Shown: positions 1 through 64,000 of the stretch, piece by piece
How the letters are laid out: each line of letters begins with the position of its first letter
How positions within the stretch are numbered: position 1 is the first letter of the stretch
Virus record (IMG/VR): IMGVR_UViG_3300045988_138996
Location: 32,001 to 96,000 of that record
DNA length: 64,000 nt
Source: a virus
Direction: 5' to 3' (one strand)
Made by a program: the position numbers and the translations under genes
Notes under the pieces: generated by a model
What the model was told of the DNA's origin: nothing
The model's input: only the letters and a program-made list of their open reading frames with translations
Database searches by the model: none

Positions 1-798
1 GATAATACATATACTATTGGTAAAAAATCCAAAGTTACAGCTGAAAATTCAGTGGCAATTGGCAATAGCGCAGAAGCAACTATAGACAATTCAGTAGCTC
101 TTGGTAGCAATGCAAAAACTGATACCATTGTAAATACAACTTCTATTGCAATTAATAATAATGTTTATACAGTTGCTGGTACTACTCCTGTAGGCACTGT
201 GTCTATTGGTGATATTAATAAAGAAAAAACTATTACAAATATAGCGGCTGGTCGTGTTTCTAATACATCTACAGATGCAATTAATGGTAGTCAATTACAT
301 GCCGTTGTATCTGAAGTAGAAAATAATACTAACGGCATTAAAATGAATGCTGACGCTATTAAAGAATTAGCTAGCGTAAGTAATAATAATGTTATTGAAA
401 TTAACAATAACTTAAATGCTTTAGACAATAGAATTAATGCTAATCAAAAAGAAGCCCGTAAAGGCATTGCATCTGTATCTGCTTTAGCGGCATTACATCC
501 ATTAGATTATAACCCAGACCATAAAGTAGATATTATGGCTGGTGTTGGTCATTATCGTGGCAATACTGCTGTAGCATTAGGTGTAGCATATCGTCCAAAT
601 GGAAATACTATGTTTACTGTAGGTGCATCTATTAATGATAAAGATACAGCTATTAATGCTGGTTTAAGCTATAAAGTAGGTACTAAAGATATTCAATATC
701 GTAGTCCAGCTTCTATGGCAAAAGATATTGATGATTTAAAAGCTATCGTTAATCAATTAGTTCAAGAAAACGAAGCTTTAAAAAATCAAAAGAAATAA
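1..798 (+). CDS. Trimeric autotransporter adhesin (YadA-like), C-terminal part; 5' end lies outside the window
   Basis: Frame 1 is open from nt 1. Has NSVALGSNA-type head repeats, a GRVSNTSTDAINGSQLH neck, and a YadA-anchor-like MAGVGHYRGNTAVALGVAYRP...GLSYKVG. About 40 aa of coiled-coil tail follow the anchor. Confidence 0.8.
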   Translation, partial: DNTYTIGKKSKVTAENSVAIGNSAEATIDNSVALGSNAKTDTIVNTTSIAINNNVYTVAGTTPVGTVSIGDINKEKTITNIAAGRVSNTSTDAINGSQLHAVVSEVENNTNGIKMNADAIKELASVSNNNVIEINNNLNALDNRINANQKEARKGIASVSALAALHPLDYNPDHKVDIMAGVGHYRGNTAVALGVAYRPNGNTMFTVGASINDKDTAINAGLSYKVGTKDIQYRSPASMAKDIDDLKAIVNQLVQENEALKNQKK

Positions 799-805
799 TT
801 AATAA

Positions 806-836
806 TAGCCTCCCTTAATTGGGAGGCTATTAATTT
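806..836 (+). terminator. Intrinsic terminator
   Basis: tagcctccc-ttaatt-gggaggcta hairpin right after the stop codon, followed by a T-rich run. Confidence 0.7.
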
Positions 837-853
837 AAATAAAGAGAATTATT

Positions 854-1102
854 ATGTTTATACATGATCATTATAAAAAATTAGCAATAGAAGCTATTAA
901 AAAAGATCTTAAAAATTTTAATGAAGACTGTTTAGAAGAAATTGCTTACAATGAAAAAGATTTTAATAATCGTATTTTTATTCTTAATTATAGCAATAAT
1001 AATGATGATTATTTATATGAAGTAAATGTTCATCAAGAATCTGTAGATGTTAAAATTTATTCTAATGAATACTTTTATTCTGTTGAAGATAAAAAACAAT
1101 AA
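854..1102 (+). CDS. Hypothetical protein
   Basis: ORF packed tightly against its neighbours; no recognisable motif. Confidence 0.5.
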   Translation: MFIHDHYKKLAIEAIKKDLKNFNEDCLEEIAYNEKDFNNRIFILNYSNNNDDYLYEVNVHQESVDVKIYSNEYFYSVEDKKQ

Positions 1103-1104
1103 TA

Positions 1105-1488
1105 ATGAAATCTAAAATAATTCAAGAATTTAAAGGAACTATTAATGGGATTGAGCTTAGCGATCGAGATCTATTCTATGATTGTGAATATATTCTTCAA
1201 GAATTAGAAGATCAATTTGATATTGATTTGCCAACTTCATTTATCAATGATTTTATTCATGCATATAAGAGTATCTTTTATGATTTAGATTCTGAATATT
1301 TGTATGAGTTTAGATCTCATATGAGTTCTAGTTCATGGGACATTGACTTAAAAGATATTACACAATTGCATTTCGATATCGGATCATATTATGATACCGA
1401 TGCACAATTCTCAGAAATTAATAAGAATATTCGTAACTGGAAAAATACGTATAGTAGATATCCCATTAATTTATTAAAGAAAAAATAA
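1105..1488 (+). CDS. Hypothetical protein
   Basis: ORF 2 nt after the previous stop; no recognisable motif. Confidence 0.5.
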   Translation: MKSKIIQEFKGTINGIELSDRDLFYDCEYILQELEDQFDIDLPTSFINDFIHAYKSIFYDLDSEYLYEFRSHMSSSSWDIDLKDITQLHFDIGSYYDTDAQFSEINKNIRNWKNTYSRYPINLLKKK

Positions 1489-1489
1489 T

Positions 1490-1849
1490 ATGAATAATGA
1501 TGAAAAAGCAACGATTGTTGCTGTCGAAAAGAAAATATTATACATCAGTCATCCATTTTTAACTAATGGTAATGCTGATGATAATAAAAAAGCTGTCGAT
1601 AAAATACTAACAGACTTAGTATTAAAATATGGTAAAGATTACGTCTTTATTAGTCCTATTCATAATTACGGTACATTAGATGGCCAACTTAATTATGATC
1701 AAGGATTAAGTCTATGTATAGATCTGTTAAGAAAATGTGATGGCATCATTATGTGTGGTGATTATTTTAAAAGCAATGGCTGCAAAATGGAATTAATGAA
1801 TGCTATTGGGTGGCGTAAAGAAATTTATAAGCTTGAGGAATTTTTGTAA
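1490..1849 (+). CDS. DUF4406 / nucleoside 2-deoxyribosyltransferase-like small protein
   Basis: About 120 aa with YISHPF near the N-terminus and a distal SNGCKMEL (S-x-G-x-x-x-E) motif typical of this fold. Recalled by eye only. Confidence 0.4.
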   Translation: MNNDEKATIVAVEKKILYISHPFLTNGNADDNKKAVDKILTDLVLKYGKDYVFISPIHNYGTLDGQLNYDQGLSLCIDLLRKCDGIIMCGDYFKSNGCKMELMNAIGWRKEIYKLEEFL

Positions 1850-2082
1850 TGGACTATCATATGCTTAAAGACGAAGTTAGTCTATATTGTAAAGAAGAAC
1901 TTCGTCTTATTAATAAGAAAAATTTCTATATTTTATCTAAACAGATTGACGATAGTTTAAGTTATATCGCCGGTATGAAACGTATCATTAGGTTATGTAA
2001 TAATGGAAAAGAAGTACAAGAAAACATCGAAGCCTTGGAACAAGTCGAAAAAGCCTTGGAAGCCGTACCAGTACAAAAATAA
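1849..2082 (+). CDS. Hypothetical protein
   Basis: Start overlaps the upstream stop (translational coupling). Confidence 0.5.
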   Translation: MDYHMLKDEVSLYCKEELRLINKKNFYILSKQIDDSLSYIAGMKRIIRLCNNGKEVQENIEALEQVEKALEAVPVQK

Positions 2083-2140
2083 ATCTGGCGTTAAAGGCTT
2101 ATACATCGACTTTGAAAATGGCACGATTAATTTAAGTTCA

Positions 2141-2169
2141 TTGAAAATTAAGCTATAATATAGTATAAT
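2141..2169 (+). promoter_or_regulatory. Sigma70-like promoter
   Basis: TTGAAA, 17 nt spacer, TATAAT, upstream of the ORF at 2209. Confidence 0.5.
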
Positions 2170-2208
2170 AAATATGTTAAATTATTATTATATTATGGAG
2201 GATTCTCA

Positions 2209-2523
2209 ATGAAAGTTCTATTTAAATCAGACATGTCTTGTATTGGCTGCGATGATTTTAATATTACGATTGAACGAGGAAAACATACATCTCCGTTATT
2301 CGGTAAAAAAGTTCGAGGCTATTATGTTACGATTAATAGCCAACGATATTTATTCTTTCCAGAGAGTATGAAAGTTCCTTATCATGAAGTAAGTAACATC
2401 GTATACGATGCTATTATTAAATCAATCTGCAATCATGCTAAAGACAAAGTCTGTATTATTACTTCCGAAGAGGTATTGACAGAAATTGGAAATATCAAAA
2501 AACAATCTTGTAAGAATTCCTAA
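2209..2523 (+). CDS. Hypothetical protein
   Basis: GGAGG RBS upstream of the ATG. Confidence 0.5.
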   Translation: MKVLFKSDMSCIGCDDFNITIERGKHTSPLFGKKVRGYYVTINSQRYLFFPESMKVPYHEVSNIVYDAIIKSICNHAKDKVCIITSEEVLTEIGNIKKQSCKNS

Positions 2524-4099
2524 TAATATCTCTGCAGAAGATTACAGTCGATTACTATATGGCTTAACAAAAACTAGTAAGTTTGAAGATGGATTATGGA
2601 AAGTAAATAATTTTCATAAGCTATTATTATATTGTGCCGATTTTAATTTAGAAGGAATCGGCAAATGCAAATACGATCTATATAATTATCAAAAAACTGC
2701 CGTTAAAGAATTACTTGATATTGATAACGGCAGTTTAATTGTAGCTAGTTGTGGCGCTGGTAAAACTTTAATAGCTATCGATTTATACTTAGAGCTATTG
2801 TCTCGTAATAAGATAAAAGGCCCTGGATTAATCGTAGTTAAGAGTAGTTTAAAAGTTCAATGGTTTCATGAAGTTAAAAAGTTTAGCGATCTTGTGCCGA
2901 GTATTCTAGAAACTTCGGCCAAAGCTAAAAAGAAATTCGACGAACAATTTAATGGTGATCTTCTGATCTGCAATTATGAAACGCTTAACGACGAAAAAGT
3001 TCGTGAACGTTTATTAGCAATGAAGATCGAATACATTTTCGCCGACGAAGTACAATACGTTAAAAATTATCAAGCTAAGCGTAGCAAAAGCTTATATAAA
3101 TTTAATAACGTAAAGTATACTTTCGGAGCTACGGCAACACCAATTCAAAAAAATCCTAGAGACATATTCGGAATCTTTCGATTCATTAAGAAGGATTTGT
3201 TCACAAATATTAACAAGTTTGACAAACGATATGTTAAGAAGAATAGTCTTGGATTTATTATTGGTAGCCGTAATGAAAAAGAATTAACCGACCTTATCAG
3301 TCCTAACTTAATTGTTAGAACTAAAGAAGAAGTAAGTAGTCATTTACCTAAGTTAATTGTTAGCCAAAAGTATTGTAACCTTGGACTTAAAACTCAAAAA
3401 GCTAGTGATCAATTACTCGAAGAAATTGCTGATTTAAAAGCACAGCAAGAAGCAATGATGGATCGATTTACTAATATCGACGAAGCTCGTAAGAATGAAG
3501 ATTTTAATAAAATAGATAATCTTATTCTTATGAAGCAAACCTTTGCTCAAGAATTAGCTATTACCGATGAATTATTAAGATTTGGTGATAGTAATGCTGG
3601 CAAGGAATACGTGACGAATGAAAAGAGTCAAAAAATTGAATTATTCTTAGACTTGGTCGAAAGTATTCTTAGCGAAGGCGAAAAAGTCGTCGTATTTAGC
3701 AAATATCGTTCATTACAAAATATATTGGATATGCATTTAGAAAATCGTTTTAAAGGTATTAAAATTTGCCATATTAATGGTATGATGGATTCCGAAAAGC
3801 GATTTGAGCAAGTAAAATTATTCAATGAAACGAATGATTATAACATAATAATCGCATCAAATGCTGGTTCAGAAGGCATAAATATGCATTCAGCTAAATA
3901 TTTAATCGAAATGGATATTGCCGATAGCTATTTAATTCAAACACAACGTCATGGTCGTATTGAACGTGCTAGTAGCAAACATGATAGTGTATTCGTATAT
4001 CAATTAATAGCTATTGGTAGCTATGATGAAATTGCTTTAAAAGTAGTCGACAAAAAAGAAAAATATCATACGAATATTATCAGGAAGGACGTACAATAA
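2486..4099 (+). CDS. SNF2-family (SF2) helicase/ATPase
   Basis: Walker A SCGAGKT, DEXQ box FADEVQ, SNF2 motif III GATATPIQKNPRDIF, motif VI QTQRHGRIER. TTG start with a GAAGAGG RBS. Confidence 0.8.
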   Translation: MEISKNNLVRIPNNISAEDYSRLLYGLTKTSKFEDGLWKVNNFHKLLLYCADFNLEGIGKCKYDLYNYQKTAVKELLDIDNGSLIVASCGAGKTLIAIDLYLELLSRNKIKGPGLIVVKSSLKVQWFHEVKKFSDLVPSILETSAKAKKKFDEQFNGDLLICNYETLNDEKVRERLLAMKIEYIFADEVQYVKNYQAKRSKSLYKFNNVKYTFGATATPIQKNPRDIFGIFRFIKKDLFTNINKFDKRYVKKNSLGFIIGSRNEKELTDLISPNLIVRTKEEVSSHLPKLIVSQKYCNLGLKTQKASDQLLEEIADLKAQQEAMMDRFTNIDEARKNEDFNKIDNLILMKQTFAQELAITDELLRFGDSNAGKEYVTNEKSQKIELFLDLVESILSEGEKVVVFSKYRSLQNILDMHLENRFKGIKICHINGMMDSEKRFEQVKLFNETNDYNIIIASNAGSEGINMHSAKYLIEMDIADSYLIQTQRHGRIERASSKHDSVFVYQLIAIGSYDEIALKVVDKKEKYHTNIIRKDVQ

Positions 4100-4293
4100 T
4101 GAAAGAAAATTGGCAAATTCGGCTAATCGACGAAAAAGAAGTCTTAGGCTTCCGTATTGATCGATTAGCAAAATTCTTAGACAAGAATAAAGATGTCGAG
4201 GATTTTAATTTGTTGGCTCGACAACTTGTCGTAATGCAAGAATATTATGACATTCTTGTTAAACGTATCGAGAAAGTAGGTTTATTAAAATGA
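4099..4293 (+). CDS. Hypothetical protein
   Basis: Coupled start (ATGA overlap). Confidence 0.5.
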   Translation: MKENWQIRLIDEKEVLGFRIDRLAKFLDKNKDVEDFNLLARQLVVMQEYYDILVKRIEKVGLLK

Positions 4294-4841
4294 AACTTGC
4301 ATTCGAAGAACAAACAAAAAGTACGCTCGATCAGTTATTAGAAGAAGAACATGAAAGTTTAACGTTAGTTACGAATCATGAAGAAGCTAATTATGTTATT
4401 GAACAAATTAAAAAGCTTCAGCTTCAAAAAGAAGATGTCGAAGTCGAAACAACTCGATATATTAATCAAGCTAAAGATAAAGCTAATATGTTTAAAGAAC
4501 AACAGTTGAATAGTTTAGATTATCAAATCGATCGATATAAAACTATGTTAGAACCATATGTTCTTAAACAATTAGAAGAATCTGGTAAGAAATCTGTTAA
4601 GTTTATTGAAGGTACTGCTGGATTTAGAAAACAAGATAAGCTTATTGAACATGATGATGAACTTCTTGAAAAAGAAGTCAAAGGCATTAAAGACGACGAA
4701 TATTTTAAAACAACCGTAAAATTTAACTGGTCTGCCGTTAAGAAAGATATTACCTTCAAAGATGGTAAAGCATATCTTAACGATAAAGAACTTAATAGCG
4801 TAAACTATGAAGAACGTGATGATGCATTCTATGTTAAATAA
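4290..4841 (+). CDS. Hypothetical protein, possibly Mu Gam-like / recombination-associated coiled-coil protein
   Basis: The N-terminal coiled coil and the ...KSVKFIEGTAGFRK pattern resemble Gam-like proteins. Weak, by eye. Confidence 0.3.
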   Translation: MKLAFEEQTKSTLDQLLEEEHESLTLVTNHEEANYVIEQIKKLQLQKEDVEVETTRYINQAKDKANMFKEQQLNSLDYQIDRYKTMLEPYVLKQLEESGKKSVKFIEGTAGFRKQDKLIEHDDELLEKEVKGIKDDEYFKTTVKFNWSAVKKDITFKDGKAYLNDKELNSVNYEERDDAFYVK

Positions 4842-4851
4842 ATAGGTTGGT

Positions 4852-6009
4852 ATGAAATATTCAGGAAAGTTTTTAAGAGAATTATCCGATAAAATAAACC
4901 TTGTCGAATTAGCCAGTAAACATACTAAACTAACTCGGCAAGGAAATATTTACATCGGAAAATGTCCTCATCCAGATCATGACGACAGCAGTCCTAGCTT
5001 TCGAATATGGCATAAAAATGGTAAGTATACTTGGTGCTGTTTCGGTTGTCATTCTGGACGTAAAAATCCAGCTAAAGGATTCTATGGTAGCGATTCATTA
5101 GCATTCATTCAATGGATGATGAATACAAAGAAGAAAAAAGCAAGTTTCGAGATGGCAATACAAGAAGCTTGTAGAATTACTGGATTAAAACCAGAAGGCA
5201 ACGAACAACAATATATAGACAACTGTTCTGAAGAAGCCGATCAGTATTTTCAAAACTTACGAGAAGATAATAATGCTAAACGATATTTAGTTTCTCGTGG
5301 ATTAGATAAAGAAGATATCTATGATTGGAATATCGGTTACGATACAAAAGGTCGTGTAACATTTCCGATAAAAGATCTGTATGGCAATACTATTGGTTTT
5401 AGTAAACGTGCTATCGATGATAATAATCCATTAAAATATTGGGTATCAGCTGATAATGAATACTATAAAAAGAAATGGTGTTTATATGGTTGTGATAAAA
5501 TAGATTATACCTTCGACGAAGTATATATCACCGAAGGTGTCTTCGATGTTATCTTAGCAACTAAGTATGGTTTAAAAAATGTCGTATGTACATGTGGTAC
5601 TGACTTTGATGATACACATGCTAAAATGATTAGCGATGTTGGTTTAACACCGGTATTAGTATATGACGGAGATAAGGCCGGATTAAAAGGCGTTGATCGA
5701 ACACTAACATCGTTAGCTAAATACGATATATTTCCTCGTATTGTTATGTTAGATAATAAATTAGATTTAGCTAATATTGCTGAACGAGAACAATATAATT
5801 TAAATTATTTCATCAAAAGTCATACATCTTCTTATGATTATTATCTATTAAAAGATATGTATAACGATCTAGATAAATTTAAAAGTAGTATTATTAATAA
5901 ATATAAAGATAGTATCGCTTTAGCTAGAGAGTCTGTCAAAGAAGATAAAAATGCAAAAGCTATTCTGGATGCTAAGTTGTTAAATACATTAGGACTTAAA
6001 TATGAATAA
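4852..6009 (+). CDS. DNA primase (DnaG-type, CHC2 zinc finger + TOPRIM)
   Basis: CPHPDHDDSSPSF...CFGCH zinc finger; TOPRIM motifs ITEGVFDVI and YDGDKAG. Confidence 0.85.
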   Translation: MKYSGKFLRELSDKINLVELASKHTKLTRQGNIYIGKCPHPDHDDSSPSFRIWHKNGKYTWCCFGCHSGRKNPAKGFYGSDSLAFIQWMMNTKKKKASFEMAIQEACRITGLKPEGNEQQYIDNCSEEADQYFQNLREDNNAKRYLVSRGLDKEDIYDWNIGYDTKGRVTFPIKDLYGNTIGFSKRAIDDNNPLKYWVSADNEYYKKKWCLYGCDKIDYTFDEVYITEGVFDVILATKYGLKNVVCTCGTDFDDTHAKMISDVGLTPVLVYDGDKAGLKGVDRTLTSLAKYDIFPRIVMLDNKLDLANIAEREQYNLNYFIKSHTSSYDYYLLKDMYNDLDKFKSSIINKYKDSIALARESVKEDKNAKAILDAKLLNTLGLKYE

Positions 6010-6220
6010 AAAAAATATTAGATTCATTAAGAATTGGTCCTTTAGAAAAATAAAATTAAATTCACTGTCGACAAAAGCTACGTTTACATGTCAATCTTGT
6101 GGTAATCAAGTTGAACTACAATATAAAATGAAATGTGCTTTCTGTGGTAAAATTATTTGTGACGAATGTGCATATATCGATGCCGAAACTAAACAAATAT
6201 GTTGTCCTGAATGTTGGTAG
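6002..6220 (+). CDS. Small zinc-ribbon protein
   Basis: Four CxxC pairs (CQSCG, CAFCG, CDEC, CPEC). Confidence 0.5.
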   Translation: MNKKNIRFIKNWSFRKIKLNSLSTKATFTCQSCGNQVELQYKMKCAFCGKIICDECAYIDAETKQICCPECW

Positions 6221-6249
6221 TTGACACTTAATTTTATATCAAGTACAAT
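6221..6249 (+). promoter_or_regulatory. Sigma70-like promoter
   Basis: TTGACA (6221-6226), 17 nt spacer, TACAAT (6244-6249). Confidence 0.55.
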
Positions 6250-6328
6250 AATAATGTAGGAAGTATCCTTTTTACATTGTTCATATGCCGTCGTATTATT
6301 ACGGCGGCATTACTACTATTCTGAGGTC

Positions 6329-6484
6329 ATGATGGAATCTAAAAAAATAACGATCGAACTTTGTGAGAATGGTGATGTATCTATCGAAACTAAGAATATT
6401 AAAACTCGACAACAATTATTCGAGATGCTTAGTAAGTTAGAATATCACGTTTATGTATTCTCAGAAAAAGAAGAATTAATGTAA
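6329..6484 (+). CDS. Small hypothetical ORF (51 aa)
   Basis: ATG-initiated ORF below the ORF-track size cutoff, lying between a promoter and a terminator. Confidence 0.3.
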   Translation: MMESKKITIELCENGDVSIETKNIKTRQQLFEMLSKLEYHVYVFSEKEELM

Positions 6485-6524
6485 TTACTAGATACAAGCA
6501 ATTGCCAGTTTGTATGTGGTATAT

Positions 6525-6551
6525 AAGCAGTCTGTATAGGCTGCTTTTTTT
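6525..6551 (+). terminator. Intrinsic terminator
   Basis: aagcagtc-tgtata-ggctgctt hairpin followed by a T-run. Confidence 0.55.
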
Positions 6552-6565
6552 ATTACTGGAGGTGT

Positions 6566-8026
6566 ATGTACTTGAGCAAAGAAAAATGTGAAAATTTTAT
6601 AAAAGAAAAATGTTGGAATAAATTAAACGAACTACAATTGCCAAGTGCATATGTCGATCGTTTAAATAAAGAATTAAATATATTAGTTAAACAAGATATG
6701 TGCGAATATATCTATATCGTATACGACTATGTTCAATTCTGTCGTAGAGAAAATATCGCTACTGGATATGGTAGAGGAAGCAGCGTCGGCAGCTTAGTGT
6801 TATATCTATTAGATATTAATAAAGTTGATCCTATTAAATTTGAATTAAGTTTCGAACGATTTAGTGCTGGTCATAATGCCGATATCGATTTGGATGTCGA
6901 TACAGTACGACGTGACGAAGTATTTGAATACATATTAAATAAATACAAAAAATATGCTTATCGACTATATACTGTTAATAAGAATGGCAGCAAACAATTG
7001 CATCCGTCTGGTATCGTAATTGATCTACATAATAATTATGATTATATTATGATAGATGGCATTCGTTGCATTAATAAAGATCAATATAATAATTTGCCTA
7101 AGTTCGATATTTTAAGTTTGCGAAATTTAGGCTTATATCAAAATATTGTTCAAAAATATAATATTAATATTAATTTCGACGATCAAAAAGTATGGGAATA
7201 TATGTGGAATAATCCAGATGATTTGTTCTTATTAGGTGGTGAAGTTAAGAAATATATTAAAGACTTTAAACCTAATAATATTAAAGAGCTATGTAATTTA
7301 TTAGCTCTTGTACGATCGCCTGAAGGTGTCGAAACATATACTGAACGAAGAGATGGTAAATGGTTCAGAAAAAGTCCGTACTATAGTTTTGTTAAAGACA
7401 CTTATGGTATTATTACGTATCAAGAACAATTATTAAATATTATCAGTATATTTTTTAAGTTAGAAGATGCTTATGTTTTAATGAAGGATAAAAATAAAAT
7501 TCATAAACAATTAGTCATTGATATGTCTAAAAAGTATAATTGCAAATGGCTATATCAATTATACGATATGAATAAGTATCTATATAATAAATCTCATGGC
7601 ATTGCATATGCTCATGTAAGCTATATCAATGCATATTTAAAATATTATTATCCTGATGAATTTAAAGAAGATACAGTAGTCGAAGTTCAAAATATATTTA
7701 AATATAAAAAGTTAACGTTAGAATCTAAATTTAAAACCGAAATTGAAAATGAAGAAATTATATGTGGTTTTGATAAGATTAAAGGATTTGGTGAAACTAC
7801 GTACAATGAATTAAAAATTGTTGATAAAAAGAAAATATTAAATTTCATATATAATATGAATAAAAATATTGCGCAACAATTAATTCGCTTAGGCGTGTTT
7901 AACGAAGTATTAGAATTATCATCTGTCGATATTTTTAATATGTATTTAGAAAATAAAGGTATTAAAAACCGAGTTAATTATATCGATCAAGATAAGGAGT
8001 ATGAAAAAATATATGGAATTTGGTAA
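6566..8026 (+). CDS. DnaE-like DNA polymerase III alpha catalytic core, lacking the PHP domain and C-terminal domains
   Basis: GYGRGSSVGSLVLYLLDINKVDP...FERF, palm aspartates ADIDLDVD, KFDILSL, YQEQ, NKSHGIAYAHVSYINAYLKYYYPDEF. Only 486 aa. Confidence 0.7.
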   Translation: MYLSKEKCENFIKEKCWNKLNELQLPSAYVDRLNKELNILVKQDMCEYIYIVYDYVQFCRRENIATGYGRGSSVGSLVLYLLDINKVDPIKFELSFERFSAGHNADIDLDVDTVRRDEVFEYILNKYKKYAYRLYTVNKNGSKQLHPSGIVIDLHNNYDYIMIDGIRCINKDQYNNLPKFDILSLRNLGLYQNIVQKYNININFDDQKVWEYMWNNPDDLFLLGGEVKKYIKDFKPNNIKELCNLLALVRSPEGVETYTERRDGKWFRKSPYYSFVKDTYGIITYQEQLLNIISIFFKLEDAYVLMKDKNKIHKQLVIDMSKKYNCKWLYQLYDMNKYLYNKSHGIAYAHVSYINAYLKYYYPDEFKEDTVVEVQNIFKYKKLTLESKFKTEIENEEIICGFDKIKGFGETTYNELKIVDKKKILNFIYNMNKNIAQQLIRLGVFNEVLELSSVDIFNMYLENKGIKNRVNYIDQDKEYEKIYGIW

Positions 8027-9149
8027 TATTATTGAATTCAATACATTCATTAATCATATTATTAGTGAATTCAAAATTAAAATCTATCATACCGAAGAAG
8101 ATTTTAACGAAGAATATTATATTCTTAATGCTTTATTTAAAGCATTAATGTTATTTGAAATACGAGATTATTATGATATTGATTATGATCAAGAAACTAA
8201 ACAAGCTATCATAAAAGAAATAAATAATATCTTAGATCATGGTGTTACAAGAAGTTTTTATAATGACGGGACGTATTGGCTTCTTAGTAAGATATATAGT
8301 TATCGGCGTCAAGATTTTGAAACGCTTATAAAATTACAAAAAAATTCTGAATTTAATAAAATTAAAACTGAAGCACCAGCTACATTTTATATATTAATAT
8401 TTTCATTATTTCTAAAATCATTATATTCTTTAAAAAAAGATCTTGTTAATAATCATCAAGATGTATTTATTAAAATATTAAGTGATTTCGATAGTTTAAT
8501 TCCTAATAAAATATTTATTAAAACAAATTGTGAAATGAAAAATCCAAAAATTATTTATAATTGTTTGTTAAATATATTATTAGGTATTCCATCTTTTGAT
8601 TATTCATCTGTCTGTAATAATAATTTCTATTTAGGAAATAATTTAAATCAAGCAGATTTTTCACCTAGTGTATTGTCAAATGGCGATATTATTAATCCTA
8701 TATTTATTGATGACAATACTAATAAATCTAGAACATTTTGGTTTGTTAGTAATGAAATGGTTATACAAAATGGAGAACTTATCAATAATCGACCTGGATT
8801 ATGCAATATATATGCAGTAAAAGCAGGAGAAGTTCCTAAATTTAGTTATGTATCAGATGTAGAATCTGATAATAAAAGGAAAGAAATTATTCTTAATGTA
8901 CCGACAAATATAAGAGAAAAATCTAATAAGAAATTATTTAAATCTTTGTTGCCTGTACAAAAGAAATTTATTCCTTTATATTTATTGGAAAAACAATTAG
9001 GCGGCAAAATTAAAGATACATATATCTTTGGTGATATCGTTCGTGGTTCTAAAATTAAATTCGATGGCGATAAAAATATTATTATTCGCGATCGCATCGT
9101 TCCAGAAATTCAATATTTTAATAATACAGGAAAGGGCAAGTTGTATTAA
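8001..9149 (+). CDS. Hypothetical protein
   Basis: Long ORF directly after the polymerase core; no motif recognised. The true start may be the ATG at 8013. Confidence 0.5.
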   Translation: MKKYMEFGNIIEFNTFINHIISEFKIKIYHTEEDFNEEYYILNALFKALMLFEIRDYYDIDYDQETKQAIIKEINNILDHGVTRSFYNDGTYWLLSKIYSYRRQDFETLIKLQKNSEFNKIKTEAPATFYILIFSLFLKSLYSLKKDLVNNHQDVFIKILSDFDSLIPNKIFIKTNCEMKNPKIIYNCLLNILLGIPSFDYSSVCNNNFYLGNNLNQADFSPSVLSNGDIINPIFIDDNTNKSRTFWFVSNEMVIQNGELINNRPGLCNIYAVKAGEVPKFSYVSDVESDNKRKEIILNVPTNIREKSNKKLFKSLLPVQKKFIPLYLLEKQLGGKIKDTYIFGDIVRGSKIKFDGDKNIIIRDRIVPEIQYFNNTGKGKLY

Positions 9150-12100
9150 TGGATACTCAATTTAAAATGGAAGATTTACTTGTTGAAAATCCAATGATTG
9201 TAACATTGCTTTTTCAACAGTATCAAGATACGTTTTCAGCATCTTCTAGGATTCATTCTGATTTTAAGACATATGTACTTATCGAAATCAATAACGTAAC
9301 AGTTAAACAAGCTAATGTCGTCGAACATTGTTTTCAATATGCTGGTCAAGATCAATTCCGTAAAGTTTATAACATATTAAATAATAATATGTATAGTGGT
9401 ATTGAGCCATATTTCTTTAACAATAGTCGAGATGCATGGGTCGAATCATTAGAAGAAAGTAATCGTCAATATATTTTTAAAGATCGTTCTTGTTATATGT
9501 TATTTTTAAATCGTTCCGAAATCGGTATGACAATTCCAGAATATAACAACATGGATCAGAAAGATCTATTAAGAAAATATGACGATGAAATTAAGAACTT
9601 TATCTTTGAATACTTAGTCGAATATAAATCTCGACGATATCTCAATACGTTTATTCACAAAGAATTTATCAAAGAATTCTTTAATCATTATTTAAGAACT
9701 TCTGATTCTGAAGTTAGAAAAGTTTTTAATATTAATTCATCTGAAAAATTAGGAATTACTAACATCACTTTACCTAGTGCAGATAAATATGCTCATTTTG
9801 TTAATGATCAGATTAGTAGTATTATTTCGATGTCTAACATTAATTACGAACAACAAGAAACTAAATTATCTGATTATATTTTAGATAATGTTAAAGATCT
9901 TGCTGAATTAATTAATGAAAATTCTGAAATCGTATTTGATCCTAATCATGGCTTAGATCAAGAAGTTAAAGATTTTGGTGACTATTTAAATTACAAACGC
10001 AGTTTTAAATTATTTGACAATCAAAAGAATATTATCAATGCCTTTACTCGCTATTTCAAAAAAGAAAGAGCGGGTTTTTTAATTTCTCAACCAGGTTCTG
10101 GTAAAACTTCGATGGCTATTTCTATTAGTAATCTATGGAAACCTAATAAGAATAAAAACATATTCGTATTATGTCCGCCACATCTTAATAAAAAATGGTC
10201 TATGGACATCAGTGTATTAGCTCAAAATGCTATGGTGTATGAATGCGATAGTGTTCAAGACTATATTAATAAAATTGAACCAGAAATTTCTAAACGTAAC
10301 TGTACTAATTTCATTCTAGTAAATCCTAAGTTATTAAAACACTCATATGGTTATCAATTAGATTGGGATGATACATTCTTATATCATATGTATAATTTAA
10401 GGAAAAAGAATTTATTGTTTGCAGATAAGATATATGCGCCTAATCGTGATCGAGTTACGCGAGATAAACAATATCTTCCATATCATCAATATATTTCGAC
10501 ATATAAAGAAAAGAATGAAGAGCATCCAGATATAAAAACAATATATAGATTTGGTGCAGCTCCTAAAATTATTAAAACTTGTTATGATAGTAATAAAGAA
10601 TTAGATAAACTATTAAGTAAAGCGTTTACAACCTTTAGACATGTTTCATTATATTATAATAATGGTCCAATTCTTGATCGAATAATTAATCAATCTGTTG
10701 GCGAAAAAAAAGTTAATTCTAATTTTGTAAGCCTAGATTGGTATTTACAACGTAAAGGCCGTCATAATGTCGATTTCTTTATTATCGATGAGATGCACTT
10801 ATTCTTAAGTGATTCGATGCAAGGCGAAGGCGCTCAACGTATTGCTAGCTGTGCGAAAAAAGTATTAGGTTTAACCGGTACTGTATTTAATGGTATGGTT
10901 ACAAACCTATTCTTTATGTTAAGAAACTTTTTCCCAGCTAAGCTAAAAGATTTAAAAGGATTTTATTTTAACCGTAATAATCTTGCTGCGTCTAAGACTA
11001 ATTTTAAGAATTATTATGGCAACAAGGAAAAAGTAGCCAGTCCTTATTCTGTCGATGTTAATCGTATGAGACTTGAAGGATCTCGTGTAACCGAAACACT
11101 TAATCAACGTCCAAGTAAAATTAATAGTATTGGATATACATATATAGATCAAGATGGTAATATTCGACAAGACAGTACAGGATTTAATGAATATAAAGTT
11201 AAAGATATTCCTGGTATTAATCCAGAAATCTTTACACAAGTTATGTCATCTTGCTGTATCTTTATGACGATGTCAGATATGTCTAATGAATTACCAGAAA
11301 TTAACGAATCTGTTATTAGCTGTGATTTAGATTCTAATATTAAAGATGCTTATGATAAACTATTGAGCGAGATGAAGGCATCTGATACGCCTAATCTTGT
11401 TAAAGCTCAGAAGATTAATAAAATTGCCGGCTGGTTAGATCACCCTTGTATTATTCCAGACAATCATTTTAATTTTAGAAGTTGTGATGGTAATAATAAT
11501 AAACTAGACGAACTATTAAAAATAGTTAATCATCATGATAATGAATGCATCTTAGTTTATACATATTATGACAAGCATAGTCCAATTAATAATGAAATTC
11601 TTCAAACATTAATTAGTAATGGTATTAAAGCTAATATCTTAACAGATTCTGTAGCACCAGCTAAACGTATCGATTGGTTTAAAAAACAAAAAGATAATGG
11701 CGTTCGCGTAGTTATCGTTAATCCTAAACTAATCGAAACAGGTTTAGATTTGTTAGACTTTACGACTATCGTATTCTATCAGTTGAATTCTAACTTCTTT
11801 ACGATGCGTCAAGCTTCTCGAAGAAGTTATCGATTGAATCAAAAGAATAACGTAAGTTTGTATTATTTATATTATAAAGGTACTGTTCAAGAAAATATTA
11901 TTAGCGTAATGGCTGAACGATTGAAAGCTGTTAAGATATTGGAAGGCGACTTCGAAGACGAAGGTCTCGAAGCTATGACTAATGCTGATAAATCAGATTC
12001 TTCTGATGAGATCTTTAACAAGATGATCACGAATGAAGAATATGTAAACGACGATACTGTACTCGGACTAAATAAGTACGCTCAAAAAATCGAAAAACTT

Positions 12101-12271
12101 GTCGATAATACGACATTTGAAGTTCATAAAGTAAGTTTTGTTAAAAAGCCTATGAACAAAAAGAAGATTGATTTTAAACATGTATATATTAATCTTCAAG
12201 ATAAAGTTACTATGTATAATGTGATGAAAGATCCGAATGAGAAAATTAAATTAGAAATTTCTAACTTTTAA
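9149..12271 (+). CDS. Large SF2 (DEAD/SNF2-like) helicase
   Basis: Walker A SQPGSGKT, DEXH IIDEMH, TGTVFNG, motif VI MRQASRRSYRLNQ. About 300 aa N-terminal extension. Confidence 0.75.
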   Translation: MDTQFKMEDLLVENPMIVTLLFQQYQDTFSASSRIHSDFKTYVLIEINNVTVKQANVVEHCFQYAGQDQFRKVYNILNNNMYSGIEPYFFNNSRDAWVESLEESNRQYIFKDRSCYMLFLNRSEIGMTIPEYNNMDQKDLLRKYDDEIKNFIFEYLVEYKSRRYLNTFIHKEFIKEFFNHYLRTSDSEVRKVFNINSSEKLGITNITLPSADKYAHFVNDQISSIISMSNINYEQQETKLSDYILDNVKDLAELINENSEIVFDPNHGLDQEVKDFGDYLNYKRSFKLFDNQKNIINAFTRYFKKERAGFLISQPGSGKTSMAISISNLWKPNKNKNIFVLCPPHLNKKWSMDISVLAQNAMVYECDSVQDYINKIEPEISKRNCTNFILVNPKLLKHSYGYQLDWDDTFLYHMYNLRKKNLLFADKIYAPNRDRVTRDKQYLPYHQYISTYKEKNEEHPDIKTIYRFGAAPKIIKTCYDSNKELDKLLSKAFTTFRHVSLYYNNGPILDRIINQSVGEKKVNSNFVSLDWYLQRKGRHNVDFFIIDEMHLFLSDSMQGEGAQRIASCAKKVLGLTGTVFNGMVTNLFFMLRNFFPAKLKDLKGFYFNRNNLAASKTNFKNYYGNKEKVASPYSVDVNRMRLEGSRVTETLNQRPSKINSIGYTYIDQDGNIRQDSTGFNEYKVKDIPGINPEIFTQVMSSCCIFMTMSDMSNELPEINESVISCDLDSNIKDAYDKLLSEMKASDTPNLVKAQKINKIAGWLDHPCIIPDNHFNFRSCDGNNNKLDELLKIVNHHDNECILVYTYYDKHSPINNEILQTLISNGIKANILTDSVAPAKRIDWFKKQKDNGVRVVIVNPKLIETGLDLLDFTTIVFYQLNSNFFTMRQASRRSYRLNQKNNVSLYYLYYKGTVQENIISVMAERLKAVKILEGDFEDEGLEAMTNADKSDSSDEIFNKMITNEEYVNDDTVLGLNKYAQKIEKLVDNTTFEVHKVSFVKKPMNKKKIDFKHVYINLQDKVTMYNVMKDPNEKIKLEISNF

Positions 12272-12272
12272 C

Positions 12273-12304
12273 TTGACGGATAAAAAATAATTTAGTACTA
12301 TAAT
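12273..12304 (+). promoter_or_regulatory. Candidate promoter for the downstream non-coding transcript
   Basis: TTGACG (12273-12278), then TACTAT at a 17 nt spacer or TATAAT (12299-12304) at a 20 nt spacer. Confidence 0.45.
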
Positions 12305-12968
12305 AGTAACAGATAGACAACTAAATAGAACCGCACGGATTTGCGGGGTTCGCCTGAACTCAAGGGAAGTCGTTAAGACATATCTTTAGCTTTAGTGAGT
12401 TTGCTAACTATCAACAAGTTGATTACTTGCTTTAGCCGGACCAAGGTGGATTTCTTGTTACTCATGCAATGCATCTGGAGTAGAAAACAAGAAGTTTGGC
12501 CAGCTCATTCAGTAGAATCGGCCCGGTATTACAATTCACGCATTCAAACATCTAGGCTACATTAGAGTAGCTGTATATAGCTAATATAAACGTTCTGTAT
12601 TTAATCGTTTTAGCTTATTACAATAGATGGAGTTGTAATAACGTCAGGGGTTAAGAAGCGTACGAAGACCTCTGCCTAAGGGATAAGTCTGTCCAAAAGA
12701 CAGTATAAGGAACAGGGTATCCTATGGTTAAAAGTACGACGCGGTGGTTTCTAGACTTTAAGTTCATCGAAATCTTAGAGTCAGGTCATTATAAGTTAGC
12801 ATATTTTCCAGGAGAGTACGGTTTAATCCGAAAGGATTGAATGTGAGGGTGATAGATAATCACTAATACCGTATAGAAGACCAAGGTTAGCCGTAAGGTT
12901 AATACAGTCTGAAAGCTTTATTTGAATGTACGAGAAGTTAAGCATACAGAAATGTATGCTATTTTTTA
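12305..12968 (+). ncRNA. Candidate large structured non-coding RNA (~660 nt), class unassigned
   Basis: No ORF of 60 aa or more in any frame. Visibly GC-richer than flanks, with many perfect hairpins, some capped by GNRA loops. Long-range 8 bp complement 12524-12531/12864-12871. Ends in a terminator at 12941-12967. Confidence 0.5.
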
Positions 12969-12980
12969 TTACAAAAAATA

Positions 12981-13046
12981 TACTTACTTCGGGGTAGAAG
13001 ACTCTGCCGTCGTAAACGACGGGAGAAGTCTATCAAGAAGTAAGTA
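12981..13046 (+). other. Long imperfect hairpin (~66 nt)
   Basis: tacttacttc pairs with gaagtaagta, agact with agtct, and ccgtcg-taaa-cgacgg forms the apex. Confidence 0.5.
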
Positions 13047-14257
13047 AAACGTTCTCGTAAAAATTGACAATGTATATATAATTAAAAATTTGATGTTTAT
13101 TCTTTTGCAGCTTTAAACTTAAGCTTGTTGAAAATCACCCTATAAAAGCTAATAAGATGACAACGAATCAAATTTTTAATTCTTTCAAAACTTTGTCTTA
13201 AGTGACGTTGATTCAGAAAGAGTTCTCGCAATGTTTATATAATAAAGCCAACGATGTATAAAACATATGTTCTATGTAGTAGGCCAGGCTGTTAATAATG
13301 ACAATATGCCGGCCGTTACCAATGCTTCATAGTTGATATCTTTTGACTAAGTTGGTTGAAGATCTCTAAGTCATAATATTATTTTTTCAGAAGAAAACGT
13401 ATATAATGGCTTCCCTAGCTCTTTGACAGGTTCAAGTAGCAAGAATCTGGCCACATGGCAAGTAGCTTATTGAGATCGGCTACAGTTGTTACGATTGAGA
13501 ATGTATATATAGTTAATTGCTAAAGTTGGTATAATTATTTAAGATAATTTACATAGTAACGTCATTATACATAAATATTCACACTAAACGATTTTTAACA
13601 CATATTTAGTATAAATATTTTTTTAATGTTCAAAAACCTTTTACGACTCAGATGACGTTACTGATTTACGCACATAATACTAACGATGGCGTTTACGAGA
13701 TATCGTAAAGAGCTTTAATCCTGATAAGATCTATTAAGGAACAATACACTATATCATTATGCGCCCGTTAACAGCATTGATACGGCTTATGGGAATAAAA
13801 TATTTAAATGACATAGTGTAAATATTTCGGTAACGACAGCATTGACAATAGATATATTTTTGTTTTATGTATTTAATTAACACTAACACTAACACTATAA
13901 TACAATTCATCAAAATTAGCTGCTATAACATCTTTTTGTGATTCTTATATTTAACGACATACAATCTATCAACAACTGAAACCGAGTGGCACTCGGGGAT
14001 AGCCTATTGTCAAGAACAAGACGTATTATAAGCTTTTGTTTATGATATGCTTCTAATGAATAGGAACCTCTTAAAGAGGATGCCAGCAACAACTGATCAC
14101 AATACATGTTAGATTAAACTTATTGTTACAGCAGTTAATACATATCTATTGTCGATATGTCGTATGAGTATCTATACCATTAATAGATATTGATCCGACA
14201 TATTGACGTAATATATCTTTACAGTAAATACATATTTAAAGTAAAGGAATATATATC
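13047..14257. other. AT-rich ORF-free region (1.2 kb) with promoter-like boxes, direct repeats and hairpins
   Basis: Only a 63 aa antisense ORF. Repeated acagcattga[t/c]a (13771, 13836) and caacaactga (13970, 14087). Hairpins at 13982-13996 and 14067-14079. Confidence 0.4.
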
Positions 14258-14626
14258 ATGCGTGATGCATATAGAATACGACGAGTCATTTGGCCACAAG
14301 ACTTAGTCGTTAGTTCAATTAGTGGCGATCGAATCCATTATCCAGAATTTTATATCGAACACATTAATACTGGCTGTGTGTTATCGATGAAAGAATATCA
14401 AAAGATTCGCAAAGAACAAGTCGAATCAGAATTTGTCGATCCGTATCCAGATCATGACAATACATATATGAATGAATATTATAAAGATATTCGTGAAGAG
14501 ATTGTCGATAAGTTTAATGATTCTCTTGATTGTATGACACGAGAAGACATCGTCGGCAAAGAAGCTATTCCTGGTAAAAAATGGAAAGTTGTCGACGGTG
14601 AACTCGTAGCAGTTGACAATCGATAA
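14258..14626 (+). CDS. Hypothetical acidic protein
   Basis: AAAGGA RBS upstream of the ATG. Confidence 0.5.
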   Translation: MRDAYRIRRVIWPQDLVVSSISGDRIHYPEFYIEHINTGCVLSMKEYQKIRKEQVESEFVDPYPDHDNTYMNEYYKDIREEIVDKFNDSLDCMTREDIVGKEAIPGKKWKVVDGELVAVDNR

Positions 14627-14641
14627 AATGTTCGATATAAT
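14613..14641 (+). promoter_or_regulatory. Consensus sigma70-like promoter
   Basis: TTGACA (14613-14618), 17 nt spacer, TATAAT (14636-14641). Confidence 0.6.
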
Positions 14642-14647
14642 AATTAT

Positions 14648-14742
14648 GCCAGTTGTTAAAAGTTAGCAGACAGCTGGTATTGCTCTCTTTGTCTTAAAGC
14701 GAGAATAAGCACAACTATTTCCTCCGTAGTTGTGCTTTTCTT
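14648..14742 (+). ncRNA. Candidate small RNA (~95 nt)
   Basis: Lies between the consensus promoter and a 10-11 bp terminator hairpin (14707-14737) with a uuuccuccg loop. No ORF. Confidence 0.4.
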
Positions 14743-14806
14743 GCATTTATAGGATATTTCATGTATACTATTAATATAAATTATATATTTAATAGGAGCT
14801 ACGCTA

Positions 14807-14917
14807 ATGAAACTAGAAGATGCCTGCGAACACTTAATTAATTTATTATTATTAGCTCGAGATACCGAAGAGTTTAAAGCTGCTTGTGAGTATTTTGATG
14901 TTAAGGCCTCTGAATAA
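14807..14917 (+). CDS. Small hypothetical ORF (36 aa)
   Basis: AGGAG RBS 7 nt upstream of the ATG; a hairpin overlaps the stop codon. Confidence 0.3.
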   Translation: MKLEDACEHLINLLLLARDTEEFKAACEYFDVKASE

Positions 14918-14949
14918 GAGGTCTTTTCTTTTGGAAGGATTTGATACAC

Positions 14950-15477
14950 ATGAAGTATATTGTTAAGAATACGATCGATTCTGTAGCATGTTATATTCTT
15001 CGTAATGATATGACATGTACACCACAGAAATTACGATATTTATTATATTTAATTTATTCTGATTATTTAAGCGTATACAATGATATTGTCGATACGATGG
15101 GTCGACCATTTTATGCTAAAGATTATGAATGTAATTTATTATTCGACGGACAGTTTATTGCCGACGTTAAAGGTCCTAAAGTTGTTGTCGATCAATATGC
15201 GACCGAAGAAGAAATATATGATTTAGGCGCTTATATCGACGATGATTTAGAAGATCTTATCGATAAAGATTCGCTTAAGTTTTTAGAAGCGTCTCTAAAT
15301 CAATATAAAGGATATAATACTCGCTTTCTCAAGATGTTGGCTAAGCAATCTTATGACTATCAAGAAACATATAAACATTGTGAGTCTGAAGATAAAGTAA
15401 TTCCGATCGACGTTATGTTTACTGCTAATTTATTAGCTGATTCTGTTAGCTCTTGCTTTAAAACTAAGAGGATGTAA
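14950..15477 (+). CDS. Panacea/DUF4065 (SocA-like) domain protein
   Basis: PQKLRYLLYLIYSDYL...KGPKV pattern typical of DUF4065. ATG at 14950 follows a GGAAGG RBS (the ORF track starts at TTG 14941). Confidence 0.45.
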   Translation: MKYIVKNTIDSVACYILRNDMTCTPQKLRYLLYLIYSDYLSVYNDIVDTMGRPFYAKDYECNLLFDGQFIADVKGPKVVVDQYATEEEIYDLGAYIDDDLEDLIDKDSLKFLEASLNQYKGYNTRFLKMLAKQSYDYQETYKHCESEDKVIPIDVMFTANLLADSVSSCFKTKRM

Positions 15478-15479
15478 TT

Positions 15480-18400
15480 ATGGCAAAAGACGTCAATGCT
15501 AATATACTTCATATAGCAGACTATTATCAAAAGAAATATAATACGACCGATACATTTAAACAATGTTTCGTCGGGCAAATGGTTCATGAATCAGGTAATG
15601 GTACTTCAGCATTAGCTATACAAGATATGAACTATGGTGGCTTAGGTGCTATTGAAGGTCAAGCTCATGATCCAGATGAACCTCGTTGGGCTAAATTTAG
15701 TTCTCTCGAAGAAGAAGCCGATTATGTATATAAAGTATTTTATAGTCATTATCCAGAAATTCATCAAGTTAAAACAGCTAAAGAATTTATGGATATTTTA
15801 TGGAATAATCAGTATGTTGTAGCTGAAGGTAATGAAAATCCTACAGAAGTATATAATAATTATCTTCAAGCTTTAACAGAATATACTGGCGAGACATTTA
15901 ATCCGACTAATCCACCGGCAGGTAGTGCTGCCGATGCTAAGGGCGGTGTAATGTCTAAGACAGCAGCTTCTGATACCGGTGTACAAAGCACAGTAGCTGG
16001 TAAAAGAAAAACGCCTAAGACATATACGATTTACAATATGCAAAAACTTGCGAAGGGTAAAACGTATTGTGCGCCAGTATATCCTGATATTATTTCTGTA
16101 TATAATCAAGTACCAGAATGGGCATTAGGTTCTAATTTAAAAGCTAATACCCAAGAAGATACGTCTGTTAAAGATGCGACTGAAGTTAAAAATACATCTC
16201 AAGCTGATAAGAATAATAACGAATCTGGTGCAAAAATTGAGACGACTAAAACTGCAGAAGAAAAACCTAAAGAAGAAGTCGCTCAGAAAGAAGCTCAGAA
16301 TAAGAAAGTTCAGAAAACTGCAGTCGGTGACGGTGGACTAGTTACTGTTACGACTGATAGCAAGCCTAACGAAGCTAAAGACGACTCTAAGACTAAGACA
16401 GAATCGACAAAGACTGAAGATACAAAAGAAGAACATGTCGAAGAAAAGACGCAAGGTATTCCGTTATATGCATATGAAACACGTGATAATGAAAAAGGTT
16501 GTTTCGATGTTGGTTTGCCATTAAGTTCTATTGCAGCATATGGTAGTGAAGCAGCTAAATATCAAATGAGTCGGATGCAATCAATTGCTCAACGTCAGAT
16601 TCAATTTGATCCGACAAAACACGATAATGCTGTTAAGGTACCGACTCCTGGAATGGTGCCTAATAATAAAGATGCATTTCCAGTCGATCTTAGAATTCGA
16701 GACTTAGAATATCATCAACCACGAATTGTTCGTGAAACAATTAAAGCAACTGAATTCGAAGAACAAACAGCTAAAGCATTACTCGCTATGGGTGGTAACG
16801 TTGAAAAACGTATGGTTCAAGTCGAAAATCATTTATCAACTGTAACACGGTATTTATTTAGATTGGGTTCTATTGTGCCGATTAACGATATGTATTATGG
16901 TGGTAATTCTACGTTTGAAAAATATAAATCTGTTCGTCAATTAACAGATGATCGAGTTACTGACGGTATGCAAACACAAATCGATCAGTATATGACGTCG
17001 ACTCGATTAGAGCCGATTATTGGTCAAACGTATGAAATCCTTAATCAGGTCGGTGCTAATTTATCAGTTATCTTAGACGATAACCAGTTATCATATTCTA
17101 ATATGAAACACTACTGTGATCTTATCGATATTAAACGTTATCAAGAACCATTGAAATTAGCAAGTATTAATGAAGGTGCTTCGTTAACTAAGTCTGGCGA
17201 TCAATCTGAGCAAGAATTAAATTCAGTATGGCCAGAAGGTTTTAAAATGGATTGGAAGTTAGTTCCGGTTGAAGAACAAGTACCTATTATTAACTGGCGT
17301 CAATCTATTATTGACGACGGTTCTGATTTAATGAATTCTGCTGGCATGTATGGTAATGGTAATGCTGTCGGTTCTGCATTAACTGGTACGACTAATAATC
17401 TCTTCTATAAAACTGCTATCGAATTAGAAGACACATCATTAAAACAATTTAAAGCCGTTGTCGATAAAGCTAAACAATCTATTAAAGGATATGAAGATCA
17501 AGCTAAGAATATTGCTAAGTCTAAAGATACGTATATGAAGATGAAAAAAGATATCGAAGGCGCGCAACTCCATAAAGATTTTACGGGTCCAGTTATCGCT
17601 GCGATTATGTGTGTTACTAATATATCGGATTCTAATAGTATTATTAACAGTCTTAAAAGTTTAACTAAAGAGCTTAAAGATAATTCTTTAATAGATAATC
17701 CATTATTAGTTGCTCTTGCTTATTTTTCAGAAAAAGCTAATATTATTGGCGATAAGCCGACTAAAGATCCTTCCGAAAAGAAGAAAGAACATGAGGATCT
17801 TAAGACCCGTTTAGATTATGTATATAAGCTTGTATCAAATTCTGGCAGCCAAAATGGTGGCGGTGAATCTAAGCAGTATTTCAATCTTGATATTAAGAAT
17901 CAAGGCGCTTGGACATTTACTCAATTCTGGGAACCATATTCTGTTAACGATTCTAAGAATCGTAAAGATCCGGTATCTCCATCTGATAAGCTAAATAAAC
18001 TTATTGAACTTTGTATCGTATTTAAAGAAATCTCTAAAAGTTTCTATGAATCAGAATTTGATAATGACCAATGGGGGTTCTTCTGGAAAGCCGAATATAT
18101 TCCTGAAATGAAATTAACAGGTTTCCCAGGAGAACAACGTGACGGATATACGCATCAAGGTATGGACGTCGTATTCCAACCAGATTCTCCTAAGCCTGAA
18201 ATTCTTTCAATATGTGATGGTACTGTAGCTGATACTGGTTGGGGATTAAATGCCGTAATGGTTAATGCTGCTAACGGTACGAATAAAACGATTATATATA
18301 TGCATATGTCTCAATTATTTGTTAAACCAGGCGATACCATTAAACGTGGTCAACCTATCGGAATTATCGGTGGTCATGGCACTAAAGATGGTGTAGAAAC

Positions 18401-18581
18401 GGACAATGCTTATGATGAACATCTTCATATCGAAGTATGGTCTGAACTAAATCGTGGAGGATCCTATGGGTCGATTGGCGATTTATATCCTGGTATTTTC
18501 CAAGATTACTGTACGACTCGTATAAAACTTGGAAAAGGCGTAGAATTAAGATATTCTGATTTTACAAATAAAACTTATTAG
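15480..18581 (+). CDS. Peptidoglycan hydrolase: N-terminal glucosaminidase domain + C-terminal M23 peptidase domain
   Basis: FVGQMVHESGNGTS...NYGGLG (glucosaminidase); HQGMDV...GTVADTGW...MHMS...GQPIG..GGHG...HLHIEV (M23). Confidence 0.8.
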   Translation: MAKDVNANILHIADYYQKKYNTTDTFKQCFVGQMVHESGNGTSALAIQDMNYGGLGAIEGQAHDPDEPRWAKFSSLEEEADYVYKVFYSHYPEIHQVKTAKEFMDILWNNQYVVAEGNENPTEVYNNYLQALTEYTGETFNPTNPPAGSAADAKGGVMSKTAASDTGVQSTVAGKRKTPKTYTIYNMQKLAKGKTYCAPVYPDIISVYNQVPEWALGSNLKANTQEDTSVKDATEVKNTSQADKNNNESGAKIETTKTAEEKPKEEVAQKEAQNKKVQKTAVGDGGLVTVTTDSKPNEAKDDSKTKTESTKTEDTKEEHVEEKTQGIPLYAYETRDNEKGCFDVGLPLSSIAAYGSEAAKYQMSRMQSIAQRQIQFDPTKHDNAVKVPTPGMVPNNKDAFPVDLRIRDLEYHQPRIVRETIKATEFEEQTAKALLAMGGNVEKRMVQVENHLSTVTRYLFRLGSIVPINDMYYGGNSTFEKYKSVRQLTDDRVTDGMQTQIDQYMTSTRLEPIIGQTYEILNQVGANLSVILDDNQLSYSNMKHYCDLIDIKRYQEPLKLASINEGASLTKSGDQSEQELNSVWPEGFKMDWKLVPVEEQVPIINWRQSIIDDGSDLMNSAGMYGNGNAVGSALTGTTNNLFYKTAIELEDTSLKQFKAVVDKAKQSIKGYEDQAKNIAKSKDTYMKMKKDIEGAQLHKDFTGPVIAAIMCVTNISDSNSIINSLKSLTKELKDNSLIDNPLLVALAYFSEKANIIGDKPTKDPSEKKKEHEDLKTRLDYVYKLVSNSGSQNGGGESKQYFNLDIKNQGAWTFTQFWEPYSVNDSKNRKDPVSPSDKLNKLIELCIVFKEISKSFYESEFDNDQWGFFWKAEYIPEMKLTGFPGEQRDGYTHQGMDVVFQPDSPKPEILSICDGTVADTGWGLNAVMVNAANGTNKTIIYMHMSQLFVKPGDTIKRGQPIGIIGGHGTKDGVETDNAYDEHLHIEVWSELNRGGSYGSIGDLYPGIFQDYCTTRIKLGKGVELRYSDFTNKTY

Positions 18582-18584
18582 TAC

Positions 18585-18613
18585 TTGCATATATAATTAT
18601 TTTATAATATAAT
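18585..18613 (+). promoter_or_regulatory. Sigma70-like promoter
   Basis: TTGCAT, 17 nt spacer, TATAAT (18608-18613). Confidence 0.4.
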
Positions 18614-18642
18614 AATATGTGTAAGGTAAGTATATAAAAAAC

Positions 18643-18679
18643 GTGCCTCGCATGATCTACACTACGAGGCACAATTTTT
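18643..18679 (+). terminator. Intrinsic terminator
   Basis: gtgcctcg...cgaggcac stem followed by aattttt. Confidence 0.6.
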
Positions 18680-18956
18680 AACATGGTCAATGTTACGCAA
18701 AAACACATCATATTTTGCTCCTTTCTGTAATAAAAAATGATTAACTAGCTTAAAGCGACATAATAATACCTCCCTGTAATATCCCTTATCTTTTGTTTGT
18801 CGCTGGCTCATAGAACACACAATAATAAAGATCTAAATACTGTATATTTTTCTCTCCTTTCTTAAAAATAAAGTATTATAAAAAATCTCTTCTATTAAAA
18901 CACACACACTCACTCTATATAAATGAACGGAACGCGTAACATTGACCATCCCCTAT

Positions 18957-19031
18957 GGCGGGGTAGTCCAAATGGCAGAGACACGAGTCTCATAAGCTCG
19001 TCTAGTGCAAGTTCGACTCTTGCCCCCGCAC
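18957..19031 (+). tRNA. tRNA with CAU anticodon (Met, or Ile2 if lysidine-modified); CCA encoded
   Basis: Cloverleaf found by hand: anticodon stem cgagt/gctcg, loop cuCAUaa, T arm gcaag-ttcgact-cttgc. There is a G1-A72 mismatch. CCA at 19032-19034. Confidence 0.7.
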
Positions 19032-19038
19032 CCAATAT

Positions 19039-19104
19039 TGCAGAGTAAAACAGCATGGAATTGGGTCCATGTCTGAAATGGTTTGACTCCATTCTCTGCG
19101 ACCA
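19039..19104 (+). ncRNA. Aberrant tRNA-like element (62 nt + ACCA) with acceptor and T arms but only one internal hairpin
   Basis: Acceptor tgcagag/ctctgcg, T arm aatgg-tttgact-ccatt stacked directly on the acceptor, and an ACCA tail. The normal D and anticodon arms are replaced by catgga-attggg-tccatg. Confidence 0.4.
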
Positions 19105-19105
19105 T

Positions 19106-19190
19106 GGAGAAGTGGCCGAGTGGATTAAGGCTACAGTCTTGAAAACTGTCGTACGGAAACGTACCGTGAGTTCGAATCTCACCTTCTCCT
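19106..19190 (+). tRNA. tRNA-Ser(UGA), long variable arm; CCA encoded
   Basis: Acceptor ggagaag/cttctcc, anticodon loop cuUGAaa, variable arm cgtacggaaacgtacc, T arm gtgag-ttcgaat-ctcac. Confidence 0.85.
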
Positions 19191-19200
19191 CCATATATAT

Positions 19201-19282
19201 GTACAGGTGGCCGAGTGGTTAAAGGCAGCAGACTGTAAATCTGCCGACATTGTCTATGTTGGTTCAAATCCAACCCTGTGCA
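19201..19282 (+). tRNA. tRNA-Tyr(GUA), long variable arm; CCA encoded
   Basis: Acceptor gtacagg/cctgtgc, anticodon loop cuGUAaa, T arm gttgg-ttcaaat-ccaac. Confidence 0.85.
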
Positions 19283-19289
19283 CCAGTAT

Positions 19290-19363
19290 GGTTCCATGGA
19301 GTAATTGGTCATCTCGTCACCCTGTCAAGGTGAAGATTACGGGTTCAAATCCCGTTGAAACCG
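19290..19363 (+). tRNA. tRNA-Asp(GUC); CCA encoded
   Basis: Anticodon stem tcacc/ggtga, loop cuGUCaa, T arm acggg-ttcaaat-cccgt. One acceptor-stem mismatch. Confidence 0.8.
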
Positions 19364-19368
19364 CCAGT

Positions 19369-19421
19369 ATCCTAACATAGAATTTTTTCTGATTATCTGT
19401 ATTCTGTGTTAGGATTTTTTT
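19369..19421 (+). terminator. Long hairpin terminator inside the tRNA cluster
   Basis: 15 nt arms atcctaacatagaat/attctgtgttaggat followed by a T7 run. Confidence 0.6.
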
Positions 19422-19425
19422 ACTT

Positions 19426-19500
19426 ACTCCTGTAGCTTAGAGGCTAAGCACCCGGCTCATAACCGGGCATTTTACCCTGGTTCGAATCCAGGCGGGAGTA
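19426..19500 (+). tRNA. Second tRNA with CAU anticodon (Met/fMet/Ile2 unresolved); CCA encoded
   Basis: Acceptor actcctg/cgggagt, D arm gctt/aagc, anticodon stem cccgg/ccggg, loop cuCAUaa, T arm cctgg-ttcgaat-ccagg. Unusually long 8 nt variable loop. Confidence 0.7.
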
Positions 19501-19797
19501 CCATAAATAATACTAAGTACAGTATTAGTTCTATTTTTTTTAATATGGAAAGGAAAAACTTGAGTTTAAAATCCGATTCATATATAAGATTCAATCAGAA
19601 CGAGCTTATACATTATACATTATAAAAGTAAAGCTGTAGACTATTTAAGTCTTAGGCCTTAGAAGCCGATTTGGACCGGCTTAAAAGAATAAGGGCTTTT
19701 TTAGCCAAACTTCTTAATAGAGAAAACTTTTAAAAGCTCTCTTAGAATTATATGATTTAATCATATAAAGTTCAATTAAATACTGTGCTTATGTATT

Positions 19798-19893
19798 ATT
19801 CTATTACTGAAAACTGATATACTGCTTTTTTTTAGTGGTTTCTTCATTTTCCCTTACTCCTTTGAGTAGTATATCAGTTTTGAGTAATAGAAT
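19798..19893. repeat. 26 nt inverted repeat with a 44 nt spacer
   Basis: attctattactgaaaactgatatact (19798-19823) is the reverse complement of 19868-19893 with one mismatch. Confidence 0.7.
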
Positions 19894-19899
19894 TATATA

Positions 19900-19928
19900 A
19901 TCCTTGTCTTTATGACAAGGATATTTTT
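19900..19928 (+). terminator. Hairpin + T-run just upstream of the next RBS
   Basis: atccttgtc-tttat-gacaaggat followed by attttt. Confidence 0.5.
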
Positions 19929-19946
19929 GTATGAAAGGATATTAAA

Positions 19947-20336
19947 ATGATTAGAAAATTAAGACGTGCAAATGCTTATACAATAAGAAAATTTTGTTCT
20001 GATTATGCAATCGAACATGTTATTCCAAGATCATTCGGGGAGATCCCGATTAAAATGAGATATAAATCTATGTATGTTAACAATATTAAATCATTATCAG
20101 ATATTATGTTTAAATATCCTGAACGATCTAAACGTATTGTCTTTACGACAGCTAATGGATATAAACCTCAATATGAATATAAGTTTCGACATGTTAATTA
20201 TGAAAAAGCTATTAAAATGGTTCAATTTTTTAAACCTAAAATTCATATTAGATTTAACCTTGATACGTATGATAATCATATTCGTAAGTATAAATCTAAT
20301 ACAATTTTTAAACGTCGATATAGAACAAGGTGGTAA
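19947..20336 (+). CDS. Hypothetical basic protein
   Basis: AAAGGA RBS; K/R-rich; no motif recognised. Confidence 0.5.
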   Translation: MIRKLRRANAYTIRKFCSDYAIEHVIPRSFGEIPIKMRYKSMYVNNIKSLSDIMFKYPERSKRIVFTTANGYKPQYEYKFRHVNYEKAIKMVQFFKPKIHIRFNLDTYDNHIRKYKSNTIFKRRYRTRW

Positions 20337-20557
20337 TTATGGAACTATATAAAATATTATTTATTATCGGAGCAGTACTTGTAATTATTGGATTAATTCC
20401 TGCAGTTGTTGATAGTATTAAAACAATTAAAGATATTTTACATGATTTTAAAGAGGATAAATCATTTATATTTGAAGTCTTAATGTTTACGATTGCAATT
20501 GTATGTTTTATTCTCGGGATTATTATTATGATTATAACGAAGGTGTATAATGGATAA
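20330..20557 (+). CDS. Small membrane protein (2 predicted TM segments)
   Basis: Hydrophobic stretches IIGAVLVIIGLIPAV and FTIAIVCFILGIIIMII. Confidence 0.5.
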   Translation: MVIMELYKILFIIGAVLVIIGLIPAVVDSIKTIKDILHDFKEDKSFIFEVLMFTIAIVCFILGIIIMIITKVYNG

Positions 20558-20870
20558 GGATATAAATAATATATTATTAAAAAAGATTATTCATATATAC
20601 ATATTGTTTTCGATTATCATATATATGATTAATTTAATAATCGTTAATCTATTTATGTATTTTATCGTAGACGATACTGTATATCGAACTACGTATTTTA
20701 CGGTTAATGATTTTACATTACAAACATTTCCAGTTATTTCAATGTTAATAGCTGCGATATTGTTTTGCCTAATTAATATTAATATTAGTCAAGAAATTGA
20801 CAATGAAAATAATATTATATACTATGAATTATCAATTGGTACATTATTTAAAGCAAAGTTAAAGAAATAA
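20550..20870 (+). CDS. Membrane protein
   Basis: Two or three hydrophobic segments; start is coupled to the upstream gene. Confidence 0.5.
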   Translation: MDKDINNILLKKIIHIYILFSIIIYMINLIIVNLFMYFIVDDTVYRTTYFTVNDFTLQTFPVISMLIAAILFCLININISQEIDNENNIIYYELSIGTLFKAKLKK

Positions 20871-20872
20871 TT

Positions 20873-21328
20873 ATGTTTGTATATAAAACTGGTAATATAT
20901 TAAAATCAAAAGCTGAATATATTTTTAATGCTGTTAACACTGTCGGCATAATGGGCAAAGGTTTAGCTCTTCAAATTAAACAAAAATATCCAGACTGTTT
21001 AAAAGATTATGAAGAAGCGTGTCGTGATAAACGACTTAAACCTGGATCAGTATTAATTACATATTTAGTTAAAGAAAAAATTAATATCGTTCAGTTTCCG
21101 ACGAAAGCACATTGGCGCGATCCTTCTAAATATGAGTATATTGAAGAAGGATTAAAATCGTTCACAATATTCTTAAAGAATCATAATATTCAAAACGTAA
21201 CAATTGCTATTCCTAAATTAGGGTGTGGCAATGGTAAGCTTGAATGGAAACAAGTATTAACTTTAATTAAACAATATCTGTCTGAATTCGACGATATTGT
21301 ATTTGAAATTTATGGTGAAAACGTTTAG
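20873..21328 (+). CDS. Macro domain protein (ADP-ribose binding/hydrolase fold)
   Basis: NAVNTVGIMGKGLALQIK, FPTKAHWRDPS and IPKLGCGNGKL match macro-domain signature regions. Confidence 0.75.
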   Translation: MFVYKTGNILKSKAEYIFNAVNTVGIMGKGLALQIKQKYPDCLKDYEEACRDKRLKPGSVLITYLVKEKINIVQFPTKAHWRDPSKYEYIEEGLKSFTIFLKNHNIQNVTIAIPKLGCGNGKLEWKQVLTLIKQYLSEFDDIVFEIYGENV

Positions 21329-21441
21329 TTAGAAAGGAGTCGTAATGGATCAATATATTATCTATTCAATTCTTAATTCTTTATTAGCTCTACTTCTAGT
21401 AGTTTCTGTATATAAGATTATTAAACACTGAGGTATTTGTT

Positions 21442-21714
21442 ATGTCGAAAAATAAAACCATATTATATATATATTTTACTTTATTACTAGTGACAGGTGT
21501 CGGATCTAAAATCATATCGTTTTTAGATTTTTTATTTTATATTTTAATGATACCACTAGCAATATGTATGGTTTTATTTGTTTTGATTGTTACAGTTATT
21601 ATTACATATATATCAGTATATAATTTATTGCATGTATTTGGAATTGAATTATTTGATAATATAAAGATACCGATAAAATTTATCTATGAACAAAAGAATA
21701 AAGATGATCATTAG
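21442..21714 (+). CDS. Membrane protein
   Basis: Three hydrophobic segments. Confidence 0.5.
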   Translation: MSKNKTILYIYFTLLLVTGVGSKIISFLDFLFYILMIPLAICMVLFVLIVTVIITYISVYNLLHVFGIELFDNIKIPIKFIYEQKNKDDH

Positions 21715-21865
21715 AACTATTAAAAAACGATATCGTAAAAAGCATTTGAATGAAGTTTATTATTTACGATTCTCTAAAGAATTTTTGGAAGTAGACAAAT
21801 GAATCTATTTAACTTAGTATTACTAATAGCTATTATTGTATTTTTATATGAGTATAATAAAAAAT

Positions 21866-21887
21866 AAGCCCCTCGATTGAGGGGCTT
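21866..21887. terminator. Bidirectional terminator between convergent genes
   Basis: aagcccctc-gatt-gaggggctt, flanked by A-runs and T-runs. Confidence 0.7.
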
Positions 21888-21890
21888 TTC

Positions 21891-23081
21891 TTATTTAAAA
21901 CTAATAAAGTATGTAGCATAACGACCTTCATCTTTGTTTAACATTAATAGTTTTTGACCTGCTTTCGAGAACTTGCGTCCATCGACAGCATATCGATCAC
22001 TACCACAAAGTGAAGGATTTACAATCATTTCGACACCTTTGAGATCAGCTTCTCTAGAATGATGGAAATGACCCATAACAATATAATTAGGTATTTGTTT
22101 TGTAAATAGTGCCAAATTATCGATAGCTCGGTTATAATTATCTTTATGTCCATGAACACCGATAATTATTTGTTCACAAACTTTAGCTACGATAATTTCG
22201 TCGTCAACAATATTTTTATTAAAATGAATGCGTTCATTTCCTTTAAGACGTTCTTTTAAGAACCAAGGAATAATATCGTTGAACGATTCGCCATTCATTG
22301 CTTCTTCTTTAGAAGGAGTGACACGATCATGATTGCCACGACAGAAATATAATTCTAGGTTGAATTCTTGACTTAGATTATTAAATAAATGACTAAGTGC
22401 TTCGCTGACGCCGATCGTTTGTTCGATAAGATTTTCTTGAGATTCGATTCGTGTTTGTACATGAATACCGCCATTAATCATATCGCCTAGTGTCATAATA
22501 TGAATTGTTTTAATGTTATTTAATTTACAATATTCTCGTGTCTTATTCATTAGATGTTCGACACGTTGATGGAATATTTCGTCGTTAAATTTATTAAAGT
22601 AGTTATCACTAACTTGGCCCTTGTGCCAGTCACTAATAAGAAGGACAGCTTCACTTTCGCCAGTAGCTAGTTTTTTAAATTCATATTTAAGTGGTTCAAG
22701 TTTATTAATTGATTCTGCTATTAATTCTTTTAATAGAAATTGATTAGATACTTCTTTTAACGTACGATTTAATTCTTGACGATGTTTACTATTAACATTT
22801 TTAGCATGAGCATTTAATAACAAGTCTCGTGCTGTTTCTGTTATACGTTCTTGTGTCATTACTGGAGTTACTGATTTTCTAAAATCATTAAAGTAACTCC
22901 CTATCGTAGCTGTATCTAAAGTAATGTCGAAAAACATTTCTGCCATAGTAGAAATACGTTTATATGTTAATTTAGTATTATTTTGTCGTTCTTCATACAT
23001 ACGATATAACCAACTAATTAGATCTTCGCCATCTAATGCTGAATAGTTAATCGTAACAGATTGTTTTGTTTCTTCAGCCAT
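21891..23081 (-). CDS. Calcineurin-like metallophosphoesterase (Mre11/SbcD-type motifs) with an N-terminal helical domain
   Basis: Motifs SDWHKG, LGDMINGG, GNHD, VHGH, MGHFHH. Start set at the ATG at 23081, which follows an AGGAGG RBS. This is the only convincing minus-strand gene. Confidence 0.7.
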   Translation of the reverse strand: MAEETKQSVTINYSALDGEDLISWLYRMYEERQNNTKLTYKRISTMAEMFFDITLDTATIGSYFNDFRKSVTPVMTQERITETARDLLLNAHAKNVNSKHRQELNRTLKEVSNQFLLKELIAESINKLEPLKYEFKKLATGESEAVLLISDWHKGQVSDNYFNKFNDEIFHQRVEHLMNKTREYCKLNNIKTIHIMTLGDMINGGIHVQTRIESQENLIEQTIGVSEALSHLFNNLSQEFNLELYFCRGNHDRVTPSKEEAMNGESFNDIIPWFLKERLKGNERIHFNKNIVDDEIIVAKVCEQIIIGVHGHKDNYNRAIDNLALFTKQIPNYIVMGHFHHSREADLKGVEMIVNPSLCGSDRYAVDGRKFSKAGQKLLMLNKDEGRYATYFISFK

Positions 23082-23359
23082 GTATATCCTCCTGAAAATA
23101 AAATGAAACAAATTCTTCCTTTATTATATAATATTTGCATAACTAAGTAAACTAGTGTTTATAGGATTTTTTGAAAAATCTAATTATTTGAGATATATAT
23201 TTTTACTTATAAATATTAGACTTTATGAAAATCCTAGATTATACTATAAATATATTATGATTATTCTGTATATTATAATATACTATATGTAGTATGTGCT
23301 ACAGTAATATAATACTACATCTTCTTTTTAGTTGCGCAACGAAAGGAAAATTATTAACT

Positions 23360-23767
23360 ATGGAAAAAGTATTATTTGGTGGAAACAATGATATCCAGGT
23401 GCCGATGGCAACTCGATTAATCGGAACATTCTCTACCGGAACTGACGAAATTATTCTTGATGGGAATAAACAAGAACGAATCGTACAATTTAATTATGAA
23501 GGTAAACAAGTATTAAAACAATATACATTAAAGCATTTATATGCTCCATATACTAAGATTATCGAAGTATCGGATAATGCATATTGGTATACTGGTAAAG
23601 AACCAAAACAAAATCCTTCGATTAAAGATATCGTGCGTTTCGACGTATACGATAAAGGTTGGATCATCGAAGATATAAAAGATATCGAAGCCGACGCTTA
23701 TTCTATTATTAGCAATTCTCAAGAATTAATAGTAGTCATAGAAGGTACAGAACTTTTGATCAAATAA
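23360..23767 (+). CDS. Hypothetical protein
   Basis: ATG at 23360 follows an AAAGGAAA RBS (the ORF track starts earlier, at 23294). Confidence 0.5.
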   Translation: MEKVLFGGNNDIQVPMATRLIGTFSTGTDEIILDGNKQERIVQFNYEGKQVLKQYTLKHLYAPYTKIIEVSDNAYWYTGKEPKQNPSIKDIVRFDVYDKGWIIEDIKDIEADAYSIISNSQELIVVIEGTELLIK

Positions 23768-23817
23768 TATTTATATATATTTTATTAACAGTATTATTGT
23801 ATTAAAAGGATTTTTAA

Positions 23818-24969
23818 ATGATTGTAATTAAAAGAGACGGTCGCAAGGTTGATTTTGATAAATCTAAGATTATTGTTGCTATAAATAAGGCACAACATTC
23901 TTTACTTAAAGATAATGAAAAAATAGCTAATGCTATTGCAGAAGAAATAACGCAAGAAGCTCTTATGCTTCAAGAAATCGATATTAAACGTATCGAAAAA
24001 ATGGTATTCGATCTTTTGGTTAAACATAAACAAAAAGACGTAGCTCGTTCTTATGAAGGTTATCGTGCTGTACGAGAATATAGAAGAATTACTAATACTT
24101 CTGATAAAGATATTTTAGAATTAATTGCTGGTAGTAATAAAGAAACTATCAATGAGAATTCTAATAAGGATGCTTATATTATTCCGACTCAACGTGATTT
24201 AATGGCTGGTGAAATTTCTAAAGATATTGCTAGAAGAAAATTGATCCCGATTGATATTATGGAAGCGCACGATAAAGGAGTGCTGCATTTACATGATATC
24301 GACTATCAATTACAACCAATGAATAATTGTGGTCTTCCAGATTTTAAAGATATGCTTTCTAATGGTACTGTTATCAATAAGAAAAAAATCGAACCTCCAA
24401 AATCTTTTCAAGTAGCATGTACAGTACTCAGCCAGCTGTTCGCCGTCGTAGCAAGTTCTCAATATGGTGGCCAAACAGCAAATCATATTGAAGAAATATT
24501 AGCTCCATATTTAAGAAAGTCTAAACAAAAATATGAGAAAATATTTCAAAATGAAAAAAATAAAGAAACGTTAGTTGATTTAATGGTCAAGAAAGAATTA
24601 AAAGACGGAATTCAGACGTTGCAATATCAGATAAACACATTGATGACTTGCAATGGCCAAAGCCCTTTTCTGACTTTATTTATGCACTTTTTACCAGGTT
24701 CAGAGTACGAGGAAGAATGTGCTATGATCACAGAAGAAATTCTTCGTCAAAGAATTGAAGGAATGAAAGGTCCGGACGGTGTTACGATTAGTCCAACATT
24801 CCCTAAACTAGTTTATGCATTAGATGAACATAATGCTAAACCAGGTAGTAAATATTATTATTTAACTAAACTAGCTGCAGAATGTACAGCTAAAAGAATG
24901 ATGCCTGATTATGTATCGGCTAAAATTATGCGACAAGTAAAAGATAGCCAAGTATTTGGCCCAATGGGT
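23818..24969 (+). CDS. nrdD: Anaerobic ribonucleoside-triphosphate reductase NrdD, exon 1 (ATP cone + N-terminal barrel)
   Basis: ATP-cone start MIVIKRDGRKVDFD. Ends ...VFGPMG, and the conserved continuation CRSFL begins at 25202. Confidence 0.9.
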
Positions 24970-25201
24970 TAACACATAACGGCCCATGTAAAACGATGTG
25001 AACTGTATCATAAAACAGGTGTCCCTTATGGGGCTAACGGTGAATCCTTAATGGCAATACCGTGCTAAGCGTATTATTACGACAGTGTAGAGACTATTGG
25101 TGATGAATGTAGCCAAGTAGAGTAGAGACGTGCTACTCGATGCGCATCGCATTTATTATTTAAATAAATGAAGAGATAGTCCAGCTTAATTAATTAAGTT
25201 G
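24970..25201 (+). mobile_element. Group I intron (no ORF) in nrdD
   Basis: P1: exon atgggU pairs with IGS gcccat (24982-24987), giving a U-G wobble at the splice site. R-like gtagagactat and S-like agatagtcc elements. Ends in G. Splicing restores MG|CRSFL. Confidence 0.85.
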
Positions 25202-26078
25202 TGTAGAAGTTTCCTATCAGTTTGGTATGATAAAGAAAATAATCCTATTATAGATGGACGCTTTAATAAAGGTGTTGTAACATTAAATCTCCCTCAATGT
25301 GCTATTGTTGCAGATGGAGATATTAACAAGTTTTGGAAATTATTAGATGAGCGTTTGGAATTATGTCATAAAGCTCTTAAGTTCAAAACGGAAAGACTAC
25401 TCGGTGTAAAAGCTTCTGTTGCTCCAACATTATGGATGTATGGTGCTTATGCTAGAAAAAATGCTGATGATATATTAGATGATTTAATGGTTGGTGGCTA
25501 TTCTACATTAAGTTTAGGCTATATTGGTTTATATGAAACTATTAAATTATTAACAGGCGAATCTAATACTAAACATCAAAATTTAGCATTAAAAATTACT
25601 CGATATATGGCAGATAAATGTGAAGAGTGGAATAATCAAGAAAATTATGGTTATTCTTTGTATAGCACTCCTGCCGAAAGTTTGTGCTATAGATTTGCTA
25701 AATTAGATAAAGAACAATTCGGTGAAATTAAAGATGTTACTGATAAAGGCTATTATACTAACTCGCATCACGTTGATGTGAGAGAAAATATTAACATATT
25801 TGATAAGATAGATTTTGAAGCGCCTTTCCAAGAAAATGCTACTGGTGGATTTATTGGTTATGGCGAAATTCCTAATATGACGAATAACATTGAAGCATTA
25901 GAAACTATTATTCAATATATTTATGACCATGCTATGTATTGGGAATTTAATACTAAACTTGACCATTGTATGAAATGTGGCTTTGATGGCGAAATTTTGC
26001 CTGATGGTCATGGTGATTGGATTTGTCCTAAATGCGGAAACCAAGATCATAATACATTAAAAGTTATTCGAAGAACGT
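25202..26078 (+). CDS. nrdD: NrdD exon 2
   Basis: Starts CRSFLS. Contains the C-terminal Zn ribbon CMKCG...CPKCG. Ends ...VIRRT plus the first base of a Cys codon. Confidence 0.9.
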
Positions 26079-26336
26079 AGACATACATGCGTTCTATAAA
26101 CAACCTATATGCGGGAAGTCCCTTAGAGCTTTAATTACTAAGCTATTGACAAAAGAAAATAGTGGCAAGAATAATTACCTTGGTATAGTAAAAAGATTAA
26201 AGATTGGGTAATCCGCAGGGAAGCACCGTATAGGTGAACCCTCAGAGACTACCATGGTTGGCAATTTATTGTATGGTATAGTCCAGGCCGTCTACATATG
26301 TAGAGTTAAAGTACTAGGAAACTAGCGGTATTGCGG
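26079..26336 (+). mobile_element. Group I intron (no ORF) in nrdD, splitting the glycyl-radical motif
   Basis: P1: exon agaacgU pairs with IGS gcgttct (26089-26095). P atgcgggaag, Q aatccgcagg, R tcagagactacc, S gtatagtcc. Terminal G at 26336. Confidence 0.9.
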
Positions 26337-26410
26337 GTGGCTACCTCGGAGATAACTTCTGGAATGAAGGTCGTACTAAAGAAATTCAGTCCAGAGTTCT
26401 TCATATTTAA
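26337..26410 (+). CDS. nrdD: NrdD exon 3 (glycyl radical tail)
   Basis: Splicing yields RRT-C-GYLGDNFWNEGRTKEIQSRVLHI*, the canonical RxCGYLG...R..H end of NrdD. Confidence 0.85.
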
Positions 26411-26415
26411 TAATT

Positions 26416-26637
26416 AATAGGCATAAAATAGTTCCTTTGATTTTTGGAAAGTATCTTTACTATTCGCCTATTGATTTTAATTTAATAATATAATATAATA
26501 ATTGTAAGGCATAAAAAAGTTCCTTTTATAATATTGGATGAAGAATAACTTTACTTTTCGCCTTATAATATAAAATCTAGACATAAGGAAGTTCCTTTTA
26601 AAAAGACTGATTATTTTTTTGTTACTTCTCGTCTAGA
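26416..26637 (+). repeat. Three tandem ~60 nt hairpin units sharing a CATAA..AGTTCCTTTT core
   Basis: Units at 26416-26472, 26505-26565 and 26576-26637. The outer stems differ but each stays paired. The middle stem shows compensatory changes. Confidence 0.6.
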
Positions 26638-26648
26638 TATTGCTTATT

Positions 26649-26684
26649 AAGGCTACGTATATTTTGTACGTAGCCTTTTATTAT
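26649..26684 (+). terminator. Intrinsic terminator
   Basis: aaggctacgta-tattttg-tacgtagcctt followed by a T-rich run. Confidence 0.65.
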
Positions 26685-26698
26685 TTTAAGAAAGGATA

Positions 26699-28594
26699 AT
26701 GATCATGGATGATATTCTAGAACTACAGAAATCCGTTCTATATTTATTTAAATCTGTATTGCCTATCGAAACAAAAGCTAAGTGTAACTATTTAGATTTG
26801 TTATTAGAAGGCGTGTATATTATGCCGGAAGCCAGACAATATCTTGATGAAAGATTAAAAAGCTTCTGTACTAGAGAATTTGGTAATAATGTAGTTCATT
26901 ATAATAGAGCGACATTGTTCGAATCATTTAAAGATGTTGATCGAGCAAATGTCGAACGATTATTAGTCGACCAGTTAGATCATTATCTTTCTGTATATAC
27001 GCAAACAGAAGAAACGTCTAGCAAGCCTATTAACAGTTCTTTAGTATACGTTCCAGTTAAAAGTGAAACATATGAATGTGAACCTTTTATCTTTAATACA
27101 ACAGTGATCTCTATTATTACTGAAGAAGAATTAATTAAGCGCGCTACAGATTTGCTTTCTTCTGGTATTGCGTTAAATTCAGCTACACAAGAAAGTTTAA
27201 TTAATATCTTTAAAGCTTATAAAGATAAGTTCGATATTAATACTATTAAAAATAAAGAATTCTTAATGTATGTTTGTAAAGAATTAAATTTAGTACCTAA
27301 GAAAGCTGAACAATTATTACGTTATTGTGTATATAGAATGACATCTAGTCCAATGATTATTAATAGTGCTAGAGAACGCAAACATTTATATACATTAGTA
27401 TATTCTTATACAACTACTATTAATAGAATATTAAGGCAATATGTCGAAGAAAATGGCGTCGAACCTATTGCTCGACAATTTAATAGATATCGTAAGTTAT
27501 GGATTATTTTAAAACATGCTGGTAAAGATGCTGCTACTATTATTAATAGAGCTAGAAAATTATCCAACAAGTTGAATTGTCCTCATAAACTTCAAGTATT
27601 AGATCGTATTAACGATAAAAATATCGATATCGAAGACGTTAAGAAAGAACTTGAAAAAGTTACGATATTTAAAAAGTTTTCTTTATTGAATGCTATTTAT
27701 AACGCTAAGTCTAATGATAAGATGTATATTATTCGTAATGGTCATACATATTCTACGACTAAAGAACATACGTCAAAAGCATCGTTTAAAGTTAAGAATT
27801 TAATCTTTAATTCTATTAAAAAAGATATCGGTAAGAATATTAAAGGTAAACGTTTCTATATTCCAGAAGGAATTATGTATGCGGTACCGACAAGTCAAAA
27901 GAATTTTATCGATAATATTCCGATATATACTCGATATAAAATGGATAAGAATTCTATTATCGGTATTCATTGGACAAATTCTGAAGATGGACGTGTCGAC
28001 TTAGATTTACATTATACATCTAAGAATATCCATATTGGTTGGAATAGTCGTTTTGATTCTAAAGAAAATATTCTTTATACTGGTGACTTAACTGATGCAC
28101 CAACCCCTAAAGGTGCTACCGAAGCTTTTTATATTAAAGATACTTTAAAAAATGACTTCGGTATGATTAGTGTTAATAATTATTCTGGAAATCCAGGCTT
28201 GTTCGAACTATTTATCGGCGCCGATCCTGATAAAAAAATCTATGATCGTAACGGTATTATAAATGCTGAAAATTTAGCATTTAAATTCACTGGATTATCT
28301 ATGAATGACGATAATGAAAAATGCTTTGGCATTATTGATTCACAAGAAAATTCTCGTGAATTTATTTTTGTCGATAGTTCATCTGGATTTGATCGAGTAC
28401 CTGCATATAGCGCTCAAAAAGAAGTTATGCTTAGCGCAATTAGATCGATGGCTAAAAATCGATTATATCTTAATGAATTAATCGAAAAGCTTGGCGGCGA
28501 AGTTGTATTAGATAAAGAATCGGCTGACTATGATTTATCAATTAATAATCTTGTCAAAGATTCATTTAATTTCTTGTTTAAGGCTGATGTTTAA
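26699..28594 (+). CDS. Hypothetical protein (631 aa)
   Basis: Long ORF with an RBS: helical N-terminal two-thirds, beta-rich C-terminal domain. No motif recognised. Confidence 0.55.
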   Translation: MIMDDILELQKSVLYLFKSVLPIETKAKCNYLDLLLEGVYIMPEARQYLDERLKSFCTREFGNNVVHYNRATLFESFKDVDRANVERLLVDQLDHYLSVYTQTEETSSKPINSSLVYVPVKSETYECEPFIFNTTVISIITEEELIKRATDLLSSGIALNSATQESLINIFKAYKDKFDINTIKNKEFLMYVCKELNLVPKKAEQLLRYCVYRMTSSPMIINSARERKHLYTLVYSYTTTINRILRQYVEENGVEPIARQFNRYRKLWIILKHAGKDAATIINRARKLSNKLNCPHKLQVLDRINDKNIDIEDVKKELEKVTIFKKFSLLNAIYNAKSNDKMYIIRNGHTYSTTKEHTSKASFKVKNLIFNSIKKDIGKNIKGKRFYIPEGIMYAVPTSQKNFIDNIPIYTRYKMDKNSIIGIHWTNSEDGRVDLDLHYTSKNIHIGWNSRFDSKENILYTGDLTDAPTPKGATEAFYIKDTLKNDFGMISVNNYSGNPGLFELFIGADPDKKIYDRNGIINAENLAFKFTGLSMNDDNEKCFGIIDSQENSREFIFVDSSSGFDRVPAYSAQKEVMLSAIRSMAKNRLYLNELIEKLGGEVVLDKESADYDLSINNLVKDSFNFLFKADV

Positions 28595-28612
28595 TCATCA
28601 GCCTTTTACTAT

Positions 28613-28927
28613 ATGGAGGAACTATTGGATACAAGAGAAGAATTAAATAAAACTGTATCTGAAATGAATCATATTATTAAAGACATAATTAAAGTTGCTA
28701 ACATGTCTAATCAAGAAGAAAAATCTAAGATTTCAATTTTACAACAATTGTTAAATAAAACTGAAGATTTAATAGATGTTGTTAAAACTCCTCAAAAAGA
28801 TTTAAATGTAATTCTTGATGAGCAGCGTCGATGGATTCTATTAGATATGGAAGATAGAATTCGTAGATCTGAACTAGAGATGTTAGATAGAATAAAGTAT
28901 TTATTAGAACGTGAAAGGAATCATTAA
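28613..28927 (+). CDS. Hypothetical coiled-coil protein
   Basis: ORF coupled to tmk. Confidence 0.5.
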   Translation: MEELLDTREELNKTVSEMNHIIKDIIKVANMSNQEEKSKISILQQLLNKTEDLIDVVKTPQKDLNVILDEQRRWILLDMEDRIRRSELEMLDRIKYLLERERNH

Positions 28928-29616
28928 TGAGCTTTAATAATAAACGAGCAAAACTTATTGTTCTTGATGGTGGCGATGGTTGTGGTAAAAATACACAGAC
29001 ATTAAAACTTGTTGAACGATTACAAGCTGAAGGTAAAAAAGTTAAATATTTAACATTTCCTGATTACAACAAAGATACGTCTATATTTGTTAAAAAATAT
29101 CTTAACGGTGATTTTGGTGATCGAGAATCTGTTAAACCTCAAGTCGCTTCATTATTCTTTGCATTAGATCGATATGCAACGATTCAAGAATGGAAATCTA
29201 TTTTTGAAGATCCTGAAATGATTGTAGTTTGTGATCGATATGTAACGTCTAATATGTTATATCAAATGGTTCGTTATGAAAATAATGATCAACAATTAGC
29301 ATTTTTACGTTGGTTAGAAACAACTGAATATGATTTATTAGATTTACCGGCACCAGATATCGTATTATTTTTAACATTACCATTATATGTCAGAAAAGAT
29401 ATGTTATTAAATCGTTTAGGCAAAACTGGTGGTAGTACTGGTGATATCCATGAAAAAGACATGGATTATTTGCGACAAATTGACGAAGCGCAATATAAAT
29501 TAATTAATAAAATGAATATGGTTCAGATCGATTGTTCTAATGAAGATACAGTTAAATCAATCGATGAAATTCATAAATTAATTTATAATACATTGCAAGA
29601 GAAAGGAATGATCTGA
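28927..29616 (+). CDS. tmk: Thymidylate kinase
   Basis: P-loop LDGGDGCGKNTQ, DRY motif (CDRYVTSNMLYQ), and a lid region. Confidence 0.8.
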   Translation: MSFNNKRAKLIVLDGGDGCGKNTQTLKLVERLQAEGKKVKYLTFPDYNKDTSIFVKKYLNGDFGDRESVKPQVASLFFALDRYATIQEWKSIFEDPEMIVVCDRYVTSNMLYQMVRYENNDQQLAFLRWLETTEYDLLDLPAPDIVLFLTLPLYVRKDMLLNRLGKTGGSTGDIHEKDMDYLRQIDEAQYKLINKMNMVQIDCSNEDTVKSIDEIHKLIYNTLQEKGMI

Positions 29617-29784
29617 ATGCCAGAAAAAGTATATATCGTTATGGTCGATGGTCAAATCGAAGCACTATATTATAATGAAGCTAATGCTCGAGAAGATATC
29701 GAAGAACGTATCGAAGAAGGATATGCTCCTGAAGACGTAGCTATTCGAACTTGTTACATTAATGATTTTAACGAGGAAGAATAA
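29617..29784 (+). CDS. Small hypothetical ORF (55 aa)
   Basis: ATG overlaps the tmk stop. Resembles the C-terminal half of the next ORF. Confidence 0.4.
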   Translation: MPEKVYIVMVDGQIEALYYNEANAREDIEERIEEGYAPEDVAIRTCYINDFNEEE

Positions 29785-29786
29785 CT

Positions 29787-30119
29787 ATGATCGATAAAAA
29801 TGATCCTTTATACAATCAAAAAATATCGATAGCGTTAGAATTAAATCGTTTAGAAAAAGAAGTATCTGGTTATGCACCAGATGATGATTATTTAGATATT
29901 ATGAATGATTTAGAAATTTCAATCGATAATCTTTATAAGAAGGTAAACATGATCGAAACCATTTATGCTTTATTAGCTTATTCTGATGATTTTGATTCTC
30001 CATTAATTGGTGTATATGAATCATTAGATAAAGCTGAAGAAAAGCGTCAAGAATATATCGATAACAATATTATTAGCGAAGATATGATCTTTGTCGAAGT
30101 TCAACATATTATTAAGTAG
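29787..30119 (+). CDS. Hypothetical protein
   Basis: GAGGAAGA RBS. Confidence 0.5.
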   Translation: MIDKNDPLYNQKISIALELNRLEKEVSGYAPDDDYLDIMNDLEISIDNLYKKVNMIETIYALLAYSDDFDSPLIGVYESLDKAEEKRQEYIDNNIISEDMIFVEVQHIIK

Positions 30120-30127
30120 GTGCTATT

Positions 30128-30460
30128 ATGAAAGTATTTTTATCTCAACCGATGCGTGGTAAAACACATGAAGAAATTCTAAGTAGTATTCGTGAAGTTC
30201 AAGAATTTTTAACTAAATATCTTGACTCTACGAATATTGAAATTATCGAAAGTTATTCTCCTCGTAATAAAGATAAAGAACCATTAGTAGCACTTGGCGA
30301 TTCTATTAAAGACTTAGCAAAAGCAGATTTAGCAGTATTCTTAAATGATTGGAATCAATATCGCGGTTGTATTATTGAGCATCATACAGCTAAGATTTAT
30401 GAAATTCCTCATATTTCTATTAAAAGTGAAAATGGTTTATTGAAAGTAGTTGATAAATAA
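30128..30460 (+). CDS. DUF4406 / nucleoside 2-deoxyribosyltransferase-like small protein (second copy)
   Basis: FLSQPMRGK near the N-terminus and a distal YRGCIIEH, the same layout as the ORF at 1490. Confidence 0.4.
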   Translation: MKVFLSQPMRGKTHEEILSSIREVQEFLTKYLDSTNIEIIESYSPRNKDKEPLVALGDSIKDLAKADLAVFLNDWNQYRGCIIEHHTAKIYEIPHISIKSENGLLKVVDK

Positions 30461-30972
30461 TGAACTACGGTCAAATTCGTGAATACGATATTGCTAATGG
30501 TGTCGGCATTCGTGCTACGTTATTCGTAACTGGATGCTCTCACCATTGTCATAATTGTTTTAATCCAGAATATTGGAGTCATGAAGCTGGTCAACTATTT
30601 GATGATGTGGCAGCACATAGACTCGTTGATTATTTAAAGCATCCACAAGTATCTGGTCTAACTATTCTTGGCGGAGAACCTTTTGAAAATGTCGATGGTC
30701 TTGTTAATTTTATTAAGACATATATAAAAGGACAAGAATGGTTTAACAATAAAGATATTTGGTGTTATTCTGGATATACACTCGATCAAATTATCGAAGA
30801 TCCTAATAAGGTTAAATTATTAGAATTAGTCGACGTATTGGTCGATGGTAAATTTGTCGAAGAGTTAAAAGATCCGTCTTTAAAATTCAGAGGATCATCT
30901 AATCAAAACATTTATAAAATTAAACATGTAGATAATCATATATGTGCAGATTTTTATTCTGAATTAATGTGA
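30460..30972 (+). CDS. nrdG: Anaerobic ribonucleotide reductase activating protein (radical SAM)
   Basis: GIRATLFVTGCSHHCHNCFNPEYW carries the CxxxCxxC cluster motif. Size and GGEP motif fit NrdG. Confidence 0.85.
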   Translation: MNYGQIREYDIANGVGIRATLFVTGCSHHCHNCFNPEYWSHEAGQLFDDVAAHRLVDYLKHPQVSGLTILGGEPFENVDGLVNFIKTYIKGQEWFNNKDIWCYSGYTLDQIIEDPNKVKLLELVDVLVDGKFVEELKDPSLKFRGSSNQNIYKIKHVDNHICADFYSELM

Positions 30973-30983
30973 GGTATTGTATT

Positions 30984-31157
30984 ATGGGACTTAAAGCAGC
31001 ATTTAAAAAAGCGTGTAATCATGTTAACGATATGTATCACGATTATACATTAACTCCAAAAAAAGATTGGGAAATTCAAAAGCTTAAACGTCAACTTGAA
31101 GAGGAAAAGGCTAAGAATCGATTCCCTCATGTATCTATTGCCAAAAAATCACGGTAA
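30984..31157 (+). CDS. Small hypothetical protein
   Basis: ATG at 30984 follows a GAGGT RBS (the ORF track starts at GTG 30969). Confidence 0.45.
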   Translation: MGLKAAFKKACNHVNDMYHDYTLTPKKDWEIQKLKRQLEEEKAKNRFPHVSIAKKSR

Positions 31158-31166
31158 TATTATAAT

Positions 31167-31226
31167 ACTAGTGTCCGGTATAATGAGTTGTACCGAAGAA
31201 ATAGCGGTGAGCCCACGGACACTAGT
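31167..31226 (+). other. 11 bp stem enclosing a 38 nt structured loop
   Basis: actagtgtccg (31167-31177) pairs with cggacactagt (31216-31226), with an inner ggta/tacc helix, followed by tttt. Confidence 0.45.
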
Positions 31227-31250
31227 TTTAATAACGAAAGGATATTCACT

Positions 31251-31460
31251 ATGGACAATGCATTAGAAATTATTACGAAAAACTTTGAAGATATTATTAC
31301 ATCTGATAAAGGACACTGTACTAGAGTTATTGCTAGTAAGGATAATAAAACTTGGTACTTTGATATTTATCAAGATATGGTATTAGTATTCGATGGTATT
31401 AATGAACAAATCGAATTAAATACCGAAGAAGAATTAAAAAATTATATTGCAGATTGCTAA
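31251..31460 (+). CDS. Hypothetical protein
   Basis: ATG at 31251 follows a GAAAGGA RBS. The ORF-track start at 31188 lies inside the hairpin. Confidence 0.5.
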   Translation: MDNALEIITKNFEDIITSDKGHCTRVIASKDNKTWYFDIYQDMVLVFDGINEQIELNTEEELKNYIADC

Positions 31461-31461
31461 T

Positions 31462-31623
31462 ATGAATACATATTTAACAGCGTTATCAATCGCTGTCTTT
31501 TTAACAGAATTAATCAATCGATTATTCTTTCATTTTGAAACCATCTATACAATTCTATATTGTTTTATTATAGTAACGTTATTTTATATAACGTTGTTAG
31601 TATATTTCAAATACAGGAAATAA
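31462..31623 (+). CDS. Small membrane ORF (53 aa)
   Basis: Two hydrophobic segments; below the ORF-track size cutoff. Confidence 0.35.
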   Translation: MNTYLTALSIAVFLTELINRLFFHFETIYTILYCFIIVTLFYITLLVYFKYRK

Positions 31624-31624
31624 A

Positions 31625-31780
31625 ATGGAATCACGTATTATTCCTGGCGAAATCCTAATTTTTTCTAAAAGGGCTGTTGTATTTGTAGAACATGTCGATA
31701 CCGAAAGGATTAAAGTTCAAGATATTAACAATAAACAAGAGAAAATAGTATTAGCCAAGGATTGCAAAAAGCAGGCTTAA
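31625..31780 (+). CDS. Small ORF (51 aa)
   Basis: Coupled to the previous ORF and followed by terminators. Confidence 0.35.
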   Translation: MESRIIPGEILIFSKRAVVFVEHVDTERIKVQDINNKQEKIVLAKDCKKQA

Positions 31781-31800
31781 AATCTTTAAGCTGCTTATTG

Positions 31801-31846
31801 GAGGTGAGCTGTCCCCCTATCGGGGGCCACTCACCTCTTTTTTTCT
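31801..31846 (+). terminator. Strong intrinsic terminator
   Basis: gaggtgag..gtccccc-tatc-gggggc..ctcacctc followed by a T-run. Confidence 0.8.
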
Positions 31847-31913
31847 TTCTATTTTTCTGTTATAATTAATACATATAGTTATATTTTTGTATTTCTTTCT
31901 CGAGGATTAGTAA

Positions 31914-32180
31914 ATGAAAAAATATGTGATTTATCTCCCAAACGAAATTATTAATTTTTGTGAAGACCCTGGCGATAGTATTGTGTATTCAGTACTTGAT
32001 CTTAATAAGTCTGAACAGGAAATTGTCGATCAATTTTGTTCTGACTTAACGTATGATCATTACAAAGCATATGCATTACTAGCTAAACATGGAATTATTT
32101 CTAAAGAATTTGCATGTTTAAAACTAGCAAATGTTGTCGGCGAACTTAATAAAGATTTAAATGAATTGATGGGTGAATAG
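31914..32180 (+). CDS. Hypothetical protein
   Basis: GAGGA RBS. Confidence 0.5.
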   Translation: MKKYVIYLPNEIINFCEDPGDSIVYSVLDLNKSEQEIVDQFCSDLTYDHYKAYALLAKHGIISKEFACLKLANVVGELNKDLNELMGE

Positions 32181-32622
32181 TATGAGAAAATTTGAAGTAG
32201 TATCACATTGTAAAAATATCGAAGTAAAACTTCCTAAACGTAAGACTAAAAAATCTGCAGGGTATGATTTTTTTGCTATCGAAGACGTCGATTTATACCC
32301 TAATAAATTATACGTATTGCCAACTGGTATTAAAGTGCAAATGGAAGAAGACGAAGTATTATATCTTCATATTCGATCTTCAGCTGCATTTAAGCGCGGC
32401 GTACGTATGATTAATAGTATCGGTGTCATCGATAGTGACTTCTATAACAACGAATCTAATGAAGGTGAAATTTCTTTAGGTTTATTATCTCATAATGATG
32501 ATGTCGTTCATATTAGAAAAGGCGAATGCGTTGCCCAAGGCGTATTTCATAAATTTTTAATTACAGACGATGATGATGCCGACGGTGAAAGAACTGGCGG
32601 TATCGGTAGTACAGGTAAATAA
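32173..32622 (+). CDS. dut: dUTPase (trimeric type)
   Basis: Motifs KSAGYDF, GVIDSDF, RTGGIGSTGK. Confidence 0.85.
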   Translation: MNSMRKFEVVSHCKNIEVKLPKRKTKKSAGYDFFAIEDVDLYPNKLYVLPTGIKVQMEEDEVLYLHIRSSAAFKRGVRMINSIGVIDSDFYNNESNEGEISLGLLSHNDDVVHIRKGECVAQGVFHKFLITDDDDADGERTGGIGSTGK

Positions 32623-32676
32623 TATATTATGTTAAGACAGTATGAATGAATACTGTCTTTTCTGTTAAGGTGAATA

Positions 32677-33351
32677 ATGATTACGAAATTAAAAAAAGTT
32701 TGTAAACGATGTGTCGAAGATTATAAAGATCTTAATATGTATAAGTTAAATATTATCTTATATTTTATGGACCGACTTCATCGTTTTAAATTAAGTGAAC
32801 CATTTTTCGATGAAGAATTTATTCTTGATAGCGAAATGGGCCCGTATTTAGAATCTGTCAAAGATGCTTATGGTCAATATAATTTATATAATATCCCGAC
32901 ATTTGGTGCGAATAATATCTTTGATGACGACGAAGTATTAACGTTAAATGATAGAGATGAAATTGCCAACGATGACGACGACATTAAGGATACACATGAA
33001 GTCGTTATTACTTCTTACTATGAAGAAGATGGCATTCCTCATTGGGACGAAGCCGATATGTCTTTAGATAATCAAACTGAAGAAGATATTTATGAATTCA
33101 TGAAGGCTGCTTTCGAAGCTATCGATACGACTGGCTTGATTTACTTCTATGAAACATCTAAAGATCCTGAACGCAATGTCGATGTGTTTTTATCAGATAA
33201 ATTAGCAGCATATTTAGATGTTAAGGCAAAAGGATTCCCTGAACCAGATAAATCTAAACCGTTGCCACAAGTCGAAGAAGAACATAAAGACGACGAAATC
33301 ACGGAAGAGGAAATTCTTGAACGGCTTAATAGAGCTCGTAAACCTTTGTAA
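32677..33351 (+). CDS. Panacea/DUF4065 domain protein with an acidic C-terminal extension
   Basis: KLNIILYFMDRLH...MGPYLESV pattern; D/E-rich tail. Confidence 0.45.
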   Translation: MITKLKKVCKRCVEDYKDLNMYKLNIILYFMDRLHRFKLSEPFFDEEFILDSEMGPYLESVKDAYGQYNLYNIPTFGANNIFDDDEVLTLNDRDEIANDDDDIKDTHEVVITSYYEEDGIPHWDEADMSLDNQTEEDIYEFMKAAFEAIDTTGLIYFYETSKDPERNVDVFLSDKLAAYLDVKAKGFPEPDKSKPLPQVEEEHKDDEITEEEILERLNRARKPL

Positions 33352-33375
33352 TATATAAGGTTGAAGGAGGCTTAT

Positions 33376-34053
33376 ATGTCTGAAAAAGAATTATCAAAAA
33401 AAGAAGCCGAACTCACAAAACTGCTAGATCAATATGTCGATCGTTATAATTCTTGGGGTTATACCGAAGAAGGAAAAATGATTTACAATAAAGCCATGCA
33501 TATGTTAGCTACAGATCATGCTATCTATGCACGTATGCCAATTATATGTAAAGGCGAAAATTGTATTTATAAAAACGATCCGTTACATAAAGCAGGTGTT
33601 GTTAAGGTAGGCGAACCGTGTATTTGTGAAACTACGTTAATAGCTTCCAAATTTGCACAGTATCAACAAGAATTTAATCTTGAATCTGCGTCATATACTG
33701 ATAATGTATTAGTTCACGAATTAATTACGCTCGACCTACTTATTTCTAGAGCAATGCAATATATCAACAATCGTGATTACGAACCAGTTATCGATGTCGT
33801 TACTAATGTGACAGAGACAGGTCAAGAAATTACTCAACCTATGGTTTCTAAAGGTATCGAATTATATACGACACTTTCTAAGAAACGTGACGAAGTATTT
33901 AGTTTATTAGCTGCGACACGCAAAGATAAAATTCGTAATAATATCGACGATGTTGATCATGATGCATCGCTCCTTGCGTCGCTTAACGATCCTGACTTCT
34001 TTATTACACAAGACCAGATCGAAGCGGAGAAAGAGTCGAGGTTAAATGAATAA
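33376..34053 (+). CDS. Hypothetical protein (a small terminase subunit is possible from position only)
   Basis: ATG follows a GAAGGAGG RBS. First gene of the late block upstream of terL. No diagnostic motif. Confidence 0.3.
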   Translation: MSEKELSKKEAELTKLLDQYVDRYNSWGYTEEGKMIYNKAMHMLATDHAIYARMPIICKGENCIYKNDPLHKAGVVKVGEPCICETTLIASKFAQYQQEFNLESASYTDNVLVHELITLDLLISRAMQYINNRDYEPVIDVVTNVTETGQEITQPMVSKGIELYTTLSKKRDEVFSLLAATRKDKIRNNIDDVDHDASLLASLNDPDFFITQDQIEAEKESRLNE

Positions 34054-34562
34054 TGGGTGCAGCTGAAAAAATTATTGAAGCTACTGGAAATGCAGCTAGT
34101 AAAGCATTAAAAGGTGGAGCAGCTAACGAGTTATTACCTAATGGCGCTGTTAAAGGCTCATCTATTTTTAAAACAATTGAAAATTTTATTACTAATCCTC
34201 AAGGATCTATTCAACAAGCAGCTAATCCATTATACACTCTAGGACTAGGTGCTGCTGGTCATCAAAGCGGCATGGGTGTTGGTAATTCATTACGTTTTGC
34301 TGCAATGAATGAAACAAGTCGTAAAGCTTTTGTTGACAAATTCGGAGAAAGAAATTTTGTAGAAGAATTTGCTGATCATGAAAAAGCTGGTGCACTGCAA
34401 AAAGAATTAGATTCATTTTTTGACGAAGCTAAATACGATCATGTTCGTACAGGTATTGCTGCCGTAACATTAGGTTCGACAGCTTATCGTGTAGCATCTG
34501 GTGGCGGATTGTATCGAGATTCTGACGGCAACTTTAATATTATCGGTATTCCAGGTATTTAA
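34053..34562 (+). CDS. Gly/Ala-rich hypothetical protein
   Basis: ORF coupled to the upstream gene. Confidence 0.5.
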   Translation: MGAAEKIIEATGNAASKALKGGAANELLPNGAVKGSSIFKTIENFITNPQGSIQQAANPLYTLGLGAAGHQSGMGVGNSLRFAAMNETSRKAFVDKFGERNFVEEFADHEKAGALQKELDSFFDEAKYDHVRTGIAAVTLGSTAYRVASGGGLYRDSDGNFNIIGIPGI

Positions 34563-34565
34563 TAA

Positions 34566-35321
34566 ATGGCTGTTCCAGTATCAAGAATAACTAGAGCTCT
34601 TGGCAAAGCTAAGAAAATGGTAGCAGAAGCCAATAGCCCGACATTAGAATTAAATAGAGTAGCTGAAAATTATAAGACGGCTCTTAAAGAAGCTGATATT
34701 GAAACTTCAGCTGTTACTAATAAAATTAAAGAAAAGCCAAAAAGTACTTTTGCTGAAGAACGTAAAGTTGCTCGAGCTAAAGATGCTACTGAAAAAGCAG
34801 CTAAAGAAGCTAAAGCTGTTAATCCTAGCGAAACAAATGTCGCTAAACAAACAGATAATACTCAGCAAATAGCACAAAATCAAGTTCAAAAAAATCAAGT
34901 AGAAGTAGCCAAAGCTAATGAAGAAGTAACATCTCAAATTGATGAGACTGCTGGTTTTAATAAATATCGTCCATTTAATAGCACGATTGGTGCACTAAAG
35001 GATATGCGTCAGGATTTAATTAGAGTAAAAAATCCTAATGCTTATGAAACATATAATCGTTATGGTTTTACAGTAAAAGGCGGAGCATTAGCCGGTGGTT
35101 TATTTGTAGCTGGTGCTGTAGACAATACGATAACAGCCGGTATCGATCAAACGTCAACAAATCATATGGCGTCGTTAGGTACACTTAATCCAGTAGTAAA
35201 TCCTGTACCATCTTCTAGTATTGGTAATACACCCAATAATGCATTTGATAATATGGGCGCATCTGGCGATATTAATTTTGCTTTGAGAAAAAATAATACA
35301 TTAACTCCGGGGACACTTTAA
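34566..35321 (+). CDS. Hypothetical protein with a hydrophobic Gly/Ala segment
   Basis: ORF; contains GGALAGGLFVAGAV. Confidence 0.5.
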   Translation: MAVPVSRITRALGKAKKMVAEANSPTLELNRVAENYKTALKEADIETSAVTNKIKEKPKSTFAEERKVARAKDATEKAAKEAKAVNPSETNVAKQTDNTQQIAQNQVQKNQVEVAKANEEVTSQIDETAGFNKYRPFNSTIGALKDMRQDLIRVKNPNAYETYNRYGFTVKGGALAGGLFVAGAVDNTITAGIDQTSTNHMASLGTLNPVVNPVPSSSIGNTPNNAFDNMGASGDINFALRKNNTLTPGTL

Positions 35322-35324
35322 TAG

Positions 35325-35780
35325 ATGATTAATCCAATTAAGTATGCAGGATCAATGATTAAAGGTAAAGGATCGACTGCAAGTAAAATGCTTTGGGAAA
35401 ATAAAGGTAATGCTGTAGCTACTGGTATTTTTTCAACGATGACATATAATAGTGCTCTTGACGAAGGAAAATCTAAAGGCGAAGCTTTTGGTGAAGCAGC
35501 GTTTGATGCTGCATTAAATTTAGGCTTTGGTTTTGTTCCTGGTATGTTATTACAGGGAGCTTATTATGGTGGTCCTGCGTTAGTAGGACTTGCTAATGAT
35601 TTAGCTGCTCAAGGTCGTCAAGAAGCACAACAGTCATATCGACCATTTGCTTGGACTAATCCAGTAAATTCCCAACAGTATGCAACAATGAGACAGGCAG
35701 GAATGGCCATCGCTCAGCAATCTCAATATAGTTTACAAACAACTATGATGGGTAATGAAGGTAAAGCATTCCATAAATAA
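35325..35780 (+). CDS. Gly/Ala-rich hypothetical protein
   Basis: ORF; contains LNLGFGFVPGMLLQGAYYGGPALVG. Confidence 0.5.
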   Translation: MINPIKYAGSMIKGKGSTASKMLWENKGNAVATGIFSTMTYNSALDEGKSKGEAFGEAAFDAALNLGFGFVPGMLLQGAYYGGPALVGLANDLAAQGRQEAQQSYRPFAWTNPVNSQQYATMRQAGMAIAQQSQYSLQTTMMGNEGKAFHK

Positions 35781-35782
35781 TT

Positions 35783-36040
35783 ATGAAATTAGAACAAGAT
35801 TATTCTGTAAAAGAACTAATGGAAATGCCGTTAGATGACCTAGTTAAATTAGATTATCCTAAGTTATCTAAAGAAGGCAAGTTAGTCGTTATTAAACGAG
35901 ATCCAGTCATGTGGGCAAAGTCGTTTGTTCAGATTTATAATATCGATTTAGACAAATATGCTCCATGGACACCACGGTGGTATCAAGCCGAGATGCTTCG
36001 TGACAGAAGTCTTCGTAAAGTATTCCGATGTGGTCGTCGT
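35783..36040 (+). CDS. terL: Terminase large subunit, N-extein (up to the first half of Walker A)
   Basis: RWYQAEML...FRCGRR, then the intein Cys. GRR|TGKT rejoins as the Walker A motif. Confidence 0.85.
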
Positions 36041-37033
36041 TGTGTGACTGGTAATCTCGAAATTCAAATGCCATCGACTGGTAAAATTAAAACAGTACAA
36101 GAATTATATAATTCCCAAGAAGAATTTGAAGTTCTTGCACTCGACGATAATTACCAAGTCGAAATAGCACAACATGCTAAAGTCTATGATAATGGTATTA
36201 AACCAGTATATAGGCTTATGACATCGTCTGGTCGAACTATTGACGCCACTGATAATCACCCGTTCTTAACAGAGTTAGGATGGGCAGAACTTTCTAAATT
36301 ATCTGTCGGTGAAAATATAGCTATACCAGTTAAATTAAATTATTTTGGTGATAATAGTATAGAAGAAACTGAATTAAAAATTCTAGCACGTAAACTTAAT
36401 AAAGATAAATCTACTATTAAGGAAATACCAGAAGAAGTATTTACGTTAAATCGTGAAGCCTTATCTGTGTTTGTATCAGAATTAATTCAAGATTCTTTTA
36501 ATGAAAAAGAAAAGCGCCCTGTTAATATGCTTTATATTTCTAAAAGTAAAAAGCTTGTTAAACAGTTAGCACATTTATTGTTAAGATATGGTATCGTAAC
36601 AACATTCCGACAAGAAAACGACAAGTATTCTTTAGGATTCGTTAATAGTAAAACGCATCGACGTCTAAAGAAAAAATCTCATACTTCAATGTTCGCACTA
36701 TATCATTCTTATAAATATCAACCGGTAAATGATAAACTTAATAAAGTTTTCTTATCATATTTACCAGTTAAAGAATTATCGCCATCAGATTTTAAAAAAG
36801 TAAAATTCGATAAATTATCTGTCGAAGAATACTTAAAATCTAAAACTCTAAATAAAAACGAAGCTCGTGAATTTGCCGAGCTTTTAGGATTCGAAACAAT
36901 TTCCGATATATTATATGGTGATATATATTGGGATAAAATCGTATCGATTGAATATTTAGGTGAGCAACAAACATATGATGTTTCGGTACCACACTATCGT
37001 AACTTTATTGCTAACGATATTATTTCACATAAT
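36041..37033 (+). mobile_element. Intein (331 aa) inserted in the terL Walker A motif
   Basis: Starts CVTGN (block A), TDNHPF (block B), ends DIISHN, followed by a +1 Thr (TGKTE). The middle region looks like a degenerate endonuclease domain. Confidence 0.85.
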
Positions 37034-37303
37034 ACTGGCAAAACAGAAACGATGGTGGTCGAAGCACTCTTTAATGTGTTTACACGTAAGAATTTTATTC
37101 ATATGTTCGTAACACCATATCAATCACAAATTCGAATGATATTCGATAATATCCGTCAAAAAATTGATAGCTCTGCACTTATTAAACGAGAAGTAACACG
37201 ATCGACTACTAATCCTCATTTATTAGAATTCTCTAATGGTTCTAAGATCGTTGGATTTACTTCTGGTGCCGGATCTGGTATGAGTGCCGCATCAATTCGG
37301 GGT
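37034..37303 (+). CDS. terL: terL coding segment 2 (Walker A second half to ...SIRG)
   Basis: TGKTETMVVEAL...GSKIVGFTSGAGSGMSAASIRG. The 3' end is set by P1 pairing ggggU with gcccc (37314-37318). Confidence 0.75.
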
Positions 37304-39024
37304 AACATTGCCAGCCCCATATGTTCAGTAATGAGCATATGCTAAACAGGAGTTAAACCGGGGAAGAACTTTAAGAGCTCGTTAAACTACAACGTAATTA
37401 GAAATGATAAGCGTGAATGTTGCGAAAGCTGAAAAAATTAACGAGATGATAATATGGTTAAATCCTAAGTTATCGTAAACAAGAGTTTGTTCCGGTAGGA
37501 ATGTCCGTATAGGACAACCTCTAACGACTATCCGATTGCGTCGGAGTACCTTTTATAATAAAGGGAAAAATACCTGGTCCCACTATGTGGGATTAACATA
37601 TAGTCTGTTCACGTTCTGTAATGGAAGTGCTATGAATTAACATAGGTTATTTAAATGATAAACATTATTAAAAAAATGCTGGCGGGCTGATTCTGGTTGG
37701 AGTGTATATTTGACATTTTAAATGTAATATAGTATTATAATAATATAAATATTTTATAATACGAGGTACTTTAAAATGGAAGAAAAACTTCAACGAATAT
37801 TAAATCTTTTATCTGAAGGAAAAAATTCAGAACAAATTTCATTAATTGTTTTTAAGACAAAAAATTGTGTTCAATTTAATCGATTTTGTTCTGAAAATAA
37901 TATTGATTTAAAACAATATAAAGCATTCAAATATATGGATAAAGAATGGCTTTCAGAACAATTAAAAAAATATAATAACAGTCCTACTATTTTGGCTAGA
38001 GAACTTAACTTATCATTAACTTCTGTAAATCGATATGCAATAGAATTTGGATTAAGAAAACCTAAAAAATCTATTGCATCAGTAAATCCTATAAATGAAA
38101 AATATTTTGATGAAGTGGATAATTTTAAAAAAGCCTATTGGCTTGGTTTTATTATGGCTGATGGTTATACTTATAAAACTCCTAATCGTGAAAAATATGA
38201 ATTAGCGATTAAAATTAAGTCTACAGATATTGATCATTTAAAAGAATTTGCTAAGGATGTTGAATTTCCAGAAGAAAAAATTGCTATAGGCTCTGGCAAA
38301 AGAAATGGCAATATTAATTATTATTGCCAATTAAGAACATATAATACACATTTAGTGACAACTGTTATGCATAAGCATAAAATTGTTCAAAATAAAACTT
38401 ATGTGCAATGTTTACCAGACAGTATTCCAAAAGAATATATCTCTGATTTTATTAGAGGATATTGGGATGGTAATGGCACTCTTAAAAAAGCCGGTTGGTC
38501 TGCATGTACAATGTCTTATCAATTAATAGAATCTTTTGTTAAATATTTTGATGAAAATAATATTGAATATACTTTAAGAAAAGAATTATGTAAAAGTGGG
38601 AACTATTTACATCTAATAAGAATAAGAAGTAAATCACATGATACTTTTGTTAAATTAATTTATCCTCCAGAAAAATATGCTTTAAAAAGAAAATATGATT
38701 TAATATATACGAGTCCACAGAATTAATTTCTGTGAATATAACTTAATTGCTGGGAACCCCTTAGAGCTTTTGATACCGAAGTGTAACAATTCAAAAGATT
38801 GGGCAATCAGCAGCGAAATCTTATTTTTTTAAATAAGATACGTTCAACGACTATCCCTTGGCTACCGCGTTAAAAATTAGCAATAGGAGTACGGCCTAAG
38901 TAGGCGGGTGAAATTCCCTTAATTGGAAATGGTTATCTTTAATTTAATTAAAGAAGATATAGTCTGGCCTAGTATGAAAATACTAGAAGGATTTAACGGT
39001 AACGGTTAAATTCATAACAAAGCG
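37304..39024 (+). mobile_element. terL intervening sequence 1: two complete group I cores flanking a LAGLIDADG gene
   Basis: Core A ~37350-37610 (P accgggg, Q ccggt, R taacgactatcc, S atatagtct). Core B ~38745-39024 (P ttgctggg, Q caatcagcagc, R ttcaacgactatcc, S gatatagtct). IGS cca-gcccc matches the ligated ggggU|tgg. Confidence 0.7.
37776..38726 (+). CDS. LAGLIDADG homing endonuclease with N-terminal HTH repeats
   Basis: YWLGFIMADGY and FIRGYWDGNGT motifs. Own promoter-like TTGACA at 37710. Confidence 0.8.
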   Translation: MEEKLQRILNLLSEGKNSEQISLIVFKTKNCVQFNRFCSENNIDLKQYKAFKYMDKEWLSEQLKKYNNSPTILARELNLSLTSVNRYAIEFGLRKPKKSIASVNPINEKYFDEVDNFKKAYWLGFIMADGYTYKTPNREKYELAIKIKSTDIDHLKEFAKDVEFPEEKIAIGSGKRNGNINYYCQLRTYNTHLVTTVMHKHKIVQNKTYVQCLPDSIPKEYISDFIRGYWDGNGTLKKAGWSACTMSYQLIESFVKYFDENNIEYTLRKELCKSGNYLHLIRIRSKSHDTFVKLIYPPEKYALKRKYDLIYTSPQN

Positions 39025-39184
39025 TGGATCTCTCTCGATGAAATGGATTATCTCGGCGAAGGTGACTTCGATACGATTTATGCGTTGTGTATGGAACGTG
39101 ATACGATCGGTATGACATGTTCTTCTACACCGACTGGTCGTAGATCGAAATTTTTCGATATATGTACCAAGAAGGAACTCGGGT
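39025..39184 (+). CDS. terL: terL coding segment 3 (Walker B, motif III)
   Basis: WISLDEMDY...CSSTPTGRRSKFF...KKELG, plus the first base of a Phe codon. Confidence 0.75.
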
Positions 39185-40606
39185 TAAAATAAATAAATTA
39201 GGTTTTTTATAGCAATTCCATCCAATATATGGTAATATATAATTGTAGTTATTTTACATATATTAATAAAAGGAATTGTTACTATGATTAATGAAGATGA
39301 ATTGAGAAGTAAATTAGAAGAAAAATCTGTAGCTCAAATAGCTAAAGATTATAATTGTTCAGAAAATACGATTAGAAGAGCAATGAAGAAGTTTGGATTA
39401 ATAAAAACTTCAAAGAAACCATATCAAAATAAAGAAATATTATTAGATATGTTGCAGACAAAAACAGTTCAAGAAATTGCAGATTATTTTAATGTTGATA
39501 ATCATACTATTTCTAGATGGATCAATAAAAATAATATATCTTTTAATGATAAAAAACTTTATAGAAATAAAGCTTGGCTTGAACAAAAATTAAAAGAATT
39601 TAATGGTTCTTTATCTGCTATATCTAAAGAAACAGGATATAAAAAAGACACAATGCTTGAATGGTGTTATAAGTTTAATTTAAAACACACACCTGATTTT
39701 AATAAAAAATATAATTTAAATATTGATTATTTTAAAAATATTGATTCTGAAATAAAAGCATATTATCTTGGTTTTGGTATGGCTGACTTTGGAATTAGCA
39801 AAGATTGTTATTCTTTTGAATTTAGATTAAAAAAAGATGATAAATATATTATTGAAAAATTAGCAAAAGAATTAAATTATACTGCTGATTTGTATCATTT
39901 TAAAGACAGTATTCGAGAAGGATATTCATTAAGAATTTCTTCAAAAGAAATATGTAAAGATTTAATTTATCATGGAATTGTTCCAAATAAGTCAGGAAAA
40001 GAAGTTTTGCCAAATACTGTTTCAAAAGAATTAATAAAACACTTTATTCGAGGTTTTATTGATGGAGATGGATATATTGGTGGTATAAAAGATAAAACTC
40101 TTGCTATTTGTAGTATGTCTTATAATATATTGTTATCAATTAAATTATTTTTAGAAAAAGAATTAAATATAAAAAAATATAAAATTAAACCAACATTAAA
40201 AGAAAGTGGAAATATTCTATATTATTATAATATATATGGTGATTCTTTTATTAAAGTTCTTGATTATTTATATAAAGATTCAACAATATATTTAATTAGA
40301 AAACATGATAATTATTTAATTCATTTGAATAAAGATATTAATCGTAAAAATAAAAAACTTAACAAGGCTCCATTATTAAGTAATTAATAATTGCAAATCT
40401 TTTGAACTGCTGGAACGTCCGTTAGGAAGATCAGCAGCGAAATCTTTAATTTTTTAAAGAAACGTTCAACGACTATCCTCGTGGTGAGGAGTAGGGTCAA
40501 GCGACTCGAAGCGGAAGATATCCTTTTAATAGGATAAAGATATAGTCTGAGCTATGTAGCAATACATAGAAGGTTGTAAGTAGCGATTACAATCGTAACA
40601 AAACTG
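39185..40606 (+). mobile_element. Group I intron with LAGLIDADG gene (terL intervening sequence 2)
   Basis: Core follows the ORF: P ctgctggaa, Q atcagcagc, R gttcaacgactatcc, S agatatagtct. The junction was chosen to give ELGFQEHY, like T4 gp17 SGFEPY. No P1 pairing found. Confidence 0.7.
39284..40387 (+). CDS. LAGLIDADG homing endonuclease with three HTH repeats
   Basis: YYLGFGMADFG and FIRGFIDGDGY motifs; HTH-like repeats SVAQIAKDYNCSENTIRR and TVQEIADYFNVDNHTISRW. Confidence 0.8.
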   Translation: MINEDELRSKLEEKSVAQIAKDYNCSENTIRRAMKKFGLIKTSKKPYQNKEILLDMLQTKTVQEIADYFNVDNHTISRWINKNNISFNDKKLYRNKAWLEQKLKEFNGSLSAISKETGYKKDTMLEWCYKFNLKHTPDFNKKYNLNIDYFKNIDSEIKAYYLGFGMADFGISKDCYSFEFRLKKDDKYIIEKLAKELNYTADLYHFKDSIREGYSLRISSKEICKDLIYHGIVPNKSGKEVLPNTVSKELIKHFIRGFIDGDGYIGGIKDKTLAICSMSYNILLSIKLFLEKELNIKKYKIKPTLKESGNILYYYNIYGDSFIKVLDYLYKDSTIYLIRKHDNYLIHLNKDINRKNKKLNKAPLLSN

Positions 40607-40928
40607 TCCAAGAGCATTATCACCCGACTCAACATAACCCCATGTGGTCGGATGCGATGGAAGAAGAATTTAGAAATACATACGATAAAAACGCATATGA
40701 TCACGAAGTATTGGCAGAGTTTGGTGTCGAAGAAGCCGGCGTATTCGATAAAGATAAAGTCGAAGAAGCGACACAAATCGACAACTATGCTTATTTCGAT
40801 CGAGATAAATATAAACCTGTTCGTTCTATGATGGATGATAGTAATGTAAAAGAAATACATATACTACCAGAAGGACGAACTACATATTATCCTAATGTAT
40901 TTAGATGTATGGGTGTGGATTGGGATTT
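40607..40928 (+). CDS. terL: terL coding segment 4
   Basis: ...QEHYHPTQHNPMWSDAMEEEFR...CMGVDWD, the start of the nuclease domain. The 3' boundary is approximate. Confidence 0.65.
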
Positions 40929-42228
40929 TAGGATCATTGGAGTTGATCGGAAAGTTTTTTGACAGATCTTTATTTTTGTTGTAATATAATAGTATAATAA
41001 ATTAATATTTTATTTTTAAATAATAGGAATTATTATGCTATATAAAAATGAACAATATTTAAAAGAAGCTGTTAAAACAAAAACCAATAGTCAAATTGCA
41101 AAAGAGAATAATATTAGCGCAGATACAGTAACATATTGGCTGAGAAAATATAATATAAAAAAATATGAAGAAAAAGCTCCTTATATGGACAAAGCATATA
41201 TGGCTGAATTATACAATAAGTATAAAAGTGGAAATAAAATTTCTAAATTATTAAATTGCAATGAAAAAACAATATATGCTTGGTTGGAAAAACACGGAAT
41301 AGATACTTCAGAAACTGGTAGCCAAGGAGCTAGAAAACATTTTTATAATGAAAATTATTTTAAAAAAATAGACACTGAAAGAAAAGCTTATTTTTTAGGT
41401 TTTATACTTGCTGATGGATGTGTTTATTTTGGAACAAATAAAAATTCATATAGATTTCAAATGAATTTACAGGCACAAGATAGATATATATTAGAAGAAC
41501 TTCAAAAAGATATTGAATCTGATTATAAAATTCAAGATAAACAATTTGGATATAGTAAAAATGGTGATCCAATTTTAATTTCTTTATTAAAAATTAATTC
41601 ATCTAAATTATGTGAAGATCTAATGAATCTTGGAGTTGTTCCTAGAAAATCTATGAGACAAGAAATGAAAAAAGATTTAATTCCTGATAAGTTGATTAAA
41701 CATTTTATTCGTGGTTACTTTGATGGAAACGGATCTTGTTCTATAAGAAAAAATTCAATCTCTTTAGATTTTTTAGGTAACAAAACAATATGTTTGCAAA
41801 TTGATGAGTATTTAAAATCAAATAAAATAAATAAAAATGTTCTATATGGGAACAAAAAAAATGAATTATATGGTTTAAGAATAAATAATACAGATAATAA
41901 AATTTTATTATATTATTATTTATATAAAGATGCTACTATTTACTTAAAGCGTAAAAAAGAAAAATTTGACAAATTTCTCCAATGTAAAAAAAGTCCTCTT
42001 ATTAAGTAATTAATAAGTAATAAACTGGTTGAATTGCTGGAATATCCTAAATGGACAATCAGCAGCCAAGTCTCTAGTAGAGAAAGGTTCAACGACTATC
42101 CTTGTATAAGGAGTAGGATCAAGCGATCCGAAGTGGCCAGCAACCTAGTAATAGGTCGAAGATATAGTCTAATCTATATAGTAATATATAGCAGCTTAAA
42201 AGCGTATTAAGTTTAGCGAACTTAATAG
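40929..42228 (+). mobile_element. Group I intron with LAGLIDADG gene (terL intervening sequence 3)
   Basis: P ttgctggaa, Q caatcagcagc, R gttcaacgactatcc, S gatatagtct after the ORF. Boundaries are good to a few nt only. Confidence 0.65.
41035..42009 (+). CDS. LAGLIDADG homing endonuclease with HTH repeats
   Basis: YFLGFILADGC and FIRGYFDGNGS motifs; promoter-like TTGACA upstream. Confidence 0.8.
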   Translation: MLYKNEQYLKEAVKTKTNSQIAKENNISADTVTYWLRKYNIKKYEEKAPYMDKAYMAELYNKYKSGNKISKLLNCNEKTIYAWLEKHGIDTSETGSQGARKHFYNENYFKKIDTERKAYFLGFILADGCVYFGTNKNSYRFQMNLQAQDRYILEELQKDIESDYKIQDKQFGYSKNGDPILISLLKINSSKLCEDLMNLGVVPRKSMRQEMKKDLIPDKLIKHFIRGYFDGNGSCSIRKNSISLDFLGNKTICLQIDEYLKSNKINKNVLYGNKKNELYGLRINNTDNKILLYYYLYKDATIYLKRKKEKFDKFLQCKKSPLIK

Positions 42229-42421
42229 AATATACATGAAATCACAAGCCCCAACATCTATACTTATACTTGAATACGATCAAGTATTTAATAAATTTAG
42301 AGTTATTAATAGAACAGAAATCGAATCGTCTGAATTTACATTCGATAAAGCTGTTAAAAAGATAATTGATTTAAATGCTATTTATAACCCTAGCTATATT
42401 TATATAGACAGAGGATCTGGT
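42229..42421 (+). CDS. terL: terL coding segment 5
   Basis: ...KSQAPTSILILEYD...YIYIDRGSG. The 3' end is set by the P1 hairpin ggU-aa/tt-gcc (42419-42432). Confidence 0.65.
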
Positions 42422-42685
42422 AAATATTTGCCCTATATATTATAAGTGAATTATATAATATATATGCAGTGTGGTATTAAGCGAGAAGCCTAAGTTAATT
42501 AATTAATATGGTAACTCGAACCGAAGACTTAATTAAATTAAGTCAGGGGCAGAGCATAGTAAGTGAAAAGATATAATCTTGCCAAGAGACCGCACCATAC
42601 ATTCACAATACGTATGAAAAAGTATGCCGACCTTATAGGAAACTATAAGAACTAGGAGATAAAAAGCTCCTAGGATAACAACGTG
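42422..42685 (+). mobile_element. ORF-less intervening sequence in terL, probably a divergent group I intron
   Basis: U-G wobble P1 at the 5' splice site and a terminal G at 42685. Splicing gives DRGSG|EYQMESL, matching T4 gp17 NSTG|VSVAKSL. The core differs from the other introns. Confidence 0.55.
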
Positions 42686-43264
42686 GAATATCAGATGGAA
42701 TCTTTAAAGATTTACGGTAAACAACATCCTGAAACCGGACTCGATAAAAAAGTTAAAGGTTGGATGTTCTCCGAAAAAATCGATGTACAAGATCCTGTCA
42801 CTGGTACTTTAGAAAAGAAACATTTAAAACCATTTATGGTGAATCAATTATCGATATTAATTGAACGCGGTAATCTTATATTGAGTCCTTGGGACGCACA
42901 TATATATAAACAATTAATTGATTATCGTGTCGAAAAAATTACGGCGGCAGGTGTTCCTGTTTATAACAGTGATAACGAGCACTTTGTCGATGCTTTGGGT
43001 TTAGCTTATTTAGCGTTCGTTGAACATTTTCCAGAACTTACTAAGTTAGTTAAAAAAGCATCGTATGAAGCCGTCTATTCATTTAATAGTGGTAATTCTC
43101 TACCACTATATGAAAAACGAGATCTTGAAAATCCATGGTCTAATGAAAAGAAACAATATGAATCAGTAGACGAAGCATGGGAAAAAGTTCCGCTTAACGA
43201 TTCGTTTAATAGACGTACGTCTAGAAAACCTTTAGGCGGAATGTTTAAAAGGACATTATTTTAA
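42686..43264 (+). CDS. terL: terL coding segment 6 (nuclease domain C-terminus)
   Basis: ...LIERGNLILS...NEHFVDALGLAYLAF parallels T4 gp17 ...YHDDLVMSLVIFGW. Confidence 0.8.
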   Translation, partial: EYQMESLKIYGKQHPETGLDKKVKGWMFSEKIDVQDPVTGTLEKKHLKPFMVNQLSILIERGNLILSPWDAHIYKQLIDYRVEKITAAGVPVYNSDNEHFVDALGLAYLAFVEHFPELTKLVKKASYEAVYSFNSGNSLPLYEKRDLENPWSNEKKQYESVDEAWEKVPLNDSFNRRTSRKPLGGMFKRTLF

Positions 43265-44919
43265 TGGCTGAAGATAAAAAGATATTATATAGACCATCAA
43301 TAGAACCACAACGACACTATGAAAGTGATGGTCAGTTTAAAAAGAAAATAACTTCGGTTCCGGATCCGATACCATATTATCCAAAACCTGAAGAGAAAAA
43401 ATCTGAAACGGACGAATTGTTGGCAGATTTAAAGATGGTCTATGATCTTTTACCATTCATGCCAATACCGATTCGACCTATTATCGAAACTATGATCGTA
43501 ACGATTACAACCGATACGATTATACGAATCGATCCTCCTGATCCTGAGACACCATTACCTCCAGAACCAGAGGATCCTAATAAATTTATTCCGGTGCCAA
43601 CACCAGAATCAGATTTACCTGAACCTAAAGTTAATCCTGAACCACTACCTAAAGACGATTCAGATTTAGATTTTCCTGATGTACCAATTGTCGATGTACC
43701 TCAAGAAAAATCACAAGAACTAGATCGATTAGTATATCGATGGACAAAGCGTAATTTAGTTCGTGTTAAAAAGCATTGGATTGAAAAACTTAAAGATTAT
43801 CTTCAAGACTATCTTTCGAAGATGTTTAATGCCGTACAGTTATGTGGTGCTGAAGACATTACTATTTTATTATTAGCTTTCGATGCGTTAGCCGTTAAGA
43901 CTACGTCTGGTAAAAAATGTAAAGTAGCTCATGATAGTATCGTACGTAACGATTTATTAATAAGAGAAAAAGCAAAGTTAATGGCTAAGTTATATTCAGC
44001 CGACGAACTTATTCGTTTTATGAGAGCTATCGAGGCGGCAGCACAAACTCGTCAAGAATATTATAATCATGATTTTTTATCGTATTGCCCGACTATGTTA
44101 AGTCAATATGAAAACGATATGTTAAGAAGTTATCGTGGTAAATATGACGAAAAATATGTGAACGCCGTTTATCAGTATAATAAATTATTAGTATCTTCTG
44201 CAGAATTATCTAAAGAAGTATTTAATTTAACAGCTGAAAATGCCATGTCTAAAGGTGTATTAATCAATAATGGTATTAATCCATTTGAAAAAACTCCGAC
44301 ACCTGACCCTATATTCTATTTAAATACATTAGCTCCTGAAGCTGGTAAGATTGGCGCTAATGGTTTATCATCGACTGGTAATTATGGTAACCTTAAACCC
44401 GGTGCTGGATCTACTTCTAGTAGCGGTGGAGATGGTACTGTCGATGCTGTTAATCTTAAAGGTAATGACAAGATTCAGAAGATGTGGAACTTCTTTAAAG
44501 ATATGGGCTACGATAATAATGCGATTGCCGGTATTATGGGTAATATTCAACAAGAGTCTCAATTTAGTTTAGGTATTATTGAAGATGGTTCTGGTTCTAT
44601 GACTCCTGGCGTTGGTTATGGTTTAGTTCAATGGACTGATGCAGAACGTCAAGGATTATTGTCACGTATTGCTTCTCAACTTGGTAAACAACCTAGTGAT
44701 CTTGAAGCGCAATTAGCAACGATTAAATATGAGATCATGAATACACATACTGGTGCTAAACCAGAACATATGAATGGTAAGAGTATTGAACAAGCAGTAA
44801 GTTGCTTTACTGGTAACTTCGAATACCAAGATAGTGATGGTCGTGAAAATATTCCGGTAGTAGCTCATAGTACTCGTGTCGGATATGCTCAAAATATTTA
44901 TAATAATTTTGCAAAGTAA
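43264..44919 (+). CDS. Pro-rich protein with a C-terminal phage tail lysozyme-type domain
   Basis: AIAGIMGNIQQESQF...GYGLVQWTD motif; N-terminal PxP-rich region. Confidence 0.65.
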   Translation: MAEDKKILYRPSIEPQRHYESDGQFKKKITSVPDPIPYYPKPEEKKSETDELLADLKMVYDLLPFMPIPIRPIIETMIVTITTDTIIRIDPPDPETPLPPEPEDPNKFIPVPTPESDLPEPKVNPEPLPKDDSDLDFPDVPIVDVPQEKSQELDRLVYRWTKRNLVRVKKHWIEKLKDYLQDYLSKMFNAVQLCGAEDITILLLAFDALAVKTTSGKKCKVAHDSIVRNDLLIREKAKLMAKLYSADELIRFMRAIEAAAQTRQEYYNHDFLSYCPTMLSQYENDMLRSYRGKYDEKYVNAVYQYNKLLVSSAELSKEVFNLTAENAMSKGVLINNGINPFEKTPTPDPIFYLNTLAPEAGKIGANGLSSTGNYGNLKPGAGSTSSSGGDGTVDAVNLKGNDKIQKMWNFFKDMGYDNNAIAGIMGNIQQESQFSLGIIEDGSGSMTPGVGYGLVQWTDAERQGLLSRIASQLGKQPSDLEAQLATIKYEIMNTHTGAKPEHMNGKSIEQAVSCFTGNFEYQDSDGRENIPVVAHSTRVGYAQNIYNNFAK

Positions 44920-44972
44920 TATTAGTATGGTATAATAAATTCATATTGATATATTTTGTACAAGGAAAATAA

Positions 44973-46721
44973 ATGGGTCTAACTAATTTTTTCGAAAAAG
45001 TAACGACAAAAAAGCTAGATACTAATAAGAAAGTGACCGGAGATTTTCAGTCGGCATTAAAAGCTAAGCCAGTAACACTTGGCGAATATCGAAATGCCAA
45101 CGCGCAAAATCCCGGTGCGCGCTCTTATGATTTAGCTCAAATAAAGAATGCTGTCTTAACAGATTCTTATTTAGCTGTAGCCGTTAGAAAATTTTCTCAA
45201 CTTATTACTAAAGCTGGGTATCAAATTAAATCTAAAAACGAAGATGCAGCTAATTATGTTAATGACAGAATTAAGGTTATTGAATTTAGAACTAAGATTC
45301 CGTTCTATACGTTAATAACTTCTATCGCTAGAGACTTGTATACTTACTCAAATTCGTATATAATAAAAACTAGAGATAATAATACTGAGAAATTTGGTCT
45401 TAAAGCTGAAAAGATTTTCAGTGGTGGAGCAATTTCAGGATTGTTTTTAGCTGATCCTGCATCCGTAACGATTCGTCGTAACGATGCCGGGGCTATCGAT
45501 GCATATGTAATTAATCAGGAAGAGTATTCTCCGAACGATGTAATTCATTTGTATATCGACAAAATGAATAATGCGGACTATGGTACATCCCGAATTTATT
45601 CGGCATTAGAAGATGTAACTATGCTCCGAAAAGCTGAAGGGCTGGTAATGACGATATTATATCGCTTTGCCATCCCTGTTTTGCATATAAAAGTAGGTAA
45701 TACGGCTGAAGGTCAATATGCTACGCAAAAAGAAATTAACGATGCTCGTGATGCATTTCAAGAAATGCCAAACGACGGGTTTATCGTTACGAATGAACGT
45801 ACAGCGATCGAAGCGATTACACCAAATATGCAAGCTAATCAGCTATTAAAATTTTTAGAGTATTTAGAACTTCGAGTATTCTCTGCATTAAATGCATCTA
45901 AATCTTCGATGGGTCGCGGCGGCGGTCAATCCTCTGCTGATAATACTGAAGCATTAATGCATGATGAAGTAAGAGCATTCCAAAACGTAATTACTAATTT
46001 TATCGAAAAATATCTATTTACAGAATTATTATTAGAAGGTGGCTTTAATCCTTTATTGAATAAAGACGATTATGTGTCGTTTGCATTTAACGAAGTATCG
46101 ATCGATACTAAAATTAAGCTCGAATCTAATACAATTCAAAAATATCAAGGGAATGTTATCGACTTGGACGAAGCTCGTCGTGAACTTGGCCTTAGTAATG
46201 AATTATCTGAAGAAGATATGTATGCCTTTAAAATTACTCAAAAAGGTAAACTCGATCTTGTCGATGCTCAAGCTAATGCTGCTATTAAGACGGCAAAAGC
46301 TACGGCTGCATTAAATATGCAACAAGCTCAATCTTCTAATGACGATGGATTAGATAATCGTAAGTTTAACGGTAAACAAGTATCCTCTGGTCCTAACGAT
46401 TACTTCTCTAACGATGCTAATCCGACAAATCAGAATACAGATAAGTATAGTATTAAAGCTAAAGAATCTTTAAATACTCAACAAAATTTAGACGATTATT
46501 CAAAAAACTTTAGTAAAGTTGATAAACTCTACAAAGACCTCAGTAATATACTCACAGATGGCGACGCTATTGAAGATGATAAATTTAGAGAAGCTCTTCA
46601 TGAGTATGCTTTAGATTTTGCTAAACAAGGTGTCGACCATTCTAAAGCGAACAACAAAACTAATAAAGACAAGATCACTCCGAACATCGATGTGATTGAC
46701 GATTATTCGTCAAAAAAATAA
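44973..46721 (+). CDS. Portal protein (putative)
   Basis: 582 aa ORF just downstream of terL and upstream of the protease. Called on size and position; no motif verified. Confidence 0.55.
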   Translation: MGLTNFFEKVTTKKLDTNKKVTGDFQSALKAKPVTLGEYRNANAQNPGARSYDLAQIKNAVLTDSYLAVAVRKFSQLITKAGYQIKSKNEDAANYVNDRIKVIEFRTKIPFYTLITSIARDLYTYSNSYIIKTRDNNTEKFGLKAEKIFSGGAISGLFLADPASVTIRRNDAGAIDAYVINQEEYSPNDVIHLYIDKMNNADYGTSRIYSALEDVTMLRKAEGLVMTILYRFAIPVLHIKVGNTAEGQYATQKEINDARDAFQEMPNDGFIVTNERTAIEAITPNMQANQLLKFLEYLELRVFSALNASKSSMGRGGGQSSADNTEALMHDEVRAFQNVITNFIEKYLFTELLLEGGFNPLLNKDDYVSFAFNEVSIDTKIKLESNTIQKYQGNVIDLDEARRELGLSNELSEEDMYAFKITQKGKLDLVDAQANAAIKTAKATAALNMQQAQSSNDDGLDNRKFNGKQVSSGPNDYFSNDANPTNQNTDKYSIKAKESLNTQQNLDDYSKNFSKVDKLYKDLSNILTDGDAIEDDKFREALHEYALDFAKQGVDHSKANNKTNKDKITPNIDVIDDYSSKK

Positions 46722-46729
46722 GTAAGATA

Positions 46730-47032
46730 ATGCAGGATATTCAATCTGCGGTCAAAAATAATAAAGATAAAATATACATCGATAGCATTCTAAGTAAAAA
46801 TGAATATCGCCTTCGTTTTTTATGTGATTATATCTCTCGTAAAGCATATTGGTACGGATACGTACAACAATGCAAACAAGATGGTATAAAAGCAATCGAT
46901 ATTCAATTTAACGACAGTGAACATCAAAATGGACGCATGACCCATTTTAACATTGATAGAATCTCTATCGAAGATATTCCAGCTTATAGCCCGTACTGTA
47001 CGTGCGGCATAAAACCAATCATGAAAGGATAA
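46730..47032 (+). CDS. Hypothetical head-associated protein
   Basis: The C-terminal SPYCTCG resembles the hPNCRC end of Mu F/SPP1 gp7-type head morphogenesis proteins (weak). Confidence 0.35.
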   Translation: MQDIQSAVKNNKDKIYIDSILSKNEYRLRFLCDYISRKAYWYGYVQQCKQDGIKAIDIQFNDSEHQNGRMTHFNIDRISIEDIPAYSPYCTCGIKPIMKG

Positions 47033-47035
47033 ATA

Positions 47036-48286
47036 ATGGACTTCCGTGAATATATTGGTTTTTCTCCTACAAGTGAAAACGTCACGATAAAAGAGTCTGT
47101 TATCAGACCTATTGGGCAGTCGAGTTATTCTGATGATTCCGATAATAAATTAATTGTCGAAATCGAAGCTGTTCATGCATATCCTTATGTCACTCGAAAC
47201 AGTACTCGATACGCGTATCAAGGTCTAGAAGATTCCTTATCTGAGTGGACACATCCTTATAATATTCCAATCATTATGCATCATAATGATCAAGACGGCC
47301 AAATTATTGGTCGTGCGATCGATGCAAGACTTGGTGATAGCGAACGACTCGTCGGCTCTAAAGCTTTATTTATTACGGCTGAAATCCTCGACGAAAAAGC
47401 TCAAAAAGATATCAAGTCTGGATTATTATCGACTGTAAGCATTGGTATGACTGGACACGACGTTCGTTGTTCTATTTGTGGACAAGATCTCAACGAGGGT
47501 CCGTGTGAACATGTCAGAGGAGAGAGTTATGACGGACAAACATGTTGTTGGGATTTCTTTTCAATGAGCCCAATTGAATTGTCTTACGTTATAGTTCCTT
47601 CTGATAAATATGCAAAGAATATTAAAGTATATGATGACGGGGAGTACGAACAACAAAGTAGTACTCCTTCTAATTTAAGTATTCCGCAACAAGGAGAAAC
47701 CGGTACGAATATTCGTGCTAACGAATCTATGGATAAAGAAAAATTAAAAGTTCAAGAACCTGAAACTGAAGTTAAAACTGAAGCCGAAGGTAAAGAAACT
47801 GCTACAGAAGTTGAAGTTCCTGAAACTAAAACTCCTGAAGTTGAAAAAACTCCAGAGATTAAAGGTGAAGAAAAAACAGAGATCGAAGAATTAAAAGGTC
47901 AGATCGCTGAACTTATTAAATCTAACGAAGCTCTTACTGCAAAAGTTTCTAATCTTGCCGACGATTTATTAGCTTATAAATCTGAAGCTCGTAAAGAAAC
48001 TGCTTCCTTAATCGAAGGTAAAGAAAAATTAGAAGAAGCTCTTAAATCTGTTCAAGAAGTTAAAGCAGGCTTCGATACATTTAAAACTGAAAGCGAAGAA
48101 AAAGTTAAGTCTGAAATTGCTTCCGTTAAAGAATCTTTCGAAGATAAAATCAAAACATTAGATTTAGCAAACTCTACGGTTACAGATCCTAATGCTAAGA
48201 ATAATAAATCTACTGAAGTTCAAGTAAAAGAAGCTGCTCAACAACTTAAATCTATTACTGACGTATTTAACGCTTTCTATAAATAA
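47036..48286 (+). CDS. Prohead protease fused to an E/K-rich scaffold-like C-terminus
   Basis: PIIMHHNDQDGQIIG and LLSTVSIGM resemble the HK97-type prohead protease His and Ser regions. Long coiled-coil tail. Confidence 0.55.
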   Translation: MDFREYIGFSPTSENVTIKESVIRPIGQSSYSDDSDNKLIVEIEAVHAYPYVTRNSTRYAYQGLEDSLSEWTHPYNIPIIMHHNDQDGQIIGRAIDARLGDSERLVGSKALFITAEILDEKAQKDIKSGLLSTVSIGMTGHDVRCSICGQDLNEGPCEHVRGESYDGQTCCWDFFSMSPIELSYVIVPSDKYAKNIKVYDDGEYEQQSSTPSNLSIPQQGETGTNIRANESMDKEKLKVQEPETEVKTEAEGKETATEVEVPETKTPEVEKTPEIKGEEKTEIEELKGQIAELIKSNEALTAKVSNLADDLLAYKSEARKETASLIEGKEKLEEALKSVQEVKAGFDTFKTESEEKVKSEIASVKESFEDKIKTLDLANSTVTDPNAKNNKSTEVQVKEAAQQLKSITDVFNAFYK

Positions 48287-48303
48287 TAGGAGATAAATTT
48301 TAA

Positions 48304-49887
48304 ATGGCAAATTACAATCCTGGTAAAGGTGCTAATTATTTCACTGGCGGTGCTGATGGCAAAGTATTCAAAGGCATGGGCTTCAAACAGTTCAACAACG
48401 ATGACCGCCGTGTAACTCGTACACAAGTACGTTTGAATACTACTAATCATGATACTTCCAATATTGCTTACTGGTTGGACTCCCGTCTTCCTGTAGCATT
48501 CCGTTACAACTATGCAGAAATGTATAACCAAGTTGTAATTCCAAAAGGTCGTATCGTAGCTGTTGACCCTGATGTTAAAGCTGCTAAAGAAAACCCAGAA
48601 AAATTCTTGAACGTATTGACACTTGCTAACGGTGGTTGCCCTGTACGTTTGCGTACAGCTACTGACGTTTATGGTGCTGCTGGTATCGTATCTGGTAAAG
48701 CTTCTGGTAAACCTATGATGAATGCTGATGTTGAATGGACTCCAGTCGATGCAGCTGCTTATACTGCCGATCATTATAAACCATTTGCTAATGGCGGTGC
48801 CAAAGCAATCGCTACTGCTGCTGGTCTTGACAAAGACAAAACTTCTGGTCTTTTGACTAAAGGCGGCAAAAAACTTATGGATCATCGTAACGGTAACATT
48901 CCTGTAGGTATTTTGATGCGTAACGAATATACTCGTGACGAAAATGCTTGGAATGGTATGACTCCTGGTGCTATTAAAACTGACGTAATGGTAGAATTGC
49001 CTCATTTCTTGTTCAAAGATGAAGCTGAGCAAAATCCTTGGGGTTCTGCTTATGGTACATTCTTGCCTGGCGATTTTGTAAAATCTGACGAAAATGGTCG
49101 TATTGTAAAATCCCCATTATCTGACGAAGCTGCTTTGGCAACTATGCAAGCTCCTGAAATCGAATTTGAACGTCAACAAATTATCGGTCAAGTACACGAA
49201 GTAAACCCTAATTTGGTTCCTGAAGGCTCTACTAAATGGATGAAATGGGCTATCGAAGATCAAGAACAATTGGCTCAATATGCTGAAGATGGTTATGGCC
49301 GTACATATCGTCGTGGTGAAGATTTAGTTGATGATTCCGCTTACTTCCGTGGTATCGAAAACTATGAATTCAATTCCTTGTATTCTGATCACGACTTGAA
49401 CATGACTGCTTCCAATAATAAATTGGACGTATACGATTCCCGTTTGGGCGCTCGTTATGAATACATTGGTATTCCTGGTTTAACAGATGGTCGCAATGTA
49501 GCTACTACTGCTATTAAAGACGTTAAAGTTGGCGTAATGCATCCAGCTGCTCCTACTCAAGAATATCTTGATTTCAACTATCAAATTCCAGAACGTTTCA
49601 TCGAACAAGGTTCTGTACAAATTTCTATTAATAACTCTGCTTATACTCCAGTAGTAAAAGGTGCTGTTATTGCTAATGCATTTGAAGTAGTATACTTCAA
49701 CGAAGTTAATGGTTTGATCCGCTTGCGTGTTATCGACCGTACACAAGCTGATGCAATTATTAAAGCTGCTCCTAAAGAAGAAGCGGAAGTAAAAGTATCT
49801 TATTCCCGTCAAGGTCTTGCTGGCGTGCCTACATTCATGGATTGGGCAGGCTGTGTAGGTTCTGTTAAAGTATTGTTACAAAAATAA
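48304..49887 (+). CDS. Abundant virion structural protein (function unknown)
   Basis: Strong GGAG RBS. Codon usage shifts to cgt/ggt/gct/ttg, as in the capsid and sheath genes. Confidence 0.6.
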   Translation: MANYNPGKGANYFTGGADGKVFKGMGFKQFNNDDRRVTRTQVRLNTTNHDTSNIAYWLDSRLPVAFRYNYAEMYNQVVIPKGRIVAVDPDVKAAKENPEKFLNVLTLANGGCPVRLRTATDVYGAAGIVSGKASGKPMMNADVEWTPVDAAAYTADHYKPFANGGAKAIATAAGLDKDKTSGLLTKGGKKLMDHRNGNIPVGILMRNEYTRDENAWNGMTPGAIKTDVMVELPHFLFKDEAEQNPWGSAYGTFLPGDFVKSDENGRIVKSPLSDEAALATMQAPEIEFERQQIIGQVHEVNPNLVPEGSTKWMKWAIEDQEQLAQYAEDGYGRTYRRGEDLVDDSAYFRGIENYEFNSLYSDHDLNMTASNNKLDVYDSRLGARYEYIGIPGLTDGRNVATTAIKDVKVGVMHPAAPTQEYLDFNYQIPERFIEQGSVQISINNSAYTPVVKGAVIANAFEVVYFNEVNGLIRLRVIDRTQADAIIKAAPKEEAEVKVSYSRQGLAGVPTFMDWAGCVGSVKVLLQK

Positions 49888-49905
49888 TAGGAGCTTTAAA
49901 ATATA

Positions 49906-51126
49906 ATGAAAATCGAAATGAAAGAATTTGTTAATTCTCTTAAAGAACAACGTGCTGAAGTGACTAAAGCCGGTCAAGAAGCTGGTTGGTCCCCTGAAAA
50001 AATGCAAGAATCTTTGAGAAAATATGATATTCTCGAAGACGTTGTTGCTCGTATGAACAAACAACCTAGCAATAAATCTTTCAGCATTAAAGAAACAATT
50101 ATGACAACTGATGTTGTCGATTTGGTTCCTCGTATCATCGAAACTCGTATGATCGAAGCTGAAGACACTCAATCTGTTATCTCTCCATTCTTCACAAAAA
50201 TTCAATCCGACAAAACTAGTGGTACCGTTGTAGTACCTATTATCGGTGAATTGCAAGCACACGAAGTTTCCGAAGCTGGTGCTTACAACGATGAAGCAGT
50301 AGAAATCAACACTCTTCAATACAACTCCATCGAAATTCGTCCTAAGAAAATCGGTCTTAAAGTTACGTTATCTGAAGAAGTTATCATGGATTCCTACTGG
50401 GATATCATGGAAGCTAACTTGTCCCGTATCGGCGGTGCAATGGCTCGTTACAAAGACGAATGGTGTGCTCGTGAGTTCTCTGAACATGGTCACGTAGTAT
50501 TTGATAACTCTTTAGGTGCTCAAAATCCTGACGCTATGACAAGTGGTCTTGGTGAAGATTCTCTTCCTAACGGTACTCTTTCCGTTGAAGACTTCATGTC
50601 TATGTGCTTGGCATTGATGGCAAATGATAAGACACCAACAGACGTTATCATGCATCCACTTTGCTGGTTAGTATTCGCTCGTAACGCAATGGTAGGTCAA
50701 GGCTTAACTTTCGGTGCTATGGGTGCTATGAATGTTAATCCATTCGGCACAACTCAAGGTACTCCTGGTTTCGCTGGCTTGTCTAACAACATGGGTCCTC
50801 AAAAATTCATCTTGAATGAATCTCAAGCAATGTTTAACTTGCCTATGCCAGTTAACATTATCTTGAGCCCTCGTGTTAAATTTGATAAACAAAACAAAAC
50901 ATTTGATATGTACGCTATCGATCGCAACAACATTGGTGCTATCGTACAACGTGAAGATTTGTCTATTGAAAAATGGACTAACCCAGAAACTGATGTACGT
51001 ATCATCAAAGCAAAAGAACGCTATGGCGTTGGTATCATGGATAATGGTAAAGGTATCGCAGTGGCTAAAAACATTTCCGCTATGCCTTCCTTCCCTCGTC
51101 CAACTGCAATTCGTATTCAAGAATAA
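49906..51126 (+). CDS. Major capsid protein (HK97 fold)
   Basis: 406 aa. VVPIIGELQAHEVSEAGAY...IRPKKIGLKVTLSEEVIMDS matches the Phage_capsid pattern. Highly expressed codon usage and a strong terminator after it. Confidence 0.7.
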   Translation: MKIEMKEFVNSLKEQRAEVTKAGQEAGWSPEKMQESLRKYDILEDVVARMNKQPSNKSFSIKETIMTTDVVDLVPRIIETRMIEAEDTQSVISPFFTKIQSDKTSGTVVVPIIGELQAHEVSEAGAYNDEAVEINTLQYNSIEIRPKKIGLKVTLSEEVIMDSYWDIMEANLSRIGGAMARYKDEWCAREFSEHGHVVFDNSLGAQNPDAMTSGLGEDSLPNGTLSVEDFMSMCLALMANDKTPTDVIMHPLCWLVFARNAMVGQGLTFGAMGAMNVNPFGTTQGTPGFAGLSNNMGPQKFILNESQAMFNLPMPVNIILSPRVKFDKQNKTFDMYAIDRNNIGAIVQREDLSIEKWTNPETDVRIIKAKERYGVGIMDNGKGIAVAKNISAMPSFPRPTAIRIQE

Positions 51127-51160
51127 TATTCTTAACGATTTGTTAATTGAATGAGTAATT

Positions 51161-51190
51161 AAGGGGAGCTTTCGGGCTCCCCTTTTTTTA
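51161..51190 (+). terminator. Intrinsic terminator after the capsid gene
   Basis: aggggagc-tttcgg-gctcccct followed by T7. Confidence 0.8.
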
Positions 51191-51209
51191 ATATACAAGA
51201 GGTATTTTA

Positions 51210-51830
51210 ATGACTAAATTAAAAGAACCGATCGCTATCGTGAAATTAGGTCATGGCGAAATTGGTTATTTTGACAAATTGACTCGTCTACGTTTAACAC
51301 GTAAAGCGCCATATGGTCGAATTTATGACGATATGGATCTTAAAAATATTCGTCGTTCTGTTAAAGTAGGCCGTTTGATTTTAGTTAACGGCATGCTTCC
51401 TGCAGAAAATGCTAACTATTCTAAAGCGACTAAACGTTTTATTCCGTCTTCAAATTATGATATGGTAGCATCTGGTTTAATTCGTCCTGAAGACGTTGCT
51501 GAAAAAACTGCTACTCGTTCTAAAGAATTAGAATTTGATTTAGACGCAGCATTAGCTGAAGCTAAAGAAAACTTAGAAAAAGTTAACAAGGAGAATACAA
51601 ATGGTCTGCAAGAAAAAGGGCAAGAAGGGTTGCAAGTAGCACCTGAAACTAAAACTGAAGAAGTAAAACCTGAAGAAACACCTAAAGCTGAAGTAGTTCC
51701 TGAAGAAACAGAGGCGAAGGACGTTGCAGAAGAAACTGTGGAAGAAGAATCTACAGAAGAAGTGGAAGATGAAGCCACAACTGAAGATAAACCTAAAAAA
51801 ACTCGTGGTCGTAAAAAAACTAGCAAATAA
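51210..51830 (+). CDS. Hypothetical protein with an E/T/K-rich tail
   Basis: ORF with a GAGG RBS. Confidence 0.5.
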   Translation: MTKLKEPIAIVKLGHGEIGYFDKLTRLRLTRKAPYGRIYDDMDLKNIRRSVKVGRLILVNGMLPAENANYSKATKRFIPSSNYDMVASGLIRPEDVAEKTATRSKELEFDLDAALAEAKENLEKVNKENTNGLQEKGQEGLQVAPETKTEEVKPEETPKAEVVPEETEAKDVAEETVEEESTEEVEDEATTEDKPKKTRGRKKTSK

Positions 51831-51841
51831 GAAGGAAGATT

Positions 51842-52969
51842 ATGTTTAAAGAATTTGCTTTGGTCGACATGGCCATAAATCCTATTGAAAAGCAAATTAA
51901 ACTTTTCTTTACTAGTAATGTTGATCCCGATACAGTCGATAGCGATACAATCGCAATGGTTCATGCAGAATCTCAAAAGATTTATCGATTAAAATATCGT
52001 ACGTCTAAGAAGACTGTTGTTATTACAGTATTAGACGATGTAGAACCTAATGAAGAATATCGTCTCGACATTAATAAAACTATTAAAGATATTGTTGGCA
52101 CTCCATTACAATCTAGTTTAATTCGCCACGTATATTTCAATAGTAACATATATTCTAATGTCCGCATTATTAGTCCGGCAAATCATGAGCTTATCGATGG
52201 ATCTTTTATATGTGAGTGGCAAGAAATCTTACGAGATAAAAGACGTAAACCTGTATTAGAATATCGATTGCAAATTTCTGAAAATAAAAATTTTGATCCT
52301 TGTGAAATCGATACTGTAATATTAAATAAACAACGTATCAGTTTCCCTCAATTAAAAGATGCCAAACAATATTATATCCGTATTCGTGTCGAAAAAGATG
52401 GCGAATTTGGAGCATGGTCTGATATAGCTACTTTTACTTACGATGGAAAAAATCGTGTTCTTGATCGTTTAGAAAAATCAGAAAAAGATCCTCATAAAAT
52501 AAATCCAGTATCTATTTGGGCTCCGTATAATTACAAACGGAACATGCACAATAATAAAGTCAATCTGGATACGAATCCAACTTCTCCGGGAACAATGTCG
52601 ACCGAAGAAGTTAATCATGCTACGGGATTAGGATTATCTCCTGAAGTAACGGCTAGTAATAATACAGCTACGTCATTATCTGAAGCAGCCATCGAACGAA
52701 TTATGAAAGATGGCAATGGTAATTCTGCGACAACTATTAAATTAGCTGACGGTACCATTATTACTAGAGCTAATGACAGTGGAACGCCAGGTGTCGTAGT
52801 CGATGAAACTCCAGCCGGTACTAATATTGCTCCTGTTATTATTAGTGCACTCGAAGTAACAAGACGTCCGCAACAAGGGACTAACGATGCTTTCGTATTT
52901 GAATTTAATGCTGAGATTAAAGATGAAGGTATTTTACAGAATATCGAAATCATCAGAAAGGATTTCTAA
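51842..52969 (+). CDS. Hypothetical structural protein
   Basis: ORF in the head/neck block. Confidence 0.5.
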   Translation: MFKEFALVDMAINPIEKQIKLFFTSNVDPDTVDSDTIAMVHAESQKIYRLKYRTSKKTVVITVLDDVEPNEEYRLDINKTIKDIVGTPLQSSLIRHVYFNSNIYSNVRIISPANHELIDGSFICEWQEILRDKRRKPVLEYRLQISENKNFDPCEIDTVILNKQRISFPQLKDAKQYYIRIRVEKDGEFGAWSDIATFTYDGKNRVLDRLEKSEKDPHKINPVSIWAPYNYKRNMHNNKVNLDTNPTSPGTMSTEEVNHATGLGLSPEVTASNNTATSLSEAAIERIMKDGNGNSATTIKLADGTIITRANDSGTPGVVVDETPAGTNIAPVIISALEVTRRPQQGTNDAFVFEFNAEIKDEGILQNIEIIRKDF

Positions 52970-53664
52970 TGGCAGAACCTTTTGAGTATACGATATTTGG
53001 TAATCGTTTAGAACTAAGACCAGTCGGCGGTGTTAAACCTGATTCTCTATATGAAATCAGAATTAAAAAACTTGAATCTGTCGATGGTAAAAAAGTATTA
53101 AAGTATAAAGTCTATACGGTAGCATCAGAACAAATTAGTAATTTTTATACGCTCGGCGATGTAAATTATCTAATCGATGTATTTGATGCTAGTGATACAG
53201 AAGTATTATACGCATTAAAAGAAGCAAGTCGGTTTGCACAGTTTCTATTGGATCAAATTCCAGGTTATGAAAATAGAGCCGATTTGCCATATCTTTTACA
53301 ACAGTTCTGTAAATTAAGAGCAACGTTAAGTCTTGTAAGTAAGCATGCTGTTACGACTTCTACATCTGGTAAGATATCGGGTCATATCGGTAATATTAGT
53401 TTTGGTTCGACAGAATCTGGTGGATCTAGTTCGTCTAGTTCTAGTGGCAGTGGCGCGCCTTCCTTATCAGATCTTATCAAAATGATTAAAGCTGAAATGG
53501 AAATTTTTGAAAAACTAATTGTCGATCCTACGTATCTTACTATGGGTAGAGCTGAACCAAGAACAGGTAAACGCTCCTATACAGAAAAACAAAAATTACA
53601 TACATATCCTACGACATTGTTTGATGATTTGTCACGTTCATTAAAATCCTTGAGGAAAACTTAA
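52969..53664 (+). CDS. Hypothetical head-tail joining region protein
   Basis: Coupled ORF; contains a poly-Ser/Gly linker. Confidence 0.45.
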   Translation: MAEPFEYTIFGNRLELRPVGGVKPDSLYEIRIKKLESVDGKKVLKYKVYTVASEQISNFYTLGDVNYLIDVFDASDTEVLYALKEASRFAQFLLDQIPGYENRADLPYLLQQFCKLRATLSLVSKHAVTTSTSGKISGHIGNISFGSTESGGSSSSSSSGSGAPSLSDLIKMIKAEMEIFEKLIVDPTYLTMGRAEPRTGKRSYTEKQKLHTYPTTLFDDLSRSLKSLRKT

Positions 53665-54107
53665 TGAAAAATTTAGATGAACGAATTAATGGTTTAATAC
53701 AATTAATGGAAGTTCCAGTATGGCTGGTACAACCATATAAAAATATAGATTGCACTTGTAAAGACGTGACAGCAAAAGAAGGCGATCCTCTTTGTAAGAA
53801 TTGTTTAGGCTTTGGTCAAAAAATTCTAATAAGAGAAGCCCGTGCTCATGTTCAACCAATATATTCTACAGATAGTGCGGATAATAAATTATTTCTAATG
53901 CAAGGGTATGATGTATATCTTCGCAATGAATTTCCGGTTTTTGCTGGAGATATTATAGTCTTTAAAGATAAGATAATTAACGTAGGATATGTATTAGAAT
54001 GGTATTCTAATACAATGGACTGTGTTTATTATCAAGCTAATGGAGTTAATTATAAAAGAAATCCAGAAGCATTTATGAAAAACTTTAAAGCATTGATCGG
54101 AGGTTAA
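53664..54107 (+). CDS. Hypothetical neck/tail completion protein
   Basis: Coupled ORF between the capsid and sheath genes. Confidence 0.45.
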   Translation: MKNLDERINGLIQLMEVPVWLVQPYKNIDCTCKDVTAKEGDPLCKNCLGFGQKILIREARAHVQPIYSTDSADNKLFLMQGYDVYLRNEFPVFAGDIIVFKDKIINVGYVLEWYSNTMDCVYYQANGVNYKRNPEAFMKNFKALIGG

Positions 54108-54108
54108 T

Positions 54109-55101
54109 ATGACTGCCGACGATAAACACACGAGTCTATTAATTATTGGTAATTCTGAATCGACAAATAAAACATGTAAAATTGAAAAATTTAATACGTT
54201 ATATAATGTCGAAAAAGAATATGGAAAAGATTCTGATTTGTATTTGGCTTATAAATTAGCTAAAAATTATCATGCTCCAGATGTTTATTTGGTAAATATG
54301 CGTACGTTATCAGATTTTATAAACATAACAAAACAATTAATAGATTGTGACTTTGCATATATATGTCCAACAAAAATAATGTTTTCCGATCGTTTTACAG
54401 ATCGTTATAATAAAGATTTAACTGATTATTATTTAAATGTATTATCTAGTAATTGTTATAAAAATCGTAGTATGATTATCGTTACTGATAAACATAGTTC
54501 TTTATTTGAAGACATCGATGAGTTTAATAATTACTATGATGCTATCGTACAAAAGTTTACTTCTGTGCATAATAAGAATAAATTTTTAGATAATATAATT
54601 TTAGTAGGCAATAATTTAAAATATATTCAGTATAGTAATATAGTTGTAGCGGCAAAATTAGCCGCCACGCCTATCAACGAGTACCCACTTTTATCAAATG
54701 AGGATACCGACTTTATATTAGATTATAAAGATATGCTTCCTAATGTCGTCTATTACAGAAATAGTTCATTAGTCGGTACAACAGTTGAAAATTTAGTTAA
54801 CCTATCTAGCGAAAATCCTAATAAATCTGTTATGGTAATGCGTATTATTTATTACCTAGTCAGAGAAATGGACTTCGATGAATATATAGGAAAAAATTAT
54901 CGGAAGTTTTATCTGTTAAAGATAAGAGACCGATTAGAATCCTTATTAAAACAAAATGTAGGATTTGTTCTATACGACTATCATATCGATAGCGTTGAAG
55001 AACAATTAAGAGAAAATGGATTAGGGGTCGACATTATACTTCGGTATACGTTGTATCCTTTATTCACGACAGAGTCATATACTGCGGAACAGAGGTTATA
55101 A
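54109..55101 (+). CDS. Hypothetical neck/tail protein
   Basis: Coupled ORF. Confidence 0.45.
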   Translation: MTADDKHTSLLIIGNSESTNKTCKIEKFNTLYNVEKEYGKDSDLYLAYKLAKNYHAPDVYLVNMRTLSDFINITKQLIDCDFAYICPTKIMFSDRFTDRYNKDLTDYYLNVLSSNCYKNRSMIIVTDKHSSLFEDIDEFNNYYDAIVQKFTSVHNKNKFLDNIILVGNNLKYIQYSNIVVAAKLAATPINEYPLLSNEDTDFILDYKDMLPNVVYYRNSSLVGTTVENLVNLSSENPNKSVMVMRIIYYLVREMDFDEYIGKNYRKFYLLKIRDRLESLLKQNVGFVLYDYHIDSVEEQLRENGLGVDIILRYTLYPLFTTESYTAEQRL

Positions 55102-55814
55102 TGACAGACGAACTTACTCATGATGAACGATTTATAATCGATCAGATAAAAGCAAAAAAAAATAGCCTGTCAGTAGTCAATGCTCCCGGTAGGCTAATGA
55201 ATAATCGACGCAGAGTCGATCGATTAAGGGCTGAACAGTCCATTAGTTTTGATGAATTTATCGAGCTGCTCGTTAAATTAGTCGAAAAAGCGTTATATGA
55301 AGATCAAGTTAAAATGAGCCCAGACGAAGGGGCTACGATTAACGATCGCGACAGACCAATTAATAATCCCTATATTTTCTTTAAAATTATATCTGGCAAA
55401 ACTATTAATAGTATTAAACCGAGATTAATGGAGAATATTATCAGACGTGCTCCAGGTCATCCTGAATATCGTCCAGATAATAAATATCCTGTTAAAGAAA
55501 ATATTGAAGAAGAAGGTGTTGAAGTATATTGTCATGCATTCGAATATGTACTTCAATTTGATATCTTCGCTAGCAGTTATGCAACGGCTAATAAAGTCTT
55601 AAAAGATTTTGAAGAACTTATGTATGACTATACGGGTTATGTTAAAAGTCGTGGTGTAAATGAACTTTTATATGATCAACGCTTAACAGACGAATCTAAC
55701 GTTCAATATCGAGAAAAATATTCAGTTAGAAGTGTTCGCTACATTTTAAGAATAGACAAGATATTTGTTGTTACTCGCAAACTTATCGAACGTCTATTAA
55801 ATCTTGATAAATAA
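55101..55814 (+). CDS. Hypothetical neck/tail protein
   Basis: Coupled ORF directly upstream of the sheath gene. Confidence 0.45.
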   Translation: MTDELTHDERFIIDQIKAKKNSLSVVNAPGRLMNNRRRVDRLRAEQSISFDEFIELLVKLVEKALYEDQVKMSPDEGATINDRDRPINNPYIFFKIISGKTINSIKPRLMENIIRRAPGHPEYRPDNKYPVKENIEEEGVEVYCHAFEYVLQFDIFASSYATANKVLKDFEELMYDYTGYVKSRGVNELLYDQRLTDESNVQYREKYSVRSVRYILRIDKIFVVTRKLIERLLNLDK

Positions 55815-55837
55815 TTATTAATCTAAGAGGTTGAATA

Positions 55838-58800
55838 ATGGCGTACTCTTTCAAAGAGGAAATCCTCCGCGATCTTCCTGGTGTGTTTGTCGAAGTCAAT
55901 TCTGTAAAGAAAAAACTTTATGACGACAGCCAATTCGGTACAACTGACGCAGTGCTTTGTATCGGTACTGCATTCGATGGTCCTAACGGTGTTCCTGTGC
56001 CTATTTATGATCCATCTTATGCAACATATACTTATGGCGATACTTATAATCGCGAAACTAAACGTGAAGTAGACTTAACAGCTACATTGGCTGATGCATA
56101 TAATTCCGGTTGCCGTACTTTGTATGGTTTCCGTATCGGTGGTTCTGAAGCTCAAAAAGATTTTAAATTGCGTTCTGACGATACTCTTCGTTTCCGTGTA
56201 AAATCTCGCTTCCCATCTAACAAAGCTAAACAAGTATACTTTACTTTCGATAATACTCCAGGTCAAGAAGTTCTTACTATCTATAAACCTGTATCTAAAG
56301 CGACAACTTACGAACGTTACAATGCTATGATTGATAACGAAGAAGAAATGATTAAAGTTGAAATTCCTTTGGGCCTTATGGGTGCTGGCTTTACTGCCGA
56401 TACTCCTATCTCCGAAGTAATTCGTCATATCAATAACTTTCCTCGTAACAATGTTGTTACTTTGTCTATCGTAAATAAAAAAGGTCAAGATGTTACACTT
56501 CGTAAAGATTCTTACGAATTAGCTCTTGGTTCTATTTTCCCTGGTACATACTTCTTAGGTCGTAAACGCTCCTTAGTACCTTGCCGTACAGAAGTTCGTA
56601 CTCATGTAATCAAATCTAAAAAATCTCCAAAACCTTTCGGTTCCTTTACTGGTAAATATTTCCATACTCTTCGTATTAATACAGACGTTAATGCTGAATA
56701 TCCTATTTACTCTGTAAGTGATAAAGATTTGAACGAAGCCTTCACTACTGTAGGCTTGAAAATGTATACTCATAATGATTATCTTCGTACTCCTGGTGCA
56801 TCTGCATTAGCATTCGAAGAAGATGATAACGATTATGAAGATACTAATATGACTAACTTCCAAAAATACATGAAGTTAGGTTCTGGCTTTGCTATTACAG
56901 CAACAGCTTATCCTCGTACAAATTCTACTGGTCAATATTTGACTCCTCGTGTAAAAGAATCTGACGTTAAAGATAAACAATACGTAGTATCTATTGGTGA
57001 AGGTGCATACTCTGTATTGCAAAACGCTGATATGCCTTATCGTGTATTGGGCGCTCAAATTTGTGCCGATACTGTAATTGGCGGTCGCCTTCCTAAACCA
57101 AAAGATTTCTTAAAAGCATTCCCTATCGATGCTGTTATGGTTAATACTGTAGCAGGTGGTGCTCCTGTAGTCGATACCGAAATGTTTAAAATAACTCCTG
57201 TAGTTAATGTTAAAGATACTAAACATTCTCCACGTTCTTATAAATTTAGCTTTGCTAAAGTAGATAATGCTGCAGAAATTACTGACGAAAACATTTATCA
57301 AAACGAAGTATTTACAGTTATCCCTTCTGTAGCTAATGAAGCTGCTTTGGATTTAGATCATAAAACTTATGAAGCTGGTCAAACATTCTACTTTGAAGAC
57401 ACTAAAGAAGTGAAATCTATTACGTTCGATGGTAAGCTTCAAAATGCTGTTTCTCCACATCAAAAATTCAAACACTTCGTTACGAAAGATAAAATTATCG
57501 AAGCAGAACCAGCAACTGGTAATACTGTAACATTTAAAGAAATCGCATCTCTTGCTGATCTTCAATATGATACAGCTATGAATGGTTTGTTGACAGATGC
57601 TGATGCAACGACTGCTGCATACTATGCAACGACTGCTGCTGCTGCTACTGCAACTGCTGCTAATGCTAAATACGTATTACTTTCTGTTAATGACGTATTA
57701 TGTGTTGGCAAATATGATGCTGGCGCTGTAACTCCTATCGGTGAATATGACATCTTAACAGATAAAGATTCTCGTGACGATAAAGTCGTTACTTATATTG
57801 AAAACTTCGATTGCGTAGACAACCGTGTTATCATTTCCGTAACAGACTTCAACTATCGTACTGTAGCAGAATTTATTTCTGACTTAAAAGATAACGTTAA
57901 CTTCACTGATAACTTTACTGTGGAATTGACTGATAATGGTATCGTTGAAAAAGATGCTCTTATCGAAGAAGTGTTAGAACCTGTATTGGTTGGCGGCAAA
58001 GTTGCGTTAGCTACTTTGGCTAAAGACCGTACTATCGATTACGATTATACTATGCGTATTCCTTATCGTACTCCTGATAACTTCGCTCGTCAATTGGCAC
58101 AACATTGCTTGTATACAGAATTAAAAACTGCTCATACTCATGGTTTGATCGGTGTTGAACGTATCTCTGACTACACATTGTCTGGCGTCGAACAAAAATT
58201 CCAAGATTTGAATAGTTTAAATCTTAACCTAGAATTGAAACGTGGTAACGGTCGTTCTGTAATCGATGACGACGGTGCTCCTGTCGATATCGGCCGTTCT
58301 ATTTCTTGTACATTCTTCCAAAACAATGTACCAGTTTATAATTCTACTTACGCATATGTAGGTAACGGTGCTGCAGCTTATGCTGGTATGGTTTCCGCAT
58401 TGCCTGTAGAACAATCTCCTACGAACCAAAAAATCGGCATTTCTCCATTGTTTGAATTAACAGCTTCTCAATTATCTAACTTAACTTCTAAAGGTATTGT
58501 TACAGTTAAGAATACATTTACTCGTGGTTATGTAATTACAGATGGCTGTACAATGGCAGATCCAACTGATGCATTGTCTCGTCTTAATAGTGTTCGTATC
58601 ATCGACGCTGTTGAACGTGCTATTCGCCGTGTTTGTGAACCATTTATCGGTAAACAAAATACAATCTCCGTTCGTAACTCTATCCAAACAGGTTTGACAT
58701 CTGAGTTGAATAAACTTAAAGGTGTATTGTTATATGACTACTTATTCGAAATTGCTAATGACGTAACTGCTCTTCAATATACTTATATTGATATCAATTA

Positions 58801-58870
58801 CACTATTATGCCATTTAACGAAATTCGTCAAATCAATAACTACATTCAAATTCGTCAACCTGGTACCTAG
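55838..58870 (+). CDS. Tail sheath protein (1010 aa)
   Basis: N-terminal LPGVFVEVNS...AVLCIGTAFDGPNG and C-terminal KGIVTVKNTFTRGYVITDG are typical of sheath proteins. Followed by the tube gene. Highly expressed codon usage. Confidence 0.75.
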   Translation: MAYSFKEEILRDLPGVFVEVNSVKKKLYDDSQFGTTDAVLCIGTAFDGPNGVPVPIYDPSYATYTYGDTYNRETKREVDLTATLADAYNSGCRTLYGFRIGGSEAQKDFKLRSDDTLRFRVKSRFPSNKAKQVYFTFDNTPGQEVLTIYKPVSKATTYERYNAMIDNEEEMIKVEIPLGLMGAGFTADTPISEVIRHINNFPRNNVVTLSIVNKKGQDVTLRKDSYELALGSIFPGTYFLGRKRSLVPCRTEVRTHVIKSKKSPKPFGSFTGKYFHTLRINTDVNAEYPIYSVSDKDLNEAFTTVGLKMYTHNDYLRTPGASALAFEEDDNDYEDTNMTNFQKYMKLGSGFAITATAYPRTNSTGQYLTPRVKESDVKDKQYVVSIGEGAYSVLQNADMPYRVLGAQICADTVIGGRLPKPKDFLKAFPIDAVMVNTVAGGAPVVDTEMFKITPVVNVKDTKHSPRSYKFSFAKVDNAAEITDENIYQNEVFTVIPSVANEAALDLDHKTYEAGQTFYFEDTKEVKSITFDGKLQNAVSPHQKFKHFVTKDKIIEAEPATGNTVTFKEIASLADLQYDTAMNGLLTDADATTAAYYATTAAAATATAANAKYVLLSVNDVLCVGKYDAGAVTPIGEYDILTDKDSRDDKVVTYIENFDCVDNRVIISVTDFNYRTVAEFISDLKDNVNFTDNFTVELTDNGIVEKDALIEEVLEPVLVGGKVALATLAKDRTIDYDYTMRIPYRTPDNFARQLAQHCLYTELKTAHTHGLIGVERISDYTLSGVEQKFQDLNSLNLNLELKRGNGRSVIDDDGAPVDIGRSISCTFFQNNVPVYNSTYAYVGNGAAAYAGMVSALPVEQSPTNQKIGISPLFELTASQLSNLTSKGIVTVKNTFTRGYVITDGCTMADPTDALSRLNSVRIIDAVERAIRRVCEPFIGKQNTISVRNSIQTGLTSELNKLKGVLLYDYLFEIANDVTALQYTYIDINYTIMPFNEIRQINNYIQIRQPGT

Positions 58871-58892
58871 TAGTTTTTAATTAAAGAAGGAG

Positions 58893-58913
58893 GGGGCGGA
58901 TAACCTCCGCCCC
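58893..58913 (+). other. GC hairpin between an AAGGAGG box and the tube gene start codon
   Basis: ggggcgga-taacc-tccgcccc. SD-like aaggagg at 58887-58893; ATG at 58926. Confidence 0.6.
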
Positions 58914-58925
58914 ATTATTTAACAC

Positions 58926-59126
58926 ATGGCTTACTCTAATAACTCTGGTGTAACTACAGCGTCTGAATACACTCGTAGTTATACTACTTTTTCCGGCTGT
59001 GATATCGTAGCTACATTCGGTTCCGAAGTAGTAGCTGAAATTCAAGGTATTACAGTTTCTATTAATCGTGAAAAGGCTCCAGTGTACACCTTCGGGAGTG
59101 CAGAGCCTCGTTCTATCTCGAGAGGT
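58926..59126 (+). CDS. Tail tube protein, exon 1
   Basis: YTRSYTTFSGCDIVATFG...REKAPVYTFGS aligns with the uninterrupted paralog at 62429. P1: gagaggU pairs with gcttctc (59142-59148). Confidence 0.8.
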
Positions 59127-60063
59127 AAAAATTCCGCGTTTGCTTCTCCTTTGCAGTAATGCAATGTATAATTAAACTCTGTGATATGCTGGAAACCCCT
59201 TAGAGCCTTTAGTACCAAAGTGTGACAATCTAAAGGATTGGGCAATCAGCAGGCAGCGTAAGCGCCTCAACGACTATCCGTAAGGAGTACATCATAACAG
59301 CTGATGGAAGTGCAGAGCTCCCTTTTTCGTGTCATATGTGGCATTGCAAATAATTTTTCTATGTAATATAATAATAGAAAAGGAGATGATCACATATGAA
59401 GTATAAATATAATTTAGATTTTTTTAAAAATGATTCACCTGAAAAATATTATTTCTATGGTTTTTTAGCGTCAGATGGTTATATTTCAGATGATAAAATT
59501 AGCATTGGAATAAATGTTAAAGATAGAGAAATATTAGAAAAATTTCAAAAATTAATTTGTCCAGAAAAACCAATTTATGAAAAGACACAAACAAATTCTT
59601 TAAAATTTGAAATAACAAATAAGGATTTGTCAAAAAAATTAAAAAAATATTTTTCTATGATAACCAATAAAAAATATGAAGAAATCAGGTTTCCAAATGT
59701 TCCAGAAAAATATCTTAAAGATTTTATCCGTGGTGTAATTGATGGAGATGGAAATATCGATACAACAAAAGGATATCAAAAAGACAAAATTTATATTGGA
59801 GCAAGATTAAGAATATTAGGAAATAAGGAATTCTTAATAGAATTAAATGAAAAAACTAAATTATTATATCCACATAATACCAATGCAGTAAATAAAAAAG
59901 GAAAAGAAAATGTTTATGTGATAACATATAATTTTAAAACTGCTAGAGAATTATTAAGAATAATATATTATGATGGATGTTTATCGTTAACAAGAAAATT
60001 TAATCGATCTAGGGATGAAGATATAGTCTCAACAATTACGAAAGTTATTGATAAGAAAAAATG
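59127..60063 (+). mobile_element. Group I intron with LAGLIDADG gene in the tail tube gene
   Basis: P atgctggaaa, Q caatcagcagg, R ctcaacgactatcc. S gaagatatagtct lies inside the 3' end of the endonuclease ORF. Terminal G at 60063. Confidence 0.8.
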
Positions 60064-60064
60064 A
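59396..60064 (+). CDS. LAGLIDADG homing endonuclease
   Basis: YYFYGFLASDGY and FIRGVIDGDGN motifs. The TGA stop spans the 3' splice site. Confidence 0.8.
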   Translation: MKYKYNLDFFKNDSPEKYYFYGFLASDGYISDDKISIGINVKDREILEKFQKLICPEKPIYEKTQTNSLKFEITNKDLSKKLKKYFSMITNKKYEEIRFPNVPEKYLKDFIRGVIDGDGNIDTTKGYQKDKIYIGARLRILGNKEFLIELNEKTKLLYPHNTNAVNKKGKENVYVITYNFKTARELLRIIYYDGCLSLTRKFNRSRDEDIVSTITKVIDKKK

Positions 60065-60177
60065 AACGCGGTATTGCTGGTACTATTGTATTCACATTGT
60101 TCGACCGTGATGCCCTTGTAGATGCTCTTGCTGTTCGTGCAGCTAAAGCAGCTTATTTCCAACGTATCGGCGGTGAT
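60064..60177 (+). CDS. Tail tube protein, exon 2 (38 codons)
   Basis: KRGIAGTIVFTLFDRD... aligns with paralog RTIAGSMVFAVLDKH. The 3' end is approximate (set after TGAT). Confidence 0.7.
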
Positions 60178-60531
60178 TTGGCGGTAGCCTAGTCGGCATA
60201 TAAAGTAATTTGTATGTCTGCAAATATATGATAGTTTGTATTTGCACCGATTGGATCGAATTGCTGGGAAATCCTAAAGCTTAAAATACCTTAATGGTTG
60301 TGAAAACAGAAATAAATTTTAAGATGATATATGGTTAAAACCTAAGTATTATAATAATGGACAATCAGCAGCGAAGTCGCAATATTGCGAAACGTTCAAC
60401 GACTATCTCGTGAAGAGAGTAGGATAAAATGCTTTCCGAAGTGGTCCATCCCATACAGTGGGAAATGATATAGTCTATGCTTATATGAAAGTATAAGAAA
60501 AACAAATTTAGCAAATTTGTGTATAAAATAT

Positions 60532-60560
60532 TTGACAATAATTAATATCACCATTATAAT
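60532..60560 (+). promoter_or_regulatory. Consensus promoter for tnpB inside the intron
   Basis: TTGACA (60532-60537), 17 nt spacer, TATAAT (60555-60560). Confidence 0.6.
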
Positions 60561-60589
60561 ATTCTTATAAACAAGAAAGGATATTATAT

Positions 60590-61678
60590 ATGGAAAAAAG
60601 ATTTTTATTACAAATATATCCAACAAAAGAACAAGAAAAATTAATACAAAGAACATTTGGATGCGCAAGATTCGTTTATAATTATTTTTTAGATTATAGA
60701 ATAAAAAAATATAATGAAGAAAATATTTCTTTAACTGCTAATGATTGTAGTAAAATATTAACTTCATTAAAAAAAGAAAAAGAATTTTTGCAAATTCCAG
60801 ATAAATATGCATTACAAAATGTATTAAAAGATTTAGATATGGCTTATAAAAGATTTCAAAAAGGAATTGCGAATTACCCAAAGTTTAAATCTAGAAGTAA
60901 TTATAAGACATATAGAACAAATCGATCTGGTAATAAAATTAGATTTGTTTCTGATAATATAATTATTCTTCCTAAGTTAAGAGAAGTTAAGTTTAGGAAC
61001 AATATTGTTCCAGATGGCGAAATTGTGAATGTTGCAATTATACAAAAACCTTCTGGTAAATATTATGCGTCTGTTCTTTGTAGAAATTGCAAAGTAAAAA
61101 ATATTGAAAAAACTGGCAAAAGTGTTGGTATAGATTTAGGAATAAAAGATTATATTGTTACATCTGATGGACAAAAAATTCCAAATAATCATTTTCTAAA
61201 AAAGACAATATCTAAAATAAAGAAAATGCAAAAAGAATTTGATAGAAAAAAAGATGGTAGCAATAATAAAGAAAAATTAAGAATTAAAATAGCTAAACAA
61301 TATGAAAAACTAACAAATGCAAGAAAAGATTATATTCATAAACTTTCTATGAAATTAATAGAAGAATATGATGATATTTGCATTGAAGATTTAAAGATAA
61401 AAGATATGGTTAAAAATAAACTTTTGTCTTTTGATATAATGGATTGTTCATGGTATGAATTACGAAGACAGCTTGAATATAAAGCAAAATTCTATAATAA
61501 AAGAATTCATATTGTTGATAGATATTTTCCATCGAGTAAAAAATGTTCAGTTTGTGGTTATAAAAAAGAAGATCTTTCGCTTGATGATCGATTTTGGACT
61601 TGTCCAGATTGTAATACCACTCATGATAGAGATATAAATGCAGCTAAAAATATTCTTAAAGAAGGAATGAAAAATTAA
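60590..61678 (+). CDS. tnpB: TnpB (IS200/IS605-family RNA-guided nuclease), apparently intact
   Basis: RuvC-I VGIDLG, RuvC-II ICIEDL, Zn finger CSVCG...CPDCN, RuvC-III HDRDINAAKNI. No tnpA nearby. Confidence 0.85.
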   Translation: MEKRFLLQIYPTKEQEKLIQRTFGCARFVYNYFLDYRIKKYNEENISLTANDCSKILTSLKKEKEFLQIPDKYALQNVLKDLDMAYKRFQKGIANYPKFKSRSNYKTYRTNRSGNKIRFVSDNIIILPKLREVKFRNNIVPDGEIVNVAIIQKPSGKYYASVLCRNCKVKNIEKTGKSVGIDLGIKDYIVTSDGQKIPNNHFLKKTISKIKKMQKEFDRKKDGSNNKEKLRIKIAKQYEKLTNARKDYIHKLSMKLIEEYDDICIEDLKIKDMVKNKLLSFDIMDCSWYELRRQLEYKAKFYNKRIHIVDRYFPSSKKCSVCGYKKEDLSLDDRFWTCPDCNTTHDRDINAAKNILKEGMKN

Positions 61679-61759
61679 TTATTGTTGAACCGCAGGAATT
61701 GCGGAGATTGTCTTGAGACGTTTATCGTCAATAGAAATTTTATTTTATAAAAAATTCAG

Positions 61760-62131
61760 ATTAACTATCAACCGTACACAATTACTGAATGGGACACAAA
61801 ATTAACTAACATGGTTGTTAATTCCTTGGGCGCTAACAACAGCAATAGCCAAGTAGCTTCCACTAACCCATTCAAAGTTACACAAAATGTAGCTATTCAA
61901 TCTACTCCAAAATATTCTGACGAAATTCCTCCATTCGACATTACATTGTCCTTTGCGAACGAATATGGTCAATCTGCAGTTATGGTTATCTATGGCTGTG
62001 AAATTTTGAACGAAGCTTCTAGCTTCTCTGTAGATTCTACTACTACTGATAAAGCTTGTACTTACATTGCTCGCTCTGTCGATTACTTGCAACCAGTAGA
62101 AAACAAATACTTGCTTGATAACAAGTACTAA
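61760..62131 (+). CDS. Tail tube protein, exon 3
   Basis: INYQPY...DEIPPFDITLSFANEYGQSAVMVIYGCEILNE aligns with paralog GNYQNK...ELPNFDVTLSFANEYGRQSTISVYNCTIIDE. Confidence 0.7.
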   Translation: MNYQPYTITEWDTKLTNMVVNSLGANNSNSQVASTNPFKVTQNVAIQSTPKYSDEIPPFDITLSFANEYGQSAVMVIYGCEILNEASSFSVDSTTTDKACTYIARSVDYLQPVENKYLLDNKY

Positions 62132-62138
62132 TAAATTC

Positions 62139-62166
62139 GGCGAGGAAATTTTTTCCTCGCCTTTTA
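62139..62166 (+). terminator. Intrinsic terminator after the tube gene
   Basis: ggcgaggaaa-tt-tttcctcgcc followed by tttt. Confidence 0.75.
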
Positions 62167-62190
62167 TTTTTTTCTTAGGAGACAATAGGC

Positions 62191-62439
62191 GTGAAAAAAT
62201 CTCAAGAAAATACTAATCAAATATTTCTGTATCTAAATCGTGGTTTACAAGATTACATTAATAGTTCTTTATTATCTGGTGAACATTCTAGTAATGTTAA
62301 GAAAGATATGGAAGAAATATGCTATAATATTATTAGTGAGCGTAATATTGAACTTAAAACGAACATTATTACGTTGATCAATAATAGAGTTCAACAATAT
62401 ATGAAATTATATAATTTAAAGGTGAAATATGCCAAATGA
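62191..62439 (+). CDS. Hypothetical protein
   Basis: GTG start following a GGAG RBS. Confidence 0.45.
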   Translation: MKKSQENTNQIFLYLNRGLQDYINSSLLSGEHSSNVKKDMEEICYNIISERNIELKTNIITLINNRVQQYMKLYNLKVKYAK

Positions 62440-63679
62440 TTTGTCTTTAGGTAATAAAGACGTGGTTCAAACCTCAAAGTATACGAGAACGTATACTTCT
62501 TATAGCGGGTGTGATATTGTAGCTTCTATTAATATTACGATTCCAGGTCAAGAAACAATTTCGAAAGTATTTGGGAGCCTACAAACATTCTCCTATAGTA
62601 TACATCAAGAAAAAGCTCCGGTAAGGACATTGGGCGATGTTAATGCTATCACGTATGTCGATGGCCCAAGAACAATTGCCGGCTCTATGGTATTTGCCGT
62701 ATTAGATAAACATGTTATCTATGAGATTATAGACGATGTATATAAAAAAGGCAATTATCAAAATAAACATTTTTTAATGGATGAATTACCTAACTTTGAC
62801 GTTACATTATCGTTCGCTAATGAATATGGACGTCAGTCTACTATTAGTGTGTATAATTGTACGATAATCGATGAAGGTCAGATTATGTCGATTAACGATA
62901 TCTTAACAGAAAATACATATCATTATTATGCGACCGATATCGATTATATGACAGAGTCTCAGAACTATTATACTCTTAATGAAAAAAGTATAATTGATTC
63001 TAATCCATGGTTAACAACTAATAATGCTAAGATTAAAACGCAAAATATTAAAGTACAATATGGCATCCCTGTATTAACATTATCTAAAGAAGGATATTAT
63101 TCTTTTAAGACATATATGGATGCTCTTAATAGAAAATATAAAAAGTTAGCCGATCAGTTTATGGGCGAAAAAGAATCTGAAAAGATGGCTCAGCTTAAAA
63201 AAGATTATTATAATCTTAGAACTGAAGCCGAACAATATTATCCTTCTCAAGCATTATTATCTAAGACACAAAAGAAAGTTCGTTTCTTAGAACGTAAACG
63301 TTTAAAAGTTAATAAAGAATACGATAATTTTAGAACATCATTATACACATCAAGACGTGACGTTCCTGATTATTCTAAGTTTAGAGTTAATGGTAAAGTT
63401 AAAAACGAATCTGAAATTCCGGACTATTCTAAATATAGATTAGATCCTAAAAAAGATAATTCTAACCTTCCTTCATATGATGACTTTAGAAAGAAAGAAA
63501 ATGATCGTCATGAGAAAAAAGATGATATTCCTGATTACTCTAACTTTAGAAAAAATCGTAATAAAACTGTTAAGGAAGAAGAAGCAACTCATTATAAATT
63601 AGATGAAAATGGTAACGTGGTTATTATAGATACACATATAGACAATAAAGGAGGCGACGATAATATTGAACACATCTAG
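62429..63679 (+). CDS. Tail tube paralog with a C-terminal extension carrying PDYS(K/N)(F/Y)R repeats
   Basis: The N-terminal ~190 aa are colinear with the spliced tube protein. The C-terminus carries four [ILV]P-[DS]-Y-[SD]-x-[FY]-R copies. Confidence 0.7.
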   Translation: MPNDLSLGNKDVVQTSKYTRTYTSYSGCDIVASINITIPGQETISKVFGSLQTFSYSIHQEKAPVRTLGDVNAITYVDGPRTIAGSMVFAVLDKHVIYEIIDDVYKKGNYQNKHFLMDELPNFDVTLSFANEYGRQSTISVYNCTIIDEGQIMSINDILTENTYHYYATDIDYMTESQNYYTLNEKSIIDSNPWLTTNNAKIKTQNIKVQYGIPVLTLSKEGYYSFKTYMDALNRKYKKLADQFMGEKESEKMAQLKKDYYNLRTEAEQYYPSQALLSKTQKKVRFLERKRLKVNKEYDNFRTSLYTSRRDVPDYSKFRVNGKVKNESEIPDYSKYRLDPKKDNSNLPSYDDFRKKENDRHEKKDDIPDYSNFRKNRNKTVKEEEATHYKLDENGNVVIIDTHIDNKGGDDNIEHI

Positions 63680-64000
63680 TATTACATTTTTGTGGCAATT
63701 TGAAGATTTCGTCTCTTTGTATTGTAACGATTATTTTAATGGTCATACTACGTTACATGTTGATGACGGATCTAAAGTAAGAGATTTTGCATTAGACGAT
63801 GCTAATATTATTATCGATGATTTAGAAAATAATATGTATCGTTTATGGACATCTGGTCCTGATGGAAAATCTGAAGAAAAATACATCGAGATTTTTTCAG
63901 AAACGATGACCGATCAAATTGAATATCTTAACGATATATCTATTCAAGTTAAAGACATTCAAACAATTGTTGATTATGCCGAAAACATTTCGAATGAAAG
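63666..64000 (+). CDS. Hypothetical protein, 3' end outside the window
   Basis: Frame is open from TTG 63666 (AGGAGG box 11 nt upstream) to the window end. Not in the ORF track because there is no stop codon. Confidence 0.5.
   Translation, partial: MNTSSITFLWQFEDFVSLYCNDYFNGHTTLHVDDGSKVRDFALDDANIIIDDLENNMYRLWTSGPDGKSEEKYIEIFSETMTDQIEYLNDISIQVKDIQTIVDYAENISNE

What the first reader, a model, noticed from the sequence alone, without database searches (positions are those of the whole stretch)
12273..12968. Promoter-to-terminator ~660 nt ORF-free transcript that looks like a large structured RNA
**Transcript boundaries.** Directly after the helicase stop codon there is a TTGACG box, followed by TACTAT or TATAAT. 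The next ~660 nt have no ORF of 60 aa or more in any frame. By eye they are clearly GC-richer than the flanking sequence. The stretch ends in a clean terminator (agcataca-gaaa-tgtatgct plus T6, 12941-12967).

**Local helices.** The segment is full of short perfect helices:
- 12331-12348 ccgca/tgcgg
- 12452-12493 ttcttgtt+actc pairing with gagt+aacaagaa
- 12556-12571 gctac/gtagc
- 12615-12641, a 9 bp stem
- 12689-12703 ctgtc/gacag
- 12754-12782, a 9 bp stem
- 12825-12838 aatcc-GAAA-ggatt
- 12849-12863 gtgat/atcac
- 12887-12902 ttagcc-GTAA-ggttaa

**Long-range features.** An 8 bp long-range complement, cggtatta (12524-12531) with taataccg (12864-12871), could close a ~340 nt domain. The octamer gaccaagg occurs twice (12439, 12879).

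**Context.** The size, the phage setting and a tRNA cluster about 6 kb downstream recall the giant ornate RNA classes GOLLD and ROOL, described by Weinberg and colleagues as often phage- or prophage-borne and tRNA-adjacent. I cannot verify their consensus by eye. It may be one of those or an undescribed class.
Basis: partly seen in the sequence, partly recalled or inferred. Interest (0 to 1): 0.85.

Follow-up and report, generated by a model that had tools for sequence, protein, structure and literature searches.

The report
New large structured RNA in jumbo phage
The flagged stretch is a real gene for a roughly 655-nt folded, non-coding RNA found only in one lineage of uncultivated ~230-kb phages; it matches no catalogued RNA family and so adds a new class to the very short list of large, elaborately folded bacterial and phage RNAs.

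Summary
Window 12273-12968 has a sigma-70-type promoter directly after the helicase stop codon. It is followed by about 655 nt with no conserved reading frame and then an intrinsic terminator.

The same unit (promoter, RNA, terminator) sits at the same place in three phage clades, with RNA lengths of about 470, 660 and 830 nt. The flanking helicase is only 41-47% identical between clades.

Nucleotide conservation is higher than in the flanks: 96.7% for the RNA against 88% for the helicase gene. At least ten helices and one pseudoknot show compensatory changes. G-U pairs fix the + strand as the RNA strand.

The RNA carries an invariant GAAA tetraloop and a canonical 11-nt GAAA receptor (CCUAAG...UAUGG), which marks a self-folding RNA.

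No Rfam 15 model matches even at E<=10. This covers GOLLD, ROOL, OLE, HEARO, raiA, RNase P, tmRNA and the group I/II introns. No description of this RNA turned up in the literature.

It is therefore an undescribed class of the kind represented by ROOL and GOLLD. Its function is unknown. My best guess, at about 0.35, is an abundant early transcript that acts in trans as a rigid, possibly self-assembling RNA particle.

The parts
12273..12304 (+). Sigma-70-type promoter: -35 TTGACG, 17-nt spacer, -10 TACTAT, overlapping TATAAT
   Evidence: Clades 2 and 3 have a perfect TTGACA-N17-TATAAT at the same place, directly after the helicase stop codon.
12308..12967 (+). Predicted ~655-nt non-coding RNA. 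The 5' end is inferred from the -10 box and the 3' end from the terminator.
   Evidence: G-U pairs occur only on the + strand.
12331..12346 (+). 5' hairpin ccgca/tgcgg, specific to clade 1
   Evidence: It is absent from clades 2 and 3.
12438..12449 (+). Conserved motif GGACCAAGGUGG (GGACCCCGAUGG in clade 3); pairing partner not resolved
12452..12493 (+). H1, a long hairpin with conserved position and variable sequence
   Evidence: In clade 3 the equivalent hairpin has 5 double-changed pairs.
12498..12523 (+). H2: stem GGCC/GGCC closing a conserved 18-nt loop AGCUCAUUCAGUAGAAUC
   Evidence: Stem variants are GAUCC/GGAUC (clade 2) and GGUAGA/UCUACC, GGUCGA/UCGACC, UGUCGA/UCGACA and AGUCGA/UCGACU (clade 3). 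The clade-2 model finds the clade-3 hairpin weakly.
12527..12640 (+). H3: UAUUACAA (12527-12534) pairs with UUGUAAUA (12633-12640). It closes a variable insert of 98 nt here, 19 nt in clade 2 and about 170 nt in clade 3.
   Evidence: Inverted repeat I13. Clade 2 has AGUAC/GUACU and clade 3 has GAUC.GCUA/UAGC..GAUC. Model R2 aligns clade 1 with a 92-nt insert.
12641..12674 (+). Invariant junction ACGUCAG, overlapping helix H4 CAGGGGU/ACCUCUG (12645-12651 / 12668-12674)
   Evidence: G-U changes to C-G in clade 2. Clade 3 has CGGGC/GUCCG, changing to CGGAU/AUCCG.
12675..12727 (+). Canonical 11-nt GAAA-tetraloop receptor: CCUAAG (12675-12680) and UAUGG (12723-12727), flanking helix H5 GGAUA/UAUCC
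   Evidence: It is the only match in the 64-kb window. The motif identity comes from 10.1101/2024.03.11.584472. Variants are CCUACG/UAUGG (clade 2) and CCUAAA/CAUGG (clade 3), and the enclosed helix covaries.
12726..12747 (+). Conserved single-stranded block GGUUAAAAGUA...CGGUGG
12750..12753 (+). 5' strand (UCUA) of a putative pseudoknot with UAGA at 12853-12856. Tentative in this clade.
   Evidence: The homologous clade-3 helix has 4 of 6 pairs with double changes and crosses H7. The clade-1 pairing is read from the sequence.
12754..12782 (+). H6, a 9-bp hairpin GACUUUAAG/CUUAGAGUC
   Evidence: A positional equivalent exists in clades 2 and 3.
12816..12874 (+). H7: GUACGGU/ACCGUAU, closing the 3' core
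   Evidence: Clade 2 has CAUGGU/ACCAUG and clade 3 has CUACGAU/AUCGUAG. Three of 7 pairs are double-changed.
12825..12838 (+). H8: hairpin AAUCC-GAAA-GGAUU. The GAAA tetraloop is invariant in all 33 distinct sequences.
   Evidence: all 3 pairs double-changed
12839..12868 (+). Conserved GAAUGU, helix H9 GUGA/UCAC (12843-12846 / 12860-12863), 3' strand of the pseudoknot (12853-12856), and conserved ACUAAUA (12862-12868)
   Evidence: C-G to G-C switch
12878..12910 (+). H10 AGAC/GUCU enclosing H11 GUUAGCC-GUAA-GGUUAAU. The loop is GUAA in nearly all copies (GCAA in L009 and L171), and the CAAG/ACA internal loop is conserved.
   Evidence: 4 of 8 and 5 of 5 pairs are double-changed. Independent compensations occur within clades (L009, L155, L161).
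12941..12967 (+). Intrinsic terminator: 8-bp stem, GAAA loop, T-run
   Evidence: Hairpin plus U-run terminators are also present in clades 2 and 3.

Best explanation
Window ~12308-12967 (+) is the gene for a stand-alone structured non-coding RNA of about 655 nt. It belongs to a previously uncatalogued family confined to one lineage of uncultivated ~230-kb phages.

**How it is made (inferred from sequence).** Host RNA polymerase starts at a near-consensus sigma-70 promoter directly behind the replication-module helicase gene. It stops at an intrinsic terminator. This would give a discrete and probably abundant early transcript.

**How it folds (helices shown by covariation).**
- A variable 5' region.
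- A central domain: H2 with a conserved 15-18-nt loop, H3 closing a size-variable insert, H4, and H5 embedded in an 11-nt GAAA receptor.
- A conserved 3' core: H7-H11 with invariant GAAA and near-invariant GUAA tetraloops, tied to the central region by a pseudoknot.

**How it works (inferred).** The GAAA loop docks into the CCUAAG/UAUGG receptor, either within one molecule or between molecules. The result is a rigid particle that acts in trans as RNA architecture, not through antisense pairing or cis regulation. My committed guess is a ROOL/GOLLD-like self-folding and possibly self-assembling particle that engages translation or RNA-metabolism components during infection.

**Confidence by step.**
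- About 0.95 that it is a genuine structured RNA gene.
- About 0.85 that it is a new family.
- About 0.35 for the architectural or assembly mechanism.

The single confidence number given for this explanation (0.5) is a compromise between the well-supported identity and the weakly supported mechanism.
For: **Synteny**
- All three clades share the order helicase stop, TTGACA-N17-TATAAT promoter, RNA, terminator, non-conserved spacer, conserved 122-aa ORF.

**Conservation**
- Between subclades the RNA is 96.7% identical, against 88.0% for the helicase gene and 85.1% for the downstream spacer.
- Between clades the RNA blocks are 71-81% identical, while the helicase is 41-47% identical in amino acids and the spacers do not align.

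**Non-coding**
- There is no conserved frame and no hidden ORF under TGA or TAG recoding.

**Structure**
- A model built only from the clade-3 3' domain finds clade 2 (E 9e-7) and the window copy at 12811-12912 (E 7e-5).
- On that alignment 99.8% of cells are paired and 17 of 33 pairs have double changes. The covariation score is 0.461, against 0.178 for shuffles (0 of 500 reach it). Slid controls give 0-4 pairs.
- Within clade 3 alone, RNAalifold predicts 30 double-changed pairs.
- The pseudoknot has 4 of 6 pairs double-changed on a plain MAFFT alignment.
- A clade-2 central model finds clade 1 at E 1e-10 to 1e-15.

**Tertiary motif**
- A canonical 11-nt receptor is present together with an invariant GAAA loop.

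**Not a known family**
- Rfam scans give nothing.
- A blastn search of the phage collection finds no match.
- The literature searches found no description.
Against: - There are no expression data. The promoter, the terminator and the transcript ends are predictions from sequence.
- Only three clades exist, so many 'compensatory' cells trace back to a few events. The model-fitted alignment A7 leans towards its own structure.
- The central and 5' pairings are only partly resolved. They include an alternative pairing for 12633-12640.
- Nothing tested here bears directly on oligomerisation or on any partner.
- The clade-2 and clade-3 receptor variants (A to C in the platform; G-U to A-C) have not been shown to bind GAAA.
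- The tRNA genes are 6 kb away, so the ROOL/GOLLD-type context is weak.
Confidence: 0.5

Rival explanations
1. Protein-binding RNA. The folded RNA is the scaffold, decoy or guide of a ribonucleoprotein. It might sequester a host factor or a defence protein, or work with the adjacent SNF2/ResIII helicase or the conserved 122-aa protein.
For: - Fixed synteny with the 1040-aa helicase upstream and a highly conserved 122-aa protein downstream (64-70% identical across clades, against 41-47% for the helicase).
- Several conserved single-stranded blocks and a conserved 15-18-nt loop could be protein sites.
- Other large ornate RNAs (OLE, HEARO) work as ribonucleoproteins (own knowledge; OLE also in PMC12286853).
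Against: - The whole genome region is syntenic, so adjacency carries little information.
- The 122-aa protein has no family match and no fold match (pLDDT 69, best E about 1).
- It is separated from the RNA by 0.6-1.3 kb of non-conserved DNA.
- The RNA has its own promoter and terminator.
Confidence: 0.25
2. A new large ribozyme. The conserved junctions (ACGUCAG, AUGGUUAAA, AAUGU, ACUAAUA), held by a pseudoknot and a tetraloop-receptor clamp, form an active site.
For: - GAAA/11-nt receptor pairs are typical of group I and II introns and RNase P (own knowledge: Costa and Michel 1995).
- The RNA has invariant unpaired nucleotides concentrated at multi-helix junctions, plus a pseudoknot.
Against: - No substrate, splice-site-like boundary or processing site is evident.
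- No known ribozyme model matches.
- ROOL, GOLLD and OLE have similar features and no known catalysis.
Confidence: 0.15
3. A very divergent member of ROOL or GOLLD that the Rfam models miss.
For: - Size is 470-830 nt, and ROOL env-120 is 659 nt.
- It is phage-borne.
- It has a size-variable internal insert, like the ROOL/GOLLD linker.
- Its 3' part is better conserved than its 5' part, as in GOLLD.
Against: - No hit to RF03087 or RF01998, even at E<=10 with relaxed filters on 1.7-2.3 kb, for two clades.
- Its invariant motifs are essentially absent from the held part of the published ROOL and GOLLD alignments. One ACUAAUA string occurs in one ROOL sequence.
- It is not adjacent to tRNAs.
Confidence: 0.05
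4. A replication-origin transcript or primer RNA, or a cis-acting DNA element of the neighbouring replication module.
For: - It lies at the end of the helicase / Gam / primase / DnaE module.
- It is followed by AT-rich, repeat-bearing non-coding DNA.
Against: - The transcript ends at an intrinsic terminator before the repeat region.
- Covariation keeps RNA pairs that include G-U on one strand only.
- The tetraloop, receptor and pseudoknot point to a folded RNA, not a DNA site.
- The downstream spacer is not conserved.
Confidence: 0.05
5. A cis-regulatory leader or attenuator controlling read-through into downstream genes.
For: The RNA ends in a terminator hairpin that could in principle be conditional.
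Against: - The next ORF is 0.6-1.3 kb away across non-conserved sequence.
- The size and complexity far exceed those of known leaders.
- No Rfam riboswitch or leader model matches above its gathering score; the only such hit, an S4 leader at E 8.4, lies outside the RNA.
Confidence: 0.03

Closest known systems
ROOL RNA (Rfam RF03087)
   Same: - A large (mean 581 nt; env-120 is 659 nt), ornate, pseudoknotted stand-alone RNA of phages and prophages.
- Contains a linker that varies in size and sequence.
- Function unknown.
- Source: PMC5737381 and PMC12286853.
   Different: - No covariance-model match.
- The conserved motifs differ.
- Not next to a tRNA island.
- Restricted to one virulent jumbo-phage lineage, not spread over several bacterial phyla.
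- Oligomeric state unknown.
GOLLD RNA (Rfam RF01998)
   Same: - Phage-borne and up to 800 nt or more.
- Conserved 3' region with a less conserved 5' region.
- Variable linker.
- Has a conserved GAAA loop.
   Different: - No model match.
- No embedded or adjacent tRNA.
- Different motifs.
Self-folding RNAs that use the GAAA tetraloop / 11-nt receptor (group I and II introns, RNase P RNA)
   Same: The canonical CCUAAG...UAUGG receptor flanks a helix, and a GAAA hairpin lies elsewhere in the molecule.
   Different: - No Rfam intron or RNase P model matches here, although the same scan finds three group I introns elsewhere in the window.
- There are no exon context and no core sequences of those ribozymes.
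phi29 pRNA
   Same: A phage-encoded, independently transcribed structural RNA that works as an oligomer through RNA-RNA contacts (own knowledge; cited in PMC12286853).
   Different: It is 4-7 times smaller, unrelated in sequence and structure, and limited to phi29-like phages. There is no evidence here of a packaging role.
Short candidate structured RNAs from IMG/VR screens (PMC10690425)
   Same: They were mined from the same collection of viral contigs, so fragments of this RNA could be among the 8,495 motifs.
   Different: Those motifs are 29-151 nt long. The supplementary lists are not held, so overlap could not be checked. No large RNA is described there.

Membership tests
ROOL (RF03087) | Match to the family covariance model at or above its gathering score | tested here: not met
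   No hit at gathering threshold. No hit at E<=10 on window 12000-14300 or on L135 8940-10600.
ROOL (RF03087) | [quoted passage not shown] | tested here: inconclusive
   This RNA has several junctions and at least one pseudoknot. Its full topology is not resolved, and it was not compared helix by helix.
ROOL / GOLLD | Phage or prophage location, often next to tRNA islands | tested here: inconclusive
   The phage location is met. The nearest tRNAs are 6 kb downstream, beyond three protein genes.
ROOL / GOLLD | RNA-only homo-oligomeric nanocage (8-mer or 14-mer) | not testable with these tools
   This needs native gels, SEC-MALS or cryo-EM.
GOLLD (RF01998) | Match to the family covariance model | tested here: not met
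OLE, HEARO, raiA, RNase P, tmRNA, 6S, group I and group II introns | Match to the Rfam model (and to ARAGORN for tmRNA) | tested here: not met
   The same scan detects three group I introns and five tRNAs elsewhere in the window, so the tool works on this sequence.
GAAA tetraloop / 11-nt receptor tertiary motif | 5'-CCUAAG-3' and 5'-UAUGG-3' on opposite strands of a helix, plus a GAAA hairpin loop in the same RNA | tested here: met
   CCUAAG at 12675-12680 and UAUGG at 12723-12727 flank GGAUA/UAUCC, and GAAA lies at 12830-12833. Docking itself was not tested.
Independent transcription unit (sRNA-type gene) | Own promoter and intrinsic terminator, conserved in homologues | tested here: met
   (sequence level only; no expression data)
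Protein-coding gene | Conserved open reading frame | tested here: not met

The most novel reading that the evidence does not exclude
This is a third, independent class of phage-encoded RNA that builds a defined higher-order RNA particle, or alternatively a new large ribozyme. It would use an intermolecular or domain-clamping GAAA/11-nt-receptor contact and a pseudoknotted core, and jumbo phages would deploy it early in infection.
Probability: 0.25. Interest if true: 0.9.

Novelty: new variant of a known kind. Interest (0 to 1): 0.72.

Why it matters
**Rarity.** Bacterial and phage RNAs above ~450 nt with elaborate conserved folds are very rare. Weinberg et al. list only rRNAs, GOLLD and group II introns as longer and more structurally complicated than ROOL. 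Each has turned out to be biochemically remarkable: ribozymes, ribonucleoprotein machines or RNA-only nanocages.

**What this adds.**
- A further class, with a natural size series of 470, 660 and 830 nt sharing one core.
- A textbook tetraloop-receptor pair and a strongly covarying pseudoknot.
- The minimal 470-nt form is an attractive cryo-EM target.

**What it could test.** The family offers a way to ask whether self-assembly is a general property of large phage RNAs, and what such RNAs do during infection.

Tried and rejected
**Searches for known families**
- Rfam at gathering and E<=10 thresholds on two clades gave only chance-level hits.
- blastn against 50,697 phage records found nothing.

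**Searches for more distant homologues (none found)**
- Exact motif scans of viral contigs returned mostly chance hits. The nhmmer profile found nothing beyond the three clades.
- A triple-motif scan of GTDB genomes returned 0.
- The 122-aa protein anchor was tried in GTDB genomes and in the 5.8-billion-protein set. Only the same three clades came back.
- The remote helicase relatives in faecal phages (about 25% identity) have no intergenic gap and no model hit.

**Alignment and model attempts**
- Plain MAFFT misaligned the GAAA hairpin across clades. I replaced it with a covariance-model alignment.
- The clade-2 central-domain model could not span the clade-3 inserts.

**Structural ideas dropped**
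- A hairpin CAAGG/CCUUG inside the GGACCAAGGUGG motif was considered. It competes with the positionally conserved H1, so I left it unresolved.
- A palindromic 4-mer in the H2 loop (AGCU, or GCGC in clade 3) was considered as a kissing site. It is not beyond chance.
- Resemblances to 16S rRNA (CUAAUACCG), to a Shine-Dalgarno sequence, to a tRNA-Met anticodon loop and to CsrA-type GGA repeats were each considered and dropped. They are either not conserved or not enriched.

**Neighbouring protein**
- Structure prediction of the 122-aa neighbour gave pLDDT 69 and no fold match.
Full report
**1. What is in the sequence.**
The 1040-aa SNF2/ResIII-type helicase gene ends at 12271. At 12273 there is TTGACG, then a 17-nt spacer and TACTAT, which overlaps TATAAT. 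A GC-poor hairpin with a T-run, scored as an intrinsic terminator, lies at 12941-12967.

No ORF of 60 aa or more lies in between. The ORF-free stretch in fact continues to 14257, where a 122-aa ORF begins. Reading TGA or TAG as sense codons does not create a long ORF.

The RNA segment has 38.5% G+C, against 29.0% for the helicase gene and 30.5% downstream. That places it in the top ~5% of 660-nt windows. It folds better than shuffled controls, with z = -3.95 on the + strand and -2.48 on the - strand.

**2. Genomic setting.**
The window comes from an uncultivated phage with contigs of about 230 kb and 32% G+C.
- Upstream lies a replication module: helicase, Mu Gam-like protein, primase, DnaE-type polymerase and the SNF2-like helicase.
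- Downstream lie the 122-aa and 178-aa proteins of unknown function, a 1033-aa glucosaminidase/M23 lysin and five tRNA genes at 18957-19503.
- No cultured phage is close.
- No GTDB genome carries the RNA motifs or the 122-aa protein.

**3. Homologues.**
Protein anchors retrieve about 60 contigs that fall into three clades.

| Clade | Members | Approximate RNA length |
|---|---|---|
| 1 | window, L001-L010, L134 | 660-690 nt |
| 2 | L011-L014, L138, L139 | 470 nt |
| 3 | L135-L137, L155-L171 | 830 nt |

The helicase is 41-47% identical in amino acids between clades. All three clades share the same layout:
- the helicase stop codon;
- a consensus TTGACA-N17-TATAAT promoter;
- a non-coding segment;
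- a hairpin plus U-run;
- 0.6-1.3 kb of further ORF-free DNA;
- the conserved 122-aa ORF.

Between clades only the RNA segment keeps nucleotide similarity, with blocks 71-81% identical. The spacers behind it cannot be aligned.

Within clade 1 the RNA is 96.7% identical between subclades. The helicase gene is 88.0% identical and the spacer 85.1%.

There is no conserved reading frame. tblastx finds only 7-21-residue fragments, in several frames and on both strands. More remote helicase relatives in faecal phages have no gap after the gene and no match to the RNA model.

**4. Structure.**
*Comparison of clades 1 and 2.* RNAalifold gives 118 pairs, 21 of them with double changes. Many G-U pairs would be A-C mismatches on the other strand, so the RNA is the + strand.

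*The 3' domain.* I built a covariance model from the clade-3 3' domain alone (124 nt, 33 pairs). It finds clade 2 (E 9e-7) and the window copy at 12811-12912 (E 7e-5) at the syntenic position, out of 300 kb searched. On the resulting alignment:
- 99.8% of cells are standard pairs;
- 17 of 33 pairs show double changes;
- the covariation score is 0.461, against 0.178 for shuffles (0 of 500 reach it);
- sliding the partners by 1-3 columns leaves 0-4 such pairs.

That alignment is fitted to the model, so it leans towards the structure. However, several compensations are independent events within clades:
- AGAC/GUCU to AGAU/AUCU in L009;
- GAAAUGAU/AUCAUUUC to GAAAUAAU/AUUAUUUC in L155;
- the same helix to GAAGUAGU/AUUACUUC in L161;
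- GGUAUAC to GGAAUAC or GGCAUAC, with matching partner changes.

*Within clade 3 alone.* RNAalifold predicts 252 pairs, 30 with double changes.

*Pseudoknot.* A helix that crosses H7 appears in clade 3 as CUCAU/AUGAG, CUCG/CGAG, CUAGUC/GACUAG, CUCAC/GUGAG and CUUCC/GGAAG. On a plain MAFFT alignment, 4 of its 6 pairs have double changes. The whole nine-helix structure is 98.8% paired, with 0-1 double changes in slid controls. Equivalent 4-5-bp pairings can be drawn in clade 1 (UCUA 12750-12753 with UAGA 12853-12856) and in clade 2 (AGUA/UACU). In those two clades they are read from the sequence only.

*Central helices.* These also covary:
- H2 is GGCC/GGCC in clade 1 and GAUCC/GGAUC in clade 2. 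In clade 3 it is GGUAGA/UCUACC, GGUCGA/UCGACC, UGUCGA/UCGACA or AGUCGA/UCGACU.
- H3 is UAUUACAA/UUGUAAUA in clade 1, AGUAC/GUACU in clade 2 and GAUC-GCUA/UAGC-GAUC in clade 3.
- H4 is CAGGGGU/ACCUCUG in clade 1, CAGCGGU/ACCGUUG in clade 2 and CGGGC/GUCCG or CGGAU/AUCCG in clade 3.

A model of the clade-2 central domain finds clade 1 at E 1e-10 to 1e-15. In L007 and L004 it uses H3 as a long-range helix around a 92-nt insert. The insert closed by H3 is 19 nt in clade 2, 98 nt in clade 1 and about 170 nt in clade 3.

**5. A recognisable tertiary motif.**
CCUAAG (12675-12680) and UAUGG (12723-12727) flank helix GGAUA/UAUCC. This is the canonical 11-nt GAAA-tetraloop receptor, written CCUAAG_UAUGG in 10.1101/2024.03.11.584472.

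It is the only occurrence of the pattern in the 64-kb window. The whole-window chance expectation is 0.6, which corresponds to about 0.003 for a 660-nt segment on one strand.

Clade 2 has CCUACG/UAUGG. Clade 3 has CCUAAA/CAUGG, in which the closing G-U is replaced by A-C. The enclosed helix covaries.

The hairpin at 12825-12838 carries a GAAA loop in all 33 distinct sequences, while all three of its aligned stem pairs change on both sides. A second GNRA loop at 12893-12896 is GUAA in nearly all copies (GCAA in L009 and L171). That the GAAA loop docks into the receptor is an inference from established knowledge of this motif, not something shown here.

**6. What it is not.**
Rfam 15 gives no match in 12272-14257 at gathering thresholds. 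At E<=10 it gives only chance-level hits (snoRNA, miRNA, CRISPR repeat), both in the window and in the 830-nt clade-3 copy. The same scan finds three group I introns and five tRNAs elsewhere in the window. GOLLD, ROOL, OLE, HEARO, raiA, RNase P, tmRNA and group I/II intron membership is therefore tested and not met.

The invariant motifs of this RNA are essentially absent from the held portion of the published ROOL and GOLLD alignments.

Literature searches found no description of such an RNA. A large IMG/VR screen reports only 29-151-nt motifs, and its lists were not available to check.

**7. How it most likely works.**
*Shown:*
- a conserved transcription-unit layout;
- the absence of coding potential;
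- purifying selection on nucleotides;
- a multi-domain secondary structure with a pseudoknot;
- a tetraloop and receptor pair.

*Inferred:*
- early, strong transcription by host polymerase from a consensus promoter;
- folding into a compact particle;
- action in trans.

The closest analogues in kind are ROOL and GOLLD. These are phage-borne RNAs of 580-800+ nt with pseudoknots and a variable linker. Their function is unknown, and they form RNA-only nanocages.

I commit to an architectural, possibly self-assembling particle as the most likely mode, at about 0.35. The rivals are a protein-binding scaffold or decoy (0.25), a new ribozyme (0.15), a divergent ROOL/GOLLD (0.05), an origin or primer transcript (0.05) and a cis leader (0.03).

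**8.
- The proposed 8-bp closure 12524-12531 with 12864-12871 is not conserved: 5 of 8 positions pair in clade 2. Its 3' half belongs to H7, which covaries in all clades. Its 5' half is the conserved CCGG plus the 5' strand of H3.
- The 9-bp local stem 12615-12641 competes with the homologous long-range H3, because UAUUACAA occurs twice (at 12527 and 12616). Which pairing forms, or whether both do, is open.
- The repeated octamer gaccaagg is specific to clade 1.

**9. Verdict.**
This is a real and strongly supported gene for a large structured RNA. It belongs to a new family of a known kind, and its function is unknown.

Noticed in passing
window 12968-14257: A further 1.3 kb without ORFs follows the terminator. 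It is less conserved than the flanking genes (85.1% against 88.0% within clade 1) and cannot be aligned between clades. Its length is 0.6-1.3 kb depending on the clade. It contains three exact copies of AATGTWTATATAR (13069, 13230, 13500), which occur nowhere else in the window, two of them preceded by GTTCTCG. They could be phage-specific promoters or small transcription units.
   Followed up: partly
window 12981-13046; L014 ~13183-13222; L135 ~9821-9853: A long imperfect hairpin sits 15-25 nt after the RNA terminator in all three clades, with unrelated sequences. In the window it is ACUUACUUC...GAAGUAAGU with an inner GCCGUCG-UAAA-CGACGG. Its role is unknown. It could be a bidirectional terminator or a processing site.
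   Followed up: partly
window 12527-12534, 12616-12623 and 12633-12640: UAUUACAA occurs twice, and both copies can pair with UUGUAAUA. One pairing is the long-range helix homologous to the other clades. The other is a local 9-bp hairpin. This could be an alternative conformer specific to clade 1.
   Followed up: partly
window 38692-38986, 40350-40569, 41976-42191: Three group I introns match at Rfam gathering scores (76-113 bits). The neighbouring ORFs 37776-38726, 39284-40387 and 41035-42009 each carry LAGLIDADG and HTH domains. The interrupted host gene was not identified.
   Followed up: partly
window 35783-37345: This 520-aa ORF has an intein splicing domain and a LAGLIDADG domain, so the window carries an intein as well as the introns.
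   Followed up: no
window 6566-8026 and 8001-9149: The DnaE-type polymerase domains (NTPase and finger) end in a 486-aa ORF. That ORF overlaps by 26 nt a 382-aa ORF with no family match. This could be a split or frameshifted polymerase.
   Followed up: no
window 18957-19503: Five tRNA genes (Met, Ser-TGA, Tyr, Asp, Met) include two with a CAT anticodon. G+C reaches 50% here.
   Followed up: no
window 13878-13897 and 14142-14216: There is a perfect TAACAC x3.3 tandem repeat and a 34-nt inverted repeat (76% complementary) just upstream of the 122-aa ORF.
   Followed up: no
L136 ~3600-3700 and ~3780-3880; L137 ~9510-9600 and ~9690-9790; L135 ~9930-10030: The clade-3 spacers carry a module of about 100 nt that forms a long hairpin (GATTCGACTGGC ... 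GCCAGTCGC). It is present once in L135 and twice in L136 and L137.
   Followed up: no
window 14258-14626: The 122-aa protein is one of the best conserved in the region (64-70% identical across clades, against 41-47% for the helicase). It has no Pfam or PHROG match and no fold match (pLDDT 69).
   Followed up: yes

What the first reader, a model, noticed from the sequence alone, without database searches (positions are those of the whole stretch)
37304..61759. One ribozyme family carries two different mobility engines
**Shared core.** Five intervening sequences share nearly identical core elements: (t)tgctgg(g)aa, caatcagcagc, (g)ttcaacgactatc and gatatagtct. They are:
- terL IVS1 core B
- terL IVS2
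- terL IVS3
- tube intron 1
- the tube IStron

**Different cargo.** Four carry LAGLIDADG endonuclease genes. In the terL copies the gene lies upstream of the core. In the tube copy it lies between R and S. The fifth carries tnpB, downstream of the core.

**Why it matters.** A single genome therefore samples the same intron scaffold with protein-guided and RNA-guided homing cargo at three different insertion points. That makes it a natural system for asking how the cargo was exchanged.
Basis: seen in the sequence. Interest (0 to 1): 0.7.

Follow-up and report, generated by a model that had tools for sequence, protein, structure and literature searches.

The report
Intron-riddled phage genes, one with TnpB
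Two essential genes of a roughly 230-kb phage are split by seven self-splicing introns of a common phage intron class: four carry protein homing endonucleases and one is an "IStron" carrying the RNA-guided nuclease TnpB, so this is a well-documented new example of known elements rather than a new kind.

Summary
**Observation: confirmed.**
- All five intervening sequences are group I introns. Rfam gives 113, 92, 77 and 56 bits; tube intron 1 splits into 32 + 21 bits around its ORF.
- Four encode LAGLIDADG proteins, three in the P1 loop and one in the P8 loop.
- The fifth is an IStron, with an intact ISDra2-like tnpB 3' of the ribozyme.

**Interpretation: partly supported.**
- The four quoted motifs are the classical P, Q, R and S elements. 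They occur letter for letter in introns of unrelated Bacillus, Clostridioides, Enterocloster and Alicyclobacillus phages.
- Homology does extend beyond them. But the IStron core is 55–68% identical to the four LAGLIDADG cores and 62–70% to introns of other phages.
- The cores fall into three P5-extension architectures, and the LAGLIDADG proteins are only 27–36% identical to each other.
- So this is the widespread IA2 class, not one lineage that swapped cargo in this genome.
- Published work already reports this ribozyme family carrying TnpA, TnpB or homing endonucleases.

**Relatives.**
- Related metagenomic phages fix every splice junction.
- They supply ORF-less deletion derivatives and an IStron-free allele.
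- One shows a second IStron nested inside the LAGLIDADG intron.

**Correction.** "terL IVS1" is two introns separated by a 12-nt micro-exon.

**Verdict.** New member of a known kind; a good natural system.

The parts
35783..43264 (+). terL (large terminase) gene. It has six exons, five group I-type insertions and one intein.
   Evidence: Pfam finds Terminase_6N and Intein_splicing. The spliced translation is continuous and in frame. Junctions come from intron-less alleles in L013, L014 and L015.
36041..37033 (+). Intein of 331 aa, with a LAGLIDADG domain, in the terL Walker A region (GRR|C...HN|TGKT).
   Evidence: Pfam Intein_splicing 91.6 bits plus LAGLIDADG_3. Coordinates.
37304..37679 (+). 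terL intron 1A: an ORF-less group I intron of the long-P5 type. Its boundary is uncertain by 1 nt (37303-37678 or 37304-37679). P1 pairs GGGG(U) with GCCCC at 37314-37318.
   Evidence: Absent from L013 and L014. It has no Rfam hit. Its P5 extension is up to 87% identical over 92 nt to Staphylococcus phage introns. It fits the RNAalifold consensus of long-P5 introns with compensatory pairs.
37680..37691 (+). 12-nt micro-exon TGGCGGGCTGAT, encoding WRAD, between introns 1A and 1B.
   Evidence: Intron-less L014 reads SIRG-WRAD-WISLDE. L013 reads ...GGGTGGCGTGCCGAT| followed by intron 1B.
37692..39024 (+). terL intron 1B.
- Promoter-like site 37710-37738.
- LAGLIDADG ORF 37776-38726, in the P1 loop.
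- Medium-P5 ribozyme core 38692-39024.
   Evidence: Rfam 76.6 bits. Pfam LAGLIDADG_3 45.4 bits. An ORF-less orthologue exists in L013. Promoter 11 of 12.
39185..40606 (+). terL intron 2.
- LAGLIDADG ORF with HTH domains, 39284-40387, in the P1 loop.
- Short-P5 core 40350-40606.
   Evidence: Rfam 92.2 bits. Pfam. Absent in L013. ORF-less deletion derivatives in L014 and L015 keep the ORF's 3' end.
40927..42238 (+). terL intron 3.
- Promoter-like site 40959-40987.
- LAGLIDADG ORF with HTH domains, 41035-42009, in the P1 loop.
- Short-P5 core 41976-42238.
- P1 pairs GGGAU with GUCCU.
   Evidence: Rfam 113.1 bits. Pfam. Intron-less L014 reads GVDWD|KSQAPTS. ORF-less derivative in L013.
42422..42685 (+). 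terL intron 4: an ORF-less 264-nt insertion of uncertain class.
   Evidence: Absent from L013 and L014, which read DRGSG|EYQMES. The 5' exon ends in U and the insert ends in G. Rfam group I gives only 14.5 bits. Homologous unannotated stretches occur in other phages.
58926..62134 (+). Tail tube gene. Exons are 58926-59126, 60064-60177 and 61760-62134.
   Evidence: It follows the sheath gene. The spliced protein has more than 3000 homologues, many uninterrupted at about 210 aa.
59127..60063 (+). Tube intron 1.
- Medium-P5 group I intron.
- P1 pairs GAGAGGU with GCUUCUC at 59142-59148.
- Promoter-like site 59344-59372.
- LAGLIDADG ORF 59396-60064 in the P8 loop, running through P8', P7' and P9 to the 3' splice site.
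   Evidence: Rfam split hits of 32.0 and 21.0 bits. Pfam. Absent from L011 and L012, which read SISRG|KRGIAGT. A 76%-identical orthologue exists in L022.
60178..61759 (+). Tube IStron, 1582 nt. It is inserted after GGTGAT and ends ...ATTCAG.
   Evidence: The IStron-free allele in L018-L021 reads ...GGCGGCGAT|ATTAACTATCAG. The same element sits at the same site in L011 and L012.
60178..60530 (+). IStron ribozyme, P1 to P9.1, of the long-P5 type. The P1 hairpin is GGUGAU.UUGGC / GCCUA.GUCGGC.
   Evidence: Rfam 56.3 bits. RNAalifold on 11 long-P5 introns predicts 52 pairs, 32 of them with compensatory changes. P5, P6 and P8 covary between the window, L011 and L012.
60532..60560 (+). Perfect TTGACA-17-TATAAT promoter-like site upstream of tnpB.
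   Evidence: 12 of 12 matches, the best site in the region. Function is inferred.
60590..61678 (+). tnpB, 362 aa, ISDra2-like. The RuvC residues D, E, D and the zinc-finger cysteines are present.
   Evidence: Pfam. PDB ISDra2 TnpB 8EXA/8H1J at 264.9 bits over the full length. dN/dS is 0.09-0.24 against the orthologues.
60535..60546 (+). 5' arm of the 12-nt perfect inverted repeat that brackets tnpB. The 3' arm is 61674-61685.
   Evidence: the repeat finder pair I12. Conserved in L011 and L012. Corresponds to the IR stem described for IStrons.
61686..61759 (+). 3' non-coding end of the IStron: two covarying hairpins (61690-61704 and 61717-61729), then the A/U tail and TCAG. Inferred to be the omega-RNA scaffold 3' part and right end. 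The 3' splice site follows G61759.
   Evidence: Compensatory changes across the window, L011 and L012: CCGCAGG..UGCGG against CCGUAGG..UACGG, and GACG..CGUC against GACAC..GUGUC against GAUAU..AUAUC. The role is inferred from PMC10690162.
61760..61779 (+). Predicted omega-RNA guide and TnpB target: the first ~16-20 nt of exon 3, ATTAACTATCAACCGTACAC.
   Evidence: Inferred from the IS605 TnpB mechanism. The IStron-free L018 allele differs at positions 12 and 18 and in the TAM (GCGAT against GTGAT).

Best explanation
**Overall.** The region holds independently acquired members of the widespread IA2 class of phage and Firmicute group I introns. They have colonised two essential late genes of a jumbo phage of about 230 kb.

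**terL.** It carries an intein and five insertions:
- intron 1A, ORF-less, with a long P5 extension;
- a 12-nt micro-exon;
- introns 1B, 2 and 3, each with a LAGLIDADG gene in the P1 loop;
- intron 4, ORF-less and of uncertain class.

**Tail tube gene.** It carries a LAGLIDADG intron with the ORF in the P8 loop, and an IStron that lacks tnpA and fits the group A (IS200/IS605) pattern in most respects.

**How the RNAs work.** Each RNA folds into the group I core, pairs the U-ending 5' exon with an internal guide sequence, and splices itself out. This restores the terminase and tube reading frames.

**How the LAGLIDADG introns spread (inferred).** The proteins are made from their own promoters. 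They cut intron-less alleles in co-infecting relatives, and repair copies the intron in. Afterwards the ORFs decay by deletion.

**How the IStron works (inferred).**
- Ribozyme at the 5' end.
- A 12-bp inverted-repeat stem that loops out tnpB.
- A structured 3' end that either supplies the 3' splice site or is kept as omega-RNA.
- The omega-RNA guide is the first ~16-20 nt of exon 3. It directs TnpB to IStron-free alleles next to an NTGAT-like motif.

**Shown versus inferred.**
- Shown: anatomy, exact boundaries, presence/absence polymorphism, purifying selection, covariation.
- Inferred: splicing, endonuclease activity, homing.
For: **Group I identity.** Rfam scores and covariation.

**Cargo identity.** Pfam and PDB ISDra2 TnpB at 264.9 bits.

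**Exact junctions from natural intron-less alleles.**
- tube intron 1 is absent in L011 and L012.
- The IStron is absent in L018-L021, which read RIGGD|INYQPY.
- terL introns 1A and 1B are absent in L014, 2 is absent in L013, and 3 and 4 are absent in L014.
- The spliced terL and tube translations are continuous.

**IStron hallmarks (described in PMC4227781).**
- The 5' exon ends in U.
- The 3' end is TCAG.
- A 12-nt perfect inverted repeat brackets the ORF.
- The nearest TnpB relatives (44-52% identical) are also IStron-borne in phage-like contigs, inserted after TTGAT or GTGAT and ending TCAG.

**Long residence under selection.**
- The IStron parts are 82-83% identical to L012, against 82% for the sheath gene.
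- TnpB dN/dS is 0.09-0.24.
- The 3' hairpins covary.

**Homing-endonuclease life cycle.**
- ORF-less introns 2 and 3 retain ORF remnants.
- There are 8 synonymous differences within -6 to +18 of the tube intron 1 site against a 3% background.

**Class-wide rather than genome-specific similarity.**
Against: - There are no RNA or biochemical data. Splicing, endonuclease activity and omega-RNA processing are inferred.
- The motif 5' of the IStron is GTGAT (GAGAT in L012). It is not one of the published group A pentanucleotides TTGAT, ATTAT or TTTAT.
- Some P1 pairings are short, at 3-5 bp.
- Intron 1A has no Rfam hit. Its boundary violates either the U(-1) rule or the terminal-G rule.
- Intron 4 is not demonstrably group I.
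- The neighbour-joining tree of cores is poorly resolved apart from orthologous pairs. An old common origin of some window introns cannot be excluded; introns 2 and 3 are 76% identical.
- The external panel was small, at about 19 introns.
Confidence: 0.85

Rival explanations
1. One reading: the five cores are one lineage that diversified inside this genome or its close ancestors, and cargo (LAGLIDADG or TnpB) was swapped onto the same scaffold at three insertion points.
For: - All five are IA2 with identical P, Q, R and S elements.
- Introns 2 and 3 are 76% identical over core columns and cluster weakly, at 64% bootstrap.
- Intron 1B and tube intron 1 share an 86%-identical 66-nt P4-P5 stretch.
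- In the relative L022 an IStron sits inside the LAGLIDADG intron, which shows that the two cargo types can come together physically.
Against: - The IStron core is 55-68% identical to the LAGLIDADG cores and 62-70% to unrelated phage introns.
- Its long P5 extension is absent from all four LAGLIDADG cores, but is shared with IStrons of phages LY2, c-st and ES-S-0173-01 and with a GIY-YIG intron.
- The medium P5 extension of intron 1B and tube intron 1 is equally present in AR9 and in a Clostridioides phage.
- The LAGLIDADG proteins are 27-36% identical.
- Each intron is present or absent independently in relatives.
Confidence: 0.08
2. The resemblance is only the universal P/Q/R/S nucleotides, and the introns are otherwise unrelated.
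For: - The four quoted motifs are exactly P, Q, R and S, and they are shared with many unrelated phage introns.
- BLAST between some pairs finds only short segments.
Against: - The cores align over 158 columns of at least 90% occupancy, at 55-76% identity.
- That alignment includes P3, P6, P7.1/P7.2, P8 and P9.
- Introns 2 and 3 give 73.7% over 175 nt in BLAST.
- All have the insertion between P7 and P3' that is typical of IA2.
Confidence: 0.04
3. The tnpB element is not an IStron. It is an ordinary IS605-type insertion that landed in the 3' part of a pre-existing tube-gene intron, so ribozyme and IS are separable units.
For: - There is no tnpA.
- tnpB has its own promoter.
- TnpB genes without introns are common in phages such as Geobacillus E3, Brochothrix A9 and phiNIT1.
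Against: - The IStron-free allele lacks ribozyme and tnpB together, precisely from GAT| to |ATT.
- No relative has the ribozyme alone at this site.
- The element's 5' end is the 5' splice site and its 3' end (TCAG) is the 3' splice site.
- The nearest TnpB relatives all have the same ribozyme-plus-tnpB organisation at other sites.
Confidence: 0.03

Closest known systems
Group A IStrons (CdISt1 of Clostridioides difficile and relatives; group I intron fused to an IS200/IS605 element; PMC4227781, PMC10690162)
   Same: - IA2 ribozyme at the 5' end.
- ISDra2-like tnpB 3' of P9.
- Element ends coincide with the splice sites.
- The 5' exon ends in U and the 3' end is TCAG.
- An inverted-repeat stem encloses the ORF.
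- A structured 3' end overlaps the 3' splice site.
- Copies with TnpB only are common.
   Different: - It sits in a phage structural gene (tail tube), not a bacterial chromosome.
- The flanking motif is GTGAT or GAGAT rather than TTGAT, ATTAT or TTTAT.
- There is no tnpA remnant.
- It is inherited in step with the phage backbone across about 18% divergence.
Group B IStrons CbISt3/CbISt4 of Clostridium botulinum phages c-st and D-1873, and the unannotated IStron in the portal gene of Bacillus phage vB_BceH_LY2
   Same: - They are phage-borne IStrons.
- They have the same long-P5 IA2 ribozyme architecture. Over core columns LY2 is 70% and c-st 66% identical to the window IStron core.
   Different: - They are IS607-type: inserted after GG, ending in CGG, with RAGATH-18 RNA downstream of tnpB.
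- The window element has none of these.
IA2 group I introns of Herelleviridae and other phages (Twort, Kayvirus, SPO1-like, AR9/PBS1) carrying HNH, GIY-YIG or LAGLIDADG genes
   Same: - The same P/Q/R/S elements and the same three P5 architectures.
- Multiple introns per essential gene.
- ORFs in peripheral loops.
- Presence/absence polymorphism.
- phiIPLA-RODI also has introns in its tail tube gene.
   Different: - Here a LAGLIDADG intron and an IStron share one gene.
- terL has five insertions and an intein.
Survey in Zedaveinyte et al. (PMC10690162) of IStron-type group I introns associated with TnpA, TnpB, homing endonucleases and other genes
   Same: It states the concept of the finding: closely related ribozymes carry different auxiliary genes, with recurrent gain and loss.
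   Different: That survey spans genomes. Here several cargo types sit within 25 kb of one phage genome, and polymorphic relatives are available.

Membership tests
Group I intron, subgroup IA2 (Rfam RF00028) | Conserved core P3-P9 with P, Q, R and S elements, scored by a covariance model | tested here: met
   Rfam gives 113.1, 92.2, 76.6 and 56.3 bits for introns 3, 2, 1B and the IStron. Tube intron 1 gives 32.0 + 21.0 bits as split hits. Intron 1A and intron 4 do not reach threshold.
Group I intron, subgroup IA2 (Rfam RF00028) | Extra helices P7.1/P7.2 between P7 and P3' | tested here: met
   All five have a 30-70 nt insertion right after GACUA, with two hairpins and the GAGUA..GAAG motif shared with known IA2 phage introns (alignments). 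Subgroup assignment follows PMC4227781 and PMC10690162, which class IStron ribozymes as IA2 and Twort-like.
Group I intron, subgroup IA2 (Rfam RF00028) | The 5' exon ends in U paired with G of an internal guide sequence, and the intron ends in G | tested here: met
   Junctions fixed by intron-less alleles give U(-1) and a terminal G for introns 1B, 2, 3, 4, tube intron 1 and the IStron. Intron 1A is ambiguous by 1 nt.
Group I intron, subgroup IA2 (Rfam RF00028) | Self-splicing activity | not testable with these tools
   There are no RNA data. It is inferred from intact essential genes after conceptual splicing and from covariation.
IStron, group A (IS200/IS605 type) | Group I ribozyme at the 5' end and IS ORF(s) at the 3' end, moving as one unit whose ends are the splice sites | tested here: met
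   The IStron-free allele in L018-L021 lacks exactly 60178-61759. The same unit is present in L011 and L012.
IStron, group A (IS200/IS605 type) | Inserted 3' of TTGAT, ATTAT or TTTAT | tested here: inconclusive
   The window and L011 have GTGAT and L012 has GAGAT. That is four, respectively three, of five positions of TTGAT. The related IStron in L031 is inserted after TTGAT, and the one in L022 after GTGAT.
IStron, group A (IS200/IS605 type) | 3' terminus is TCAG and the last 5'-exon nucleotide is U | tested here: met
   The element ends ...AAAAAATTCAG|ATTAAC and the exon ends ...GGTGAT|. L012 ends CCAG.
IStron, group A (IS200/IS605 type) | Inverted-repeat stem enclosing the ORF region | tested here: met
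   A 12-nt perfect inverted repeat at 60535-60546 and 61674-61685, conserved in L011 and L012.
IStron, group A (IS200/IS605 type) | ORF B is an IS200/IS605 TnpB of the ISDra2 kind | tested here: met
   Pfam finds three TnpB domains. ISDra2 TnpB structures score 264.9 bits over residues 3-359. DLG, IED and HDRD, plus CxxC...CxxC, are present.
IStron, group A (IS200/IS605 type) | Y1 TnpA (ORF A) or its remnants | tested here: not met
   Only 60 nt lie between the ribozyme and the tnpB promoter, and there is no ORF A.
IStron, group A (IS200/IS605 type) | Omega-RNA-guided cleavage of the empty site by TnpB | not testable with these tools
   Only the covarying 3' hairpins and purifying selection on tnpB are shown.
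IStron, group B (IS607 type) | Inserted after GG, ending in CGG, with a RAGATH-18-type RNA 3' of tnpB | tested here: not met
   The window IStron follows GAT and ends CAG. There is no RAGATH-18 hit in the window, although it is found in LY2 and c-st.
LAGLIDADG homing-endonuclease introns | An intron-encoded LAGLIDADG-domain protein, with presence/absence polymorphism of intron or ORF at a fixed site | tested here: met
   Pfam LAGLIDADG_3 in all four ORFs. Tube intron 1 is absent in L011 and L012. ORF-less introns 1B, 2 and 3 occur in L013-L015. Cleavage activity was not testable.
   From the core-column identity matrix and NJ tree, the IStron core is 55-68% identical to the LAGLIDADG cores and 62-70% to external introns. 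Only orthologues from related phages cluster with support.

The most novel reading that the evidence does not exclude
In this group of jumbo phages, TnpB-only IStrons may act as true RNA-guided homing introns. They would spread between co-infecting phages without any transposase, and could invade the conserved cores of other group I introns. In the relative L022, an IStron sits in J3/4 of the tube LAGLIDADG intron. Its predicted guide there is the conserved P4 strand. That would be a route by which ribozymes acquire or exchange cargo. The set of IStron-positive, IStron-free and nested alleles among close relatives would make the proposed, still unvalidated 'intron homing by TnpB' directly testable in phage crosses.
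Probability: 0.3. Interest if true: 0.6.

Novelty: new member of a known kind. Interest (0 to 1): 0.4.

Why it matters
**The concept is already published.** One IA2 ribozyme family carrying homing endonucleases or IS605/IS607 cargo has been described, and IStrons in phages have been known since 2014.

**What this locus adds is material.**
- It is a jumbo-phage lineage, seen in several metagenome assemblies.
- A LAGLIDADG intron and a tnpA-less IStron share one essential gene.
- Close relatives provide the empty site, ORF-less derivatives, a second IStron 8 codons away, and an IStron nested inside the LAGLIDADG intron.

**What that set could test.**
- Whether TnpB alone drives intron homing. 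A 2026 review calls this 'awaiting experimental validation'.
- How splicing and guide-RNA production are balanced in a gene that the phage cannot afford to lose.

Tried and rejected
1. **Splice sites guessed from hairpins plus the terminal-G rule.** My first guesses for terL intron 3 (42202 or 42228) and for 'IVS1' as a single intron were wrong. Intron-less alleles corrected them to 42238 and to two introns with a micro-exon.
2. **Megablast of the structural region against 50,697 phage records.** No match. The sheath protein gives only 28-30% identity to Moorella and Bacillus jumbo phages.
3. **Rfam at E<=1 over 26 kb.** It missed the IStron core and tube intron 1 because of the speed filters. 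Small-window searches found them.
4. **Rfam on intron 1A and intron 4.** Nothing significant.
5. **Genome-contig scan with TnpB.** It returned only 39-40%-identical Ruminococcus MAG copies with no ribozyme upstream, which were uninformative for origin.
6. **NJ tree of cores.** It was too poorly resolved to define clades beyond orthologues. I therefore relied on identity ranges and P5 architecture.
7. **Custom covariance model.** Considered, but not built, because Rfam plus alignments answered the question.

Full report
**1. What is in the window.**

The window comes from a phage genome of about 230 kb that is known only from metagenome assemblies. The window's own TnpB sequence is encoded on five contigs, the longest of 229,838 bp. 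No deposited phage is close to it. Megablast finds nothing, and the 1010-aa sheath protein is 28-30% identical to those of Moorella phage MTATph1 and Bacillus phage 0305phi8-36.

The finding spans two genes:
- the large terminase gene terL, 35783-43264;
- the tail tube gene, 58926-62134, just downstream of the sheath gene.

**2. Checking the observation.**

The four motifs occur once in each of the five named intervening sequences. They are commoner than in shuffled sequence. CAATCAGCAGC with up to one mismatch gives 5 hits against 0.5 expected.

Rfam's group I model (RF00028) confirms the cores:

| Core | Bits |
|---|---|
| terL intron 3 | 113.1 |
| terL intron 2 | 92.2 |
| terL 'IVS1 core B' | 76.6 |
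| tube IStron core, searched alone | 56.3 (gathering 50) |
| tube intron 1, 5' part (59131-59401) | 32.0 |
| tube intron 1, 3' part (60016-60048) | 21.0 |

The wide search missed the last three because of its speed filters.

Pfam finds LAGLIDADG_3 in the four ORFs, and the three TnpB domains in 60590-61678. The TnpB aligns over its full length with ISDra2 TnpB structures at 264.9 bits. The RuvC residues D, E, D and the zinc-finger cysteines are in place.

**3. Exact anatomy from natural alleles.**

Searches with TnpB, TerL exon 1 and the spliced tube protein led to related contigs whose introns differ.

*Tube gene.*
- L011 (about 97% identical) and L012 (about 79% identical) have the same IStron at the same site.
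- Both lack tube intron 1. This fixes that intron at 59127-60063 (SISRG|KRGIAGT).
- L018-L021 lack the IStron and read ...GGCGGCGAT|ATTAACTATCAG. This fixes the IStron at 60178-61759 (RIGGD|INYQPY).

*terL.*
- L014 has no intron at the 'IVS1' site and reads SIRG-WRAD-WISLDE.
- The window contains the WRAD codons (TGGCGGGCTGAT, 37680-37691) between 'core A' and the LAGLIDADG ORF.
- 'IVS1' is therefore two introns:
  - intron 1A at 37304-37679, with 1 nt of uncertainty;
  - intron 1B at 37692-39024.
- L013 has intron 1B alone, without an ORF.
- Intron 2 is 39185-40606 and intron 3 is 40927-42238.
- A further 264-nt insertion, intron 4, is 42422-42685.
- With these junctions terL translates without interruption.
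- terL also holds a 331-aa intein.

**4. Where the cargo sits.**

- **terL introns 1B, 2 and 3.** The 5' splice site is about 85-110 nt upstream of the ORF. The guide sequence that pairs with the 5' exon lies just after the ORF. So the ORF occupies the P1 loop. The P1 pairings are GGGU/GCUC for intron 2 and GGGAU/GUCCU for intron 3.
- **Tube intron 1.** P1 (GAGAGGU/GCUUCUC) to the 5' strand of P8 precede the ORF. P8', P7' and P9 lie inside its 3' end. So the ORF is in the P8 loop.
- **IStron.**
  - tnpB follows P9.1.
  - It is bracketed by a perfect 12-nt inverted repeat, 60535-60546 and 61674-61685.
  - Two hairpins follow. They covary among the window, L011 and L012.
- **Promoters.** The best promoter-like sites of both regions lie in front of the cargo genes: 12 of 12 before tnpB and 11 of 12 before the intron 1B ORF.

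**5. Is it one family?**

*The motifs are class-wide.*
- The motifs are the classical P, Q, R and S elements.
- They are present letter for letter in introns of these phages:
  - Bacillus phages LY2, phiNIT1 and AR9;
  - Enterocloster phage CB457P1;
  - Clostridioides phage ES-S-0107-01;
  - Alicyclobacillus phage KKP_3916.
- Sensitive BLAST of single cores finds 76 to 411 phage records.

*Identities do not single out the window.*

In a 25-intron alignment, 158 columns are shared by at least 90% of sequences.

| Comparison | Identity |
|---|---|
| Window cores with each other | 55-76% |
| IStron core with the four LAGLIDADG cores | 55-68% |
| IStron core with introns of unrelated phages | 62-70% |

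Only orthologues from related phages cluster with support.

*The P5 region defines three architectures.*

| P5 type | Window introns | Other introns |
|---|---|---|
| Short | 2, 3 | phiNIT1, AR9 |
| Medium | 1B, tube intron 1 | AR9, a Clostridioides phage |
| Long | IStron, 1A | IStrons of LY2 and c-st; the IStrons in L022, L031 and L034; Kayvirus tube-gene introns; a GIY-YIG intron |

*Other points.*
- RNAalifold on eleven long-type introns predicts 52 pairs, 32 of them with compensatory changes.
- The four LAGLIDADG proteins are 27-36% identical to each other.

But the family is the IA2 class as a whole, not a lineage that exchanged cargo in this genome.

**6. The IStron.**

It matches most published group A hallmarks (PMC4227781):
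- the 5' exon ends in U;
- the 3' end is TCAG;
- an inverted-repeat stem surrounds the ORF;
- the TnpB is ISDra2-like.

It differs in two ways:
- the flanking motif is GTGAT (GAGAT in L012) rather than TTGAT;
- there is no tnpA.

It is not group B. There is no GG target, no CGG end and no RAGATH-18 RNA, although that RNA is found in LY2 and c-st.

It has resided in this lineage for a long time:

| Part | Identity to L012 |
|---|---|
| Ribozyme | 81.6% |
| tnpB | 82.7% |
| 3' end | 82.7% |
| Sheath gene (for comparison) | 82.0% |

TnpB dN/dS is 0.09-0.24.

Its nearest TnpB relatives are also IStrons in phage-like contigs:
- L031, after ATTGAT and eight codons downstream in the tube gene of another phage;
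- L022, after CTCTGTGAT inside the tube LAGLIDADG intron;
- an unannotated element in Clostridioides phage ES-S-0173-01.

More distant Ruminococcus TnpBs have no ribozyme upstream.

**7. Dynamics of the endonuclease introns.**
- ORF-less introns 2 (L014, L015) and 3 (L013) keep the last codons of the ORF. They are deletion derivatives, not ancestors.
- L015 has a different intron, 66% identical, six nucleotides upstream of the intron 3 site.
- Around the tube intron 1 site, the window and L011 differ at 8 synonymous positions within -6 to +18. The background is 3%. This is as expected from co-conversion or from target-site escape.

**8. Comparison with the literature.**
- IStrons of both groups, all with IA2 ribozymes, and phage-borne group B IStrons are described in PMC4227781.
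- PMC10690162 reports that introns related to IStron ribozymes are associated with TnpA, TnpB, homing endonucleases and other genes. It also reports recurrent gain and loss between closely related introns.
- A 2026 review notes that TnpB-only IStrons imply intron homing that still awaits validation.

The finding is therefore a new member of known kinds. Its value is as a well-resolved natural system.

**9. Limits.**
- There are no expression or biochemical data.
- The external panel was small and the tree is weak.
- Intron 1A's boundary and intron 4's class are unresolved.

Noticed in passing
Intron 1A's junction breaks either the U(-1) rule or the terminal-G rule. That recalls the G-ending 5' exons of group B IStrons.
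   Followed up: yes
window 36041-37033: There is a 331-aa intein with a LAGLIDADG domain in the Walker A region of terL (GRR|C...SHN|TGKT). terL therefore carries both protein-level and RNA-level splicing elements.
   Followed up: partly
window 42422-42685: terL intron 4 is a 264-nt ORF-less insertion that is absent from L013 and L014. Its 5' exon ends in U and it ends in G. It has P9-like hairpins but scores only 14.5 bits against Rfam group I. Similar unannotated stretches occur in Clostridioides, Aeromonas and crAss-like phages.
   Followed up: partly
L022 2331-4077 (window equivalent 59185|59186): In a related 226-kb phage, a different group A-type IStron is nested inside the tube LAGLIDADG intron. 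Its TnpB is 44% identical to the window's, and its Rfam group I score is 85.7 bits. It lies after CTCTGTGAT, between P3 and P4, and ends GTCAG. Its predicted guide would be the conserved P4 strand ATGCTGGAA...
   Followed up: partly
L031 3190-5511: Another phage has an IStron (TnpB 52% identical) in its tail tube gene. It lies eight codons downstream of the window site, after a canonical ATTGAT, and ends GTTCAG. Tube genes of these phages are recurrent IStron targets.
   Followed up: partly
L015 13026-13277 against window 40927-42238: A 93%-identical relative carries a different ORF-less intron six nucleotides upstream of the window's intron 3 site (GVD|WD instead of GVDWD|K). It is 66% identical to the window's intron 3.
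   Followed up: partly
window 59121-59126 and 60064-60081: The window and the intron-less L011 differ at eight synonymous positions within -6 to +18 of the tube intron 1 insertion site. The background divergence is 3%.
   Followed up: yes
L018 3991-5040 and L022 1386-2244 (window equivalent 59083|59084): Relatives have a third tube-gene intron site, after REKAPV. That intron has a different-looking core and a 204-265-aa ORF distantly related to the LAGLIDADG ORFs. The site is empty in the window.
   Followed up: no
L001 4008-4071 and L002 4227-4296: RAGATH-18 RNA lies just downstream of tnpB in the IStrons of Bacillus phage LY2 (portal gene) and Clostridium phage c-st. This marks them as the IS607 type. 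The LY2 element is annotated only as 'transposase'.
   Followed up: no
L037 about 900-2740: Clostridioides phage ES-S-0173-01 (CP067352.1, unannotated) carries a group A-type IStron. It has a long-P5 ribozyme, a TnpB 48.8% identical to the window's, and a 3' end GGTTCAG.
   Followed up: partly
window 62429-63679: An uninterrupted 416-aa paralogue of the tube protein lies just downstream of the interrupted tube gene.
   Followed up: no
window 18957-19503: There is a cluster of five tRNA genes: Met, Ser, Tyr, Asp, Met.
   Followed up: no

Follow-up and report, generated by a model that had tools for sequence, protein, structure and literature searches.

The window, a 64,000-nucleotide stretch of viral DNA analysed here as a whole, carries a tail-tube-like structural gene that is interrupted by a 1582 bp insert at 60178-61759. 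The gene is divided into exon 1 (58926-59127, from the ORF list and splice reconstruction), exon 2 (60065-60177, ending ...GGC GGT GAT, with the final GTGAT at the position of a transposon-adjacent motif, or TAM) and exon 3 (61760-62131), which when joined in the splice reconstruction give an in-frame CDS of 687 nt encoding 228 aa. A sheath gene recognised by its PHROG (1010 aa, 55838-58870) lies directly upstream of exon 1. Downstream, an intrinsic-terminator-like hairpin detected by pattern scan closes the tube gene (62139-62161) and is followed by an uninterrupted 416 aa paralog of the tube-like protein (62429-63679). The exons, the insert and its parts, the neighbouring intron described below, the terminator-like hairpin and the paralog are all on the plus strand.

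A first-pass annotation of this DNA had proposed that the tube reading frame stops after ...YFQRIGGD and restarts at INYQPY. The frame does stop after T60177 and restart at A61760, and empty sites in relatives agree with these positions. Orthologues on related phage contigs read continuously across the junction (...FQRIGGDINYQPYTITEWD...), and at six loci where the site is empty (L001-L006) the DNA is ...GGCGGYGAT/ATTAAYTAYCA..., the slash marking the junction. Since the flanking bases are unlike the insert ends, the insert spans exactly 60178-61759, without positional ambiguity. The paralog, to which the annotation had aligned both parts of the gene, shares the PHROG of the spliced protein and aligns with it (BLASTP E 4e-20), but only loosely around the junction, and it is the orthologues rather than the paralog that are the real evidence for the predicted junction.

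In Bacillus jumbo phages of the 0305phi8-36-like group, homologues of the interrupted gene carry the annotation of tail tube or major structural protein. The protein has no sequence match in the PDB, and its AlphaFold model, with a mean pLDDT of 51.5, was too poor for a fold search; its putative identity as a tube protein comes from gene order and homologue annotations. Since the capsid has a separate gene at 49906-51126, the PHROG label "major head protein" is probably a misassignment. The exons have an omega of 0.04-0.08 over a dS of 0.36-0.76, values that point to strong purifying selection on the host gene. The tube gene is therefore unlikely to be a pseudogene, an alternative raised at first pass that these values contradict.

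The same gene contains a second group I intron (59128-60064), which was absent from the first-pass annotation. The 5' part of this intron matches RF00028 (32.1 bits, E 1e-6), and it carries an endonuclease ORF (59396-60064) assigned to Pfam LAGLIDADG_3 and to phrog_4645. The related locus L101 lacks this intron and has a contiguous ...SRGKRGIAG... in its place.

The 5' part of the insert is a group I ribozyme. The complete core recognised in the earlier annotation (P 60261-60270, Q 60362-60372, R 60394-60407 and S 60467-60476) is matched by RF00028 over the full model (positions 1-253) at 60192-60497, with 56.3 bits (gathering score 50) and an E of 8e-14 when the region of 411 nt is searched alone. 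This match comprises P2-P9 and ends at G60497, just past the P9 hairpin (60480-60497). The ribozyme was missed when Rfam was run on the whole window or on a stretch of 3.5 kb, probably because of the speed filters. Between the window and L007 the ribozyme (60178-60497) keeps 96.6% identity, at a synonymous divergence of 0.35 in tnpB. Both the ribozyme and the promoter described below are conserved above synonymous sites.

Sequence reading and comparison of 5' ends predict a P1 of 9 bp at 60174-60195, in which U60177, the base before the 5' splice site, would pair with G60192 to form a U.G pair with base pairs on either side. All relatives keep the internal guide sequence (C)UAGUC(G) in the form (A/C)UAGUC, and it would pair with the ...GAU of the flank. 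At the other end, G61759 is the final intron base; removal of the insert restores the host frame and gives the junction of the relatives' empty allele. The predicted splice sites, with an exon-final U paired with a guide G and a terminal G, are those of a group I intron. The insert is probably self-splicing, for which the low exon omega and the 96.6% conservation of the ribozyme give indirect support. Beyond P9, a P9.1-like hairpin at 60502-60520 (ACAAATTT-AGC-AAATTTGT) occurs in L101 as GTAAATTT-AGC-AAATTTAC, a double compensatory change. Its 3' side overlaps the 5' partner (60517-60530) of a predicted long-range pairing with 61741-61754, found as inverted repeat I12 and with a counterpart, I9, in L007. 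The minimum-free-energy fold predicted for a mini-construct without the ORF includes this pairing, which would place the 3' splice site beside the core.

A further inverted-repeat stem encloses tnpB, a published feature of IStrons (PMC4227781). Its 5' arm (60532-60546) contains the -35 box of the promoter and its 3' arm (61674-61688) overlaps the tnpB stop codon; 12 nt are perfectly complementary (I13), and the stem reaches 15 bp with G.U pairs. In controls made of mononucleotide shuffles and native ORF windows, the duplex energy was equalled by 1 of 200 shuffles. The equivalent stem of L005 has 30 nt at 90%, and the stems of L101 and L102 are not significant in the shuffle control. The promoter itself is a sigma-70-type TTGACA-17-TATAAT between the ribozyme and tnpB (60532-60560), which is perfect (12/12), as had been stated at first pass; it is the only perfect match in the region. 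Its hexamers are identical in L007 and L101, have one mismatch in L102 and L005, and are absent in the compared elements of L103, L104 and L107, so that the promoter is kept in the jumbo-phage clade only.

The tnpB gene (60590-61678) encodes an ISDra2-like RNA-guided nuclease of 362 aa, identified by all three Pfam domains, by PHROG and by alignment to PDB structures. It had been described as intact, and all its RuvC residues and its zinc finger do align with ISDra2 TnpB (PDB 8bf8/8exa; E 1e-77): D191, E278 and D361 correspond to D182, E266 and D348 here, and both CxxC pairs of the zinc finger are conserved (C319, C322, C338 and C341). With a dN/dS of 0.094 against L007 and 0.23 against L101, tnpB is intact and, as judged from these ratios, under purifying selection; its product is a predicted nuclease. 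The earlier remark that no tnpA is nearby holds for the whole 64-kb window, the element included, out of a phage genome of roughly 220 kb, and the relative loci fetched for this phage group likewise contain no detected TnpA. Among 185,579 bacterial and archaeal species genomes there is no close TnpB, the best match being 40%.

The last 88 nt of the insert, up to the 3' splice site (61672-61759), form an omegaRNA-like tail. It consists of stem A (61690-61694/61700-61704), which is the ccgca-ggaat-tgcgg hairpin pointed out at first pass (61690-61704), of a helix (61705-61713/61733-61740) enclosing a hairpin (61717-61720/61726-61729), of an A/U tract that stands at the position of the relatives' terminal stem-loop, and of an ...AATTCAG end at 61753-61759. 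Comparison with omegaRNA models, as the earlier annotation had proposed, gave a divided answer. R2, a covariance model derived from the tails of six other IStrons, matches the tail over its full length, with 36.2 bits and an E of 3.7e-7, and stops on the splice-site G61759, while a model built from non-IStron TnpB loci of a metagenome scan (R1) matches only its 5' part, the first half, with 25.8 bits. In L007 and L101, both stem A and the hairpin have changed in a compensatory way, and the final 34 nt are invariant across the window, L007 and L008. A pattern scan flagged stem A as terminator-like; its conservation among TnpB relatives, with covariation, leads us to count it as scaffold.

Compared with those of relatives, the tail is shorter by about 25-50 nt, and its terminal region has a predicted folding energy of -0.6 kcal/mol, against -11.5 in L005. 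The putative omega scaffold, in the place where one was expected at first pass, is a shortened one without a stable guide-proximal stem-loop, which makes guide-RNA function less certain than had been implied. The stem-loop nearest the guide is reported to be essential for cleavage in an IS607-type model element, and in characterised IStrons the choice between splicing and cleavage depends on how stable the 3'-most omegaRNA stem is (PMC13521648). Relatives have hairpins of the CTCGTGAC-TTTA-GTCATGAG type at both ends. Here the left end has only GGC-GGTA-GCC and the right end no stable hairpin (-0.6 kcal/mol), and the element seems to have lost its transposon ends.

The terminal TCAG is shared by 7 of 8 related elements, the exception being L101 with CCAG. 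On the 5' side, the TGAT flank noted at first pass is part of GTGAT, which also precedes the elements of L007 and L005; the flank is GAGAT in L101, ATGAT in L107 and TTGAT in L102, L103, L104 and L089. We considered that empty alleles might avoid being cut through synonymous GGT-to-GGC/GGG changes in the TAM, and dropped this idea given the GAGAT of the occupied L101 allele. The first 16-20 nt of exon 3 (ATTAACTATCAACCGTACAC) are the predicted guide and target, following the way in which TnpB elements work (PMC10690162).

L007, L008 and L101 carry the same element at the identical position, a site that is empty in L001-L006. The same ribozyme family is found upstream of TnpB in L005 (85.7 bits) and, with a ribozyme HMM, in six further loci: L101, L102, L103, L104, L107 and L089, the last of which was missed by a gathering-threshold scan of phage loci and found later by nhmmer. 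The element of L102 lies 27 nt downstream, after ATTGAT; in L005 it follows TGTGAT and sits nested within the neighbouring intron, and in L103 it is in thyA, after TTGAT. This presence of the ribozyme-TnpB unit at other sites in related phages argues that it is mobile and moves as a whole. The occupied L101 and the empty L001-L004 differ by about 2% in the sheath gene, and the presence of the element is thus polymorphic among near-identical phages. Between -144 and +24 of the site, however, L101 shows 10-18 differences per 100 nt from L001-L004, over a background of 0-5. This peak resembles a gene-conversion tract, but it adjoins the site of the other intron (APV/YTF) and could equally stem from the endonuclease of the latter. 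The synonymous divergence of tnpB equals that of the tube exons (dS of 0.35 vs 0.36 and of 0.60 vs 0.60), which indicates a long vertical residence of the IStron in the host gene and not frequent recent transfer.

The first-pass annotation had read the insert as an IStron, and each structural element of that reading has been verified: the 5' ribozyme, the TnpB, an omegaRNA-like 3' end stopping at the splice site, and the flanking TGAT. Three further hallmarks of IS605-type IStrons can be added: the TCAG terminus, the U.G pair inside a paired P1, and the inverted-repeat stem around the ORF. These match the definition of group A (PMC4227781), and the T-rich ...GAT target may do so as well. Like group A IStrons such as CdISt1 of Clostridioides difficile (Braun et al., 2000; Tourasse et al., 2014, PMC4227781), the window element has a 5' group I ribozyme and a 3' IS605 ORF B (TnpB); in both, element ends are splice sites, the 5' exon ends in ...GAT with the U.G in a paired P1, the terminus is TCAG, an inverted-repeat stem surrounds the ORF, and TnpA-less variants are common. 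The relatives L089, L103 and L104 show every one of these features, including TTGAT and both end palindromes. In contrast, the window clade lacks both a TnpA remnant and a left-end palindrome, and an A/U tract replaces the right-end hairpin. The window element also differs from group A IStrons in its GTGAT flank, in its own consensus promoter between ribozyme and tnpB, and in its location in a jumbo-phage structural gene rather than in a bacterial chromosome. Its inverted-repeat stem of 15 bp, almost all A-U/G-U, has the length and composition described for group B.

In group B IStrons (CboIStron and CseIStron-1; PMC10690162, PMC13521648) the scaffold ends at the 3' splice site, as the putative scaffold of the window element does, so that splicing parts scaffold from guide, and the stability of the last stem-loop sets the balance between splicing and cleavage, as it would here. 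Group B elements, however, have a serine recombinase, a TGGG target, a CGG end and splicing after G, whereas the window element belongs to the ISDra2/IS605 type. The phage location and the lack of a nearby tnpA had both been presented as unusual. The phage structural-gene site and the missing tnpA stand, but neither phage IStrons nor TnpA-less IStrons are new: the C. botulinum phages c-st and D-1873 harbour the group B elements CbISt3 and CbISt4, copies with ORF B only are counted as members of the family (PMC4227781), and TnpA-less IStrons are common in C. difficile (PMC10690162). The described group B phage examples are toxin-converting prophage-plasmids and not structural genes of jumbo myoviruses.

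ISDra2 TnpB (PDB 8bf8, 8exa, 8h1j) aligns over its full length with the window TnpB, with identical catalytic and zinc-binding residues, and the two elements share a TTGAT-like target motif and a scaffold, putative in the window, that covers the right end of the element together with the end of the gene. Unlike the window element, ISDra2 has no ribozyme and possesses TnpA and a hairpin at each end; the terminus of its non-IStron relatives is ...TCAA instead of ...TCAG, and the window scaffold is shorter. With phage group I introns that carry protein homing endonucleases (T4 td/I-TevI, the Twort introns and the LAGLIDADG intron at 59128-60064) the element shares a putative IA2-type ribozyme in an essential phage gene. 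These introns likewise loop an endonuclease gene with its own promoter out of the fold, have a patchy distribution among close relatives and show conversion-like tracts in flanking exons. Unlike protein homing endonucleases, the endonuclease of the window element would be RNA-guided, with its specificity written in the adjoining exon, so that every new insertion would re-target it automatically.

We consider it likely that the insert is a reduced IStron residing in a tail-tube-like gene of a 0305phi8-36-like jumbo phage, removed by splicing and carrying a TnpB that supports homing without TnpA. The ribozyme would fold on the late tube-gene transcript, the inverted-repeat stem and the second long-range pairing would bring G61759 to the core, and 1582 nt would be removed to yield ...GGD/INY.... 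The promoter, lying 3' of the ribozyme and within the 5' arm of the stem, would produce a second transcript with tnpB, the tail and the start of exon 3; this transcript would be unable to splice, and the scaffold would therefore stay joined to the guide. TnpB and its guide RNA would then cut intron-less alleles in co-infecting relatives, at TGAT followed by ATTAACTATCAACC... (predicted target TGAT-ATTAACTATCAACCGT), and recombinational repair would copy the element in. Homing of TnpA-less IStrons has already been proposed (PMC13565253), and the spread of the window element, if any, is probably homing-intron-like. The all-A/U terminal stem would favour splicing of the full-length transcript, as one would expect where the structural protein is essential and abundant.

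More tentatively, a jumbo-phage IStron lineage may have shed TnpA and both transposon ends to become a true RNA-guided homing intron with a two-transcript solution. TnpB and its scaffold would have replaced a protein homing endonuclease, a host-type promoter would provide the unspliceable transcript, possibly early in infection, and the weakened last stem would allow efficient splicing of the late full-length transcript. The conflict between splicing and guide production of bacterial IStrons would in this way be resolved by two transcripts.

The loss of both transposon-end palindromes and the reduction of the guide-proximal stem-loop to an A/U tract (-0.6 kcal/mol) would also be expected of a resident, immobile intron that still splices, whose guide-RNA function has decayed and whose TnpB is kept for another reason, such as control of splicing by binding the 3' end, or guide-independent or differently guided competition between phages. 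TnpB binding does repress splicing in a characterised IStron (PMC10690162), model R1 covers only the 5' half of the tail, and the equal dS of TnpB and host gene is expected under vertical descent. We nevertheless think this explanation unlikely, as the tail lines up with functional-type scaffolds along its whole length and stops precisely where the exon begins, and as presence and absence vary among phages 2% diverged. Domesticated TnpBs are often catalysis-dead; the RuvC triad and zinc finger are intact here after a dS of about 0.6.

A classical IStron moved by a TnpA acting in trans, from the host or from elsewhere in the phage, with TnpB only restoring excised copies, would account for the IS200/IS605-type left and right hairpins and TTGAT targets of the canonical relatives L089, L103, L104 and L005, and for the new sites in the same gene (L102, L005), which require access to non-homologous targets; the 64 kb covered would also leave much of the roughly 220-kb genome to harbour a transposase. 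Yet the window clade has neither a left-end hairpin nor a stable right-end hairpin for a Y1 transposase to bind, TnpA is missing from the window and from the fetched relative loci of the phage group, and the best TnpB match in the 185,579 bacterial and archaeal species genomes is that of 40%, which together make this scenario quite improbable. We give hardly any credence to the parts not forming a unit at all. The Rfam model is complete by G60497, ahead of the tnpB part, as it would be had an IS605-like tnpB cassette landed by chance in the P9 region of an ordinary intron, but this ribozyme lineage is joined to the TnpB clade in at least 7 independent loci, in different genes and with ends at exon junctions. 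The insert might otherwise never be removed, leaving a pseudogene backed up by the paralog 300 bp downstream, a proposal at odds with the exon omega given above, and the conservation of ribozyme and promoter beyond synonymous sites speaks against either version.

IStrons have so far been studied in clostridial chromosomes and plasmids, where splicing and guide-RNA production compete on one transcript. The reduced IStron of the window offers a natural test case of the same machinery under selection in an essential, highly expressed phage gene, and the apparent outcome is the loss of the transposase and of its binding sites, a nuclease gene kept under purifying selection, an eroded splicing-blocking stem and a separate promoter past the ribozyme. 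Should the TnpB prove active, the element would provide a natural example of an RNA-guided nuclease serving as the homing endonuclease of a phage intron, a role that has been proposed and for which we found no documented case in the literature searched. Empty and occupied alleles are both present in public metagenomes, and an experimental test is therefore possible.

A megablast of the region against 50,697 phage records returned nothing, and a metagenome scan with the TnpB alignment recovered 80 loci of at most 49% identity, none of which had ribozyme motifs upstream of TnpB. The TnpBs of Geobacillus phage E3, Brochothrix phage A9, Enterococcus phage iF6 and Bacillus phage SPG24 are free-standing, with no room for an upstream ribozyme. 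Among the other TnpB lineages that could be placed on contigs (45-78% identity to the window TnpB), 6 of 7 have the same ribozyme, so the family is broader than the window, and its carriers include a deposited, unannotated Clostridioides phage genome.

A tail sheath gene (1010 aa, 55838-58870, PHROG tail sheath) is directly followed by a tube-like gene in three pieces (58926-59127, 60065-60177 and 61760-62131), which join into an in-frame CDS of 687 nt (228 aa). More than 3,000 homologues of this gene are present in public data, and the full-length ones are uninterrupted, reading ...FQRIGG(D/E)(I/L)N.QP..I.EWD... across the junction. In six related phage contigs the empty site is contiguous in the DNA, with ...GGCGGYGAT running directly into ATTAAYTAYCA... 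The reading-frame interruption claimed by the first-pass annotation can thus be placed exactly and, because neither terminal base of the insert matches the one it displaces, the insert is exactly 60178-61759 (1582 bp). That annotation also listed the alternative that the tube gene is a pseudogene; the exons evolve with an omega of 0.04-0.08 over a dS of 0.36-0.76, which rules this reading out. The "tail tube" identity is putative and is based on gene order and homologue annotations. Both tube-like paralogs (58926-62131 and 62429-63679) match PHROG 9206, labeled "major head protein", sit after the sheath gene and are accompanied by a separate capsid-type gene (phrog_3922) at 49906-51126; the "major head protein" label in PHROG and RefSeq is probably a mis-annotation.

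The insert holds the complete group I core that had been read from the sequence: elements P, Q, R and S are all present, and RF00028 matches over its full length at 60192-60497 (56.3 bits), a match reported only when a short stretch, not a larger one, is searched. In a predicted P1 of 9 bp, U60177 pairs with G60192 and CUAGUCG serves as internal guide; (A/C)UAGUC is kept at the guide position in all relatives. The claimed TTGACA-17-TATAAT promoter is indeed a 12/12 match to the sigma-70 consensus (60532-60560) and the sole perfect one in the region. The 362-aa ORF carries three TnpB Pfam domains and can be aligned from end to end with ISDra2 TnpB (PDB 8bf8/8exa/8h1j, E 1e-77). Counted along the alignment, D182, E266 and D348 are the counterparts of ISDra2 D191, E278 and D361, and the four zinc-finger cysteines are present, in agreement with an intact TnpB. 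Its dN/dS is 0.094 against locus L007 (dS 0.35) and 0.23 against locus L101 (dS 0.60); selection has maintained tnpB over a long period.

An inverted repeat, perfect over 12 nt and 15 bp long including G.U pairs, joins 60532-60546 to 61674-61688 and brackets tnpB exactly; of 200 shuffles, 1 equalled its duplex energy. Complementarity also exists between 60517-30 and 61741-54, and this pairing appears in predicted folds.

A ribozyme HMM finds the same family immediately 5' of TnpB in many loci. The elements of L007 and L008 (TnpB identity 92-94%) and L101 (78%; no other intron in the gene) occupy the same site as the window element, and that of L102 (52%) lies 27 nt downstream, between ...ATTGAT and GAGTGG... 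Others are found in a thymidylate synthase gene, near its 3' end (L103, 52%), inside an ORF of no assigned function (L104/L105, 54%), 5' of a DnaB-like helicase gene (L107/L108, 53%), in Clostridioides phage ES-S-0173-01 (L089, 49%) and nested in a homologue of the neighboring LAGLIDADG intron (L005, 45%). These relatives show that ribozyme and TnpB travel as a mobile unit. No TnpB more than 49% identical was found among 50,697 phage records, and none above 40% in 185,579 species represented by one genome each. The TnpB cluster has a size of 97 and the empty tube allele clusters 181 and 53, so that both alleles are abundant in public data.

The L089 element (CP067352.1, about 63.2-65.1 kb) is a canonical group A IStron inside an ORF, unannotated in the deposited genome, with TTGAT, left-end hairpin, ribozyme, TnpB, full omegaRNA tail and ...GGTTCAG; its ribozyme is not reported by Rfam at the gathering threshold. 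The L005 element (3331-5083 of ENA ERZ28634149 scaffold_43; ribozyme 85.7 bits) begins after TGTGAT, ends in GTCAG and is followed by ATGCTGG, just 5' of the P3/P4 region of the intron homologue. The arrangement is a twintron, whose outer ribozyme could fold only once splicing has removed the inner element. The L005-type tail motif GGGGATAGCCTNNTGTCAAG occurs at least five times per contig in several viral contigs of 75-154 kb (IMGVR_UViG_3300025117_000031, 3300025087_000053 and 3300025073_000041; loci L109-L124), which points to phage genomes where such elements are numerous.

Group A IStrons combine an IA2 intron with IS200/IS605 ORFs, insert after TTGAT, ATTAT or TTTAT, terminate in TCAG, have a P1 with a U.G pair flanked by base pairs on both sides, and carry an inverted-repeat stem around the ORFs and a subterminal palindrome at each end (Tourasse et al., 2014; PMC4227781). 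The window element shares the TCAG terminus (...TTCAG), the stem and the predicted P1 U.G pair. The TGAT noted at its 5' flank is part of GTGAT, near the consensus but not a listed target motif. The element departs from the definition in the end palindromes, both of which are lost throughout its clade, and in having gained a promoter. L089, L103 and L104 are of textbook form: they follow TTGAT, terminate in ...GGTTCAG and have at the left end a hairpin CTCGTGAC-TTTA-GTCATGAG whose mirror image lies at the right end. L107 comes near this form (flank ATGAT, degenerate left-end hairpin), L005 retains both hairpins, and in L102 the left hairpin is lost and the right one is rich in A/U. The window, L007 and L101 share a perfect internal promoter; L102 and L005 each deviate from it by one mismatch, and the canonical relatives in other genes lack it. 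The equivalent stem is 30 nt long (90%) in L005 and significant in L103, L104, L107 and L089; the shuffle test gave no significance in L101 or L102. Non-IStron relatives of the same TnpB family terminate in ...TCAA, so that the final G, which a group I intron needs, distinguishes the IStron forms. Ribozyme, TnpB, a tail ending at the splice-site G, TCAG and the enclosing stem uphold the IStron interpretation: the window element descends from, and by inference works like, IS605-type IStrons, and somewhat more distant relatives are full members. No TnpA is detectable in the 64-kb window (genome about 220-230 kb), in line with the first-pass annotation, which saw no tnpA nearby. Phage-borne IStrons, TnpA-less IStrons and the concept of TnpB-driven homing are already known.

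The proposed omegaRNA-like 3' end includes the hairpin CCGCA-GGAAT-TGCGG, present at 61690-61704. A covariance model from 16 non-IStron TnpB loci (R1) aligns end-to-end with the L005 tail, stopping at the splice-site G (43.8 bits), but its match to the window tail is confined to the first half (25.8 bits, E 1.4e-3). A second model (R2), built from six IStron tails excluding the window clade and specifying three helices, matches 61672-61759 at full length and stops at G61759 (36.2 bits, E 3.7e-7), aligning stem A, the enclosing helix, a truncated A/U terminal stem-loop and AAUUCAG opposite AGGUUCAG. A C-G pair of stem A becomes U-A in L007 and L101, and the internal hairpin reads GACG/CGUC in the window, GACAC/GUGUC in L007 and GAUAU/AUAUC in L101. 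Despite a dS of 0.35, the window, L007 and L008 share the same final 34 nt. The terminal region folds with -0.6 kcal/mol, versus -11.5 in L005 and -12.9 in a non-IStron relative. Since splicing is lost, but cleavage kept, when the base of the last stem has G-C pairs (Mortman and Sternberg, 2026; PMC13521648), an all-A/U tract is expected where efficient splicing is at a premium. The best weak Rfam match of 61684-61773, which includes stem A and GAUUG, is to Ref70 "Enterococcus sRNA 70" and, at 22 bits, falls far short of the threshold; this family may itself represent an omegaRNA or right end from an IS605-type element.

According to published work on IStrons, splicing separates the scaffold from its guide and is itself repressed by TnpB or by the scaffold (PMC10690162). 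In the late tube transcript, the inverted-repeat stem and the 60517-30/61741-54 pairing would close tnpB off as a loop and place G61759 beside the ribozyme core. The promoter, within the 5' stem arm, would give a transcript with a predicted start at about 60567, which cannot splice because it is devoid of the ribozyme and both 5' pairing partners, and which would carry tnpB, the scaffold and, as guide, the first bases of exon 3. TnpB would target the intron-less allele, where TGAT is directly followed by ATTAACTATCAACC...; in the occupied allele the two lie 1582 bp apart. TnpA-less IStrons could spread through intron homing, including between co-infecting phages (PMC13565253), and a confirmed two-transcript, TnpA-independent homing model would raise the interest of the window element.

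In both comparisons tnpB and the host gene have equal synonymous divergence; descent of the element has therefore been mostly vertical. The sheath gene of the IStron carrier L101 is nonetheless only about 2% diverged from those of L001-L004, four loci that lack the IStron and have a different intron at APV|YTF instead. Between -144 and +24 relative to the IStron site, L101 and these four reach 10-18 differences per 100 nt, versus a background of 0-5. This tract is the stretch between the two intron sites. It has the pattern that double-strand-break repair leaves, and could stem from either of the two intron elements.

The tube-like gene contains a second, independent group I intron (59128-60064) with a LAGLIDADG endonuclease ORF (59396-60064), preceded by TTGCAA-17-TATAAT. 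It is absent from L101, and L001-L005 have a different intron between the APV and YTF codons, so that across relatives this gene has at least four sites occupied by introns. The terminase large subunit gene (35783-42700) is also heavily colonized, by an intein, whose Intein_splicing domain falls in ORF 35783-37345, three Rfam group I introns (38692-38986, 40350-40569 and 41976-42191), a fourth ribozyme-like nhmmer match (37374-37609) and interspersed LAGLIDADG/HTH endonuclease ORFs. Five tRNA genes cluster at 18957-19500.

A solo omegaRNA-scaffold-like element, with no TnpB or ribozyme nearby, lies at 13978-14096 (R2 32.5 bits, E 1e-7; 74% identical to the L005 IStron tail; end ...GATGCCAG). 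That it was inserted is shown by seven contigs of related phages, which lack it and read ...ATCTATCAACAACTGATCACAA...; in the window this right-end-only copy is flanked by a 10-nt direct repeat (CAACAACTGA). Within the ORF-free stretch 12272-14257, the region 12273-12900 has a consensus promoter (TTGACG-17-TATAAT, 12273-12301) and, after it, a GC-enriched non-coding stretch, which gave no match in an Rfam search and may be a large structured RNA of a new kind. Over more than 170 nt its identity to ten other jumbo-phage contigs is close to 100%, far above coding genes, and it has a hairpin insertion with compensatory changes in three contigs. There is a weak resemblance to an omegaRNA scaffold in its first 80 nt (R2 19.9 bits), and 10 nt past this resemblance stands TAACTATCAAC, which recurs exactly at just one other place in the window, the IStron target (61762-61772).
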